Source of the DNA: Paracoccaceae bacterium
GTDB taxonomy: Bacteria > Pseudomonadota > Alphaproteobacteria > Rhodobacterales > Rhodobacteraceae
Reading direction: 5' to 3'
Length of the DNA stretch: 32,000 bases
NCBI GenBank assembly: GCA_965221815.1
Contig: OZ244915.1
Coordinates: 694,119 to 726,118, forward strand
The notes beneath the pieces are model-generated. The model ran no database searches and had not been told where the DNA came from. It saw only the letters and a program-made list of their open reading frames with translations. Below are positions 1-32,000 of this stretch, in pieces; positions within the stretch are counted from its first letter, which is position 1, and each line of letters begins with the position of its first letter. A program made the position numbers and the translations under genes.

Positions 1-201
1 ATGGGCAGCGGTGCCGTTGAGGCGGCACACACAATGATCGTCAACACCCGGCTCAAGCGCAGTGGCCAGCGCTGGGAACGAGTGGGCGGCCAGAGCGTGC
101 TCACCTTCCGGGCCCGGCTCACATCAGGACGCTTTGACAGCGTCTAGGCCCGACTGACCCACAGACGGTGACACGCCCATGCCCACCTCTCGGCCAACGA
201 C
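1..201 (+). pseudogene. 3' remnant of an ISKra4-like IS ('IS-A'): transposase C-terminus, cut by the window edge and at ~201
   Basis: Frame 1 reads MGSGAVEAAHTMIVNTRLKRSGQRWERVGGQSVLTFRARLTSGRFDSV*. This is the GSGxVE...RxKRSGxRW...RFD tail typical of ISKra4-family transposases. It is nucleotide-homologous to 18270-18470, 12527-12680 and, in reverse complement, 21247-21450. Confidence 0.75.
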
Positions 202-242
202 TTTGCGTAAGATTCAGTGGCACCTTTCATGAGATTCAGCCG

Positions 243-432
243 ACACGCGGTTGTCTGAGTCGAAAGACTGCACAGGTCATGGTGTATCAGTTGATGATCT
301 CCGCCAAATCGAAGTGGCGACGCTTGTCCGGGTCAGAGCACCTCGCCAACGTCATCAAAGGGATTGAATTCCAGGACAGAATCAGACAATTCTAGGAGTG
401 TTGTCAGAATGCCGTCCCCCACTTTCGGGCAT
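243..432 (+). pseudogene. IS256-family (Mutator-type) transposase C-terminal remnant plus probable IS end
   Basis: ORF 168..395 ends TRGCLSRKTAQVMVYQLMISAKSKWRRLSGSEHLANVIKGIEFQDRIRQF. It parallels the second copy at 10370-10719 (TRGCLSRKTTRVMVDKLMMPAKSKWHRLSGPEHLAAVIKGVEFQDGIRQ). This is the standard IS256 C-terminal pattern. Confidence 0.7.
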
Positions 433-435
433 AAT

Positions 436-581
436 CCACTCTCAAGATGAGCTAGGGGTACGCAAGGGGTCAAGAAAAGATAATGACACGACAATCGGAA
501 ATCACCGAAAAGTTTTCAACCGATGTTGGCCAAAAATCCAAAAATCACCGTTTCAAACGAAAGATGTTAAAGATGGGTTAA
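436..581. repeat. Mid-GC repeat, copy A (146 bp), immediately 3' of the P450-fusion gene; copy B is at 6466-6580
   Basis: The shared blocks are ccactctcaagatgag..aggggt.cgcaagggg...acgacaatcggaaatcaccgaaaa...gaacgaaa.atgttaaagatgggttaa. Copy A carries an extra ~30 bp internal segment. The P450 stop codon (578-580) lies inside the last bases of the repeat. Confidence 0.85.
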
Positions 582-2611
582 GCGGGCAATTGGTTGATCT
601 GTTTGTGGATGTAGATCTTTTGCTTTTCGGTCACCGAGAGAGTCGGGAAAGGTGAAATCTTCACGGCTTGATCCCTTGATTGAGGGACAAACTCATAATG
701 ATGAGCAACAGTCATGATATTCAAAATCAATTTTAACTGCGCCCAAGTGAAACCATTACAGGTATGGGTACCCAAACCGTAAGGACAATATTCGATTTTC
801 CGATGCTCACGCCGTGGCGGAAGATAACGGTCGATATCAAACTTGAGCGGCTCAGGAAAACATGACTCCATGTAATGGCACGCAGTTTGCACGATATGCA
901 CGCGATTTCCAAGAGGTAACGCATAGTCCTCAATCGTGCAGGAATTAGAAATGTTTCGAACTTGCATTGAGACAACAGGATACAGGCGCAAACATTCCAT
1001 CAAGAAACGACGTGTAATATCGAAACGTTCTGCGGAAAAACTCTCTTTCTCGATTTTTCCATTTTTTATCACATTATGGGATTCCTCACGAATTTTTGAA
1101 GCGATATCTGGTTGACGGGCCAATTCGATGAGTGCAAATCCAAAAACATCCCCGACATACATACTTTGCAAAAGAGGTGCGGCTGCGAGCATGAAAGGCA
1201 GATTTTGTTCAGGGAGAAATTGTGGATCACTTTCATGCAAACTGAAGAGGTCATTGGCCAGTTCGCTTATCGCATGCGTACGCATCATCATTGGCGTATG
1301 ATTCTGCTCAATCTGTTGTACAAATGTTTGTAATAGCCTAAACCGCCGCTTCATTTCCGGTGTGCGGGCAAAAAATTTTGGAATGATATTGCCGACTAGG
1401 CTGATTGAGGCTCTCTCCTTGAATGCTATAATGTCTTTAAAAATATCCTGGCAATCAGCGTTGACTAGTATCTGAGTCATCTGCATATTGATCATCAGCC
1501 GTGAAAATTCACGCACACCGAATGCTTGTCCTGGACTCAATTGGTGAGTCTTGAGGAATTTCAATGCCAAACCATATATCTCATCAATGCGCTCATAAAA
1601 TCTTGTTTTGGTATAAACCTGACTAAATATCTTACGTAGCCGGAAATGATCGGCACCATCAAGAGAAGTGATGAGACCGCTAGCCCCGTAAGCCTCTTCC
1701 AACTGACGAAAATAGTTTCCAGATGTCATGTACAAGCGGGCATTCCGTTGACACCATGCATTGACTTTGGGGCCAGAAATAAAGATAAACGGTTCCTTGA
1801 ACGGTGGTTTAAACTGGTAAACTGGACCATACTTCTCCGTAAGATCAGCAAACATTGCAGGCATATTCCCATGATGCGCGTACGCGCTCATGATACTGCC
1901 GATTGACGGGATAGTCGGAATTCTCTTGGAGAGAGGCGTCTTACGAAAACTTGGAGAAATGACCGTTTCTTGAACACTTGAAAAGATTGCACGACTAATC
2001 AATTCGACATCGCAAAGCCACTTGATCCGCTCTTCTTCCCTTTCCGAAATATCAAATATGAAGCGTAGAACATCGCAAGTTTGGAGTAGACTTACGATCA
2101 GCGAATCTCTTGGATCGGGAATTGTATCGGTGTAGATAACTTCTGCAATCCGTGACTTCACGTACTTCCAGGCAGTTTCATTCTCGGAAATACTGTGCAT
2201 TTCCGTGTACCAGAGTGAGTTGTTGATCGCGTAGAACCCCCCCGAATAGTAAGAGAAAATTCCTATTTTCACTAATCGTTTGAGTGTTAAATCAACAATC
2301 AATTCCGAATGTTGTGCAAGATCTTCGATCCAATAGCCCGTCGTCCGCTTTTCTCGACTGGAAGCAATCGAATTCAAGCAGAAGTCCAGTATCGAATCAC
2401 CTGTTTCATTTTGATTGATGACAAACATTGAATTTTCATCGGTATCAATTCGCCCATGAAGAGACAGATCTGCAAGCACCGCCCCAACAACTGCGCAATT
2501 CAGAGTCCAGCCACTCACTTGGTAGAAGTAGCCACTATGCTCATTGAGAATCATCACCAGGAAATCTTCCAAGAGATTCAACGAGCGTTTTTCTGTATCG
2601 ATGTCCAACAT
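578..2611 (-). CDS. Fusion protein: N-terminal GPP34/GOLPH3/Vps74-like domain + C-terminal cytochrome P450
   Basis: A 677-aa ORF on a lower-GC islet. Residues ~1-215 fit the GPP34 pattern (LLEDFLVMILNEHSG, AVVGAVLADLSLHGRID, DPRDSLIVSLLQTCDVLRFIF). Residues ~235-677 are a P450, with K-helix ExxR (ECLR), a PERF-like FDIDRY and the Cys-ligand loop PYGLGTHTCNG. Confidence 0.88.
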   Translation of the reverse strand: MLDIDTEKRSLNLLEDFLVMILNEHSGYFYQVSGWTLNCAVVGAVLADLSLHGRIDTDENSMFVINQNETGDSILDFCLNSIASSREKRTTGYWIEDLAQHSELIVDLTLKRLVKIGIFSYYSGGFYAINNSLWYTEMHSISENETAWKYVKSRIAEVIYTDTIPDPRDSLIVSLLQTCDVLRFIFDISEREEERIKWLCDVELISRAIFSSVQETVISPSFRKTPLSKRIPTIPSIGSIMSAYAHHGNMPAMFADLTEKYGPVYQFKPPFKEPFIFISGPKVNAWCQRNARLYMTSGNYFRQLEEAYGASGLITSLDGADHFRLRKIFSQVYTKTRFYERIDEIYGLALKFLKTHQLSPGQAFGVREFSRLMINMQMTQILVNADCQDIFKDIIAFKERASISLVGNIIPKFFARTPEMKRRFRLLQTFVQQIEQNHTPMMMRTHAISELANDLFSLHESDPQFLPEQNLPFMLAAAPLLQSMYVGDVFGFALIELARQPDIASKIREESHNVIKNGKIEKESFSAERFDITRRFLMECLRLYPVVSMQVRNISNSCTIEDYALPLGNRVHIVQTACHYMESCFPEPLKFDIDRYLPPRREHRKIEYCPYGLGTHTCNGFTWAQLKLILNIMTVAHHYEFVPQSRDQAVKISPFPTLSVTEKQKIYIHKQINQLPA

Positions 2612-2690
2612 AACAATGATTCATCTAGACTGAACAATTTATATTTATAAAACGAATAGTTAATAGAATACAATATACAATAGCCTCCCG
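2612..2690 (-). promoter_or_regulatory. AT-rich native upstream region of the P450-fusion gene (candidate promoter), cut off by GC-rich foreign DNA at ~2690
   Basis: Only ~80 bp of AT-rich sequence (ttgtatattgtattctattaactattcgttttataaatataaattg, reverse complement) separates the ATG from an abrupt switch to GC-rich DNA. No promoter boxes can be assigned with confidence. Confidence 0.25.
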
Positions 2691-2846
2691 CAGCAATTTC
2701 TGCTCATTCCGGGTTCAGCCCGTTTGGTGCAGCCATTTGGCGGATCGTTTGGGTCCGGCACAGCGCATCCGGGCGGCGGAATCGTCGCGGGTTGATGGGC
2801 TGGCCATGTGGGGATGAACTTTGAAGATGACGTTGGGGTGAGGGGC

Positions 2847-3005
2847 TCACAGGCGGGGTTTAGGGTTCGGGGAGGATGTCTTTGAGGGCGGGCGTCCCAA
2901 GGTGCGGCCCTGTTTGCGGGCCGATTTCAGTCCATCCCGTGTCCGTTCTGAGATCAGTCGGCGTTCAAATTGCGCGATGACGGCGAAGACATGAAGCACC
3001 AGCTC
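2847..3005 (-). pseudogene. Serine recombinase (resolvase/invertase) fragment
   Basis: The reverse-strand translation ELVLHVFAVIAQFERRLISERTRDGLKSARKQGRTLGRPP matches the conserved A.FER.LI.ERT..GL..A...G...GRP segment of resolvases. There is no N-terminal catalytic domain and no HTH. Confidence 0.6.
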
Positions 3006-3009
3006 CCCC

Positions 3010-3709
3010 GTGGCTGAGCTGGTCTTGTGGCTCTCTTTTTGGGGCCGGCCGGCTGGGTTTGGGTGGTTTCCATTTGCCGATCGGTTTTTGGGAGACCCGA
3101 TGATAGGCGCGGTGGGTGCGGTCCGGTTGCATGCAGGCGGCGATGCGGGCCATGGCGTTGCTCACAAAGGTGGCGCAGCTGTGGGTGAAGGTGAGGAGCC
3201 TGTCCTCGAATCCTGCAAAGACGGCGGTGAGGGCGTTTTTCTGGTTGGCCCGGAGACCGCCGCGTGTCTGCCGTGTGTCCGATCCGTTGATCAGTCTCTC
3301 GCAGTCATTGGACATCAGCCGTGCCCGGGCGATCAGCGTCAGTCCGGCGGTGAGTTCCTGTTGGACCCCGCGCAGGCTCTGGGCGTGGAAGGCTTCCATC
3401 GTGAGGGTCTGTTTGACGGTCTTGTCGAGCTCTTCGATCGACCAGCGTTGGTGATACAGGTCGGCGAGGCTCTGCGGGGAATAGGTCTGTGCATTCAGGA
3501 GCGTGGTGACCAGGATCCAGGGGGATGCGGGGGCTTTGATCACACGAATCCGGCGCGGTTCTGTGTCGCTTGTTGTGGCTGTCAAGGTGAGACCTGTGTC
3601 CTGCAGATCACTGCGGATGATCTGATCAATGTGGGTATCGGCCTGGCGGCGGATGCGGAAGACGGCATGAAGCCCGTTGTCGATATGGTGCGCGAGCAGG
3701 GCCCGGGAC
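3010..3709 (-). pseudogene. IS4-family DDE transposase, C-terminal two-thirds (element 'IS4-X'); its N-terminal part continues at 5290-5470 across a nested IS
   Basis: The translation reads ...LLAHHIDNGLHAVFRIRRQADTHIDQ...RIRVIKAPASPWILVTTLLN...LADLYHQRWSIEELDKTVKQ (the Y..RW.IE..fK.lK motif of IS4 transposases). It is interrupted at 3709/3710 by the Tn5-like element. Confidence 0.75.
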
Positions 3710-5289
3710 CTGTCACTAGGCCACAGTTGACACTGTCATCGACTGTTGTCGCTTGAATGACCTGTAGGCAGCGGCTGTCATCAGCATGTATTTCATTCCT
3801 TTCCTGATCTTCTCGGTCCCGGGCAGCGGTTGGCGCCTTGACGGGATGAATCCGACAGTGCGTCCGACATCAATGGCGGCCTGGCGAATGGTGAGGTCAT
3901 CGCAAGGCGGGGCCCGGGTATCGGTGAATTTGTATTGGTGTTACATGTCGATAGACAGGGCAGTGAGCTCGTCTTCGTCGAAGACGTCGCGGGCGGGACG
4001 GTCCGGCTCGGCCCTGGCGGCCCGTTGGATATCAAAGACCCGCCAGGCCATGATGGCATCGAAAGCCAGGCAACGGCGCAGATCGTCGGCCTCATCAAGG
4101 CGGCGGTTCTCGATACGGGTCTGCGGCTTCAGGGTCTTGAAGTCTTCCTCAATCGCCCAGCGGGTGGCTTGCTGGTCTCGGTGGCGAGGACGGCGTTCCG
4201 GCTGGGGGTTCAGGGAATGGAGCCTGAATCCCCGTTCCAGCCGGGTGTCCACACCGGGCCGTTCGGCACCTCACTGGCGATCCCGATGGTCTCGGGTTGG
4301 GCACCGGTTGTCGTCACAATCCCATCCGCCCTGTCGGCCCGACTCGCGCCGCTGTGCACGAAGGCCCGCTCACCGCGGACAGTCCCGTCGCCATCAAGGA
4401 TGCAGACCTGGTGGGTCTGTGACCCCTTTCGACCGGATCAAGGCCGGTGAGGCCGCCCAGGTCCGCGTAGCGCTAGCCACACGGGCCATCCGCATCTCCA
4501 CCGTGGCGTCACGCGCCGGGCGGGGCCCGGGTCTCGCCTTGCGACCACGTGAGGCCGTGATGCCGCCGCCCGGCATGGCAACGCACCAGAATCCCGGCGG
4601 CCTCCGGGGCCTTGGCCTGGGCCCTGAACATCGCCCAGAGATCGCCTTCCCGGTCGCAGACCGCGATGATCCGGGTGCCGGGGCGGATCCCGCATCGGTC
4701 TGCGGGTCACCGGTCCGGCGCGGCCTGTCTGTCTCTCCGGTCATCCAGCACGGATCACCGGCGGGACGTTGGCACAGACGCCGGCGCCACGCCGCCTCGA
4801 GGGGACGCATCCAGACCATCGGCCCGACCTCCGCACCGGCATACACCCCTGACACCCGTCCTGCCATCTCCCAGCCCGCCGCCACGTAACAGCTGCCCCG
4901 CTGCGCGGCATTCACATAGCTGTACGCCAGAACCGGGCGCACGCCATGGGCGGCGGCCCAGTCGTCCGCCAGACGCACCGTCACTTGCCCCAGCACATGG
5001 CTGGCCAGATTGGGCACCCGCAGGCCCGGCAGGAGCAAAAACCGTGAGTTGTTGACCACCCGGCGCAGATTGGCAACCCGGGCCCGATCACACCCGCCCA
5101 CATAACCATCCCGGGCCGCCTGATGCCAGCTGGCCAGATGGAAGGTCAGGCCCCCGATACGGCCCAGACCGGCCTCAGCCGCATCCGCCAGCCACGCCAT
5201 CGTATCAGCACTGAATTGTCGCATGCCTATCTGCATGCGAATCAAATGACCTCAACAAAGATACGGTGTCAAGTGTGGACCAGTGACAG
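3710..5289 (-). mobile_element. Tn5/IS50-like IS4-family element, copy 1 (decayed), with terminal inverted repeats and a 9-bp target duplication
   Basis: IR at 3710-3740 is ctgtcactaggccacagttgacactgtcatc. The reverse complement of 5261-5289 is ctgtcactggtccacacttgacaccgtat. The flanking 9-mers are gcccgggac (3701-3709) and gcccgggag (5290-5298). Internal remnants include VCDREGDLWAMF (second D), RWAIEEDFKTLK (E motif) and the C-terminal GRTVGFIPSRRQPLPG. Several frameshifts and an in-frame stop are present. Confidence 0.85.
4846..5236 (-). pseudogene. DUF4338 (DruA-like) N-terminal module of Tn5-like element copy 1
   Basis: MQIGMRQFSADTMAWLAD...RVVNNSRFLLLPGLRVPNLASHVLGQVTVRLADDWAAAHGVRPVLAYSYV...CYVAAGW carries the NNSRFLiLP / VpNLAS / DW...P.L signature of DUF4338. 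The ATG lies 53 nt inside the IS end, the same spacing as in copy 2 (12302 vs 12355). Confidence 0.75.
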
Positions 5290-5470
5290 GCCCGGGAGAC
5301 GTATCCCCGGTCATAAACGATCACATCATCGGGTCTGAGCAGACGGGTATGATGGCGGGCCAGGGCGCGTTCGTCGCCGCCCGGGACGAGTGCCACATCA
5401 TCGGGCAGCTTGTCCTGCAAGCGATACAGGCAGCTGACCAGGCCCTGGGGGTCGGCGGCGGCCGGGGCTG
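5290..5470 (-). pseudogene. IS4-X transposase N-terminal part (first catalytic D region)
   Basis: ...LLRPDDVIVYDRGYVSRA (the DRGY motif). Removing 3710-5289 and one 9-bp duplication joins it in frame to ...LLAHHIDNGLHAVFRIRRQ at 3700 and downward. Confidence 0.75.
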
Positions 5471-6475
5471 GGTGGTGCCGATGTGCTGCCATCCGGCCGC
5501 CTTGTCGGCGCGGCCCTGAAACCGCGCGGTCTCGACAAAGGTCTCGATCAGAACCGGACGGTCATGGTACTTGTCCTGCCAGTCATCGGCCAACTGCCGG
5601 GCCGCCAGGCCCAGGGCGGTCGCGGCGAGATTCGGCACGCGCACCCCGTCGAAAATCACGAAGCGCGAATTGACCACAACGAGATGACGGGTCTTGTTCT
5701 TCTGCGCGTGGCTCCAGCCGATCAGGCTGTCCCGACAGCGCAGATTGCGCGTCATCGCCGCGAACAGCAGACACCCCAGGATCCGCTGCTGCTGATCGCA
5801 GATCAAAGACCTTCATCTGACAGCCGAACGGATGCTTGTCGCCGAGATAGTGATGACAGTCGACCGACGCATTCCAGATCTTCGCCGCCGCGGGACGCGC
5901 CACCCGCTGGAGCATGATCGGCTGAAGATCCGCCAGCGAAGCGGTCACAGGGGGTCTTCCGGATCGCCAGACGCAGATCCACCGCGTCCAGGCCGGACGC
6001 CCGTGTCTTCACACGATTCACCGGCAGGGTCAGGATGCCCATCTCCTCCAGGCGCTCGAGGGCCCCGAGGCACGCCTGGAACTTCGGGCGACCATCGGGA
6101 TTGCGCCATTTGAGCGTCGCGGAGATCACGGCGGGTGGACCCGCTGTCGTGGCCCCCGGCCTCTGTCATCTGTGTCTGGAGGACAGGAACGCCCGGATCG
6201 GCCAGGACGGAGATCAGCCGATGGCCGTCCGCCTGGCACCCCTGTGGGGGAAGATGGGTCGCCATCCCCGTTCTGATGCCCGCGCCCGGACGATCGATTC
6301 CACTTCGGTCAGGCCGGCATATGCCCGCCACCAGCAAAACCTCCTCAATCCGCCGACAGACGGACGCCCATGTCTTCCTCCCGGCGACTCGGCACCAGCC
6401 AGTGTGTGATCCGCCGGGATCCATCGGGCGCGGTGCCGGTCTGTGTGGCACGCATGAACAGGACCCCACTCTCAA
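5470..6475 (-). pseudogene. Full-length-type DUF4338 (DruA-like) gene of IS4-X, split over three frames
   Basis: Three pieces are visible. LKWRNPDGRPKFQACLGALERLEEMGILTLP comes from ORF 5803..6129. IWNASVDCHHYLG comes from ORF 5583..5948. RILGCLLFAA...RDSLIGWSHAQKNKTRHLVVVNSRFVIFDGVRVPNLAATALGLAARQLADDWQDKYHDRPVLIETFVETARFQG comes from ORF 5321..5806. Confidence 0.75.
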
Positions 6476-6580
6476 GATGAGTCAGGGGTCCGCAAGGGGG
6501 AAGGGAAATACAATGATACGACAATCGGAAATCACCGAAAATTGACTGTTTTGAACGAAAAAATGTTAAAGATGGGTTAA
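6466..6580. repeat. Mid-GC repeat, copy B (115 bp), 26 bp 3' of the RND gene stop
   Basis: See copy A (436-581). Orientation is the same and the position relative to a minus-strand lipid gene is the same. It is bounded on the far side by a different IS fragment. Confidence 0.85.
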
Positions 6581-6605
6581 TGTCTACTGCACGAAACGCA
6601 TCAGA

Positions 6606-8933
6606 TCATATGACCTTTTTCGCCGGATCCACCGGTAAATTCTTGATGCGGTCCAAGGCAACAAGGAGAGGCGGAAACAAGAGAAAATCAGCGGCCAGTG
6701 CAATTACTACCGTAATTCCAACCAGAGTACCAAGTGTTTGATTGGTCGCTAGGTCGGAGAGCCCAAAGACCAAAAAACCAATAGCGAAAATCAAGGTTGT
6801 GGTCAAGAGTGGCCCACCGACCATACGAAAAGTCGGTGCAATTGCATCCCGTGGCTGTAGTCCCTCGGCGCGTGACCTTAGATATTTTGACATGATATGA
6901 ATCGTGTCATCTACAATAATGCCAAAAGCAATGGCGGTCACGATAGAGGCAGCCACACTGACAGTTCCAACAGCAAATCCCCAGATTGCCATCGCCATGA
7001 CCGCCGGCAAGAAGTTGGGAATCAAGCTGAGCAGCCCCAATCGGACGCTCTTAAAAATATATACGAGAATCAACGAAACCACTGACATTGCTGCAATAGT
7101 ACCAATGAGCATTCTCTCAATATTTAGAATCACGGAATAGGCACCGATAATCGTCACCCCTGTAGCCATGGTATGGATTTCGGGTGTATTCTCCTGCAGC
7201 CACTGCGACGCTCTCTGGTCAAGTTCAATTTGTTCCCGTACTGACAATTCATCAATTACTGCAGTCAACCGAGAGGATGACCGTTCAAAGTTTATACGCT
7301 GATTCAGGTCGAGTCCCACCGGCAGCGAGAATTCATAGAGTAACAGATACTGTGCTGCCAGATCAGAATTTTCAGGAAGACTGTCAGGATTGTCGATATC
7401 CGTACGCAAATTGCGGTTCAGCCGCTTCATGATATCTGCAATGGAAGTGACATGCGAAACCTCCGGCTGCGTGCGGAGCCAACTGGCAAATGAATCCACG
7501 CGCTGCAGATAGTCAATATCCGTAACGCCGCCCTCACGTCCAGAATCCAGCGAATACTCAAATACGTCAAGGCCAGAAAATCTCTCGCTGATGAAATCAG
7601 CTGATTGACGCAACTCATTTGCCTCATTCAAAAGCTTCAGATTATTGTCATTCAACTCGATTCGTGCAATTCCAATTGCGCTGAACATTGTTATAATAAC
7701 AAATGCCCCGATGAGAATACGACTCTTTGCAACAACAAAGCTCGCGAGTTTTGTGAAGAGTTCAGCCTGTTTTGTCGACCCGGCTTTGACCCGCATTGGC
7801 ATAACGCACATCATAGCTGGCAATAGCGTCACACTATAAATGAAGGCGCACATAGATCCAAAGGCGACAATATTTCCTAAGACTTGGAAGGGCGGCATGT
7901 CCGAAAAATTCAGGCTGAGAAATCCAATGGCGGTGGTGACTGATGTCAGAAAGATTGGACGTAGGTTAACTTGCAGCGCATGACGTGTTGCAGCTCTGCG
8001 GTCCTTGCCCTCTCGCATTCCGTCCATCATTCCCTGGATCAGATGTACAGAATGTGCGACCGCAATTGCCATCAAAACGAAGATTGCCCCCCCGCTCTCA
8101 CCATAGAATTTCAGGCCGACCCATCCGGCAAATCCCATTCCTGAGGTCATTACTGTTGCTAATACTGCGATAATGCCGAGGACACCCCAAGCTGAACGCA
8201 GGACGATAGTAGCGACCGCAATCATTGCCAAGAGCACGGCTGGGCCCAGAACAGAAGAATCGTGATTCAAGGCGTTGCGTATTTCCTGATCAATCAGCAG
8301 TTCACCATAGATGTGGTATTCTGTATCTGGGTTCAATTCAGATTGCGTTTTAATAATTTCTCGCAGCGTTTCGACCGTTCGGACTTTGCTTTCCTGGCGA
8401 TTCTCTTCTGGAACGACCAGGCTGACAACGAGGCCACCGAGACCGCCATCACGAGAAACGAAGCGCCCCCGTGTTTCCATGGAATTAAGGGCGATTTCCT
8501 GAACGCGCGCAATGGCAAGATCATCGAGCGAAGCGGCATCCTCGACAAGGGGATCAACCAAAAGGTCATCACCAATTCCTTCGGAATGCGAGTAATTGGT
8601 CAGCGAATCAACGCGTGTTGCGAAAGGCGTATTCCACAAAGCATCGGTTAGCTGCTCAATTATAACCAGAGCATGACGCGAGAAGATGGACTCACCTGGG
8701 GGATCAACGACCACGAGCACCGTATCAGAGACTGCGTATGTGTCTTCGAAACGCTCCAGATTGACGAGATGTGGGTCATTTTCGCTGAAGTGATTGCGTA
8801 TGCCAACATCGACGACAATGAGGTTTTGAAGCCCGGCAGCAACTGCCACAGCGAGCAAGAGTGAGGCTGTGGCCACACGCCAAGGCCGATTAACAATAAG
8901 GTCAAGAAAGTGAGCCATGACAAAAGCCATCAT
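6606..8933 (-). CDS. RND-superfamily exporter of the MMPL/HpnN/COG1033 type (sterol-sensing-domain-like TM bundles)
   Basis: A 775-aa ORF with a two-fold architecture: TM1, a large soluble loop and a 5-TM bundle, repeated twice. Hydrophobic blocks include GPAVLLAMIAVATIVL, AIAVAHSVHLIQG, FLPAVMAMAIWGF and AFGIIVDDTIH. Size and layout are typical of MMPL/HpnN-like lipid exporters. Confidence 0.85.
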   Translation of the reverse strand: MMAFVMAHFLDLIVNRPWRVATASLLLAVAVAAGLQNLIVVDVGIRNHFSENDPHLVNLERFEDTYAVSDTVLVVVDPPGESIFSRHALVIIEQLTDALWNTPFATRVDSLTNYSHSEGIGDDLLVDPLVEDAASLDDLAIARVQEIALNSMETRGRFVSRDGGLGGLVVSLVVPEENRQESKVRTVETLREIIKTQSELNPDTEYHIYGELLIDQEIRNALNHDSSVLGPAVLLAMIAVATIVLRSAWGVLGIIAVLATVMTSGMGFAGWVGLKFYGESGGAIFVLMAIAVAHSVHLIQGMMDGMREGKDRRAATRHALQVNLRPIFLTSVTTAIGFLSLNFSDMPPFQVLGNIVAFGSMCAFIYSVTLLPAMMCVMPMRVKAGSTKQAELFTKLASFVVAKSRILIGAFVIITMFSAIGIARIELNDNNLKLLNEANELRQSADFISERFSGLDVFEYSLDSGREGGVTDIDYLQRVDSFASWLRTQPEVSHVTSIADIMKRLNRNLRTDIDNPDSLPENSDLAAQYLLLYEFSLPVGLDLNQRINFERSSSRLTAVIDELSVREQIELDQRASQWLQENTPEIHTMATGVTIIGAYSVILNIERMLIGTIAAMSVVSLILVYIFKSVRLGLLSLIPNFLPAVMAMAIWGFAVGTVSVAASIVTAIAFGIIVDDTIHIMSKYLRSRAEGLQPRDAIAPTFRMVGGPLLTTTLIFAIGFLVFGLSDLATNQTLGTLVGITVVIALAADFLLFPPLLVALDRIKNLPVDPAKKVI

Positions 8934-9000
8934 GCAGTTATAAGAGATTTCTTTCGGCGATGCCTTATCATTCTTTAACTTGATCAGAAACTAATGAGAA

Positions 9001-9064
9001 GGATTGTGGTTCTCGTCTGGCGGATTTGTGAATTTTCAACCTGTTGAAAATGCGTGGTTTTCGG
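9001..9064 (+). mobile_element. IS-A-like left terminal fragment, 68 bp upstream of the RND start codon
   Basis: gtggttctcgtctggcggatttgtgaattttcaacctgttgaaaatgcgtggtttt matches the IS-A left end at 15131-15190, including the subterminal palindrome ttttcaac-ct-gttgaaaa. Homology stops at ~9064, where IS110-type DNA begins. Confidence 0.75.
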
Positions 9065-9243
9065 GTTATGCTCGAATCTGGGTGACGGCCAGATCAGCAT
9101 CCCTGTCTGGAGTCCAGTCATTTTTGGGGTCATTCCCCAGCGTTATTCATGTTTTTCCCCACTGTTTCCCCACGTCGGGCACATGGAGCCTGATCCGCTT
9201 CAGCCACGGCTGGCGGGAGTCCGGGATCGGGTCTGTGCGGGGG

Positions 9244-10130
<887 letters not shown>

Positions 10131-10369
10131 TGATGATCCTCGGATCTGACATCCAAGGCGGTGTCGGTCCCACACGCCCGGTGGGACTGTCATCCCGCAC
10201 CCCCGCAGCTGATCAACCGCGGGGGTTCCGCTTTTGGAAGCGTGCAAAAGACGCGGGGCTGCGCAAGCCGAAGGCCACAGAATTCCTGCGTGATCCACAG
10301 GATTTTTGCACCCAACCACCACCTCCTCTTTTGTATTGATTCCTGATTCGAAGACATATGAGGCGGGGT

Positions 10370-10719
10370 CCTGAAACTGTCTGATTCCGTCCTGGAATTC
10401 AACGCCTTTGATGACGGCGGCGAGATGCTCTGGCCCGGACAGGCGGTGCCACTTTGATTTGGCGGGCATCATCAGCTTATCCACCATGACCCGTGTGGTC
10501 TTTCGGCTTAGACAACCGCGTGTCTTCCGGGTGCGGTTCCGCACTGTCGCAAAGACACTCTCCACGGGATTGGTGGTCCGGATATGTTTCCAAAGCTCCG
10601 CCGGGAAGTCGGTAAAGGCGAACAGTTCGTCCTTGTCCGGGGTCAACTGACCGACGGCCTTGCTGTCTTTGAGCCCATCAGACGTCACAAACACATCAAA
10701 CGCGGTCGCGGTCTGGGTC
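10370..10719 (-). pseudogene. IS256-family transposase, C-terminal part (upstream part at 12365-12475, across nested Tn5-like copy 2)
   Basis: TATAFDVFVTSDGLKDSKAVGQL...LFAFTDFPAELWKHIRTTNPVESVFATVRNRTRKTRGCLS...KWHRLSGPEHLAAVIKGVEFQDGIRQ. Confidence 0.8.
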
Positions 10720-12355
10720 CTTGCAACGGTTCACACTTGTATAGGGGATTTCATTCCAGTTGTTTTTCGCCGATGGCATCACGCACCTGGATTCCCCAGT
10801 TGAGTCGTTCGAGTCCCTGCCAGACCTTTTTCACTCCGGGTCGTGGCTGGCGTTTCGTCGGGTGGGCACCGACGAGGCGTCCGAGGTTGATGACGAAGCT
10901 CTGGATCGTGGGGATCTCGCCCCTCTCCATCCTTTCGACGCCCCTGTGGCCCTGGGCCTCCAGCAGGGTGTGGAGCAGGAGCCTGACGTCCCTTTCGGGG
11001 CAGATATCGGTCGCCGGGGTCTCTGGACGTTCCCGCGCGCGCATGGTGATGTCGGCGACATGGCAGGCGGTGACGGCGTCGAAGGCCAGGCATTTGCGCA
11101 GGTCGTCGGCGGCGTCGAGTCTGCGGTCCGTGATGCGGGTGCCGGACTTGAGGGTTTTGAACCAGGTTTCGATTATCCATCTTGTCCTGTACCAGTCCAG
11201 CACGGTGGTGGCGTGGACGGCGTCGGTTTCCCCCTGTGCCGGGCGTGCGGTCGTGAGCAGCAGCCAGTGCAGTGGCTCCGTGCCGTCGGGGGCGTCGGTC
11301 TCGGTGGCGGAGACGGCGCGCATCGTCAGCGGTTTCGTGCGCTTCCTTTCCTCCTGCGGCGGCAGGAGCGTGACCTCCGCGACCCGGATTTCCAGGCGGG
11401 CGGTGCGCGCCTTTCGGGCCCGCGGGCCTCCGGCGGCCGGGATGACCAGTTCCGACACCGCGATGGCGGGCCGGGCCGCGACGTGCGGCTCCAGAATGTG
11501 ATCCATGGACACTCCCGGGTTCGACAACAGCCGGTACGCGACCGTTTTGGCCGCCGCCACCGGGAAGATGACCGGCAGCTCCTCCCCCATATTCTCCAGC
11601 CAGGCGCGCCCCATGTCAACGATCCGGCGGCGGATCCGCCCGTCGGTGTGGCCGGATCGTCCGGACTCACGCGCGGCCCAGTCGATGTCCATGCCGTCAT
11701 AGGCGCCCGCCAGCGCGCCGACCGGGCGCCGCTCCACGTGGCGCAGCACCGCCCGCCAGCGCGCCGACCGGGCGCCGCTCCACGTGGCGCAGCACCGCGC
11801 GCCAGCCGTCCTCCAGTGCCAGCACCCGCACCGTTCCCGCCGCGGACCGGCGCCCGCTGCCACGCCCGGCGCAGCTCCAGCCCGCGCGGTGGTAGCAGTA
11901 TCCGTTGTGCTCCGGGCCGACATGGGTGTCGGCCGCCACGGGACGAACCAGATACCGGGCCTCCCAATCGTCCGCCACCCGCGCCACCGCCATGTGCAGG
12001 ACCGCCGACGCCAGGCCGTCCACCCGGACGCCGCCGAGCAGGAGGAACCGGTGGTTGCAGATGACGCGCCCGATGTTGGCGGCGCGGGCCCCGGCGGACC
12101 AGCCAATCCAGGCGTCCCGTGCCGCCAGCCTCCAGGCCGCTGAGCCAAAGCCGATACCGCCAAGGACGCCGTGGTGCTCCGCACGGATCCAGTCGCGCAC
12201 CTGCCCGCGGCCCAACGCGTGCCGACTCAGACCGCCGGAGCGAAGCGCCCCGGCCAACCAGTCAAGCGTCTGCGAATCGAAATGGCGAAGACCAACCTGC
12301 ATAACCCGCCATATAAACCAACCGAATCACCGATATAAGTATGAAATGTTGCAAG
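10720..12355 (-). mobile_element. Tn5/IS50-like IS4-family element, copy 2: a DUF4338::transposase fusion with an internal deletion, flanked by a perfect 9-bp target duplication
   Basis: The left end is cttgcaacggttcacacttgtatagg (10720-). The reverse complement of the right end is cttgcaacatttcatacttatatcgg (-12355). The TSD gtctgggtc occurs at 10711-10719 and 12356-12364. ORF 11697..12302 is the DUF4338 module (RVICNHRFLLLGGVRVDGLASAVLHMAVARVADDW). ORF 10751..12184 holds the Tn5-like N-terminus (DIDWAARE...GRIRRRIV...AYRLLSNPGVSMDHILEPH) and C-terminus (WYRTRWIIETWFKTLK...GRLVGAHPTKRQPRPG). The region carrying the first two catalytic D residues is missing. Confidence 0.85.
11705..11796. repeat. 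Perfect 46-bp tandem duplication (2 units) inside Tn5-like copy 2
   Basis: gcccgccagcgcgccgaccgggcgccgctccacgtggcgcagcacc occurs at 11705-11750 and again at 11751-11796. It encodes WRAVLRHVERRPVGALAG twice. 46 is not divisible by 3, so it shifts the frame between ORF 11697..12302 and ORF 10751..12184. Confidence 0.9.
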
Positions 12356-12364
12356 GTCTGGGTC

Positions 12365-12475
12365 TCCGCCATCCCGATGTCTTGCCGATCCGATTTGGCC
12401 TTGTCATGCCGTGACTTGGGAAGAGCATGGGTGACGTGGGCTGTCTTGTGGACCCAGCCGCGCGGCTCCCGGGTG
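12365..12475 (-). pseudogene. IS256-family transposase, upstream fragment of the copy at 10370-10719
   Basis: The reverse-strand translation is WVHKTAHVTHALPKSRHDKAKSDRQDIGMAETQ. After removal of 10720-12355 and one TSD copy, it joins in frame to TATAFDVFVTSDG. Confidence 0.75.
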
Positions 12476-12526
12476 GTGGGGCAGACATCCCGCAGGGCTG
12501 CCCAGACACCCGGGGCCCCGTCGTCG

Positions 12527-12740
12527 GTGGCCAGGGTGGTTTCACTTTCCGGGCCCGGCTCACATCAGGGCGCTTTGACAACGTCTGGGCCCAACGGACC
12601 CACAGGCGGCGACATGCCAGCGCCTGTCCCGCCGCGGCCAACGACAATCGCACGCCTCTTGCCAGGGCCGCCTGATTCGCCGAATGAAACCGATCAGGAA
12701 TCAACCAGGGTCCAAACCCAGCCATAGGGGAATCACTCCC
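12527..12740 (+). mobile_element. IS-A right-end fragment (transposase tail + right terminus), 91 bp upstream of and co-oriented with the SMT gene
   Basis: Homologous to 18325-18538. It ends with ...gggtccaaacccagccataggggaatcactccc (12740). Confidence 0.8.
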
Positions 12741-12830
12741 GAGCAGGTACACAAACTTGATCGCCGCGACCGGGTGCGGTAAGATCCGTGGATTGCAGTG
12801 CCCCAATGACGTGGCGTCTGCTAAAACCTT

Positions 12831-13883
12831 ATGGCAGTATGGATTTCTAAGAATATGTTCCGCCTCATTTCCAAAAATGACAACCGCTCGCTTGAACAAC
12901 TTTCCCAGGCTGAAGTAAAATCTGTAGCCGACGAATACCAAGCGATTTATGATGTTGGCGAGGATGAAAGAAAAAAACAGTACAGTTCATTCATAAATCA
13001 TTATTACGATCTGGCGACTGATTTTTACGAATTCGGATGGGGTCGGTGCTTTCACTTCGCTCCCCGCCACCGGAACGAAAGCTTCAAGGATTCCCTGATC
13101 AGGCACCAACATTTTCTTGCTGATCAGCTGGCACTTGAACCGGGAATGCAGGTGCTTGATCTCGGTTGCGGTGTCGGTGGGCCGTTGAGCAATATCGCTC
13201 ACTATTCGGGTGTCAACATAGTCGGTCTTAACAATAACGCCTATCAAATCGAGCGTGCCAAGCTGCATACTAAGGACGTCAGTACCCAATGTCGCTTCAT
13301 CAAGGCCGATTATATGCAGATTCCCGAAAAAGACGATTGCTTCAACGCTGTCTATGCCATCGAAGCGACCCCTCACGCACCGGATCGAACAAGACTTTAC
13401 CGGGAAATTTTACGGGTCTTGCGTCCGGGCGCGCGTTTCGCCAGCTACGAGTGGTGCCTGACCGATAAGTTTGATGCAGTCAACACTAGGCATCAGCGAA
13501 TCGTAGACGATATAATGAGAGGTAACGCACTTCCTGATATTCCGAGCACGTCGGAAATTGACGCCGCTTTGCAATCAGCCGGATTCGAACTTCTGGATAC
13601 GCAAGACCGAGCCGAAGAGGCAGATCGGCAAACTCCTTGGTATCGCCCATTGCAGGGGCGTGACTTTTCTCTTTCCAGTATTCCGCGCACACCATGGGGT
13701 CGCGCTCTGGTAAACTTGACTTTGCGGGCAGGGGAAGCCGTGCAGGTGTTTCCAAAAGGGTCTCGTGCGGTCAGTACGTTTCTCAACAGGGGGGCAGACG
13801 CACTGGTCGAAGGGGGCAAATCAGGGATTTTTACGCCTATGTATTTCGTGTTGGCCCGTAAACCTTTGAATTCGGGCGATTAA
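12831..13883 (+). CDS. Sterol C-24 methyltransferase (ERG6/SMT-family) homologue, SAM-dependent
   Basis: A 350-aa ORF that is collinear with yeast ERG6 as I recall it. It shows DFYEFGWGRCFHF (SMT region I), LDLGCGVGGP (SAM-binding), YAIEATPHAP (region III), ASYEWCLTDKFD (region IV), IPWY-like TPWYRPL and the C-terminal GGKSGIFTPMYFVLARKP. Confidence 0.92.
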   Translation: MAVWISKNMFRLISKNDNRSLEQLSQAEVKSVADEYQAIYDVGEDERKKQYSSFINHYYDLATDFYEFGWGRCFHFAPRHRNESFKDSLIRHQHFLADQLALEPGMQVLDLGCGVGGPLSNIAHYSGVNIVGLNNNAYQIERAKLHTKDVSTQCRFIKADYMQIPEKDDCFNAVYAIEATPHAPDRTRLYREILRVLRPGARFASYEWCLTDKFDAVNTRHQRIVDDIMRGNALPDIPSTSEIDAALQSAGFELLDTQDRAEEADRQTPWYRPLQGRDFSLSSIPRTPWGRALVNLTLRAGEAVQVFPKGSRAVSTFLNRGADALVEGGKSGIFTPMYFVLARKPLNSGD

Positions 13884-14042
13884 GGGAGCGCTACAAAATA
13901 TATGCTCTGCCTGTCACCATATGCCGGAGTGCCTTAAGCATTGGGGCTTATATACTTGAGCCTCTTGCACAATTATCGCGGTTCCGGCGGCCGTGGTCGG
14001 TCATCCGCTTTGGCCGGCCTGCCGGAGCCGGAACCGGCGGCG

Positions 14043-15164
14043 TCAGATCGTGAGCCGCATCAGCCAGTGGACAGTCAGGGCCAGCACGCCGAAGAACAGG
14101 TGGCAGGCGACCTTGAGGTTCCCCCGCACCCGGACATGGCGTCCTCCGTAGGAATCCTTCAGGGCGGAGTTCACCCTCTCGACGTTCGACCGCTGCCTGT
14201 AGCGCACGCGGTCGTGGCGGACCTGGCCCGCCCGGCGCTGGGCGAGCGCCTCCCTCGCGAGGCCCGCCTTCAGCGCCGCGTCCCGGCGGGGGTTGGCGTC
14301 GATGATCGCCACCCGTCCCGCCAGTTGGGCGTGGACGCCGATCTCCCGCGAGTCGTCGGCGGCGTCCATCAGCTCGTAGCAGTGGTCGATCCGCTCGGCA
14401 GTCATCGTCGCCAGCGGGATCGCCGCCTGGCTGTCGTGCCGCGACGCCGAGGTGAGGATACAGCTCACCGGGATGTCCCCGTCGGCGGCGTCTCTATGCA
14501 TTTTGTAGCCACGCCAGCTCTCCCTGGACCCCTTCGCGTTGCGCTTCGTGCCCACGTCGCAGGCCTTCGGCAGCGCGGCCACCATCTCCGCCGTGGACAG
14601 GCCGCCCCGGAGCTGCCGTTCCAGACGGGTGGGCTCCCTGACCAGCCGCTCGCCTTTCCTCGGGCGGCCCCGCCTCCGCTTCCGCTCCGCCTCCGGCTTC
14701 GGCGCGGGCCTCTCCCGTCCCACGATCGCCGTCGAATCCCGGGATACGTGGCCGACGACCGAGCCGTCATAGGCGGCCCTCACCAGCGCCCCGTGCATCC
14801 GCTCGGGGAGCCGGGTCTCCGCGAACCCCGCGAAGGCGCGGGAGAACGTCGACTCGCTCGGCACCTCCGACACGCGGCACCAGCCGCAAAGCCGCCTCAG
14901 CGTCGGGTCGTAAAGCCGCCTGTCGATCAGGGCCCGCGTGGTCGAGAGGTCCCAGACCGCCTTGGCCACGAACGCGCGCGCCCGGGCATTCCGGTCGGCG
15001 GGAGGGGGCCCGACGCCGCGGTGGTCGTAAGGGAGATGCCGCTCCACAGGGGCCAGGTCCAGCACCGCCACGAACCTGCGGTGCGTCTCCCCCAGCGGAC
15101 CCACCTCCTCGGCCAGGAACAGGAAAGGGAGTGGTTCTCGTCTGGCGGACTCGTAAATTTTCAA
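14043..15164 (-). CDS. IS5/IS1182-type transposase (DUF772 N-domain + DDE_Tnp_1), true 5' end removed by the IS-A insertion at 15127
   Basis: A 373-aa ORF containing NARARAFVAKAVWDL...TLRRLCGW...PSESTFSRAF, GRPRKGE, D-rich catalytic blocks and the C-terminal YRQRSNVERVNSALKDSYG...VRGNLKVACHLFFGVLALT. The first 13 codons (MKIYESARREPLP) are encoded by the IS-A terminal repeat, so the annotated start is artificial. Confidence 0.75.
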   Translation of the reverse strand: MKIYESARREPLPFLFLAEEVGPLGETHRRFVAVLDLAPVERHLPYDHRGVGPPPADRNARARAFVAKAVWDLSTTRALIDRRLYDPTLRRLCGWCRVSEVPSESTFSRAFAGFAETRLPERMHGALVRAAYDGSVVGHVSRDSTAIVGRERPAPKPEAERKRRRGRPRKGERLVREPTRLERQLRGGLSTAEMVAALPKACDVGTKRNAKGSRESWRGYKMHRDAADGDIPVSCILTSASRHDSQAAIPLATMTAERIDHCYELMDAADDSREIGVHAQLAGRVAIIDANPRRDAALKAGLAREALAQRRAGQVRHDRVRYRQRSNVERVNSALKDSYGGRHVRVRGNLKVACHLFFGVLALTVHWLMRLTI

Positions 15165-15259
15165 CCTGTTGAAAACGCGTGGTTTTTTGAATCCTGATGG
15201 TGTGCGTTTGGGTGGTTTGGCGGAATTTTTGGAAATATCCCGGAATTTGACCTGATCGG

Positions 15260-16995
15260 CGGGTGCGGCTCAGATTTGTGGCTCATGCTGCAGCGCGCCA
15301 GTGGAAGAAGTCGGCGCCCCGGTTGTTCATCTGGCAGCACCGGATAGCCATGATTGCGTTGGCGCCGTCAACGGACCAGCGGCTGCCGCTTTTTTTGAGT
15401 CGATCGACTACAACGGTCCGGCAGCCGCCTTCGACGAGGCCGCTGCCGCAGGGGAGACCCTGCCGTGTATAGACATCGTAGCGCATGCGGTGCAGGTTGG
15501 GTCTGCAATAATTCACGAACGCCCTGATCGCGGGTGAGCTCTTGGCCAGTGTGGCAAGCGCCGCAAGGACCCGGGCTGCCTCACCGGCCTTGATCCGGGC
15601 CTTGATCCGGTCGAAAGTGGTCTGACGACGCACGGGGTCTTCCAACGTCTCCTTCAGGGCCTCCTGAAGCCTTTCCAGGACATGGAACAGATCGAGCACG
15701 AAGGTCAGGTGCATGCCGGCGAAGACCGTGCGCATCGTCTTTTCGATCCAGGCGGCGCCATCGGACAGGATCACCGCCTCCGCGCTGTCCAGCACACCGC
15801 GCCGCTGCGCCTCCCGCCTCACGCGGGCGGCAAACTCGGACATCCCACCGGTGGTGGGAGCCCGGGCGCTGTCGATCACTGATGATTGGGTGATACTCCC
15901 GGCAACGGCCTTGATCCGGCCCTTGGGGTCAGGCGCCACTTCACAGATGCGCAGCAGCTTGGCTTCGCGCGTCCGGGCTGTGCCATCCGCCTGTTTGCCG
16001 GCGCGCCCGGCAAGTTCGGCAGGCCGGATCGGCACGCCGGTCCCGTCAGCCGCCACCACCGGCCGGGTGGGAATCACCGCCGCCGGGGGGACATCCCTGC
16101 GCTCAAACGCGACCACTTCCCTGCCCAGCGCGCGGGCCAGCCTGTCAAACCGGGACCGGCTGACCCGGGTCCCGCTCAGCTCTTCAAGGAGCGTCACGGC
16201 GCGGCGACTGCCGACCTCCGCAGCGGCGGCCATGACCATCCGCTCGTAGCCCGATGTTGTTGTCCGCCCCTCAAGACGCAACGCGGCGTCCAGCGGGAAG
16301 AGGCCGGTGCGACAGGCCGAACAGCGGTAATGCCGCCGCGCCACCGTCACCTTGCCCAGGCGGGTCATATAGGTCTTGGGACGTTTGTCTCCCCAGCGCG
16401 CCATACGGCCCCCGCAATGGGGGCAGTGCGGGGGATCAAGGGCGTCATCCCGGGCTTCAAGCAGCAGTCGCAATTGGGCCGCTGCCGCGACCAGCGCATC
16501 ACCGCGCAGGGCGGTCTCGACGGCATCCAGATCAACCACTGTCGCGGCCAGTTCCTTCTCGAGCCGTGGCAGGAGATCAGGGGACCGCGCCGCGGACCCC
16601 TCATGCCCTGGCAACTCCGTCGTCGCCAGGCGGCGGCAGATCACCGTTCCATCGAAAATCCGGTATTCGAGGAAACCGTCCCCATCCTGGCGGATCAGCG
16701 GTCGGTTCAGCGCGGCCTCCGCGGCCGACAGACTCCGCAAATACGCGACCACCTCTGGATGCCTGAACTCCTGCTTTTTGTCCCGCTCTTTATCTTGAAC
16801 TGCCATCTGCCTGTGTCTCCTGACTGCCCTGTCGCCAAACCCAACCGGAGCCGTGATGCCGACTCTCCGTGTTCCTGTGGGCGGAAATGGACATAGATCG
16901 ATACAGAGACCGATACAAACCCGCTCCGACGGGCGCTGTCCGGATGTCAGGAAAAAGATCAGTCAGAGCGTGTCCCACAAATCTGAGCCGCACCC
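15260..16995 (-). mobile_element. ISKra4-family element IS-B, apparently intact, inserted into the 5' leader of IS-A
   Basis: The perfect 21-bp terminal inverted repeats are gggtgcggctcagatttgtgg (15261-15281) and ccacaaatctgagccgcaccc (16975-16995). The 8-bp direct repeat ctgatcgg occurs at 15252-15259 and 16996-17003. The uninterrupted target (gaatttgacccgatcggggtg) is visible in IS-A copy 3 at ~22631-22651, in reverse complement. Confidence 0.9.
15283..16806 (-). CDS. ISKra4-family transposase (only intact transposase ORF in the window)
   Basis: A 507-aa uninterrupted ORF. It has a Zn-ribbon-like CPHCGG...YRCSAC, the DDE-region blocks VAADGTGVP and VILSDGAAWI, and the C-terminal GLPCGSGLVEGGCRTVVVDRLKKSGSRWSVDGANAIMAIRC. 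Confidence 0.88.
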   Translation of the reverse strand: MAVQDKERDKKQEFRHPEVVAYLRSLSAAEAALNRPLIRQDGDGFLEYRIFDGTVICRRLATTELPGHEGSAARSPDLLPRLEKELAATVVDLDAVETALRGDALVAAAAQLRLLLEARDDALDPPHCPHCGGRMARWGDKRPKTYMTRLGKVTVARRHYRCSACRTGLFPLDAALRLEGRTTTSGYERMVMAAAAEVGSRRAVTLLEELSGTRVSRSRFDRLARALGREVVAFERRDVPPAAVIPTRPVVAADGTGVPIRPAELAGRAGKQADGTARTREAKLLRICEVAPDPKGRIKAVAGSITQSSVIDSARAPTTGGMSEFAARVRREAQRRGVLDSAEAVILSDGAAWIEKTMRTVFAGMHLTFVLDLFHVLERLQEALKETLEDPVRRQTTFDRIKARIKAGEAARVLAALATLAKSSPAIRAFVNYCRPNLHRMRYDVYTRQGLPCGSGLVEGGCRTVVVDRLKKSGSRWSVDGANAIMAIRCCQMNNRGADFFHWRAAA

Positions 16996-17121
16996 CTGAT
17001 CGGGGTGGAGTCGTTGGGTGTGTCTGCCGGATCAGGTCGCGTGTTCCCGAATGAAAACCCTCCATCATGGAGACCTCTGAGACGGAACACGCGGATGACC
17101 GATTGACACTCTGAAAAGACT

Positions 17122-18473
17122 TTTGCCAAGACCGATACGGACAGGGCGCAGGTGCGGCAGCGGATCGCGGACACCCTGCAGGCCGCGGCGACGCAGTTGC
17201 AGGATACGGGGCTCAAAGAGGATCTGGCCCGCGGGCTGTGGGGTCAGGCCTTTGCGGCGCGCGATGATCATGGGGACCGGTTGCAGATTGATGGGAAAAG
17301 TCCTCGCCAGGTGGCGGCCTCACCGGGTCAGGCGACGACCCTGTTCGGCACGGTGACCTTTCCGCGGGCACGGTCTCGCCCGTCCGGTGCGGGACCCTCC
17401 GGGGTGCCGACAGAGCCGATTCGGGGCCTGACCACGGGTGGGGACGGGCGCGGCGGCTGGTCTTGTGGCGGCGATCATGGCCAGCCGGCCGGCACGGGAT
17501 GCCGCGGATCTCTGGCAGCGGATCTGTGAGGCGGGTCCCGCAACGCGCAGTTTGATCCGGCTGACGGCCGAGGTGGGGCAGGAGTTTGAGGATCAGGCCG
17601 ATGATCGGCTGGAAGAGGTACGGGGCGATGAGAGCCGGCATGATGATGCAGTGGCCCTGCGGGTCTCGCGGGATGGCACGATGCTGCGGATGCCTGCGGA
17701 AGAGCGGGATGGACAGGCCATGGAACCGGGCTGGCGTGAGGCCACCTGCGGCGTTGTGGCCCAACAGGGCAGCGCGGGGACGATGCTGACACAGCGCACT
17801 TTTGCGCGGCGTCCCGAACCCGACCGGACCGGTCTGAAACGCCAGATCAGCCAGGAGGTGTGGCACGGAATACAGCCGGCGGCGGCGCAGGGTCGAGAGT
17901 TGAAGAGTGTCGCTATCGCCGATGGGGCCCGGGACAACGGGACGTGTCTGGAGAGTGTGACCCCGGACATCCGGCTCATCGCTGTCGGGCAGGCCGGCCA
18001 AGTCTCTCAAGGCCGCGGCCGATGCCGCTGACGGGGCCGAAAGTGCCAAGGGCACGGCGGGGTTCGACACACACAAGGCCCTCCTGACAGATGATCCCCA
18101 TTGCGTGGGCCCGGTGATCGATGCGTTGTGTGATCTCCGGCGAAAGAACCCAGGAAACAGTGAGATTACCACCGCCATCGGCACTGTCCGCAGCCCCCGC
18201 CAGCGGAGGCGTGATCGGGAGGCCGGCGATGCCGGCTCTCCCATCGGCAGCGATCCCAAGGAGGCGGCACACACAATGATCGTCACCACCCGGCTCAAGC
18301 GCAGCGGCCAGAGATGGGGTCGTGCCGGTGGCCAGGGTGGTCTCACTGCCCGGGCCCGGCTCACATCAGAGCGCTTTGACAACGTCTGGGCCCAACGGAC
18401 CCACAGGCGGCGACACGCCCAGGTCCACCTCTCGGCCAACGACAATCGCACGCCACTTGCCAGGGTCGCCTGA
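17122..18473 (+). pseudogene. IS-A transposase (ISKra4-like), start codon lost and multiple frameshifts
   Basis: Pieces lie in three frames (ORFs 17152..17529, 17438..18031, 18105..18473). The tail reads AAHTMIVTTRLKRSGQRWGRAGGQGGLTARARLTSERFDNVW. The GTG start seen in copy 3 is TTT here. Confidence 0.8.
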
Positions 18474-18709
18474 TTCGCCAAATGAAACCGATCAGGAATC
18501 AAGCAGGGTCCAAACCCAGCCAGAGGGGAATCACTCCCGGTCGGGCACAATATTGAATCTTGAAAGTAAATATGGCATCAAGATTAGTTGTAAATAGAAC
18601 CTGCAGAAATGCCATCTGATTGTTGAATCAGGTGGTTTGGAATAGATGACCTTTCATCATCGGTATCTTTCTTATTCTCGCTGTTATACAATTTGATTAA
18701 GGCACGGTC

Positions 18710-19789
18710 GTGGACAATTCTCAAACTTATCTGATTTCGGACAATCCCGTATTTGTTACCGGTTCTTCCGGTCATGTCGGGGCAAACCTGATTCGGCGAT
18801 TGCTGCTGGATGGGCAGAGAGTACGCGTTTTTGTACGACAGCAAAGCAAGAATGAAAGCCTTCAGGGCCTTGATGTCGAGACCGCCTATGGAGATCTTCG
18901 CAACCTGGACGAAGTCCGAAAAGCAATGGAGGGCTGCCAAGGCGTTTATCACGTGGCCGCTAAGGTTTCGACGATCAAGGGTAACCGCGCACATCGACGT
19001 GAAATTTTCGACTGTAATGTCATGGGCACACGTAACGTCTTGCAGGCAGCAAAGGAAACTGAGGCTGGTCGGACAGTGGTCACCGGCTCTTTCAGCGCAG
19101 TGGGCTACAATTTGGATAATCCATCTCAGCCCAGTAACGAGATGATGCCTTTCTACCCAATGGAACTGACAATGCCTTATGAGCGAAGCAAGTCATTTAC
19201 CGAACATGAATGCTGGCGAGCGGCAGCGACTGGTCAGGAGGTCATAGTCGCAACAAGTTGCGCGGTAGTTGGAGGCGCAGATTTCGTCCCGTCGAGATTG
19301 GGAAAAACCTTATGTGATTATGCCAATGGAAAGCTGCGCGCCTATATCGAAGGTGGCTTCGAGTTTGTCAATGTCCATGACCTTGTGCAAGGGCATATTC
19401 TCTGCATGCAAAAAGGAAGGTCAGGAGAAAAGTATATTTTTAGCACCGAATATAAAAAGATATCGGAAATCATTGGCCTATTTGAGGACATCACCGGTGT
19501 GCGACGCCCTCAGCGGCAGTTTCCGGCTGCTTTGATGCTGGCATTTTCTGAAGTTATAAGTGGATACCTGAGCCAGTTTCATCCTGACTTTCCACAACGG
19601 TTCACTCCCGGTGCCATCCGACTTCTCAAGAAATGCCGTCATGCCGACACCAGCAAAGCAAGACAGGAGCTCGGCTATCAACCGACATCCATTCGTCACG
19701 CCATCATTGATGCCTATACGTTTCATCACGCGCGCGGAGTGATCACCAATCCAAATGCCAAGCCGCCGCACAACGGGGATCATGATTAG
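18710..19789 (+). CDS. NAD(P)-dependent extended SDR (epimerase/dehydratase family; HpnA-like / 3beta-hydroxysteroid dehydrogenase-like)
   Basis: A 359-aa ORF with a GTG start. It has the Rossmann motif VFVTGSSGHVGANLIRRLL, the NVMGTRNVL block and the catalytic YxxxK (PYERSK). Overall collinearity matches HpnA-type proteins (LEGLDVE..GDL.D, LNGK..AY...G...V.V.D...GH). Confidence 0.85.
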   Translation: MDNSQTYLISDNPVFVTGSSGHVGANLIRRLLLDGQRVRVFVRQQSKNESLQGLDVETAYGDLRNLDEVRKAMEGCQGVYHVAAKVSTIKGNRAHRREIFDCNVMGTRNVLQAAKETEAGRTVVTGSFSAVGYNLDNPSQPSNEMMPFYPMELTMPYERSKSFTEHECWRAAATGQEVIVATSCAVVGGADFVPSRLGKTLCDYANGKLRAYIEGGFEFVNVHDLVQGHILCMQKGRSGEKYIFSTEYKKISEIIGLFEDITGVRRPQRQFPAALMLAFSEVISGYLSQFHPDFPQRFTPGAIRLLKKCRHADTSKARQELGYQPTSIRHAIIDAYTFHHARGVITNPNAKPPHNGDHD

Positions 19790-19799
19790 GTGTATGTCA

Positions 19800-19968
19800 G
19801 ACAGGGATGGTGCCAGAGGTTATGACCGAAACTGGGTGACGTCCAGATCAGGCGGCTTCCTTAAACCGACACTTCCAAGTCCGCCACACACGACTTATCA
19901 ACCCCTGTATATAAATCCGCTCGTAAAAGTCTGATCGAATCCAATGAATCTGGTATGATCTGACGTCT
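19800..19968 (-). ncRNA. Possible omega-RNA / right-end region of the IS605-type TnpB element
   Basis: The call is positional only. In characterised TnpB elements the guide RNA scaffold spans the 3' end of tnpB and the ~100-170 nt downstream. A GGCGG...CCGCC stem is visible in the minus-strand sequence gtggcggacttggaagtgtcggtttaaggaagccgcc. No covariance evidence is available. Confidence 0.2.
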
Positions 19969-20685
19969 TCACACCGTCACCAGGCGTGCAGGGGCTTGTG
20001 CCGCCGTCTTACCGTCCTCTTGTGTGCGTTTAGGGACCGCCGCAAGCGTGTGCAGTCCGTATTCTCGCAGATTGATCGCTGCGTTCAGGTCTCGGTCATG
20101 GTCCGCGCCGCATTCTGCACACGTCCAGTCTCGATCCTTCAATTCCAATTCTTGATTGATTGCGCCACACTCCGAACAGGTCTTGGAAGATGGATAGAAC
20201 CTGTTCGCTTTGAGAATCGTGCATCCTCGCCATGCGGCTGTGTATTGGAGATAGTGTTTCAGCGCGCCAAAGCCAGCGTCACTGATGGCGCGCGACAAGC
20301 TGCGGTTCTTCACCATACCGCTCACGTTCAGGTCTTCGATCACAATCGTGTCAAAGCGGCGCGTGAGGTCGTCGGACAATTCGTGCAGAACCGCATGTCG
20401 CTGATCGGCAATTCTCTTGTGCAGACGGGCAAGGAACAGCTTGGCTTTCGCAGACCGGTTCGATCCCTTCTGCGTGCGGGACAATCGCCTGTTGCGCCGC
20501 TCAAGACGGCGCAGGTTGGCCTTGAGTTTCTGGTTTGCGGGCACCCGCTCACCATTGGACAAGACGGCCAATTCCGTGATTCCCATATCAACGCCAATCG
20601 CCGTGGACTGGCGGCTTGCGTCCCTGGTGTTGTCATCCTGCGTGTCGATCAGAACCGACGCATAGTATTTTCCAGCGCGCCCTGC
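19969..20685 (-). pseudogene. tnpB: TnpB (IS200/IS605-family RNA-guided nuclease), N-terminally truncated/decayed
   Basis: The in-frame stretch reads GRAGKYYASVLIDTQDD...AIGVDMGITELAVLSNGE (RuvC D), TIVIEDLNVSGM (E), CSECG...WTCAECG (zinc ribbon) and DHDRDLNAAINL (D). An in-frame stop lies at ~20686. Only degenerate WED-like sequence follows, up to ~20845, where GC-rich ISNCY-like DNA starts. Confidence 0.85.
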
Positions 20686-20865
20686 CTATTAGCCACAAGT
20701 TTTGTCTGGACGTAAATTCGGATATAGGTAGTGTCTGTCAAAAAACCCCCTTTTTTTGCAGATTCCAAGCGTGTGCGTTCGATTTTTTTTCTGGAAGTCG
20801 AAGTTTTTGGGTCCAATCGCCTCAAAATTCCATATCCAATCACTTGTGTTGGCCGGACGGGCGAT

Positions 20866-21178
20866 CAATAAGCGTCCCGACGCCTGAGGAGACGGACTCC
20901 GCCTGTCAGTTTGCTGCGGATTTTTTGACCGGGTGACTCAGCGGCGCGGCGTCGGTGTTGGCGTTCGAGACGCGTGCGTTCCTTGTCGCGGAGGAGGCGC
21001 CCCAGGCGCACGAGATTGGCCGCGATGATGGAGAGACCCACCATGCGCGCAAATCCATCGGCCCCGAAGGATCGGATCCGTTGCAGGCCGTGGTGCTCGA
21101 GCCTGTTGATCGCCGATTCAATGGCCGGATGCTGCTGCCGGGCGGCGGTGAATTCGGGGGTCTGTTCGCGTTCGCGTT
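20866..21178 (-). pseudogene. ISNCY-like transposase, C-terminal part (rest at 22768-23942 across nested IS-A)
   Basis: The reverse-strand translation is REQTPEFTAARQQHPAIESAINRLEHHGLQRIRSFGADGFARMVGLSIIAANLVRLGRLL... The AxES.IN.LEhHGL.R...G..GF.r.VgL...a.NL pattern is as recalled for ISNCY-family proteins. It is absent from the ORF track because it lacks a long M-initiated stretch. Confidence 0.6.
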
Positions 21179-22767
21179 GGGAGTGATTCCCCTCTGGCTG
21201 GGTTTGGACCCTGCTTGATTCCTGATTGGTTGCTTTCGGCGAATCATCAGGCGACTTTGGCGAGAGGCGTGCGATTGTCGTTGGCCGAGAGGTGGGCTTG
21301 GGCGTGTCGCCGTCTGTGGGTCAGTTGGGCCCAGACGTTGTCAAAGCGTCCCGATGTGAGCCGGGCCCGGACAGTGAGAACACCCTGGCCACCGGCACGA
21401 CCCCATCTCTGGCCGCTGCGCTTGAGCCGGGTGTTGACGATCATTGTGTGCGCCGCCTCGCCAGCACTGCTGCCGATGGGAGAGCCGGCATCGCGGGCGG
21501 CTTTATAGTCCATCCGCTGGCGGTGACTGCGGACAGTGCCGATGGCAGTGGTGATCTCGCCAGCCCCGGGGGTTTTTCTCTGGGGGAGACCGCAATGCAT
21601 CGATCACCGGGCCCACGCAATGGGGATCATCTGTCAGGATGACCGTGTGTGTATCGAACCCCGCCGTACTCTTGCCGCTCTCGGCCCCGTCAGCGGCATC
21701 GACCGCGGCCTTGAGAGACTTGGCAGGCCTGCCCGACATCGATGAGCCGGATATCCGGGGTCACACTCTCCAGACAAGTCCCGTTGTCCCGGGCCCCATC
21801 GGCGATGACGACACTCTTCAATTCTCTGTCTTGCCCGGCCGCCATGTTCATAAGCCTGTCCATCCCGCTCTTCCGCAGGCATCCGCAGCATCGTGCCATC
21901 CCGCGAGACCCGCAGGGCCACTGCATCATCATGCCGGCTCTCATCGCCCCGTACCTCTTCCAGCCGATCATCGGCCTGATCCTCAAACTCCTGCCCCACC
22001 TCGGCCGTCAGCCGGATCAAACTGCGCGTTGCGGGACCCGCCTCACAGATCCGCTGCCAGAGATCCGCGGCATCCCGTGCCGGCCGGCTGGCCATGATCG
22101 CCGCCACAAGACCAGCCGCCGCGCCCGTCCCCACCCGTGGTCAGGCCCCGAATCGGCTCTGTCGGCACCACGGAGGGTCCCGCACCGGACGGGCGAGACC
22201 GTGCCCGCGGAAAGGTCACCGTGCCGAACAGGGTCGTCGCCTGACCCGACGAGGCCGCCACCTGGCGAGGACTTTTCCCATCAATCTGCAACCGGTCCCC
22301 ATGATCATCGCGCGCCGCAAAGGCCTGACCCCACAGCCCACGGGCCCAACCCGCGACCGCATCACGCAGATCAAGCTCCGCCTGATGCGGATCCTCCCGA
22401 AACAAGCGGGCCAGATCCTCTTTGAGCCCCGTATCCGGCAACTGCGTCGCCGCGGCCTGCAGGGTGTCCGCGATCCGCTGCCGCACCTGCGCTCTGTCCG
22501 TATCGATCTTGGCCACAGAGATGTCAGAGTGTCAATTGGTCATCCGCGTGTTCCGTCTCATACGTCTCCATCATGGAGAATTTTCGTCCTGGAACACGCG
22601 ACCCGATCCGGCAGACACACCCAACAACTTCACCCCGATCGGGTCAAATTCCGGGATTTTTCCAAAAATTCCGCCAAACCACCCAAACGCACACCATCAG
22701 GATTCCAAAAACCACGCGTTTTCAACAGGTTGAAAATTTACGAGTCCGCCAGACGAGAACCACTCCC
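21179..22767 (-). mobile_element. ISKra4-like element IS-A, copy 3 (internally deleted), inserted in the ISNCY-like transposase gene with an 8-bp target duplication
   Basis: The ends are gggagtgattcccctctgg (21179-) and ccagacgagaaccactccc (-22767). The TSD ttcgcgtt occurs at 21171-21178 and 22768-22775. Excision plus one TSD restores ...KKGRPTAVEREREQTPEFTAARQQHPAIES in frame. Confidence 0.9.
21247..22516 (-). pseudogene. IS-A transposase of copy 3, frameshifted with an internal deletion
   Basis: The GTG-start piece is MAKIDTDRAQVRQRIADTLQAAATQL... (ORF 22043..22516). The middle piece is ORF 21634..22134. The tail is ...AAHTMIVNTRLKRSGQRWGRAGGQGVLTVRARLTSGRFDNVW (ORF 21247..21600). Confidence 0.8.
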
Positions 22768-23942
22768 TTCGCGTTCCACCGCCGTCGGGCGTCCCTTTTT
22801 GGGCAGGGCCACCACGTCCCGTGTTGAGGACAGCGCCTCATAGATTGCCGGACTCCAGAAGCCCTTGTCCAGGCTCAAGGCCTGGAGGCGCGGAGACTGC
22901 GCCTGCAGAGCGTGCACACAGGGCACGATGCCATCGCGGTCGCCGCCCTCCCAGAGGATCTGATGGCCGAGAATGAACTGATATGGGTCTTCAATCACAC
23001 AGACCGGCACCCCCAGCTCCACCGGCGTGCCGGCCTTGCCCTTCGCGATCCAGCGGGTGTGGGGCTCGAACACCGAGACGATCTTCTTCTCCTGTGGGAT
23101 CGTCTCGCCCTTCAGCAGGCGACGTTCCACCGGGTCCCGCAGACGGTGCGCAGAGCCCACATATTCCTCACTTTTTCCAGCAGGAGGCCGGCATGGGCAT
23201 TGTCCAGTGCGACGCGCCCATCCGCCAGCTTGGCGAGCAGATGATCGGCCAATTTCAGATCGGCGCGGATTGTTGTGTCATAGAGGGTGTGGTGACGGCG
23301 GATGCGGCTGGCCCTCTGCCAGGCCGTCTTGAGCGCTTTCAGCCCATGCTTCGCCTGCCGCCACCCCGCGACACCCAGGAGCTTGCAGACGCGGACCTGC
23401 TGCTGGATCGCCGCCCGGATCGCATCCCAGAGCAGACGCAGGTCCGTCGGATATTCGACATCCGTCTCGACCACGAAGCTGTCGCCCCGCGCCTGCAACC
23501 CCGCATCCATCGCATGCCCCACGGCCCTGTGACCCAGCCGGACGATCGCGTGGTTGATCCGCGCCAGGACATCGTCTGTCAGAAGAGACATGGTGTTCGC
23601 CAATGTCGCCGCAGACATGGGGGATGGATCCAGGACATGCGACAGACCGGCCAGACTCCGCAGGTCCCGGTGGTTGGAGGCCAGATTCGCCAGCCGGTCA
23701 AAGTCGATGTCCAGACCCGGCTTCATCACGGCAAACACCAGGATTTGCCAGACGTCCATGCCCGGCCGGCCATGCGCACCGTTGACCCGTGCGTTATGAG
23801 ACTCCTGAATAAGTTCCAGACCCTCATTCCGGGTCTCGGTCTCACACCAGAGCGCCTGCAACGCGTAGCAGAGCACCTCGGTATCGTCCCGGGACTTGGG
23901 GTTGAAGGTGAGATTCTCGATCGGGATGGCACCCAGAGGGGG
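22768..23942 (-). pseudogene. ISNCY-like transposase, N-terminal/main part, frameshifted
   Basis: LGAIPIENLTFNPKSRDDTEVLCYALQALW... comes from 23877-23930 and ORF 23112..23876. KIVSVFEPHTRWIAKGKAGTPVELGVPVCVIEDPYQFILGH...SLDKGFWSP comes from ORF 22738..23160. Confidence 0.6.
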
Positions 23943-25150
23943 TGTACCTGCTCAAACACATGTGAGATTCTGAGCGGCGGCGGCCCAGTCCCGGGGACAC
24001 GACGTGAGGGCGAAGCCCGAACGGAGGGGATCCGGGACTGGGCCGCCGAAAATGTCTTGCCGGATCAGGTGGGGTCCTCCATCGGTTTGTCACGATCCAT
24101 GTGACAGAGACGGAGACCCCCGCTGCACGTTTGTGGCTGGCCTGGCCCTGTGATCAGACACGCCAGGATGGGTGATGTCTGTGATCACCTGGCGATGCCG
24201 CTGTCCGGATGCGCCAGGATCTTGTCCATCGCTGGCGTCAGGCCATGCGTGATGGCCTGACAACGACAGACGCGGCCCGGGCGGTCCATGGGCCCCGTGC
24301 CACCCTGTATCGCTGGGAACAATCCCCTGCGCGGCTGTCGCGCCGGCCCCACCGGTGCCGCCAAGGACCACCCCGCGCGGCGATCCGGCAGCGGATCACA
24401 GAGCGGCGCCAGGACTGTCCCGCCTGGGGTCGCGGCAAGATCGCGGCGATCCTGCGCCGGGACGGACACCAGATCGCGGCGGCCACGGTCGGGCGTGTGA
24501 TCGCAGACAGGGTCGCACGCCAGCCGATCGCCCCGGTCAGGGCTTTTACGCATGATAGCAAAACGACACGGCGGACCCGGAGACCCGATGCAGTGCGCAT
24601 CTCCGGGGCCCTGAAAGCCCAGGCACCCGGCGACGCGGTGCAGGTCGACACGCTCACCGCCGCCCTCTGCCCCGGCCGGACCGTCAAACATGTCACCGCT
24701 CTTGACCGTCATTCACAATGGGGATCCGCCAGGGCCGCCACCCACGCCACCGCCAGCCGCGCCGCACGCCCATCCGACACAAGGGTCGCCCATGCGCCTG
24801 TTCCCATCACCGCCCTCCCGATCGACGGCGGCTCCGCGTTCAGGGCCGCAATGAGGCCGCCGGCCAGGCCACAGGCCTCACACGGGCCGTGCGGCCACCC
24901 AAAGGGGCGAAAATGAACGGGGCTGCCTGTAGGATGCAAGCCACAGGGAGACACGAATTCGACACTGTGCAGGACACCGCCACCCAGATCACCGAACGCA
25001 ACCCCCGGATCGACACACATCCCGACCTGGACAACGAATGGAGACCCCATGACGCACGTGATGATCAGACGCCAAACGAAGATCTCGAATCCCTGCGAAT
25101 CGCTGCAAACCCATGAGAAGCCCGCGTCTCATATGTCGTGAGCAGGTACA
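23943..25150 (+). mobile_element. IS481-like element (IS3-superfamily integrase type), decayed; forms the right border of the IS graveyard, 80 bp upstream of tolQ
   Basis: The terminal inverted repeats are tgtacctgctcaaacacatgtgaga (23943-) and, as the reverse complement of the right end, tgtacctgctcacgacatatgagac (-25150). The first 12 nt are identical. A length of ~1.2 kb is typical for this type. Confidence 0.7.
24209..25116 (+). pseudogene. IS481-family transposase (HTH + rve integrase core), frameshifted
   Basis: GLTTTDAARAVHGPRATLYRWEQ...SRRPH...CPAWGRGKIAAILRRDGHQIAAATVGRVI is the HTH part. PGDAVQVDT is the first D region. IDGGSAFRA corresponds to TDNGSEF. PKG.KMNGA..R resembles P..PqtNGkvER, and NEWRPHDA corresponds to YN..RPH.A. 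The gene is split between ORFs 24209..24916 and 24718..25116. Confidence 0.8.
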
Positions 25151-25230
25151 AGGTCTTTACTTTGGGGTCGTTTCAGGTTATACTCTTCTGAAGAGAACCG
25201 CGGAAAGCGGCATGACCAGAGCAGTGTTTT

Positions 25231-25929
25231 ATGATGGAAACTGAGACTGTCACGCCCCAGCAAGGCGTGGACTTTACGCTTATAGGTTTATTTTTTGAAG
25301 CCGGACTGGTCGTTCAGTTGGTGATGCTTCTCTTGCTCCTTGCGTCATTCTGGACTTGGGCAATTATTTTTCAGAAATACTTTAATTTTCGTAGGGTCCG
25401 CAGGGATGCTCAGGAATTTGATCGTAAATTCTGGTCAGGTCAACCATTGGACGAACTGTACAGCACGATGGCCCAAAACCCCAAAGGTGCATCCGAACGG
25501 ATCTTCTGTGCAGCAATGGATGAATGGAAGAAGTCGCAGCGGACAGACGGGATATTGATTGCGGGGGTGCGTTCCCGGATCGATCGATCAATGGGCCTGG
25601 CATCGAGTCGTGAAACCGGAAGACTAGTGCAGGGTCTGGGTTTTCTTGCAACTGTGGGTTCAACCGCACCATTTGTCGGTCTGTTTGGAACCGTTTGGGG
25701 GATTATGCGGGTCTTCAGCGAAATCGGCCTGCAGGAAACAACCAGCCTCATTGTCGTTGCTCCCGGAATTGGTGAAGCGTTGGCTGCGACAGCACTTGGT
25801 TTGCTTGCGGCGATTCCGGCCGTGGTTTTCTACAATAGTCTGTCGGGTGCAGCTGAGCGCCTCGCCGATAATTTCGAGAACTTTTCGGAGGAATTCTCGA
25901 CCATCATATCGCGCCAGTTGGACGATTAA
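25231..25929 (+). CDS. tolQ: Tol-Pal system protein TolQ (MotA/TolQ/ExbB proton channel)
   Basis: A 232-aa ORF with three TM segments and the conserved C-terminal ATVGSTAPFVGLFGTVWGIM...VAPGIGEALAATALGLLAAIPAVVFYN. It is the first gene of the tolQRAB-pal order. Confidence 0.95.
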   Translation: MMETETVTPQQGVDFTLIGLFFEAGLVVQLVMLLLLLASFWTWAIIFQKYFNFRRVRRDAQEFDRKFWSGQPLDELYSTMAQNPKGASERIFCAAMDEWKKSQRTDGILIAGVRSRIDRSMGLASSRETGRLVQGLGFLATVGSTAPFVGLFGTVWGIMRVFSEIGLQETTSLIVVAPGIGEALAATALGLLAAIPAVVFYNSLSGAAERLADNFENFSEEFSTIISRQLDD

Positions 25930-25930
25930 A

Positions 25931-26407
25931 TTGCCTTCCCCGGTTTATCGATCAGAGCCACAGAAAGGTCGGCGACGAACAAAGTTCCGTCCCATGGCGG
26001 AAATCAATGTCACGCCGTTTGTTGATGTTGTCCTTGTCTTGTTGATCATCTTTATTGTGGCCGCACCGCTGCTGACAGTTGGCATACCGGTTCAACTGCC
26101 GGAAACCAAAGCCAATCCGCTCCCTTCTGAGCCTGAGCAGCCATTGACGCTATCAGTTGCCGTTGATGGGCGGGTTGCTCTGCAATCATCAGAAATTCCC
26201 CGGGAAGAATTGATTGCGAGATTGACTGCCGTGATTGAGGAACGTGATTCGGATCGGATCTATGTTCGCGGTGACCGTGATGCGCGCTATGAGGTGATCA
26301 TGAAGGTCATGGGAGATCTGAACGATGCAGGATTCCGAAATATCGGGTTGGTGACGAACAGCGAAGAGACCCGTGATGACATCGCCGCCAGCGATTTGTC
26401 GAACTGA
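25931..26407 (+). CDS. tolR: Tol-Pal system protein TolR (ExbD/TolR family)
   Basis: MAEINVTPFVDVVLVLLIIFIVAAPLL...PVQLP...DRIYVRGDRDARYEVIMKVMGDLNDAGF. The start is ambiguous. TTG at 25931 would give an Arg-rich cytoplasmic tail (GRRRTKFRP). ATG at 25994 is the conservative alternative. Confidence 0.88.
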   Translation: MPSPVYRSEPQKGRRRTKFRPMAEINVTPFVDVVLVLLIIFIVAAPLLTVGIPVQLPETKANPLPSEPEQPLTLSVAVDGRVALQSSEIPREELIARLTAVIEERDSDRIYVRGDRDARYEVIMKVMGDLNDAGFRNIGLVTNSEETRDDIAASDLSN

Positions 26408-26519
26408 GGCGGTTGCCAAAAGCAATTGCCCGATCGTGGCTGTATCAAATGTCAAGTTTGCCTATGAAAGGATATTTGCAAACCGCTGTTATCGTCTCTC
26501 AGTCGCAAGGGATGCGTAA

Positions 26520-27734
26520 ATGCGCATCGGCGCCATATTATCGGCAGCGTTGCATGCCACGATCCTGTATGCTGTCATTTTCAGTGGTTTTGATGACAGG
26601 AGCGTGAAACAACCTGTGTTCGAGTATACGGATATCGCACTGATTTCAGAAGAAGAGTTTCACTTATTGCAGACCGAAGCCAGCGTTGAGACTGTTGAGG
26701 AGGTGTCGACTCCGACGCCGCCGGAATCCGTGGAGCCGCCGGTGCCTCCCCCGATTGCCGAGTCGCGGCCGCCTGAGCCATCGTCGGAGCCGAAGATACA
26801 GCCGCAGCCCGAGCCAGAGTCGCTGCCGCCGCCTGCCCAAGAGACCGTGCCGACAGTTGCGGCGGAGATTGATACCGCGCGCAGCTCCCCGACCCCGGTG
26901 GCTGAACGCGAAGCCGTCTCGATCGCTGACGAAGTCACCCGACCTGAGGAGGCAGCTCGCCAGGATGCAGATTTTGTTGCTCCCGATGCCGTGCCTGAAC
27001 CGCAAGTTGAAAATCTTGAAAGCGATAGTGAGGCGCAAACTGCCGATTCATCATCAGTAACGACTCCAGAAGATGAGGATGTCGTGGTCGAGCCCGCAGA
27101 ACAGTCTCACTTGCCGCAAGCATCTTTGGAAACCGTTACCGAGGCTGATGAAACGGAGGCAAAGGCATTGCAGGTCAGCCGCCCGATGCGGCGCCCGATA
27201 CGTGTCGCTGATATCCCAGACAGATCCGATGCGGGAGTGGAGACACAGTCAGGAGACCAAGAGGAGATGGTCAAGACACCAGAACCAGAGATCGCGCAAC
27301 CAGAACAGGAACTTGATATTGCGTCACTTATTGCTCAGGACATACGCGAACAGGCTTTACGGGCAGAGGTGGAGTCCAGTCAACCCGAAACTGCGGAAAG
27401 CGTGGCTTCACAGCGGCTGTCAGCGCGTGAGCACGAGGGCCTCAAGAGAGCCATACAGAACTGCTGGAATATTGGCTCTCTGTCTGATGCCGCCAGATTT
27501 ATTGTGGTGACTGTTGAGGTGGAACTCGATCTGAGCGGCCGCCCCATTCCTGGCTCACTTGAATTGCTCAACACAACGACTGGCCCCGAAGAAGCAAGAA
27601 TGAGAGCTTTCGAGGCGGCCCGCCGCGCTGTCTTGCGCTGCCTGAATCAGGGATATGAATTACCTCGCGATAAGTATGAATCGTGGCGAAAAGTCGAAAT
27701 CGAGTTTAATCCTGAGGAAATGAGGAACCGATAA
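26520..27734 (+). CDS. tolA: Cell-envelope integrity protein TolA
   Basis: A 404-aa ORF with an N-terminal TM ([19 protein letters not shown]), a long Pro/Glu-rich spacer and a C-terminal TolA/TonB-like domain (IQNCWNIG...[14 protein letters not shown]). An in-frame stop lies directly upstream of the ATG. Its position between tolR and tolB fits. Confidence 0.85.
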
Positions 27735-29065
27735 TGATGGCACGTATTTGGACAACAGTTGTATTGGTGACAACTCTGGTCTTTGCGGCAGAGCATGTCA
27801 GGGCTCAGGAGCAACGCGTGCCGCTTCGTATCGTGATCACCGAAGGTGTGATCGAACCGATGCCGATTGCTCTGCCAACATTTTCGGTCAGTAACCCCGG
27901 CGATCGCGAACTCGCCAGTCAGATCACCGCGGTTATCTTCAACGACCTGACGGGGACAGGTCTGTTTCGTCGTATCCCGCCAGATGCCTATCTGTCTTCG
28001 GACACCGGAGCGGATTCACGTATTCGCTTCGCTGACTGGAGGGCGATCAATGCACAGGCATTAATTGCAGGTTCTGTGGTCACCGCAAACGATGTCATCG
28101 AAGTGAATTTCCGGCTATTCGATGTTTTTGCAGAGTCTGAATTTGGCAAGGGCGTGCGGTTCACCTCGGATGTTGGCAGTTGGCGACGCGTTGCTCACAA
28201 GATTGCTGATTCAATTTACCAGAGAATCACTGGCGAGCTGCCTTATTTCGACTCTCAAGTGGCATTCATCTCGGAATCCGGCGCAAAAGGGAATCGAATG
28301 AAGCAACTTGCAATAATGGACTATGACGGTGCCAACGCGCGTGCACTCACCGACGGTACAGACATTGTCCTCGCTCCACGATTCTCTCCAGATGGCGCGC
28401 TTCTGATCTATACATCCTACGAAACTGGCACACCAAGTGTCTACTTGCTCAATTTGCGGACTGGAGCCAGACAGGCGGTTCTGCAAAATCCTGATATGGC
28501 CTTTGCACCCCGGTTCTTCCCTGACGGTGGGAAGGTCGTATTGTCGCTCACGATCGATGGGAACACAGACATTTTTGAGGTCGAATTGGGCAACCGTAAG
28601 GTCCGAAGATTAACCAGTAGCGCGGCGATCGACACGGCACCTTCGGTATCACCCGATGGCAACTGGATTGCATTTGAGTCCGACCGAAGCCGCAGACAAC
28701 AGATTTACATCATGCGGGCTCACGACGGTGAGCCAAGGCGGATCAGCTTTGGAGAGGGGCGTTACGGAACCCCTGTCTGGTCACCCACAGGCGATTATAT
28801 TGCCTTCACCAAACAGTATCGTGGCCGATTTCATATTGGCGTAATGCGCGCCGATGGCAGTGATGAGCGCATACTGACCGCGTCATTTCTCGATGAAGGC
28901 CCGACATGGTCACCCAACGGCCGCAATCTTATGTTCTTCCGTGAGGAGCCCGGGGAATCGGGCGGGCCATCAATCTACTCGGTGGATGTTTACGGCCGCA
29001 ATCTCCGGCGCATCAACACGCCGCAATTCGGGTCTGACCCGTCTTGGTCGCCGATCCGCCGTTAA
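27734..29065 (+). CDS. tolB: Tol-Pal system beta-propeller protein TolB
   Basis: A 443-aa ORF with a signal peptide and repeated propeller blades ([70 protein letters not shown]). The ATG overlaps the tolA stop. Confidence 0.95.
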
Positions 29066-29407
29066 TCCATCAGTGAGTCAGGCTAATTGTCAAGCGGTTT
29101 CATTGGGTTTGTGGAAACGGATACACTGTAACGACAGACAGTCGTTGAGTTGACGCGTCCCAGATCACCGCTTTTCGCTGAAAAGTACGGAATCATTCTG
29201 ACTGCGATCACGCCGGATCCGGGTGCGGCAGCAGTTACGGTTATTCAAGGTCATTCGACCAGTCAACGCAGTAACGGTTTCAGGGGCAGATATCTTGCCG
29301 TGCTCAATATGAGATTGAAGTGAGGTCATCACACAAAAATCACTTTACTTTTTTGGCTTAGAAACTAGTTTGAACGCAAACAACAATGTCAACAGAGAGG
29401 CAGTCGG

Positions 29408-29926
29408 ATGAAATTGAAGGTGGTGGTCTCGCTTGTGTCGCTTGCTGCATTGGTGGCATGCTCCGGCGATGTGCTTGATACGGGCGTTACCGGGGATGCT
29501 TCTGGTGGGCTTGGCGGTGGTGGTATCGGACAGGCTGAGTTGCAGAATTATGAACCTGACTCGCCGGAATATTTTACCGAACTCATTGGCAACACGATCT
29601 ATTTTGAGGTTGATCAGAGCGTGATTTCGGAGGATTCCGCAGCTGTGCTGAGACAGCAGGCACAATGGCTGAATCAAAACACAGAATATTCGGTTTTGGT
29701 TGAGGGTCATGCCGATGAACAGGGAACTCGCGAATATAACCTTGCATTGGGTGCACGCCGTGCGGCGGCCGTGAAGTCCTTTTTGACTGATCTGGGTGTC
29801 GCGGATATCCGTCTCGCGACTGTCACCTATGGCAAGGAACGCCCAGTGGCAGTCTGCTCTTCAGAGACTTGCTGGTCAAAAAACCGCCGTTCCGTCTCCG
29901 TTGTCGAAAGAGAATCTGGCGGGTAA
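29408..29926 (+). CDS. pal: Peptidoglycan-associated lipoprotein Pal (OmpA family)
   Basis: A 172-aa ORF with a lipobox (LAALVAC|SG) and an OmpA-like domain (TIYFEVDQSVI...VLVEGHADEQGTREYNLALGARRAAAV...TVTYGKERP). Confidence 0.95.
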   Translation: MKLKVVVSLVSLAALVACSGDVLDTGVTGDASGGLGGGGIGQAELQNYEPDSPEYFTELIGNTIYFEVDQSVISEDSAAVLRQQAQWLNQNTEYSVLVEGHADEQGTREYNLALGARRAAAVKSFLTDLGVADIRLATVTYGKERPVAVCSSETCWSKNRRSVSVVERESGG

Positions 29927-30826
29927 ATGTACACACGCGTCAAGCTTCTCGGCATCATCGTATCCTTGCTGTTGTTGCCGGTTTGGCCAGGTCTCGCGCA
30001 GCTGCCGGAAGCTGATGACCCGGATGAAACTCCAAATGTGCCGCAAGCGATGGAGACACAGGAAAGATTGGCGGACATCCGCAGTCAACTGCTGCACCTC
30101 TATGGTCAGATGGCAAGCTTGCGCGCTGAGTTGATCCCTGTTGCCCCTGGTACGGATGAGGCGTCGCTTCAACATGTTGAAATTTCAGTTCTTTCTGCGC
30201 GGCAACGACTTGACGGTTTGGAAGAGGAGTTGCGGATTGCAATTTCCAAAATCGAAGAACTGGAATTTCGAATCCTGCGTATTGCGGCTGATGGAAACAA
30301 CCAGATCCGTGACTTGGAATTCACCCTCGCTGAGATTACGGGGACGGACTTATCTCTGCTATCACCGGGCAGGCCGTTAGGTGAGGAGCCCGATGAGTTG
30401 CCCGTGCAAAGTGCAGATGAGACAGTGATCGTTGCCGACCTGTCATCTCTCGAGCAGCAGCAGTTCCAGGAAGCGTTTCTGAGCTACCAGAGCCGTGATA
30501 TTGAGGGCGCTCGGGAGCGGCTGAATAACCTGATTGCGGCGTACCCGGATGGCAGTTATGTCAGTGAAGCATATTATTACCTTGGTGAAACACTGATTCA
30601 TGCCGAAGATTGGCAAGCGGCGGGCGTTGCATTCTTCAACGCTTTCAACAAGAATCAATCAGGACCCATGGCGCCGAAAGCACTCTTGCGACTGGGCGAG
30701 AGCCTTGCAATGCTCGACCGGCAGGTTGATGCCTGCGAAATTATGCAGCATGTTGGTGAGATGTTTCCCGGTTCTGGAGAAGCCGGACTTGCAGATTCTA
30801 AGTTCGTTGAGCTGGAGTGCGGTTGA
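29927..30826 (+). CDS. cpoB: Tol-Pal system protein YbgF/CpoB (coiled coil + TPR)
   Basis: A 299-aa ORF with a signal peptide, a coiled-coil N-half and a TPR-like C-half (FQEAFLSYQSRDIEGA...YPDGSYVSEAYYYLGETL...APKALLRLGESL). It starts immediately after pal. Confidence 0.85.
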   Translation: MYTRVKLLGIIVSLLLLPVWPGLAQLPEADDPDETPNVPQAMETQERLADIRSQLLHLYGQMASLRAELIPVAPGTDEASLQHVEISVLSARQRLDGLEEELRIAISKIEELEFRILRIAADGNNQIRDLEFTLAEITGTDLSLLSPGRPLGEEPDELPVQSADETVIVADLSSLEQQQFQEAFLSYQSRDIEGARERLNNLIAAYPDGSYVSEAYYYLGETLIHAEDWQAAGVAFFNAFNKNQSGPMAPKALLRLGESLAMLDRQVDACEIMQHVGEMFPGSGEAGLADSKFVELECG

Positions 30827-32000
30827 AAGACAACAGCAAGCGTGATCTTTTCCATTCTTTCGAGCACCGTTTTGCTCTCGGAGATGGCGTGCATGTCGCG
30901 GTGGCGGTTTCAGGTGGCGGCGATTCGATTGCACTCTTGTCACTGTTGTCTGAATGGAGCGTTATAAGCGGAATTCGCCTCTCAGCGGTGACTGTCGATC
31001 ACGGGATCCGGCCGGAGGCACAACAGGAATATGCTATTGCTGCGACGACATCGCAGCAATTCTCAATTGATCACACATTGCTACGTTGGAATCCGACAAA
31101 AAGTGGCAATCTTCAAGATCAAGCACGGCGGGCTCGTTATCGACTGATTGCAGACTGGGCGAAGTCGAATGGGATTCCATCGGTCGCTCTTGCCCACACA
31201 GCGGATGACCAGGCGGAAACCGTATTGATGAATCTTGCCCGCGGTTCGGGTGTCGATGGACTGAGCGCCATGCCAATGGAACTCAAGAGACATGACATTC
31301 TTTGGTTGCGCCCACTGCTCGGAACGCGGAGAAAGTCTCTTCGGACATATCTTTGTAAAAGAGGGCTTGCCTGGGCGGATGATCCGAGCAACGAAAATTT
31401 GAACTTTGATCGGGCCAAGTTTCGTCAACTTCTCGGTCAATCTTCCAAACTTGGTCTGTCGACAAACCGGCTCGTGGCCACCTCAATGCGTATGCAGGAA
31501 GCCCGACAGGTGCTTGAACAGGCGACCAATCATGCCGCACGGACGTGCGCTGTTCGGACGTCACTTGGCGAAGTTCTCTTCAACGATCAGTTCTGGCAGT
31601 TCCCTTTGGATACCCGCATGCGACTTGCCGCAGACGCGCTACGGGCTGTCTCGGGCCGTGAGTACCGTCCACGATATAAATCCCTGATGAATGCCTTGGA
31701 GAGAGTGCAACGATCTACGACCACGATTTCGGGTTGTATCTTGACACCCAAGAGCGCGGGTGGATTTCTGGTGATGCGGGAATTCGCCGCTTGTGGCCCG
31801 CCAGTTGATGCGCTGGAAGTCTGGGACGGCCGATGGCGGTTGCAGCAATCTGACCCGCCATCGGGCAGCGCAATTGCCGGTCTTGGCTCTGCCGGTCGAG
31901 GTCGATTCATGTCGACACCTGCGCTTTGGCTGGATGGCGAGCTTTGGGCCTCACCTTTTGCTGGGATTCGCACGGAATGGACCTTTGAATATTGTCATCA
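30817..32000 (+). CDS. tilS: tRNA(Ile)-lysidine synthetase TilS, 3'-partial (runs off the window)
   Basis: An open frame runs from GTG 30817 (or TTG 30823, overlapping the cpoB stop) to the window end. It carries the PP-loop VAVAVSGGGDSIALL, then LAHTADDQAETVLMNLARGSG and LRPLL...R..L. It is not in the supplied ORF track because it has a non-ATG start and no stop. Confidence 0.88.
   Translation, partial: MRLKDNSKRDLFHSFEHRFALGDGVHVAVAVSGGGDSIALLSLLSEWSVISGIRLSAVTVDHGIRPEAQQEYAIAATTSQQFSIDHTLLRWNPTKSGNLQDQARRARYRLIADWAKSNGIPSVALAHTADDQAETVLMNLARGSGVDGLSAMPMELKRHDILWLRPLLGTRRKSLRTYLCKRGLAWADDPSNENLNFDRAKFRQLLGQSSKLGLSTNRLVATSMRMQEARQVLEQATNHAARTCAVRTSLGEVLFNDQFWQFPLDTRMRLAADALRAVSGREYRPRYKSLMNALERVQRSTTTISGCILTPKSAGGFLVMREFAACGPPVDALEVWDGRWRLQQSDPPSGSAIAGLGSAGRGRFMSTPALWLDGELWASPFAGIRTEWTFEYCH

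Follow-up and report, generated by a model that had tools for sequence, protein, structure and literature searches.

Comparison with relatives shows that, at the level of sequence, the island between ybgC and tolQ in this Rhodobacteraceae/Paracoccaceae sponge symbiont is an insertion sequence (IS)-eroded remnant of a sterol biosynthesis cluster that circulates among sponge-associated bacteria. The window, that is the whole 32,000-nucleotide stretch of DNA analysed here, carries four intact ORFs in an IS-laden island, encoding a GPP34-P450 fusion, an RND permease, a sterol methyltransferase (SMT) and an SdmB-like SDR. A first-pass annotation had placed them at 578-2611, 6606-8933, 12831-13883 and 18710-19789, and all four coordinates were borne out. 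Our synteny tables, covering 80 genome loci and 80 metagenome loci, include an IS-free sponge-metagenome contig (L085) on which all four genes and the sterol core form one 14.3-kb cluster, in the order SMT (gene 1), fused squalene-epoxidase/oxidosqualene-cyclase, CYP51, ERG24, SdmA-like Rieske, SdmB-like SDR, GPP34-P450 and RND (gene 8). Relative to this arrangement, the window retains genes 1, 6, 7 and 8 and has lost genes 2-5, and gene order and orientation are shuffled. The L085 copies are the nearest relatives of the window P450 (54% identity), RND (66%) and SDR (74%). The check raised in the first-pass annotation, whether relatives free of the IS load carry the four genes together, has a positive outcome. 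Remnants of the cyclase, epoxidase, CYP51, ERG24 or Rieske genes were not detected in the window by tblastn down to E ≤ 1, in agreement with the earlier statement that it lacks a cyclase and a squalene epoxidase. The sterol link drawn there is supported by the core operon neighbours and by recurrent proximity: an SMT lies within 10 kb of GPP34-P450 in 21 of the 80 genome loci and of RND in 10 of 80, and about 55 of 80 have an SdmB-type SDR. The notion of a purpose-built tailoring set, however, gives way to that of a remnant of a complete biosynthetic cluster. As best explanation, with a probability of about 0.62, we propose that the survivors of this remnant are selected and act as a sterol tailoring/export module in the sponge symbiont.

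At least nine IS families have invaded the island. As described in the first-pass annotation, its islets (43-50% GC) are separated by spacers of 60-72% GC, which measure 4.0, 3.9 and 4.8 kb, within the claimed range of 3-5 kb, and consist of IS wreckage with fragments of IS4, IS110, IS256, IS4/Tn5, ISNCY, IS481 and TnpB. The islets are indeed lower in GC than the spacers, but their GC is host-typical: because the GC3 of RND, SMT and SDR (0.50-0.52; P450 lower, 0.45) matches that of tolQ, tolB, pal and cpoB (0.52-0.57) and the GC3 of IS ORFs is higher (0.74-0.90), the IS elements are the compositional outliers, and the agreement between cluster and host genes indicates long residence. The right-hand border is formed by the host backbone genes tolQ, tolR, tolA, tolB, pal and cpoB (25231-30826, plus strand; tolR, with an ExbD/TolR Pfam match, at about 25994-26407, plus strand). 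TolB shares 98% identity with MAG proteins of Rhodobacteraceae/Paracoccaceae, identifying the organism as a member of the Rhodobacteraceae and hence the predicted alphaproteobacterium; the relatives are sponge-symbiont MAGs, as the proposed symbiont setting had suggested. The left-hand border lies outside the window and was seen in L084 (DUF1329, ybgC, ruvBAC). Genome size is 3.4-3.5 Mb.

Directly 3' of the P450 stop codon lies an approximately 140-nt repeat of low GC (R3, family D4; 436-577, minus strand), and a second copy (6466-6605, minus strand) begins about 30 nt past the RND stop codon; R3 was not found in the loci of other organisms. Debris block 1 (2700-6465, GC 60-74%) holds an IS4 fragment (2965-3585) and DruA/DUF4338 and Tn5-type fragments (4394-5245, 5321-5806). 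Block 2 (9006-12751) comprises an IS5-type end (9006-9061), an IS110 C-terminal fragment (9244-9705), fragments of IS256 (10083-10694), IS4/Tn5 (10751-12184) and DruA (11697-12302), and the outer end of a repeat termed element E (12525-12751). Between SMT and SDR, an IS5/IS1182-like element that may be intact (13941-15259, minus strand; 373-aa transposase ORF at 14043-15164, terminal repeat at 15131-15186) is followed by an ISKra4-family transposase (15283-16806, minus strand; 507 aa; NF033572, 232.5 bits, cut-off 205), the sole clearly intact IS copy in the window and absent from the sister strain L001. Element E itself (about 1.55 kb, 16995-18550) abuts the SDR upstream region with its end, as judged by alignment. 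With an inverted copy (21179-22643; inverted-repeat pairs I1-I4 and I9), it encloses the SDR and a TnpB (IS200/IS605) gene reduced to its C-terminal half (19969-20586, minus strand). In relatives of the L006-type gene order, the position of this TnpB fragment is occupied by the SdmA Rieske gene. A last debris block (22644-25100) contains an IS5-type end (22635-22769), an ISNCY fragment (23112-23876) and an IS481 fragment (24209-24916). The IS junctions fall 0-160 nt outside every ORF end and inside none, and IS ends have cut back the native promoters, of which 73-160 nt or less are left.

In such a repeat-rich region, the arrangement might be an assembly chimera joined via IS repeats, a concern voiced in the first-pass annotation; the ERZ25072152 assembly indeed breaks at window positions 15204 and 22865, and short-read MAG contigs end about 500 bp upstream of tolQ. 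We regard a chimera as exceedingly improbable, as the arrangement is seen in independent assemblies. Two contigs from another sample (ERZ25072152) match window 1-15204 and 22865-32000 at 100% identity, leaving 15204-22865 as the only stretch supported by one assembly. The SMT-IS-SDR adjacency recurs in a 1367x-coverage, 3.55-Mb contig (ena:ERZ25070844:ctg10144_1367x_l) from a strain about 2% divergent, where tolB lies 28 kb downstream of SMT in the same SMT-to-tolB direction. The match in GC3 between RND, SMT and SDR, though not the lower P450, and the flanking housekeeping genes likewise speaks against a chimera.

The SMT gene (12855-13883, plus strand) encodes a sterol C-24 methyltransferase of the ERG6/SMT type. 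Translation probably begins at 12855, since the product predicted by gene callers has 342 aa (P0001); 12831 offers an alternative ATG. The protein matches Sterol_MT_C with 77 bits (cut-off 21.7), contains the motifs YEFGWG and LDLGCGVGGP, and is 61-82% identical to SMTs flanking sterol core operons in 80 sponge-symbiont loci. The closest one, L003 (82%; omega 0.17, dS 0.56), has a full cluster around it. The ERG6-type assignment thus holds, with the enzyme inside the cluster-linked SMT family and not outside the SMT clade. For related SMTs from sponge symbionts, in vitro methylation of desmosterol and 24-methylenecholesterol has been reported, and their genes cluster with sdmA, sdmB and OSC (PMC10070321).

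The SDR gene (18710-19789, plus strand; 359 aa) encodes an SdmB-like NAD(P)-dependent enzyme of the 3-beta-HSD/decarboxylase-ketoreductase type with Epimerase and 3Beta_HSD domains and GxxGxxG and YxxxK motifs. Its counterparts in relatives, at 70-76% identity, are encoded by the gene that opens the sterol core operon. Its best NCBIfam model is SdmB (308 bits, below the cut-off of 600), ahead of HpnA (TIGR03466; 238 bits, below the cut-off of 368), so that of the earlier label "HpnA/3beta-HSD-like" the second half stands and the first does not. As in the SdmA/SdmB C-4 demethylation system of Methylococcus capsulatus, orthologues of this SdmB-like protein directly adjoin a Rieske SdmA-type gene in relatives; in contrast to that system, the SDR scores under the equivalog cut-off and the window has no SdmA partner. 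SdmB without SdmA amounts to an incomplete C-4 demethylase, which we counted against a working module.

The RND gene (6606-8933, minus strand) encodes an intact 775-aa permease of the HAE3/MMPL type, a putative sterol exporter. Pfam matches to MMPL (109 bits) and Patched-SSD (24.1, cut-off 23), with Sterol-sensing at 21.9 (cut-off 22.3), agree with the proposed MMPL-type exporter with a sterol-sensing-domain fold, and the HAE3 model (TIGR00921) gives 152 bits, below its cut-off. The suggested HpnN type is not sustained: the scores against two HpnN models (TIGR03480, 109, cut-off 752; the other, 40, cut-off 1100) and BstA (18, cut-off 1400) all fall far short, ruling out an orthologue of either. 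Its identity is 66% to the RND proteins of L085 and L141 and 65% to that of L023, and in these three loci the RND gene lies within about 100 bp after GPP34-P450. A LolA-like DUF1329 gene survives just left of the window, and a DUF1329 homologue accompanies RND in 10 of 14 RND-bearing metagenome loci. Like HpnN (hopanoid) and BstABC (Methylococcus sterol), the protein is an RND inner-membrane permease adjoining triterpenoid genes, and the LolA-like, periplasmic carrier-like partner recalls the multi-part Bst system; unlike them, it is orthologous to neither, and the partner belongs to another family. The sizeable partial scores against TIGR03480 and TIGR03466 could be read as an HpnN-like pump and an HpnA-like SDR serving hopanoids or another lipid instead of sterols. 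This is very improbable, since both scores lie far under their cut-offs, SdmB outscores HpnA, and relatives have the same genes embedded among those for sterol-specific steps (oxidosqualene cyclase, CYP51, ERG24 and SMT). Moreover, an SMT requires a double bond in the sterol side chain.

The gene at 578-2611 (minus strand) encodes an intact 677-aa protein of the GPP34_L family, in which GPP34 (GOLPH3-like; 78 bits) and p450 (126 bits) Pfam domains were detected in one ORF, confirming the fusion recognized earlier. Its nearest relatives are in L085 (54%), L086 (53%) and L023 (53%), in each case directly upstream of RND; its best solved relatives are CYP51 enzymes, at an E value of 3e-15 only. 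The GPP34 domain shows detectable kinship with GOLPH3 and Vps74. The position aligning with GOLPH3 W81 is invariant within the GPP34-P450 family; that aligning, weakly, with R90, which we take to be a PI4P ligand, is V or A. Inspection of the sequence by eye revealed no obvious N-terminal signal peptide. From its confinement to sponge symbionts and the PI4P binding of eukaryotic GOLPH3, this fusion has been proposed to bind PI4P and to mediate evasion of phagocytosis, in a paper that does not mention sterols (Microbiome 2025, PMC11706023). The window protein shares the two-domain architecture, length (about 675 aa) and ecological restriction of the published GPP34_L, but is a recurrent neighbour of SMTs, the RND pump and sterol core genes. 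That it should be a PI4P-binding effector blocking phagosome maturation, unconnected to sterol chemistry and only incidentally close to SMTs, would fit the kinship with GOLPH3/Vps74 and the invariant W81 equivalent, yet appears improbable. In addition to the SMT linkage given above, a sterol gene lies within 10 kb in 25 of 40 long GPP34-P450 loci, mostly as an immediately adjacent SMT paralogue, whereas chance in a 3.5-Mb genome predicts about 0.6% for each gene. Its pairing with RND as a two-gene unit in the closest relatives, the residues at the R90 equivalent and the lack of an obvious signal peptide also count against an effector, and secretion would be odd for a heme enzyme needing a redox partner.

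Whether the survivors are under constraint bears on a further alternative, in which loss of the sterol pathway is under way and the four ORFs, pieces not yet struck, have no current function. Half of the cluster is deleted, insertions have been tolerated in what resembles an IS dump, and the window proteins have the longest branches of their families. The sister lineage also appears to be without the SMT: no SMT of >82% identity from this well-sampled lineage (tol-pal 94% nucleotide identity) was found in the protein collection, which makes the genes apparently dispensable there. We nevertheless judge a dead relic rather unlikely. The four ORFs (6.5 kb) are intact and free of internal IS junctions while at least eight later-arriving IS genes are fragments. 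Of the family-invariant residues, 348/360 are kept, comprising 53/54 in SMT, 120/125 in SDR (five changed), 133/138 in RND (five changed) and 42/43 in GPP34-P450, including the heme cysteine C618 and the ExxR motif (E539/R542). Between two strains, SMT and SDR together show 3-4 nonsynonymous vs 6 synonymous changes, where neutrality expects 77% nonsynonymous (binomial P 0.002-0.013, on small counts of 10 substitutions); for SDR alone, 3 nonsynonymous vs 3 synonymous codon changes are in line with a relic. The P450 protein is identical across three contigs/strains. From these sequence comparisons, we infer that the survivors are still maintained by selection. As a separate observation, the window proteins are the most divergent of their families (mean identity 0.71 vs median 0.84 for SDR, 0.43 vs 0.61 for P450), and this divergence could reflect relaxed constraint.

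Most of this biology is already published: sterol clusters of sponge symbionts were described in 2022 and 2023, and the GPP34-P450 fusion in 2025. 'Clusters of steroid genes' in sponge MAGs were reported as being under purifying selection and as subject to HGT (Kelly et al. 2022, PMC9531527). With these and the clusters of PMC10070321 the locus shares the SMT family, the SdmB/'DFR'-type SDR, the position of SMT at the core operon end, the setting in sponge-associated Alphaproteobacteria and HGT among symbionts; it differs in that ERG24, CYP51, lanosterol synthase and SdmA are missing and the survivors are split by IS debris. The accessory genes GPP34-P450, RND and DUF1329 are discussed in neither paper, and a text search of PMC10070321 found no mention of a P450 or transporter. 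We found no report of the cyclase-less eroded state of the cluster, nor of the tight linkage of GPP34-P450 to SMT, RND pump and LolA-like gene.

Without a cyclase at the locus, the sterol substrate has to be supplied from another source, either by relocated core genes in the genome or by the sponge or co-resident sterol-producing symbionts. In the former case, IS rearrangement would have moved the epoxidase-cyclase, CYP51, ERG24 and SdmA, leaving a complete but scattered pathway for de novo C-24-alkylated sterols. Strains vary in IS content and layout around the island, P450 and RND are already reordered vs L085, and one MAG (L042 and L060, both CBDBND01) has lone SMT loci alongside a full cluster located elsewhere. 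We consider such scattering a tentative possibility. No epoxidase-cyclase from the 3,547,933-bp and 3,375,832-bp contigs appeared among the best 120 cluster representatives and the members of 10 clusters, in a search of low power, as representatives hide members. Furthermore, the SDR is the first, promoter-proximal gene and remained at the locus, so that a relocated Rieske-ERG24-CYP51-cyclase block would be without it; no fragments mark a break point. Supply by the sponge or co-resident symbionts is slightly favoured. Brown et al. 2023 (PMC10070321), in treating chlamydial SMTs, raised the idea that host-acquired sterols might be methylated; here as there, the SMT belongs to a host-associated bacterium and its locus lacks a cyclase. 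Comparison with relatives shows, however, that the cyclase loss is secondary here, through decay of a full cluster, and the SMT is joined by a P450, an SDR and an exporter. In the proposed tailoring/export module, SMT would transfer a methyl group from SAM to C-24 of a delta-24 sterol side chain, and the SdmB-type SDR would act at A-ring C-3 (3-beta-hydroxyl/3-keto chemistry), its Rieske partner no longer being adjacent. The GPP34 domain may anchor the P450 at the membrane by lipid binding for oxidation of the sterol, with the side chain as our guess for the target because the gene so often adjoins SMT paralogues. Finally, the proton-driven HAE3 RND pump, together with the LolA-like periplasmic protein, would move the product out of the inner membrane.

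The first 20 kb of the window hold four long intact ORFs, at 578–2611, 6606–8933, 12831–13883 and 18710–19789. The first-pass annotation had placed them there, separated by 3–5 kb of IS wreckage, and the gaps indeed measure 4.0, 3.9 and 4.8 kb, with 60–72% GC, and are filled with IS remains. In substance, the sterol reading of these genes was supported by domain content, orthology and synteny with sterol core genes, and a hopanoid reading is rejected, on the grounds of both model scores and synteny. The plus-strand ORF at 12831/12855–13883 is assigned as an ERG6-type sterol C-24 methyltransferase (SMT), as proposed. It combines a Sterol_MT_C domain (PF08498, 77.3 bits vs a cut-off of 21.7) with the SAM domain Methyltransf_11 (64.6 bits, Pfam), and its translation carries the motifs DFYEFGWG, including YEFGWG, and LDLGCGVGGP, both invariant in 30 homologues. 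Moreover, it is orthologous, at 61–82% identity, to SMTs that adjoin OSC, CYP51, ERG24 and SdmAB genes (about 55 of 80 loci). The enzyme would be predicted to place SAM methyl groups on C-24 of a delta-24 sterol, a reaction demonstrated in vitro only for related sponge-symbiont SMTs (PMC10070321). The SMT protein is 100% identical on three contigs, namely a 3,547,933-bp contig (the 1367x contig, ena:ERZ25070844:ctg10144_1367x_l), one of >1 Mb and one of 55 kb.

The minus-strand ORF at 578–2611 encodes, as proposed, a cytochrome P450 fused to a GPP34 domain (677 aa). Membership in the GPP34_L family is indicated by the presence of both Pfam domains, GPP34 and p450, in a single ORF of ~670 aa, and in an alignment with 18 family members the P450 core residues C618 (the heme-ligand cysteine), E539 and R542 (ExxR) occupy invariant columns. 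For the PI4P pocket of human GOLPH3, which we take to comprise W81, R90, R171 and R174, W81 aligns with an invariant W35 and R90 with V/A, in a weak alignment (E 0.013) that stops short of R171/R174. The nearest, though distant, relatives of the P450 domain are CYP51 and animal steroid P450s, with matches to CYP51 structures in the PDB reaching only E 3e-15. It does not represent the CYP51 of the sterol clusters, sharing only 30% identity over 148 aa with the CYP51 of L003, the locus with the nearest SMT relative; in clusters that carry the GPP34-P450, CYP51 is a separate gene. The GPP34 domain plausibly stands in for the membrane anchor of eukaryotic P450s. The fusion protein is identical on three contigs. 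A 2025 paper describes the fusion as restricted to sponge symbionts and offers a hypothesis of PI4P binding and phagocytosis, with no mention of sterols (PMC11706023), and a full-text literature search combining GPP34, sterol and sponge turned up nothing relevant.

The minus-strand ORF at 6606–8933 encodes a 775-aa RND permease of the MMPL/HAE3 type with a pair of MMPL domains (PF03176, 109 bits over two stretches) and a Patched-SSD match of 24.1 bits vs a cut-off of 23. Of its initial assignment as an MMPL/HpnN-type exporter with a sterol-sensing-domain fold, the MMPL part and the SSD-like bundle stand and the HpnN part does not, the scores being far under the cut-offs (TIGR03480, 109 vs 752; NF052374, 40 vs 1100). 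The protein also scores below the subfamily cut-off of TIGR00921 (152 vs 352 bits) and reaches only 18.3 vs 1400 for BstA (NF045600). The flank to the left of the window retains a DUF1329/TP_0789 (LolA-like) gene adjoining ybgC (L084:15154–16026, ~2.5–3.4 kb left of window position 1), and of the 14 metagenome loci with an RND gene, 10 have a homologue of 50–58% identity to this DUF1329 gene beside it. The module thereby probably has a fifth survivor, encoding a putative periplasmic lipid carrier, and the RND and LolA-like proteins together would carry the product out.

The fourth ORF (18710–19789, plus strand) encodes an extended-type SDR, initially called HpnA/3beta-HSD-like. Its cofactor and catalytic motifs, GSSGHVG (GxxGxxG) and YERSK (YxxxK), bear out the extended SDR type; the kinship to HpnA was not sustained, as the best-scoring NCBIfam model is SdmB (NF052578, 307.8 bits, under the equivalog cut-off of 600), ahead of HpnA (TIGR03466, 238.4 bits, under its cut-off of 367.65). 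The protein is 70–76% identical to the first gene of the sterol core operon in relatives. There, a SdmA Rieske gene adjoins the SDR orthologue, and none was detected anywhere in the window by tblastn. An SdmB-type SDR would be expected to perform 3-beta-hydroxyl/3-keto chemistry, here with SdmA no longer alongside.

Co-occurrence in relatives without the IS load, proposed at the outset as a check, was examined by scanning with the SMT alignment, using one genome per species (the species of the window is not itself a GTDB representative). This yielded 348 relatives, the best 80 of which were analyzed; nearly all of these are sponge-symbiont MAGs, from many phyla. At ~55 of the 80 loci, the SMT flanks an operon of an SdmB-type SDR, a Rieske (SdmA-type) gene, ERG24, CYP51 and a fused squalene-epoxidase/oxidosqualene-cyclase of ~1130 aa. 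Among the same best 80, 21 loci have the GPP34-P450, and 10 an RND gene of the window type, no further than 10 kb from the SMT. In the reverse scan, starting from the GPP34-P450 in JGI metagenomes and counting 40 loci of at least 15 kb, a sterol gene was present within 10 kb in 25; the neighbours included SMT-family genes (23 loci), RND genes (10) and a FAD amine-oxidase gene (11). The SMT-family neighbour is usually a directly adjacent second paralogue (40–47% identical), which is absent from the window. All four genes occur together in L085, an IS-free sponge-metagenome contig, in a contiguous stretch of 14.3 kb with the order SMT (+), epoxidase-cyclase, CYP51, ERG24, Rieske and SDR (all five –), GPP34-P450 (+) and RND (+). 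Its copies are the closest known relatives of the P450 (54%), RND (66%) and SDR (74%) of the window. Based on this comparison of gene order with L085 and other loci, the window holds genes 1, 6, 7 and 8 of an eight-gene cluster. The order is shuffled, with the RND gene upstream of the P450 gene and the SDR on the strand of the SMT, as in the L006-type order. The steroid-gene-cluster trait of a flanking SMT plus an SdmB/'DFR'-type SDR is present in the window.

The comparison also yielded several observations on the clusters themselves. The epoxidase-cyclase fusion (L003:11024–14425 and the homologous proteins P0125–P0244) is found in nearly all sponge-symbiont clusters, and a literature search returned no description of a squalene epoxidase-oxidosqualene cyclase fusion. 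A 225-aa protein without a Pfam family (L003:8982–9659) lies beside the SMT in ~45 of 80 loci, and a FAD amine-oxidase-like gene (L003:6734–8149) recurs in the clusters; both are absent from the window, and accessory genes are also seen at L035:4848–5882 and in many of the loci L085–L164. The L087 metagenome cluster (2906–14654, ~51% GC) comprises epoxidase-cyclase, Rieske, SDR, GPP34-P450, RND and DUF1329 genes, and its Rieske and cyclase genes are not separated by a CYP51 or an ERG24; reduced core variants therefore exist elsewhere too. Two near-identical Paracoccaceae sterol clusters (L003:10001–11035 and L005:10001–11026, 93–99% nucleotide identity) fall to 71–86% over the SMT gene alone, which looks like a gene-sized allele replacement.

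The core of the cluster is missing from the window. As first noted, it contains no cyclase or squalene epoxidase, and tblastn searches returned no match to the ERG24, CYP51 and lanosterol synthase of the core operon and no remnant of cluster genes 2–5, even at E<=1. Neither the best 120 cluster representatives nor the members of ten clusters included an epoxidase-cyclase from the 3,547,933-bp or 3,375,832-bp contig, a result to be read with the provisos that representatives can hide members, as the case of TolB shows, and that a fast-evolving cyclase copy could rank below the listed matches. We lean slightly towards the cyclase being missing from the rest of the genome. A core operon of ~50% GC labelled 'Aestuariivita' (L171) does not supply the missing genes, as it belongs to another Rhodobacteraceae genome (2,583,471-bp contig).

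The alphaproteobacterial origin suggested by the tol-pal genes was upheld: TolB shares 98% identity with proteins from sponge-metagenome MAGs labelled 'Rhodobacteraceae/Paracoccaceae bacterium', with further matches to genera of the Roseobacter group. The flank beyond the left end of the window carries an IS66 element, the DUF1329/LolA-like gene, ybgC and ruvBAC, which places the island between ybgC and tolQ. An assembly chimera joined through IS repeats is ruled out by independent assemblies for all but 15204–22864, because two contigs of sample ERZ25072152 match positions 1–15204 and 22865–32000 at 100% identity and the 1367x strain agrees. This strain, with ~2% difference in the backbone, shares the SMT-IS-SDR arrangement and its direction to tolB; the SMT-to-tolB distance is 28 kb vs 15 kb in the window, and the IS content differs. 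Support for 15204–22864 comes from the window's own contig and the SMT-SDR link in the 1367x strain. In a sister lineage (94% identical; L165:1–7500 and the starts of L166–L170), IS remnants and then cobalamin genes, not the sterol island, precede tolQ, and its short-read MAG contigs all break ~100–500 bp upstream of tolQ.

The debris between the genes comprises fragments of IS4, IS110, IS256, IS4/Tn5 with DUF4338/DruA, ISNCY and IS481 elements and half a TnpB gene, together with one intact copy of an ISKra4 transposase and one IS5/IS1182-like copy that may be intact; scans detected no Rfam families or tRNAs in the window. IS ends lie 0–160 nt from every ORF end. The GC3 of the RND, SMT and SDR genes (0.50–0.52) equals that of the host, as seen in tol-pal (0.52–0.57), vs 0.74–0.90 for IS ORFs, and the islets are therefore not foreign low-GC DNA. 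Rather, the surviving genes look native and long resident, and it is the IS elements that make up the foreign component. Two inverted copies of a ~1.55-kb repeat, element E (16995–18550 and 21179–22643, 86–98% identical), bracket the SDR and the TnpB fragment as in a composite transposon; no recognisable intact transposase was detected in element E. The end of the element recurs at 12525–12751 and 1–201. Upstream of both the SMT (at ~100 nt) and the SDR (at ~160 nt) it has the same orientation and may supply an outward-facing promoter. A second repeat, R3 (~140 nt, low GC, one 32-nt indel), follows directly after the stop codons of the P450 (436–577) and RND (6466–6605) genes; it was absent from every other organism's locus fetched, and a MITE, an IS end and a shared 3' element are all conceivable origins. 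The IS4/Tn5-DruA debris also contains a perfect tandem duplication of 46 bp (11704–11795).

Within its family, each survivor is more divergent than any other copy in the fetched loci, with mean identities, relative to the family median, of 0.66/0.76 (SMT), 0.71/0.84 (SDR), 0.43/0.61 (P450) and 0.535/0.58 (RND), and in a relative-rate comparison their nearest neighbour was closer to 96–100% of outgroups. This divergence fits a fast-evolving, AT-drifting, host-restricted lineage. Of the positions invariant in all other members, the SMT keeps 53 of 54, the SDR 120 of 125, the P450 42 of 43 and the RND 133 of 138, and the changes are mostly conservative. Compared with L003 (82% aa identity), the SMT has a dN of 0.098, a dS of 0.56 and an omega of 0.17; for the SDR, P450 and RND, pairwise dN/dS to distant relatives is saturated. 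Between the two strains, the SMT and SDR together differ by 6 synonymous and 3–4 nonsynonymous changes, vs a neutral expectation of 77% nonsynonymous (binomial P 0.002–0.013). Those IS copies that broke up the cluster must postdate its genes, yet most are fragments. We read the survivors as being under continued purifying selection, with few substitutions behind this reading. Against selection speaks a sister lineage that is well sampled and matches tol-pal at 94% nucleotide identity, yet yields no SMT of >82% identity; its tolQ has a different left flank. Separately, when the strains are compared (L001, the sister strain locus, and L172), synonymous divergence of the SMT (12855–13883) and SDR (18710–19789) is 0.013–0.016, and that of tolQ, tolR, tolB and pal (25231–29926) is ~3x higher at 0.037–0.057. 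With 6 synonymous changes vs 22.6 expected (Poisson P 4e-5), the sterol island has a more recent common ancestor in the two strains than the backbone has.

Clusters of steroid genes in sponge MAGs, with purifying selection and HGT, were described in 2022 (PMC9531527), and functional bacterial SMTs in clusters with sdmAB and OSC in 2023 (PMC10070321). Given these and the 2025 paper on the fusion, neither the gene families nor the type of cluster is new. What is new is the secondarily cyclase-less, IS-eroded state of the cluster in a highly abundant symbiont, as well as the linkage of the GPP34-P450, RND and DUF1329 genes to sterol genes. Tentatively, with a probability of about 0.3, we propose that a dominant symbiont (1367x coverage) dropped de novo synthesis and that its side-chain SMT, A-ring SDR, membrane-tethered P450 and RND/LolA-like exporter, all retained by selection, remodel sterols of the sponge or of neighbouring symbionts and return them.

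The locus illustrates IS invasion clearly, since the ORFs that remain whole show where selection has acted. The tie of the GPP34-P450, the HAE3 RND and the LolA-like protein to sterol clusters suggests a testable function for the fusion, unlike the published one, and the RND and LolA-like proteins form a candidate route of sterol export distinct from Bst and HpnN. If the proposal is true, the GPP34-P450 would be a sterol enzyme and not a phagocytosis effector. The use of 24-alkylated steranes in Neoproterozoic rocks as a sponge marker hinges on which organisms make such sterols. Bacterial SMTs of sponge symbionts already complicate this argument, and the present locus adds an SMT that would have outlived its cyclase, which turns the tailoring of imported sterol by a highly abundant symbiont into a concrete scenario open to testing. 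If the proposal is true, the unusual alkylated sterols of sponges, and the sterane biomarkers with them, could be shaped by bacteria that own no cyclase.

What the first reader, a model, noticed from the sequence alone, without database searches (positions are those of the whole stretch)
578..2611. Unusual domain fusion: GPP34/GOLPH3-like domain fused to an atypical cytochrome P450
One uninterrupted 677-aa ORF joins two domains. The first ~215 aa resemble GPP34/GOLPH3/Vps74, which is a phosphoinositide-binding membrane-targeting module in eukaryotes and is of unknown function in bacteria. The rest is a complete P450 with ExxR = ECLR and the Cys loop YGLGTHTCNG.

I know of no described P450 with this N-terminal partner. 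In my by-eye alignment of the I-helix (LPFMLAAAPLLQSMYVGDVFGFALIELARQP against the usual (A/G)Gx(D/E)T(T/S)...P), the acid-alcohol pair used for O2 activation is replaced by hydrophobic residues (M-Y). That replacement is typical of P450s with non-canonical chemistry such as isomerase, peroxygenase or dehydratase types.

The fusion could tether the P450 to a membrane or lipid substrate.
Basis: partly seen in the sequence, partly recalled or inferred. Interest (0 to 1): 0.8.

Follow-up and report, generated by a model that had tools for sequence, protein, structure and literature searches.

The report
GPP34–P450 fusion in sterol clusters
The two-domain GPP34–cytochrome P450 protein is real but was already described in 2025 as a hallmark of sponge-symbiont bacteria; what appears to be new is that it sits inside bacterial sterol-making and sterol-export gene clusters and has lost the usual oxygen-activating residues, pointing to an unusual sterol-tailoring enzyme and not the proposed secreted host-manipulation factor.

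Summary
The ORF (578–2611, minus strand, 677 aa) is intact and joins a GPP34 domain (Pfam 78 bits) to a complete P450 (126 bits). The heme Cys, ExxR and FDxDRY are invariant in 35 homologues. The fusion is not novel: Microbiome 2025;13:4 describes 656 "GPP34_L" proteins exclusive to sponge symbionts and proposes a secreted PI4P-binding effector.

My evidence points elsewhere. Three of GOLPH3's four PI4P-pocket residues are lost (R90→I/V, R171→E, R174→I/V). The domain is strongly acidic, and there is no signal peptide or TM segment.

Of 52 distinct loci with at least 8 kb of flank, 62% carry a Patched/HpnN-like MMPL transporter, 40% a sterol C-24 methyltransferase, 54% a KshA-like Rieske oxygenase, and 50% at least one canonical sterol gene. 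Some sit beside complete clusters (SE::OSC, CYP51, ERG24, SdmA/B). The window holds the fusion, MMPL, SMT and an SdmB-like gene, split apart by IS elements.

Distant fused and unfused relatives keep AGxDT.

Best reading: a cytoplasmic, membrane-docked sterol-tailoring heme enzyme with non-canonical chemistry, coupled to sterol export. It belongs to a known family; the functional context appears unreported.

The parts
578..2611 (-). GPP34::cytochrome P450 fusion gene (677 aa + stop)
   Evidence: ORF; Pfam; 120 full-length homologues; AF2 model with mean pLDDT 84.4 and pTM 0.69
2015..2575 (-). GPP34/GOLPH3-like domain (residues 13-199). W35 = GOLPH3 W81; V42, E103 and V106 replace R90, R171 and R174. 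Predicted beta-hairpin 119-129 (FSYYSGGFYAI) with invariant G124 and F126.
   Evidence: Pfam 78.2 bits; phmmer hits only GOLPH3/Vps74; hhalign probability 94%; column counts; coordinates
1916..1966 (-). Inter-domain linker (residues 216-232, TVISPSFRKTPLSKRIP); low-confidence segment of the model
   Evidence: pLDDT falls to 58-68 over residues 211-230 and is below 50 at residues 223-226; coordinates
581..1915 (-). Cytochrome P450 domain (residues 233-677)
   Evidence: Pfam; profile hit to M. capsulatus CYP51 E 2.5e-24; Foldseek TM ~0.8 to BM3/CYP51/CYP17
1148..1168 (-). I-helix motif QSMYVGD (residues 482-488), replacing the canonical A-G-x-(D/E)-T. Y485 is at the acid position and V486 at the Thr position.
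986..997 (-). ExxR motif ECLR (E539 and R542 invariant)
752..784 (-). Heme Cys-ligand loop PYGLGTHTCNG (C618, H616 and G620 invariant)
6606..8933 (-). MMPL/HAE3 RND transporter (775 aa) with a Patched-type sterol-sensing domain; co-inherited partner of the fusion
   Evidence: Pfam MMPL 109 bits, Patched 24.1 (gathering score 23), Sterol-sensing 21.9 (gathering score 22.3); NCBIfam HAE3 151 bits, HpnN 109 bits; orthologues at 54-68% identity beside the fusion in 10 other loci
12831..13883 (+). Sterol C-24 methyltransferase (SMT/ERG6-like, 350 aa)
   Evidence: Pfam Sterol_MT_C 77.3 bits; an SMT lies near the fusion in 21 of 52 loci
18710..19789 (+). SdmB-like NAD(P)-dependent sterol C-4 demethylation component (359 aa)
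   Evidence: NCBIfam SdmB 307.8 bits, full length, best hit but below the equivalog cut-off of 600; 70% identical to the SdmB-like gene in the Arenicellales sterol cluster
2965..6475 (.). High-GC IS/transposase debris (DDE_Tnp_1, DruA-like ORFs) separating the fusion gene from the MMPL gene

Best explanation
The gene encodes a soluble, cytoplasmic, membrane-peripheral heme-thiolate enzyme. It is an accessory component of the sterol (cyclic triterpenoid) tailoring and export module of sponge-symbiont bacteria, here an uncultured Rhodobacteraceae. SHOWN: the protein has an intact P450 heme site, with Cys, ExxR and FDxDRY invariant. It has a GPP34 N-domain and no TM segment or signal peptide. Across many unrelated symbiont genomes its gene is co-located with a Patched/HpnN-like MMPL transporter, sometimes 68-77 bp upstream on the same strand. 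It is also co-located with a sterol C-24 methyltransferase, a KshA-like Rieske oxygenase, an FAD oxidase and, in some genomes, the complete SE::OSC-CYP51-ERG24-SdmA-SdmB sterol pathway. INFERRED: (i) the substrate is a sterol or sterol intermediate made or modified by the neighbouring enzymes; (ii) the P450 acts on it at the cytoplasmic face of the inner membrane before or during hand-over to the MMPL exporter; (iii) the acidic GPP34 domain is a docking module that places the P450 at the membrane or on a membrane protein (the MMPL is the obvious candidate), as GOLPH3/Vps74 dock on the cytosolic tails of membrane enzymes, and not a PI4P reader; (iv) because Tyr485 and Val/Leu486 replace the acid-alcohol pair while more distant relatives keep AGxDT, the chemistry departs from standard O2-activating hydroxylation. 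Candidates are substrate-assisted oxidation, desaturation, or rearrangement of an already oxygenated sterol. It is not the 14-alpha-demethylase, because bona fide CYP51 genes sit in the same clusters.
For: Domains and motifs. Complete P450 fold and two-domain model. Closest solved relative is the CYP51 of the sterol producer M. capsulatus, followed by other steroid/terpenoid P450s. No TM segment or signal (max KD19 1.47, against 2.45 for the MMPL). Neighbourhoods: all 12 independent genomic loci have an MMPL/RND gene, and these MMPLs are 54-68% identical to the window's. Census of 52 distinct loci with at least 8 kb of flank: MMPL 62%, SMT 40%, KshA-like Rieske 54%, any canonical sterol gene 50%, any of these 90%. 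Complete clusters: L017 has SMT, SE::OSC, CYP51, ERG24, SdmA, SdmB, fusion, MMPL; in L034/L080 the fusion lies 61 bp from the SMT of an SMT-SMT-SE::OSC-CYP51-ERG24-SdmA cluster. Neighbour identities: OSC TIGR03463 725 bits and SdmA 393 bits; CYP51 E 1e-99; KshA E 9e-28; SdmB-like 308 bits. Window content of MMPL, SMT and SdmB-like. The I-helix change is clade-specific. GPP34_L genes are transcribed in A. aerophoba symbionts, and rare GPP34::Rieske fusions exist, consistent with GPP34 acting as an oxygenase-docking module: PMC11706023.
Against: No biochemical data exist. Only half of the well-flanked loci carry a canonical sterol gene within 10 kb, and 5 of 52 have none of the marker genes. The clusters are HGT-prone, and the fusion gene has lower G+C than its flanks (mean -6.4 points), so co-location could partly reflect a shared mobile 'symbiosis island'. 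No ferredoxin or reductase partner was seen nearby. The MMPL is HpnN/HAE3-like, not BstA-like (18 bits), so its cargo could be another lipid. The docking role of the GPP34 domain is inferred by analogy only. In the window itself the genes are separated by IS elements, so co-transcription there is excluded.
Confidence: 0.62

Rival explanations
1. Published hypothesis: GPP34_L is a secreted eukaryote-like effector whose GPP34 domain binds host PI4P on phagosomes to block phagolysosome maturation, with the P450 domain having some auxiliary role in host modulation (PMC11706023).
For: The family is restricted to sponge symbionts: all 79 metagenome loci come from sponge metagenome projects (Petrosia, Sarcotragus and Aplysina for the LXNJ, LXNI and Ga0209021/J30088 series; MKWU from memory only), in line with PMC11706023. 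The GPP34 domain is homologous to the PI4P-binding GOLPH3/Vps74. W81 of the PI4P pocket is conserved. The genes are expressed in hospite.
Against: Three of the four GOLPH3 PI4P-pocket residues are replaced family-wide by I/V, E and I/V. The N-domain has a net charge of about -16, which is unfavourable for binding an anionic lipid. There is no signal peptide or TM segment. A heme enzyme that needs cytoplasmic redox partners is an unlikely secreted effector. The gene forms operon-like pairs with an inner-membrane MMPL and sits inside cytoplasmic sterol-enzyme clusters.
Confidence: 0.1
2. A generic secondary-metabolite or xenobiotic P450 whose link to sterol genes is coincidental: both belong to horizontally mobile, symbiosis-associated islands, so they end up near each other without sharing a pathway.
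For: The fusion gene has lower G+C than its flanks in most loci, the window is riddled with IS elements, and sterol clusters in sponge symbionts are reported to undergo HGT (PMC9531527). Halogenase, AMP-ligase and SDR genes lie near L008. Half of the loci lack canonical sterol genes within 10 kb.
Against: The same partner set (MMPL, SMT, KshA-like Rieske, FAD oxidase) recurs in tight, rearranged but conserved arrays with intergenic gaps of 20-100 bp across fusion proteins only 41-55% identical. The MMPL partner is more conserved than the fusion itself. The nearest solved P450 relatives are sterol/terpenoid enzymes.
Confidence: 0.15
3. A non-catalytic sterol-binding or sensing protein: the P450 domain, having lost its O2-activation residues, serves as a heme-based sterol receptor or loader that regulates or feeds the adjacent SSD-containing MMPL transporter.
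For: The acid-alcohol pair is lost in this clade only. The fusion is tightly paired with an MMPL carrying a Patched/sterol-sensing domain. No redox partner is nearby.
Against: The Cys ligand, H616, G620, ExxR and FDxDRY are all invariant, and a new invariant S-x-Y-x-G-D motif has been fixed in the I-helix. This looks like selection for a modified active site and not decay. Many catalytically active P450s lack the pair (general knowledge: EryF, CYP74, CYP8A, CYP152).
Confidence: 0.08

Closest known systems
GPP34_L proteins of sponge symbionts (Microbiome 2025;13:4, PMC11706023)
   Same: Identical architecture (N-terminal PF05719 + C-terminal PF00067, about 660-690 aa) and restriction to sponge-associated bacteria. 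The window protein is a member of this family.
   Different: The paper gives no role for the P450, never mentions sterols, MMPL or squalene, and proposes a secreted PI4P-binding effector. It does not separate the sub-clade with the Y-(V/L) I-helix from the GPP34_L proteins that keep AGxDT.
CYP51 sterol 14-alpha-demethylase (e.g. M. capsulatus CYP51, PDB 6MCW/6MI0)
   Same: Closest solved sequence relative (profile E 2.5e-24). Same fold. Encoded in the same sterol gene clusters.
   Different: Only 16% identity to 6MCW in the structural alignment. The CYP51 I-helix signature A-G-(Q/H)-H-T-S is replaced by Q-S-M-Y-V-G. True CYP51 genes (E 1e-99) coexist in the same loci, so this protein is not the demethylase.
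GOLPH3 / Vps74 (eukaryotic Golgi PI4P- and cargo-tail-binding adaptors)
   Same: Homologous fold (Pfam 78 bits; hhalign 94%). W81 is conserved. A beta-hairpin is predicted at the equivalent place. Plausibly the same logic of docking an enzyme at a membrane.
   Different: The arginines of the PI4P pocket (R90, R171, R174) are lost. The domain is strongly acidic. It is fused to an enzyme instead of acting as a free adaptor. The context is bacterial and cytoplasmic.
Bacterial triterpenoid export systems: HpnN (hopanoids) and BstABC (4-methylsterols, M. capsulatus; eLife 2024, PMC10942540)
   Same: An inner-membrane RND-superfamily transporter is encoded with the triterpenoid or sterol biosynthesis genes and is thought to move the lipid to the outer membrane. 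LolA-like (TP_0789/DUF1329) and outer-membrane partners occur in some loci.
   Different: The MMPL here is HAE3/HpnN-like (109-151 bits, below the equivalog cut-offs), not BstA (18 bits). No P450 or GPP34 partner has been described for HpnN or BstA.
P450 fusion enzymes (P450 BM3, CYP51-ferredoxin of M. capsulatus)
   Same: A P450 domain covalently joined to a second functional domain.
   Different: In those enzymes the partner is a redox domain, fused C-terminally in BM3 and in the M. capsulatus CYP51-ferredoxin. Here it is N-terminal, has no cofactor-binding family match, and is a membrane-adaptor fold.

Membership tests
Cytochrome P450 (PF00067) | Profile match above the curated threshold and a complete P450 fold | tested here: met
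   126.2 bits against gathering score 22.8; Foldseek TM(target) ~0.8 to BM3, CYP51 and CYP17
Cytochrome P450 (PF00067) | Proximal Cys ligand in the FxxGxxxCxG loop, the ExxR motif and the PERF-type motif | tested here: met
   PYGLGTHTC618NG, E539-C-L-R542 and FDIDR595Y. C618, H616, G620, E539, R542 and R595 are each 35/35 invariant
Cytochrome P450 (PF00067) | I-helix acid-alcohol pair (A/G-G-x-D/E-T/S) for O2 activation (typical, not universal) | tested here: not met
   Q-S-M-Y485-V486-G-D; Y is 35/35 and V/L 35/35. Distant fused and unfused relatives keep AGxDT
Cytochrome P450 (PF00067) | Heme binding with a 450-nm CO-difference spectrum | not testable with these tools
   Requires expression and spectroscopy
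GPP34 / GOLPH3 / Vps74 (PF05719) | Profile match above the curated threshold and homology to solved GOLPH3/Vps74 | tested here: met
   78.2 bits against gathering score 29.1; the only PDB hits with E < 0.05 are GOLPH3 and Vps74; hhalign probability 94% over 166 columns
GPP34 / GOLPH3 / Vps74 (PF05719) | PI4P pocket residues W81, R90, R171, R174 (human GOLPH3 numbering; residue list from my own knowledge of the 2009 GOLPH3/Vps74 papers) | tested here: not met
   W81 = W35 (35/35 W); R90 = V42 (I/V/A/T/S/M); R171 = E103 (31 E, 3 Q, 1 H); R174 = V106 (33 I, 2 V). The N-domain has K+R 14-23 against D+E 34-39. Caveat: a 10-residue gap adjoins the R171 region in the alignment.
GPP34 / GOLPH3 / Vps74 (PF05719) | Membrane-inserting beta-hairpin | tested here: inconclusive
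   The model predicts strands 119-122 and 126-129 (FSYYSGGFYAI) with invariant G124 and F126. Membrane insertion was not tested.
GPP34_L (GPP34 + cytP450 of sponge symbionts, PMC11706023) | Two-domain GPP34 + P450 architecture in one polypeptide | tested here: met
GPP34_L (GPP34 + cytP450 of sponge symbionts, PMC11706023) | Occurrence in sponge-associated bacteria | tested here: inconclusive
   All 79 metagenome loci come from sponge metagenome projects (LXNJ Petrosia, LXNI Sarcotragus, Ga0209021/J30088 Aplysina; MKWU assigned to Aplysina from memory only). The window's own sample (ERZ25070844, a Rhodobacteraceae MAG) could not be traced to a host with these tools.
CYP51 sterol 14-alpha-demethylase | High similarity to CYP51 and the I-helix signature A-G-(Q/H)-H-T-S | tested here: not met
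   Best PDB hit, but only E 2.5e-24 / 88.7 bits for the family profile, against E 1e-99 / 337 bits for the true CYP51 in L004. The signature is replaced by QSMYVG.
Bacterial sterol biosynthesis gene cluster (CSG; SE/OSC, CYP51, ERG24, SdmA/B, SMT) | Physical clustering with characterised sterol-pathway genes | tested here: met
   The window has SMT and an SdmB-like gene within 17 kb. 26 of 52 well-flanked loci carry at least one canonical sterol gene; complete clusters occur in L004, L017, L019 and L034/L080.
Bacterial sterol biosynthesis gene cluster (CSG; SE/OSC, CYP51, ERG24, SdmA/B, SMT) | Enzyme acts on a sterol substrate | not testable with these tools
   Needs binding and turnover assays or heterologous pathway reconstitution
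P450-redox-partner fusions (BM3 type) | The fused partner is a flavin or Fe-S redox domain | tested here: not met
   The only families matched are GPP34 and p450; there are no FMN, FAD or ferredoxin hits

The most novel reading that the evidence does not exclude
This GPP34::P450 sub-clade (I-helix S-x-Y-(V/L)-G-D) is a new kind of sterol-modifying heme-thiolate enzyme with non-monooxygenase chemistry. Candidates are side-chain desaturation or rearrangement, or isomerisation of oxygenated sterols. Its GPP34 domain would dock it physically onto a Patched-like MMPL exporter, forming a bacterial 'sterol metabolon' that makes and exports unusual side-chain-modified sterols in sponges. It would therefore bear directly on whether 'sponge' sterane biomarkers (24-isopropyl or 26-methyl steranes) can have a bacterial origin.
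Probability: 0.2. Interest if true: 0.85.

Novelty: new member of a known kind. Interest (0 to 1): 0.6.

Why it matters
Sponge symbionts are the one place where bacterial sterol side-chain alkylation has been shown (Brown et al. 2023). That result feeds the debate on whether Neoproterozoic 24-isopropylcholestane is an animal biomarker. The GPP34::P450 fusion is one of the most symbiont-specific protein families known, and its function is unknown. If it is, as the gene neighbourhoods indicate, an accessory sterol-tailoring enzyme coupled to a Patched-like exporter, three things follow. (i) The published 'phagocytosis effector' model for GPP34_L needs revising. (ii) Bacterial 'sponge' sterols may carry further oxidative modifications not yet looked for. 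(iii) GPP34, whose bacterial role is unknown, gains a testable function as a docking module for lipid oxygenases. All of this can be tested directly by heterologous expression alongside the already cloned SMT clusters.

Tried and rejected
1. Frameshift or artefact explanation for the fusion: rejected, because of the 120 full-length homologues and 75 distinct loci.
2. The fusion as the cluster's 14-alpha-demethylase: rejected, because true CYP51 genes sit in the same loci and the signature is absent.
3. The MMPL as a BstA orthologue: rejected (18 bits against a cut-off of 1400); it is HAE3/HpnN-like.
4. Foldseek against the PDB to pin down a P450 subfamily: uninformative. BM3, CYP17, CYP11B2, CYP51 and CYP46 all gave TM ~0.7-0.8.
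5. NCBIfam on the KshA_C-type Rieske, ERG4/24-like and TP_0789-like neighbours: no hits at 1e-10. The Rieske protein was then placed next to KshA by PDB search. The FAD oxidase matched only LkcE and a fatty-acid isomerase-like protein, which says nothing about its substrate.
6. The genome-contig scan with the single protein found only 2 loci, because the patterns were too specific. The alignment-based metagenome scan was far more productive.
7. Literature searches for any GPP34/GOLPH3-sterol link in bacteria found nothing beyond PMC11706023. The library is limited to open-access papers and bioRxiv, so absence is not proof.
8. I could not obtain model coordinates or PAE, so I did not determine which I-helix residues face the heme or how the two domains pack.
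9. The context of the distant, canonical-AGxDT GPP34_L proteins could not be examined, because the look-ups were exhausted.
Full report
OBSERVATION. The window holds an uninterrupted 677-aa ORF at 578..2611, on the minus strand. Pfam places a GPP34 domain at residues 13-199 (78.2 bits; gathering score 29.1) and a cytochrome P450 domain over the rest (126.2 bits; gathering score 22.8). The fusion is not an artefact. The 120 best database homologues (44-99% identity; 610-691 aa, 117 of them at least 658 aa) all carry both Pfam domains and cover 95-100% of the query. An AlphaFold2 model built on 35 of them is confident (mean pLDDT 84.4, pTM 0.69). It shows two folded domains joined by a low-confidence linker around residues 221-230, and a 32-residue I-helix at 468-499. 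Foldseek finds a complete P450 fold, with TM about 0.8 to BM3, CYP51 and CYP17.

PRIOR KNOWLEDGE. A 2025 paper (Microbiome 13:4, PMC11706023) describes 'GPP34_L', GPP34 plus cytochrome P450, as 656 of 663 long GPP34 proteins. It reports them only in sponge-symbiont genomes across many phyla, and as transcribed in Aplysina aerophoba symbionts. The authors propose that GPP34 proteins are secreted PI4P-binding effectors that block phagosome maturation, and they assign no specific role to the P450. The paper does not contain the words sterol, MMPL or squalene. I found no other paper linking GPP34/GOLPH3 proteins with bacterial sterol genes. That search covers open-access literature and bioRxiv only.

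THE P450 DOMAIN. In 35 family members (44-64% identical to the window protein), C618, H616, G620, E539, R542 and R595 are invariant, so this is a heme-thiolate protein under selection. A family profile finds the CYP51 of Methylococcus capsulatus as the closest solved structure (6MI0/7JJ1/6MCW; E 2.5e-24). Next come taxadiene hydroxylase, CYP90B1, CYP120 and CYP46A1, which are mostly sterol or terpenoid enzymes. It is not a CYP51, for two reasons. A true CYP51 from a neighbouring gene scores E 1e-99 against the same structures. And the CYP51 I-helix signature A-G-H-H-T-S aligns with Q-S-(I/M)-Y-(L/V)-G.

This register is fixed independently by an unfused relative, P0133, that reads A-G-H-Y-T. 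S483, Y485, G487 and D488 are invariant in 35/35 sequences. A search of 1.84 billion representatives with the P450 domain alone shows that fused proteins of about 650-690 aa extend down to 23-30% identity, and unfused proteins of about 440-460 aa appear from about 30% identity. Most of those distant relatives, fused or not, keep the canonical A-G-x-D-T. The loss of the pair is thus a derived, fixed trait of the window's sub-clade, not decay.

THE GPP34 DOMAIN. Its only solved relatives are GOLPH3 and Vps74. A profile alignment to GOLPH3 has probability 94%; I verified the reference sequence as identical to PDB 3KN1. Of the four PI4P-pocket residues known for GOLPH3 (W81, R90, R171, R174; my own knowledge of the 2009 structural papers), only the tryptophan is kept, as W35 in 35/35. 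R90 aligns to I/V/A/T/S/M, R171 to Glu (31/35) and R174 to Ile/Val (35/35). The domain is strongly acidic, with 14-23 Lys+Arg against 34-39 Asp+Glu. The whole protein has no TM segment or signal-like N-terminus: the maximum Kyte-Doolittle 19-residue mean is 1.47, against 2.45 in the MMPL control. A predicted beta-hairpin (119-129) with invariant Gly124 and Phe126 lies where GOLPH3 has its membrane-proximal hairpin. These data argue against PI4P recognition. They leave open a role in docking at a membrane or on a membrane protein.

GENOMIC CONTEXT, WHICH I JUDGE THE KEY RESULT. In all 12 independent genomic loci retrieved for diverse homologues, an MMPL or RND transporter lies within 10 kb. It is often immediately adjacent, and twice it lies 68-77 bp downstream on the same strand. 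Ten of these MMPLs are 54-68% identical to the window's MMPL over the full length, which makes them more conserved than the fusion protein itself. The window's MMPL (6606-8933) has a Patched-type sterol-sensing domain (24.1 bits; gathering score 23) and is HAE3/HpnN-like (151 and 109 bits), not BstA-like.

Sterol genes recur in these loci:
- a single-polypeptide squalene epoxidase::oxidosqualene cyclase (TIGR03463 725 bits);
- SdmA (393 bits);
- a true CYP51;
- ERG4/24;
- SMT;
- a Rieske oxygenase whose closest solved relative is the 3-ketosteroid 9-alpha-hydroxylase KshA (E 9e-28).

An alignment-based scan of 241 million metagenome records returned 79 loci. All come from sponge metagenome projects: LXNJ is Petrosia ficiformis, LXNI is Sarcotragus foetidus, and Ga0209021 and J30088 are Aplysina aerophoba according to Brown et al.'s supplement. 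MKWU I assign to Aplysina from memory only.

After merging duplicates there are 75 distinct loci, 52 of them with at least 8 kb of flank. Of those 52, 62% have an MMPL, 40% an SMT, 54% the KshA-like Rieske, 29% an LkcE-like FAD oxidase, 12% SE::OSC, 50% at least one canonical sterol gene, and 90% at least one of sterol gene, MMPL or Rieske. Gene orders are tight but rearranged. One common array is fusion, SMT, MMPL, Rieske, FAD oxidase (L016, L036, L041). L017 reads SMT, SE::OSC, CYP51, ERG24, SdmA, SdmB, fusion, MMPL. In L034/L080 the fusion lies 61 bp from the first SMT of an SMT-SMT-SE::OSC-CYP51-ERG24-SdmA array. That array has the same gene order as the A. aerophoba contig whose SMTs Brown et al. 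(PMC10070321) characterised. I could not show that it is the same contig.

The window itself carries the fusion, the MMPL, an SMT (12831-13883; Sterol_MT_C 77 bits) and an SdmB-like gene (18710-19789; 308 bits, best hit but below the equivalog cut-off). They are separated by high-GC IS debris. It reads as an IS-shattered version of the compact module seen elsewhere. TolB (98% identical to a 'Rhodobacteraceae bacterium' MAG protein) identifies the host as an uncultured Rhodobacteraceae.

MECHANISM (best explanation, confidence about 0.6). Shown: the protein has an intact heme-thiolate site, a GPP34 N-domain without the PI4P pocket, and no secretion or TM signal, and its gene is conservatively co-located with sterol-tailoring and MMPL genes. 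Inferred: the protein acts in the cytoplasm at the inner membrane on a sterol or sterol intermediate made or modified by its neighbours, in step with export by the MMPL. The acidic GPP34 domain is a docking module, by analogy with GOLPH3/Vps74 binding the tails of membrane enzymes. The rare GPP34::Rieske fusions reported in PMC11706023 and the P450 genes next to short GPP34 genes fit a general 'oxygenase adaptor' role. The Tyr485-Val/Leu486 I-helix implies non-canonical oxygen chemistry. I cannot say which reaction.

RIVALS. The published secreted PI4P-effector model (about 0.1) is supported by the sponge-specific distribution. It is contradicted by the lost arginines, the acidity, the absence of export signals and the operon-like pairing with an inner-membrane transporter. 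Coincidental co-location on mobile islands (about 0.15) is suggested by the low G+C of the fusion gene (mean -6.4 points against its flanks in 61 loci; -15.5 in the window) and by reported HGT of sterol clusters (PMC9531527). It does not explain the recurrent tight arrays across proteins only 41-55% identical. A non-catalytic sterol sensor or loader (about 0.08) fits the lost pair and the missing redox partner, but not the invariant catalytic scaffold and the newly fixed S-x-Y-x-G-D motif.

NOVELTY AND SCORE. The object is a member of a family already described bioinformatically, so it is a 'new member of a known kind'. Three things appear unreported in the literature I could search: the systematic embedding of this family in sterol synthesis, tailoring and export clusters; the loss of the PI4P pocket; and the clade-specific replacement of the acid-alcohol pair. 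These make a symbiont-specific protein of unknown function directly testable, and they touch the sponge-biomarker debate. For that reason I score interest at 0.6, not low.

Noticed in passing
window 2965-6475, 9004-12414, 13941-18550, 19969-24900: The sterol-related cargo genes are low in G+C (43.5-50%). They are separated by blocks of high-G+C (64-70%) IS/transposase debris (DDE_Tnp_1, UPF0236, Tnp_DNA_bind, a TnpB/Cas12f-like fragment), so the window looks like a compact sterol module blown apart by IS expansion.
   Followed up: partly
window 4394-5245 and 5321-5806 (-); L006 4200-6389: ORFs with a Druantia DruA domain (PF14236) lie inside the IS debris. In L006 one 729-aa protein combines DruA with DDE_Tnp_1, suggesting that a DruA-like domain is part of a transposase family in these symbionts.
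   Followed up: no
L006/L007 12980-16342, L011 12326-15778, L012 14775-18146, L017 978-4295, L019 2876-6232, L034/L080 15129-18470: Squalene epoxidase and oxidosqualene cyclase are encoded as one polypeptide of about 1,116-1,150 aa in several sponge symbionts. Brown et al.'s supplementary table shows ERG1 and ERG7 hitting the same gene, but the paper's main text never uses the word 'fusion'.
   Followed up: partly
L013 8622-9719, L016 16049-17128, L010 15965-17068, L008 10050-11090 and 24 further loci: A Rieske oxygenase with a KshA_C domain (closest solved structure: 3-ketosteroid 9-alpha-hydroxylase KshA, E 9e-28; no NCBIfam match) recurs next to the fusion, SMT and MMPL. It is distinct from SdmA and may be another uncharacterised sterol oxygenase.
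   Followed up: partly
L010 12065-13468, L016 17328-18734 and 13 further loci: An FAD amine-oxidase-family protein (closest solved: LkcE, E 3e-32) is a frequent member of the same module. Its role is unknown.
   Followed up: partly
L004 1-1961 and 8001-10019; L029, L044, L068: Tandem or nearby duplicate copies of the GPP34::P450 gene (41-44% identical to the window protein) occur in single loci, sometimes each with its own MMPL. L004 also has a remnant GPP34 fragment at about 5358-5654.
   Followed up: no
L011 16027-18086, L013 15970-18068, L019 15330-17628: A TP_0789/DUF1329-like (LolA-like) lipoprotein gene and a gene of about 420-430 aa with no Pfam match accompany the MMPL_A type transporter in these loci. 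They may be periplasmic or outer-membrane partners of a lipid export route.
   Followed up: no
window 25231-30826: An ordinary Tol-Pal cluster (TolQ-like MotA/ExbB, TolB, Pal/OmpA, CpoB-like TPR protein). TolB is 98% identical to a protein from a Rhodobacteraceae MAG, which gives the host taxon.
   Followed up: yes

Follow-up and report, generated by a model that had tools for sequence, protein, structure and literature searches.

The window analysed here is a stretch of 32,000 nucleotides from an uncultured member of the Paracoccaceae (Rhodobacterales), most likely a sponge symbiont, and its sequence confirms a genuine and intact bacterial sterol C-24 methyltransferase (SMT) of the ERG6/SMT family. 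The unusual feature of the locus is that insertion sequences (IS) removed the neighbouring genes for building the sterol ring, while the SMT survived. The explanation that we consider probable for the locus as a whole joins three elements, namely an intact SMT, the product range predicted below, and a resident gene left behind in an IS-eroded cluster. The features on which this reading is based are collected in Table 1.

Table 1. Sterol-related genes, insertion sequences and boundary features (window positions)
Feature	Position	Strand	Details
GPP34 (GOLPH3-like) N-terminal domain-cytochrome P450 fusion	578..2611	-	677 aa; Pfam GPP34 + p450; 43.5% GC
MMPL/RND-type membrane transporter, sterol-sensing-domain signature	6606..8933	-	775 aa; Pfam MMPL 109 bits, Patched SSD, Sterol-sensing
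IS4-family transposase gene, probably degraded	10751..12184	-	NCBIfam transpos_IS4_3 155 bits vs cutoff 160; Pfam DDE_Tnp_1 + Tnp_DNA_bind
ISKra4-like truncated terminal fragment, end pointing at SMT	12520..12756	+	repeat families D2/D3, I8/I10/I13
Surviving native 5' flank of SMT, ~100 bp	12757..12854	+	L003 upstream homology starts 12764; 0 differences from L001
SMT CDS, sterol C-24 methyltransferase	12855..13883	+	342 aa from annotated start M9; in-frame ATG at 12831 gives 350 aa
Spacer after SMT stop, without homology to intact cluster	13884..13956	.	73 bp; 0 differences from L001
IS5/IS1182-like IS	13957..15259	-	transposase ORF 14043-15164 (-); NCBIfam IS1182 + IS5 below cutoff; Pfam DDE_Tnp_1 + DUF772
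ISKra4-family transposase gene, intact	15283..16806	-	507 aa; NCBIfam transpos_ISKra4 232 bits vs cutoff 205
Degenerate ISKra4-like element, left copy of inverted pair around HSD	16995..18553	+	inverted repeats I1-I4, I9, 86-98% complementary
SdmB-like NAD(P)-dependent 3-beta-hydroxysteroid dehydrogenase/decarboxylase homologue (HSD)	18710..19789	+	359 aa; Pfam Epimerase + 3Beta_HSD
IS605-type TnpB fragment	19969..20586	-	205 aa; Pfam OrfB_IS605 + Cas12f1-like_TNB
Degenerate ISKra4-like element, right inverted copy around HSD + TnpB	21179..22643	-	inverted repeats I1-I4
tolQ-(tolR)-tolA-tolB-pal-cpoB housekeeping operon, right boundary of sterol/IS region	25231..30826	+	Pfam MotA_ExbB, TolB_N/PD40, OmpA, TPR

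The open reading frame (ORF), as first described, extends from 12831 to 13883 on the forward strand and codes for 350 residues from an ATG. All five sequence blocks by which it had been recognized are found in the translation (YEFGWGRCFHF at residues 66-76, LDLGCGVGGP at 109-118, YAIEATPHAP at 175-184, YEWCLTDKFD at 206-215 and GGKSGIFTPMYFVLARKP at 328-345), a match that is far above chance. The original prediction of an ERG6-type SMT with every canonical region is borne out by the SMT-specific C-terminal domain, by alignment to ERG6 and by a check of functional residues. The domain (Pfam Sterol_MT_C, PF08498) scores 77.3 bits (E = 9.5e-22; gathering cutoff 21.7), and its match spans residues 286-345, corresponding to profile positions 6-65 of 66. 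In a BLASTP comparison, the verified ERG6 of S. cerevisiae (P0241) matches collinearly, with 41% identity across 314 aa (E = 5e-87), in keeping with the collinearity claimed for fungal and plant SMTs. The sterol-binding Region I (ERG6 Y81-E-(Y/F)-GWGxxFHF-91) is present as Y66-E-F-G-W-G-R-C-F-H-F76, and the SAM-binding Region II (ERG6 125-DxGxGxxGP-133) as D110-L-G-C-G-V-G-G-P118 with five of five conserved residues; Region III (YAIEAT.HAP, E195) is represented by YAIEATPHAP with E178, and Region IV (G217, YEW..TD) by G200 and YEWCLTD at 206-212. A start at M9 (window position 12855) appears more likely than one at 12831, because both the homologues and the publicly annotated protein P0001 (342 aa, 100% identical to the window SMT) begin there. 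The ATG start of the relatives reads AAG in the window SMT; the ATG at 12831 is specific to the lineage.

The AlphaFold model of the protein (pLDDT 85.7, from a 149-sequence alignment) predicts a confident class I methyltransferase fold; an earlier structure prediction from 13 sequences (pLDDT 47) was discarded. Foldseek comparison of the model with the PDB returns generic class I methyltransferases only, because no SMT is, to our knowledge, among the solved structures. The closest structural matches are non-sterol small-molecule methyltransferases, the ORF also matches the Pfam class I methyltransferase domains and CMAS profiles, and a cyclase was not found in the genome among the matches listed, so that the enzyme could be merely SMT-like and act on a lipid other than a sterol, for instance on a different triterpenoid or on a fatty-acyl chain. 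We consider this very improbable, given that the C-terminal domain is specific to SMTs, that all four sterol and SAM regions are present and that NCBIfam models of non-sterol methyltransferases reach 45-59 bits against cutoffs of 155-650. Furthermore, the orthologues sit in sterol operons, and homologues with 58-68% identity have been assayed on sterols, most of them proving active.

Twenty-five residues are invariant among functional SMTs, and inactive SMTs often deviate from them (Brown & Welander 2025, bioRxiv 10.64898/2025.12.19.695621). The window SMT contains 24 of the 25, the exception being N172 in place of ERG6 D189. Across 275 bacterial homologues this position is occupied by D in 264 (96%) and by another residue in 11 (N in 6, A in 3, S and G in 1 each); N or S recurs in intact genes, and P0002, which has S189, sits inside a complete cluster. 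A second position bears on the product range. N232 of the window SMT aligns with ERG6 position 249, where N is found in 106 of the 275 bacterial SMTs, including the assayed L090. Propylating SMTs, known from a Chlamydiae drinking-water MAG and from symbionts of Aplysina aerophoba, belong to the same family, and the Chlamydiae enzyme shares F83 in Region I with the window SMT; yet they need a glycine at position 249, which is absent from the window SMT (bioRxiv 10.64898/2025.12.19.695621). In that work G249 was necessary but not sufficient for C30 products, the G249N exchange allowed C28 and C29 to be formed but abolished C30, and no non-glycine mutant of position 249 gave C30. The window SMT is predicted to form C28 and possibly C29 products but no 24-isopropyl (C30) sterol, because it combines Y81/F83 with N249 instead of G249. 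The basis of this prediction is mutagenesis carried out on other SMTs.

Bacterial SMTs were originally described as rare, a view that does not hold, as relatives are encoded in at least 548 species-representative genomes of GTDB. The best 80 of these are distributed over at least nine phyla and are mostly sponge-symbiont MAGs, and 2202 protein clusters match at E <= 1e-10. Bacterial SMTs are already known and common, and enzymes from the same cluster type have already been assayed in vitro (PMC10070321; bioRxiv 10.64898/2025.12.19.695621), with 8 of the 10 symbiont SMTs of Brown et al. 2023 being active (Nat Commun 14:1859, PMC10070321). The window SMT is 68% identical to one of their enzymes from S. 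foetidus (L089 = LXNI01004480), and 65% and 58% identical to two from P. ficiformis (L090 = LXNJ01014139 and L102 = LXNJ01003202, respectively). It shares with them the family, the length, the Region I-IV motifs and sponge microbiomes as a source, and with LXNJ01014139 also the Y81/F83/N249 signature. Unlike them, it is cut off from its cluster, is abutted by IS elements and carries N at ERG6 position 189. The four conserved regions and Sterol_MT_C are likewise common to ERG6 and to plant SMT1 (the cycloartenol C-24 methyltransferase of Glycine max), although compared to ERG6 the window SMT begins with a shorter N-terminus, lacks 2 aa in the stretch separating Region II from Region III and 6 aa near ERG6 295-300, and has F83 for Y83 and N249 for D249.

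In a neighbour-joining phylogeny, a check proposed with the original prediction, the window SMT clusters with SMTs of Paracoccaceae MAGs (bootstrap 100), in agreement with the host assignment, and the bacterial clade is separate from ERG6. The window SMT is separated from ERG6 by a Kimura distance of 1.13 and from soybean SMT1 by 0.79-0.89, compared to a bacterial mean of 0.50. Older or family-wide horizontal transfer of SMTs is real, because SMTs with 58-74% identity occur in different phyla and because an SMT allele has been exchanged within an otherwise 96-100% identical cluster (L003 versus L004). The IS flanks in the window are not a sign of such transfer.

The relatives reveal what the locus has lost. 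Their clusters are ordered P450-MMPL-SMT-SE-OSC fusion-CYP51-ERG24-SdmA-SdmB, and the block from the SE-OSC fusion to SdmA is absent from the window. Intact clusters are seen in L003-L006 and L170, and those of L003-L006 have the same architecture as the clusters of Brown et al. (SMT, ERG1+ERG7 fusion, ERG11, ERG24, sdmA, sdmB). L170 corresponds to P0428, which was considered as a third strain and rejected, because it is another organism, whose cluster is intact. In 58 of 80 GTDB loci SE and OSC lie at most 10 kb from the SMT, and the order P450-MMPL-(DUF1329)-SMT recurs among the relatives. Searches with tblastn for SE-OSC, CYP51, ERG24 and the Rieske protein (SdmA) found no remnant in the window, in the sibling strain L001 or in L002; the CYP51 of L003 matched solely the GPP34-P450 gene (30% over 148 aa), with no CYP51 orthologue. 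The alignment to L003, L004 and L005 ends at 13883, exactly at the stop codon of the SMT, and it is at the site of the short spacer behind this codon that the convergent SE-OSC gene starts in the relatives. A search with the L003 SE-OSC, examined over the listed members of the 20 top clusters (at least 66% identity), revealed no OSC attributable to either assembly, and the SMT may therefore lack an endogenous substrate.

SdmA and SdmB form the bacterial C-4 demethylation pair, and Methylococcus capsulatus possesses RND-type sterol transport systems. The HSD of the window is 72% identical to that of the L003 cluster, and its orientation is reversed relative to intact clusters. It is an orthologue of the cluster gene equated with sdmB, the name used by Brown et al. 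for the equivalent gene (PMC10070321), and its Rieske partner SdmA is absent at the locus. The MMPL protein is 63% identical to the cluster-adjoining MMPL of L005 and L043 and co-occurs with SMTs; its gene counts among the accessory genes of the extended cluster. The GPP34-P450 is 39% identical to the copies of L003 and L169 (45% to the best match elsewhere), and among solved P450s it comes closest to CYP51 and steroid P450s (E ~1e-15); it is a diverged paralogue of an accessory gene that recurs in the sterol cluster. Origin from an L169-type arrangement, in which the SMT lies between two GPP34-P450 genes with no core genes, was rejected on account of the window P450, which shares no more than 39% identity with the L169 copies. 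In L088 a DUF1329 gene lies just left of the window. The ORFs for DUF1329, GPP34-P450, MMPL, SMT and HSD are all full-length, each IS being placed between them and none within.

The alphaproteobacterial context noted originally is substantiated by Pal, TolQ and CpoB, which fall into clusters of at least 90% identity with MAG proteins named Paracoccaceae or Rhodobacteraceae bacterium at NCBI. Eukaryotic (sponge) contamination was considered and rejected, the SMT being located between bacterial IS and the Tol-Pal operon on Mb-scale bacterial contigs.

More than 50% of the sterol/IS region consists of IS DNA. The ISKra4-like fragment upstream of the SMT matches 18319-18539 at 90% identity and 21179-21401 at 86%, and the IS4-family transposase gene beyond it carries a 46-bp tandem duplication at 11704-11795 (repeat D6). 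Downstream, the end repeats of the IS5/IS1182-like element are found at 15125-15259 and 22635-22769, the ISKra4 insertion at 15283..16806 is missing from the sibling strain L001, and an ORF at 17438-18031 shows a weak ISKra4 match. HSD and TnpB, unlike the SMT, are bracketed by two inverted ISKra4-like copies. An exact sequence look-up of the ISKra4 transposase, HSD and MMPL found no identical copies on record.

The SMT was indeed found to be directly flanked by IS ends, an ISKra4-like end at ~12756 (~100 bp upstream of 12855) and the IS5/IS1182-like element from ~13957 (~74 bp past the stop), which leave just 1.2 kb of non-IS DNA around the gene. From this flanking the original prediction drew horizontal acquisition as plausible; in a sharper form of this reading, the SMT would have been imported recently as an IS-bounded cassette. 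The allele swap between L003 and L004 is compatible with such mobility, as are the IS5-like relative that adjoins the SMT in L004 (83% identical, also in L008), an SMT of 55.6% GC within 65% GC DNA in L169, and the interruption of the ruvCAB-ybgC / tolQRAB-pal array by the sterol/IS region. The composition of the gene, however, is that of its host: the SMT has 50% GC and a GC3 of 52%, compared to a GC3 of 0.51 for HSD, 0.50 for MMPL, 51-56% for host housekeeping genes and 0.52-0.56 for Tol-Pal, whereas the IS transposases are compositionally foreign (GC 66-71%, GC3 0.77-0.90). As a general rule, the idea of the SMT as a host-hopping low-GC cassette is refuted by its GC3, which in a set of 63 loci follows that of the core genes of the cluster (r = 0.93). 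The test for a composite transposon around the SMT was negative, with a truncated ISKra4-like end beside IS4 upstream and the IS5/IS1182-like element downstream; since the flanking IS come from different families, no composite transposon is formed. The nearest SMTs, moreover, belong to the same bacterial family, the order P450-MMPL-SMT...HSD is that of the intact extended cluster, and a search of the PLSDB plasmids found no members of the SMT family. A recent import is thus improbable. Sequence comparison indicates that the SMT is resident rather than IS-delivered, because its GC3 matches the host, its clade is that of the Paracoccaceae and its relatives carry the SMT in an intact sterol operon; it is the IS that invaded and eroded the resident cluster.

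A resident gene may still be an orphan relic, with an intact ORF whose substrate or expression was lost together with the cyclase and demethylation genes and whose decay is pending. The locus has lost its four core genes, an OSC was found for neither assembly among the matches listed, and a single contiguous deletion accounts for the loss without selection. Only ~100 bp of native upstream DNA remain, in which a scan for sigma-70-like promoters detected none, and Rfam and tRNA scans gave no relevant match. The D189N exchange affects an otherwise highly conserved position. The window and the sibling strain differ in the SMT by three substitutions, all synonymous, and strains so close say little by three such changes: the test for purifying selection gives a conditional p of ~0.012 from just these three, with 0 of 171 positions changed in the native flanks. 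Flank divergence was tried as a neutral yardstick and is uninformative because of this lack of flank differences. The evidence of current purifying selection from these comparisons is weak, and the omega of the SMT against L003 is 0.17, the same as between two genomes with intact clusters. Against a relic stand the five sterol-related ORFs, full-length in a region so rich in IS that each element nevertheless lies between ORFs, the deletion edge, which coincides exactly with the stop codon of the SMT, and the absence of nonsynonymous changes since the strains split. N189 is also older than the erosion of the cluster, because N or S is found in relatives with intact clusters. On balance we regard a relic as rather unlikely.

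The SMT probably belonged to an extended cluster of the sponge-symbiont type, composed of DUF1329, GPP34-P450, an MMPL/SSD transporter, SMT, an SE-OSC fusion, CYP51, ERG24, SdmA and SdmB. High-GC IS (IS4, IS5/IS1182-like, ISKra4, IS110, IS256 and IS605) invaded it, the contiguous block SE-OSC-CYP51-ERG24-SdmA was deleted from between SMT and SdmB, and SdmB was inverted between the two inverted ISKra4-like copies. By analogy with the family, the enzyme would bind SAM at Region II (DLGCGVGGP) of its class I Rossmann core and position the side chain of a delta-24 sterol against Region I (Y66-E-F68-GWG); methyl transfer onto C-24 followed by deprotonation would then yield 24-methyl(ene) sterols. 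One methylation and possibly two (C28, perhaps C29) would be expected from Y81/F83/N249. The sequence data show the family, the intact state and the host of the gene, the erosion of its cluster and the breakpoints; activity, product range and the continued presence of a substrate in the cell are inferred.

C-24-alkylated steranes serve as biomarkers of eukaryotes and sponges, and therefore any bacterial source of them matters. The relevance of bacterial SMTs to these biomarkers has already been shown experimentally (PMC10070321); the present work adds breadth, with a family that extends over at least 548 GTDB species representatives, and a concrete case of an SMT that outlasts the remainder of its pathway within a symbiont genome rich in IS. 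Its Y81/F83/N249 signature predicts that the window SMT is no source of 24-isopropyl sterols. The source sample, probably a sponge, yielded the bacterium at an assembly coverage of 1367x, and the case raises the idea of symbionts that tailor host sterols. In this scenario ring synthesis (SE-OSC, CYP51, ERG24, SdmA) was lost, the SMT, the SdmB-like protein, the GPP34-P450, the MMPL transporter and the DUF1329 lipoprotein were kept, and host sterols are imported and alkylated in their side chains; as a joint proposition we hold it to be tentative and, on present evidence, unlikely. Should the SMT be only a relic, the locus would represent ordinary IS-driven pathway erosion in a symbiont. If import and alkylation of host sterols do take place, the holobiont would receive C-24-alkylated sterols without the bacterium being a sterol producer, and such sterol tailoring would escape genome surveys in which oxidosqualene cyclase is the marker of bacterial sterol capacity.

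The gene under study is a real and intact sterol C-24 methyltransferase (SMT). Its assignment to the ERG6 type, made in the original prediction, is borne out by the SMT-specific C-terminal domain PF08498 (77.3 bits against a cutoff of 21.7, E = 9.5e-22 in Pfam), which occurs together with class I methyltransferase domains, and by a collinear alignment to ERG6 with 41% identity over 314 aa (E = 5e-87); the five sequence blocks that had been named are all present, at residues 66-76, 109-118, 175-184, 206-215 and 328-345. NCBIfam models of non-sterol methyltransferases all score far under their cutoffs on this protein. An AlphaFold model from a deep alignment (pLDDT 85.7, pTM 0.85) has a class I methyltransferase fold, there being no solved SMT structure with which to compare it. 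The coding sequence is given from M9, since the identical public protein P0001 begins there and the codon that serves the relatives as ATG start is AAG in the window.

Features of the window, its left-hand DNA and comparison loci
Feature	Position	Strand	Remark
SMT ORF with ATG start	12831-13883	+	350 aa
SMT CDS as given	12855-13883	+	annotated start M9, 342 aa (P0001); 12831 is an alternative start
GPP34-P450	578-2611	-	GOLPH3-like (GPP34) domain fused to cytochrome P450
MMPL	6606-8933	-	extended sterol cluster order
SdmB-like 3-beta-hydroxysteroid dehydrogenase (HSD)	18710-19789	+	inverted relative to intact clusters
DUF1329 gene	L088 15154-16026		just left of window; adjoins sterol region in window genome
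DUF1329-type genes, other loci	L070/L071/L076 about 8700-9500; L097 5064-5867		
SE-OSC fusion, intact clusters	L003 11024-14425; L005 6298-9852		also 58 of the 80 loci L008-L087
GPP34-P450 copies, L169	6960-8990; 12823-14853	-; +	same sample
IS4 element and truncated ISKra4-like end			upstream of SMT
IS5/IS1182-like element			begins 74 bp after SMT stop codon
Intact ISKra4			in gap region of window
Degenerate ISKra4-like pair, ~1.5 kb each	16995-18553; 21179-22643		inverted, 86-98% complementary; bracket HSD and a TnpB fragment
IS110 and IS256 fragments			in window gaps
High-GC ORF, 373 aa	22983-24104	+	no Pfam/NCBIfam match
High-GC ORF, 235 aa	24209-24916	+	no Pfam/NCBIfam match

In the closest relatives the SMT gene adjoins a convergent, slightly overlapping gene for a squalene epoxidase-oxidosqualene cyclase fusion (SE-OSC), followed by CYP51, ERG24, an SdmA-like Rieske oxygenase and the SdmB-like HSD, an architecture that has also been published for an A. 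aerophoba contig (PMC10070321). Among the 80 best GTDB loci, SE and OSC lie within 10 kb of the SMT in 58, and CYP51 is found in 63, ERG24 in 59, Rieske in 58 and HSD in 56; the upstream order GPP34-P450, MMPL/SSD transporter, (DUF1329), SMT recurs in several lineages. The fused SE-OSC protein, of about 1130-1180 aa, occurs in most sponge-symbiont sterol clusters of many phyla. Several Gammaproteobacterial clusters carry a DUF1329/TP_0789-like (LolA-like) lipoprotein gene directly upstream of the SMT, its product being a candidate periplasmic sterol carrier acting with the MMPL transporter.

The window keeps this extended order (GPP34-P450, MMPL, SMT, HSD). By tblastn, SE-OSC, CYP51, ERG24 and Rieske have left no trace there or at the two sibling loci. 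Homology to the intact cluster ends precisely at the SMT stop codon, 13883, and upstream of the gene only ~100 bp of native DNA is left, from 12764. The SMT locus is an IS-eroded remnant of a sponge-symbiont sterol cluster. Regarding its GPP34-P450, the GPP34 domain adjoins the SMT in 19 of the 80 loci; the copy here has a GC content of 43.5%, the window's lowest, only 39-45% identity to any other copy, and CYP51 and steroid P450s as its nearest solved P450s, with weak E-values. Some 65 nt 3' of the stop codons of GPP34-P450 and MMPL lies a 76-nt repeat, 87% identical between its copies (436-511 and 6466-6541), which could be a shared terminator, a regulatory element or an IS end.

IS-derived DNA is estimated to make up about half of the 32 kb, and IS ends do flank the SMT as originally described, an ISKra4-like one upstream and the IS5/IS1182-like element downstream. 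The HSD gene is inverted because two inverted ISKra4-like copies bracket it, a pair that forms a ready inversion substrate. The same ISKra4-like end lies upstream of both SMT (12756) and HSD (18553) and points at each gene, so that it could conceivably carry an outward-reading promoter. A perfect 46-bp tandem duplication (11704-11795) inside the IS4-family transposase gene probably contributes to the degradation of that gene. The two high-GC ORFs between the IS cluster and tolQ, of which the longer recurs in the sibling genome (L001 20646-21029), may be part of an unrecognised mobile element. The sterol and IS region is bounded by ruvC-ruvA-ruvB-ybgC to the left of the window (L088 16584-19224) and by tolQ...tolB-pal-cpoB at its right end (window 25231-30826), with ~35-40 kb of sterol genes and IS elements between the two. 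Many proteobacteria have these two groups side by side as a single array, so the region could be an ancient island or the outcome of IS-mediated rearrangement.

The flanking IS had been taken to make horizontal acquisition plausible, and here the evidence speaks against delivery by IS elements. The SMT (GC/GC3 50/52%) resembles HSD, MMPL and Tol-Pal, whereas the IS transposases have 66-71% GC and 77-90% GC3; SMT GC3 follows that of the core cluster genes (r = 0.93) in 63 cluster-linked loci. A neighbour-joining tree places the SMT with those of three named Paracoccaceae MAGs in a clade of 12 members (bootstrap 100), in agreement with the host assignment. The two adjacent IS belong to different families, and no match to the SMT family is found on plasmids in PLSDB. 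On other timescales, SMT genes are exchanged. The Paracoccaceae-type contigs L003 and L004 share 96-100% protein identity across the sterol cluster (HSD dS 0.025) except in the SMT (10001-11035 in both; dS 0.81, dN 0.135), apparently the only gene there that recombination has replaced; an IS5-like element lies just upstream of the L004 gene. In L169 an SMT of 55.6% GC sits in DNA of 65% GC, with no core sterol genes or IS near. There the SMT, along with an SRPBCC gene, is enclosed by two inverted 676-aa GPP34-P450 genes that are 100% identical to each other, an arrangement that may reflect either a true inverted duplication or an artefact of assembly.

The alphaproteobacterial context holds, Pal, TolQ and CpoB falling in clusters of at least 90% identity with proteins of MAGs named Paracoccaceae or Rhodobacteraceae bacterium at NCBI. 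The window proteins have exact matches on a 3,375,832-bp contig, and a sibling assembly of 3,547,933 bp (1367x coverage in its own sample) has the identical SMT, with its IS elements arranged somewhat differently. Sponge metagenomes and MAGs of sponge symbionts, among them Aplysina, Petrosia, Sarcotragus, Spongia and Ircinia-type bins, are the source of many SMT relatives, and the host is, judged from these sources, very likely sponge-associated. The 120 best SE-OSC clusters, and the OSC members listed for 20 of these, all fall outside the host's two large contigs; the search, which recovered the OSCs of relatives, covered these contigs and listed members at 66% identity or more, and an OSC outside this reach would escape it. 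In favour of selection, five sterol-related ORFs are full-length in an IS-saturated region and the deletion halts at the SMT stop codon; against it, loss of one contiguous block in a single event would happen without selection as well. Sequence comparison hints weakly at current selection on the SMT: its three substitutions relative to the sibling strain are all synonymous (conditional p about 0.012), and omega against L003 is 0.17, the value between two intact-cluster genomes, but the native flanks are likewise unchanged, at all 171 positions. A symbiont that modifies sterols imported from its host is a possible but unlikely reading.

Positions 81, 83, 189 and 249 are numbered by S. cerevisiae ERG6, a verified reference since the query is 100% identical to the database protein (P0241). 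The SMT retains 24 of the 25 residues conserved in every SMT active in vitro (Brown & Welander, bioRxiv 10.64898/2025.12.19.695621), the exception being D189, which is N172 of the window protein. Of 275 bacterial homologues, 264 have D at this position, 6 have N, 3 have A, and S and G occur once each. P0002, the closest relative, carries S189 and lies within a complete sterol cluster, and P0007 has N189 in an intact gene; the substitution is thus unusual but recurrent, and older than the cluster erosion in the window. G249 is necessary for formation of 24-isopropyl (C30) sterols, while a G249N mutant still makes C28 and C29 sterols (bioRxiv 10.64898/2025.12.19.695621). The window SMT has N232 at position 249, together with Y81 and F83, a signature common to the assayed P. 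ficiformis SMT (LXNJ01014139). By analogy, the enzyme is predicted to methylate once, possibly twice, and not to propylate.

The view that bacterial SMTs are rare is out of date, given at least 548 SMT loci when each GTDB species is represented by a single genome, 2202 protein clusters matching the window SMT at E <= 1e-10, and published assays. The best 80 of these loci (55-74% identity to the window SMT) span Alpha- and Gammaproteobacteria, Nitrospirota, Nitrospinota, Gemmatimonadota, Chloroflexota, Acidobacteriota, Binatia, Verrucomicrobiota and Rhodothermales. In assays of 24 metagenomic SMTs by Brown et al. (2023; PMC10070321), sterols were alkylated by 8 of 10 from sponge symbionts and 12 of 14 from the environment; the window protein shares 68%, 65% and 58% identity with the SMTs on three retrieved contigs from that work, and it adds to an already known bacterial SMT family.
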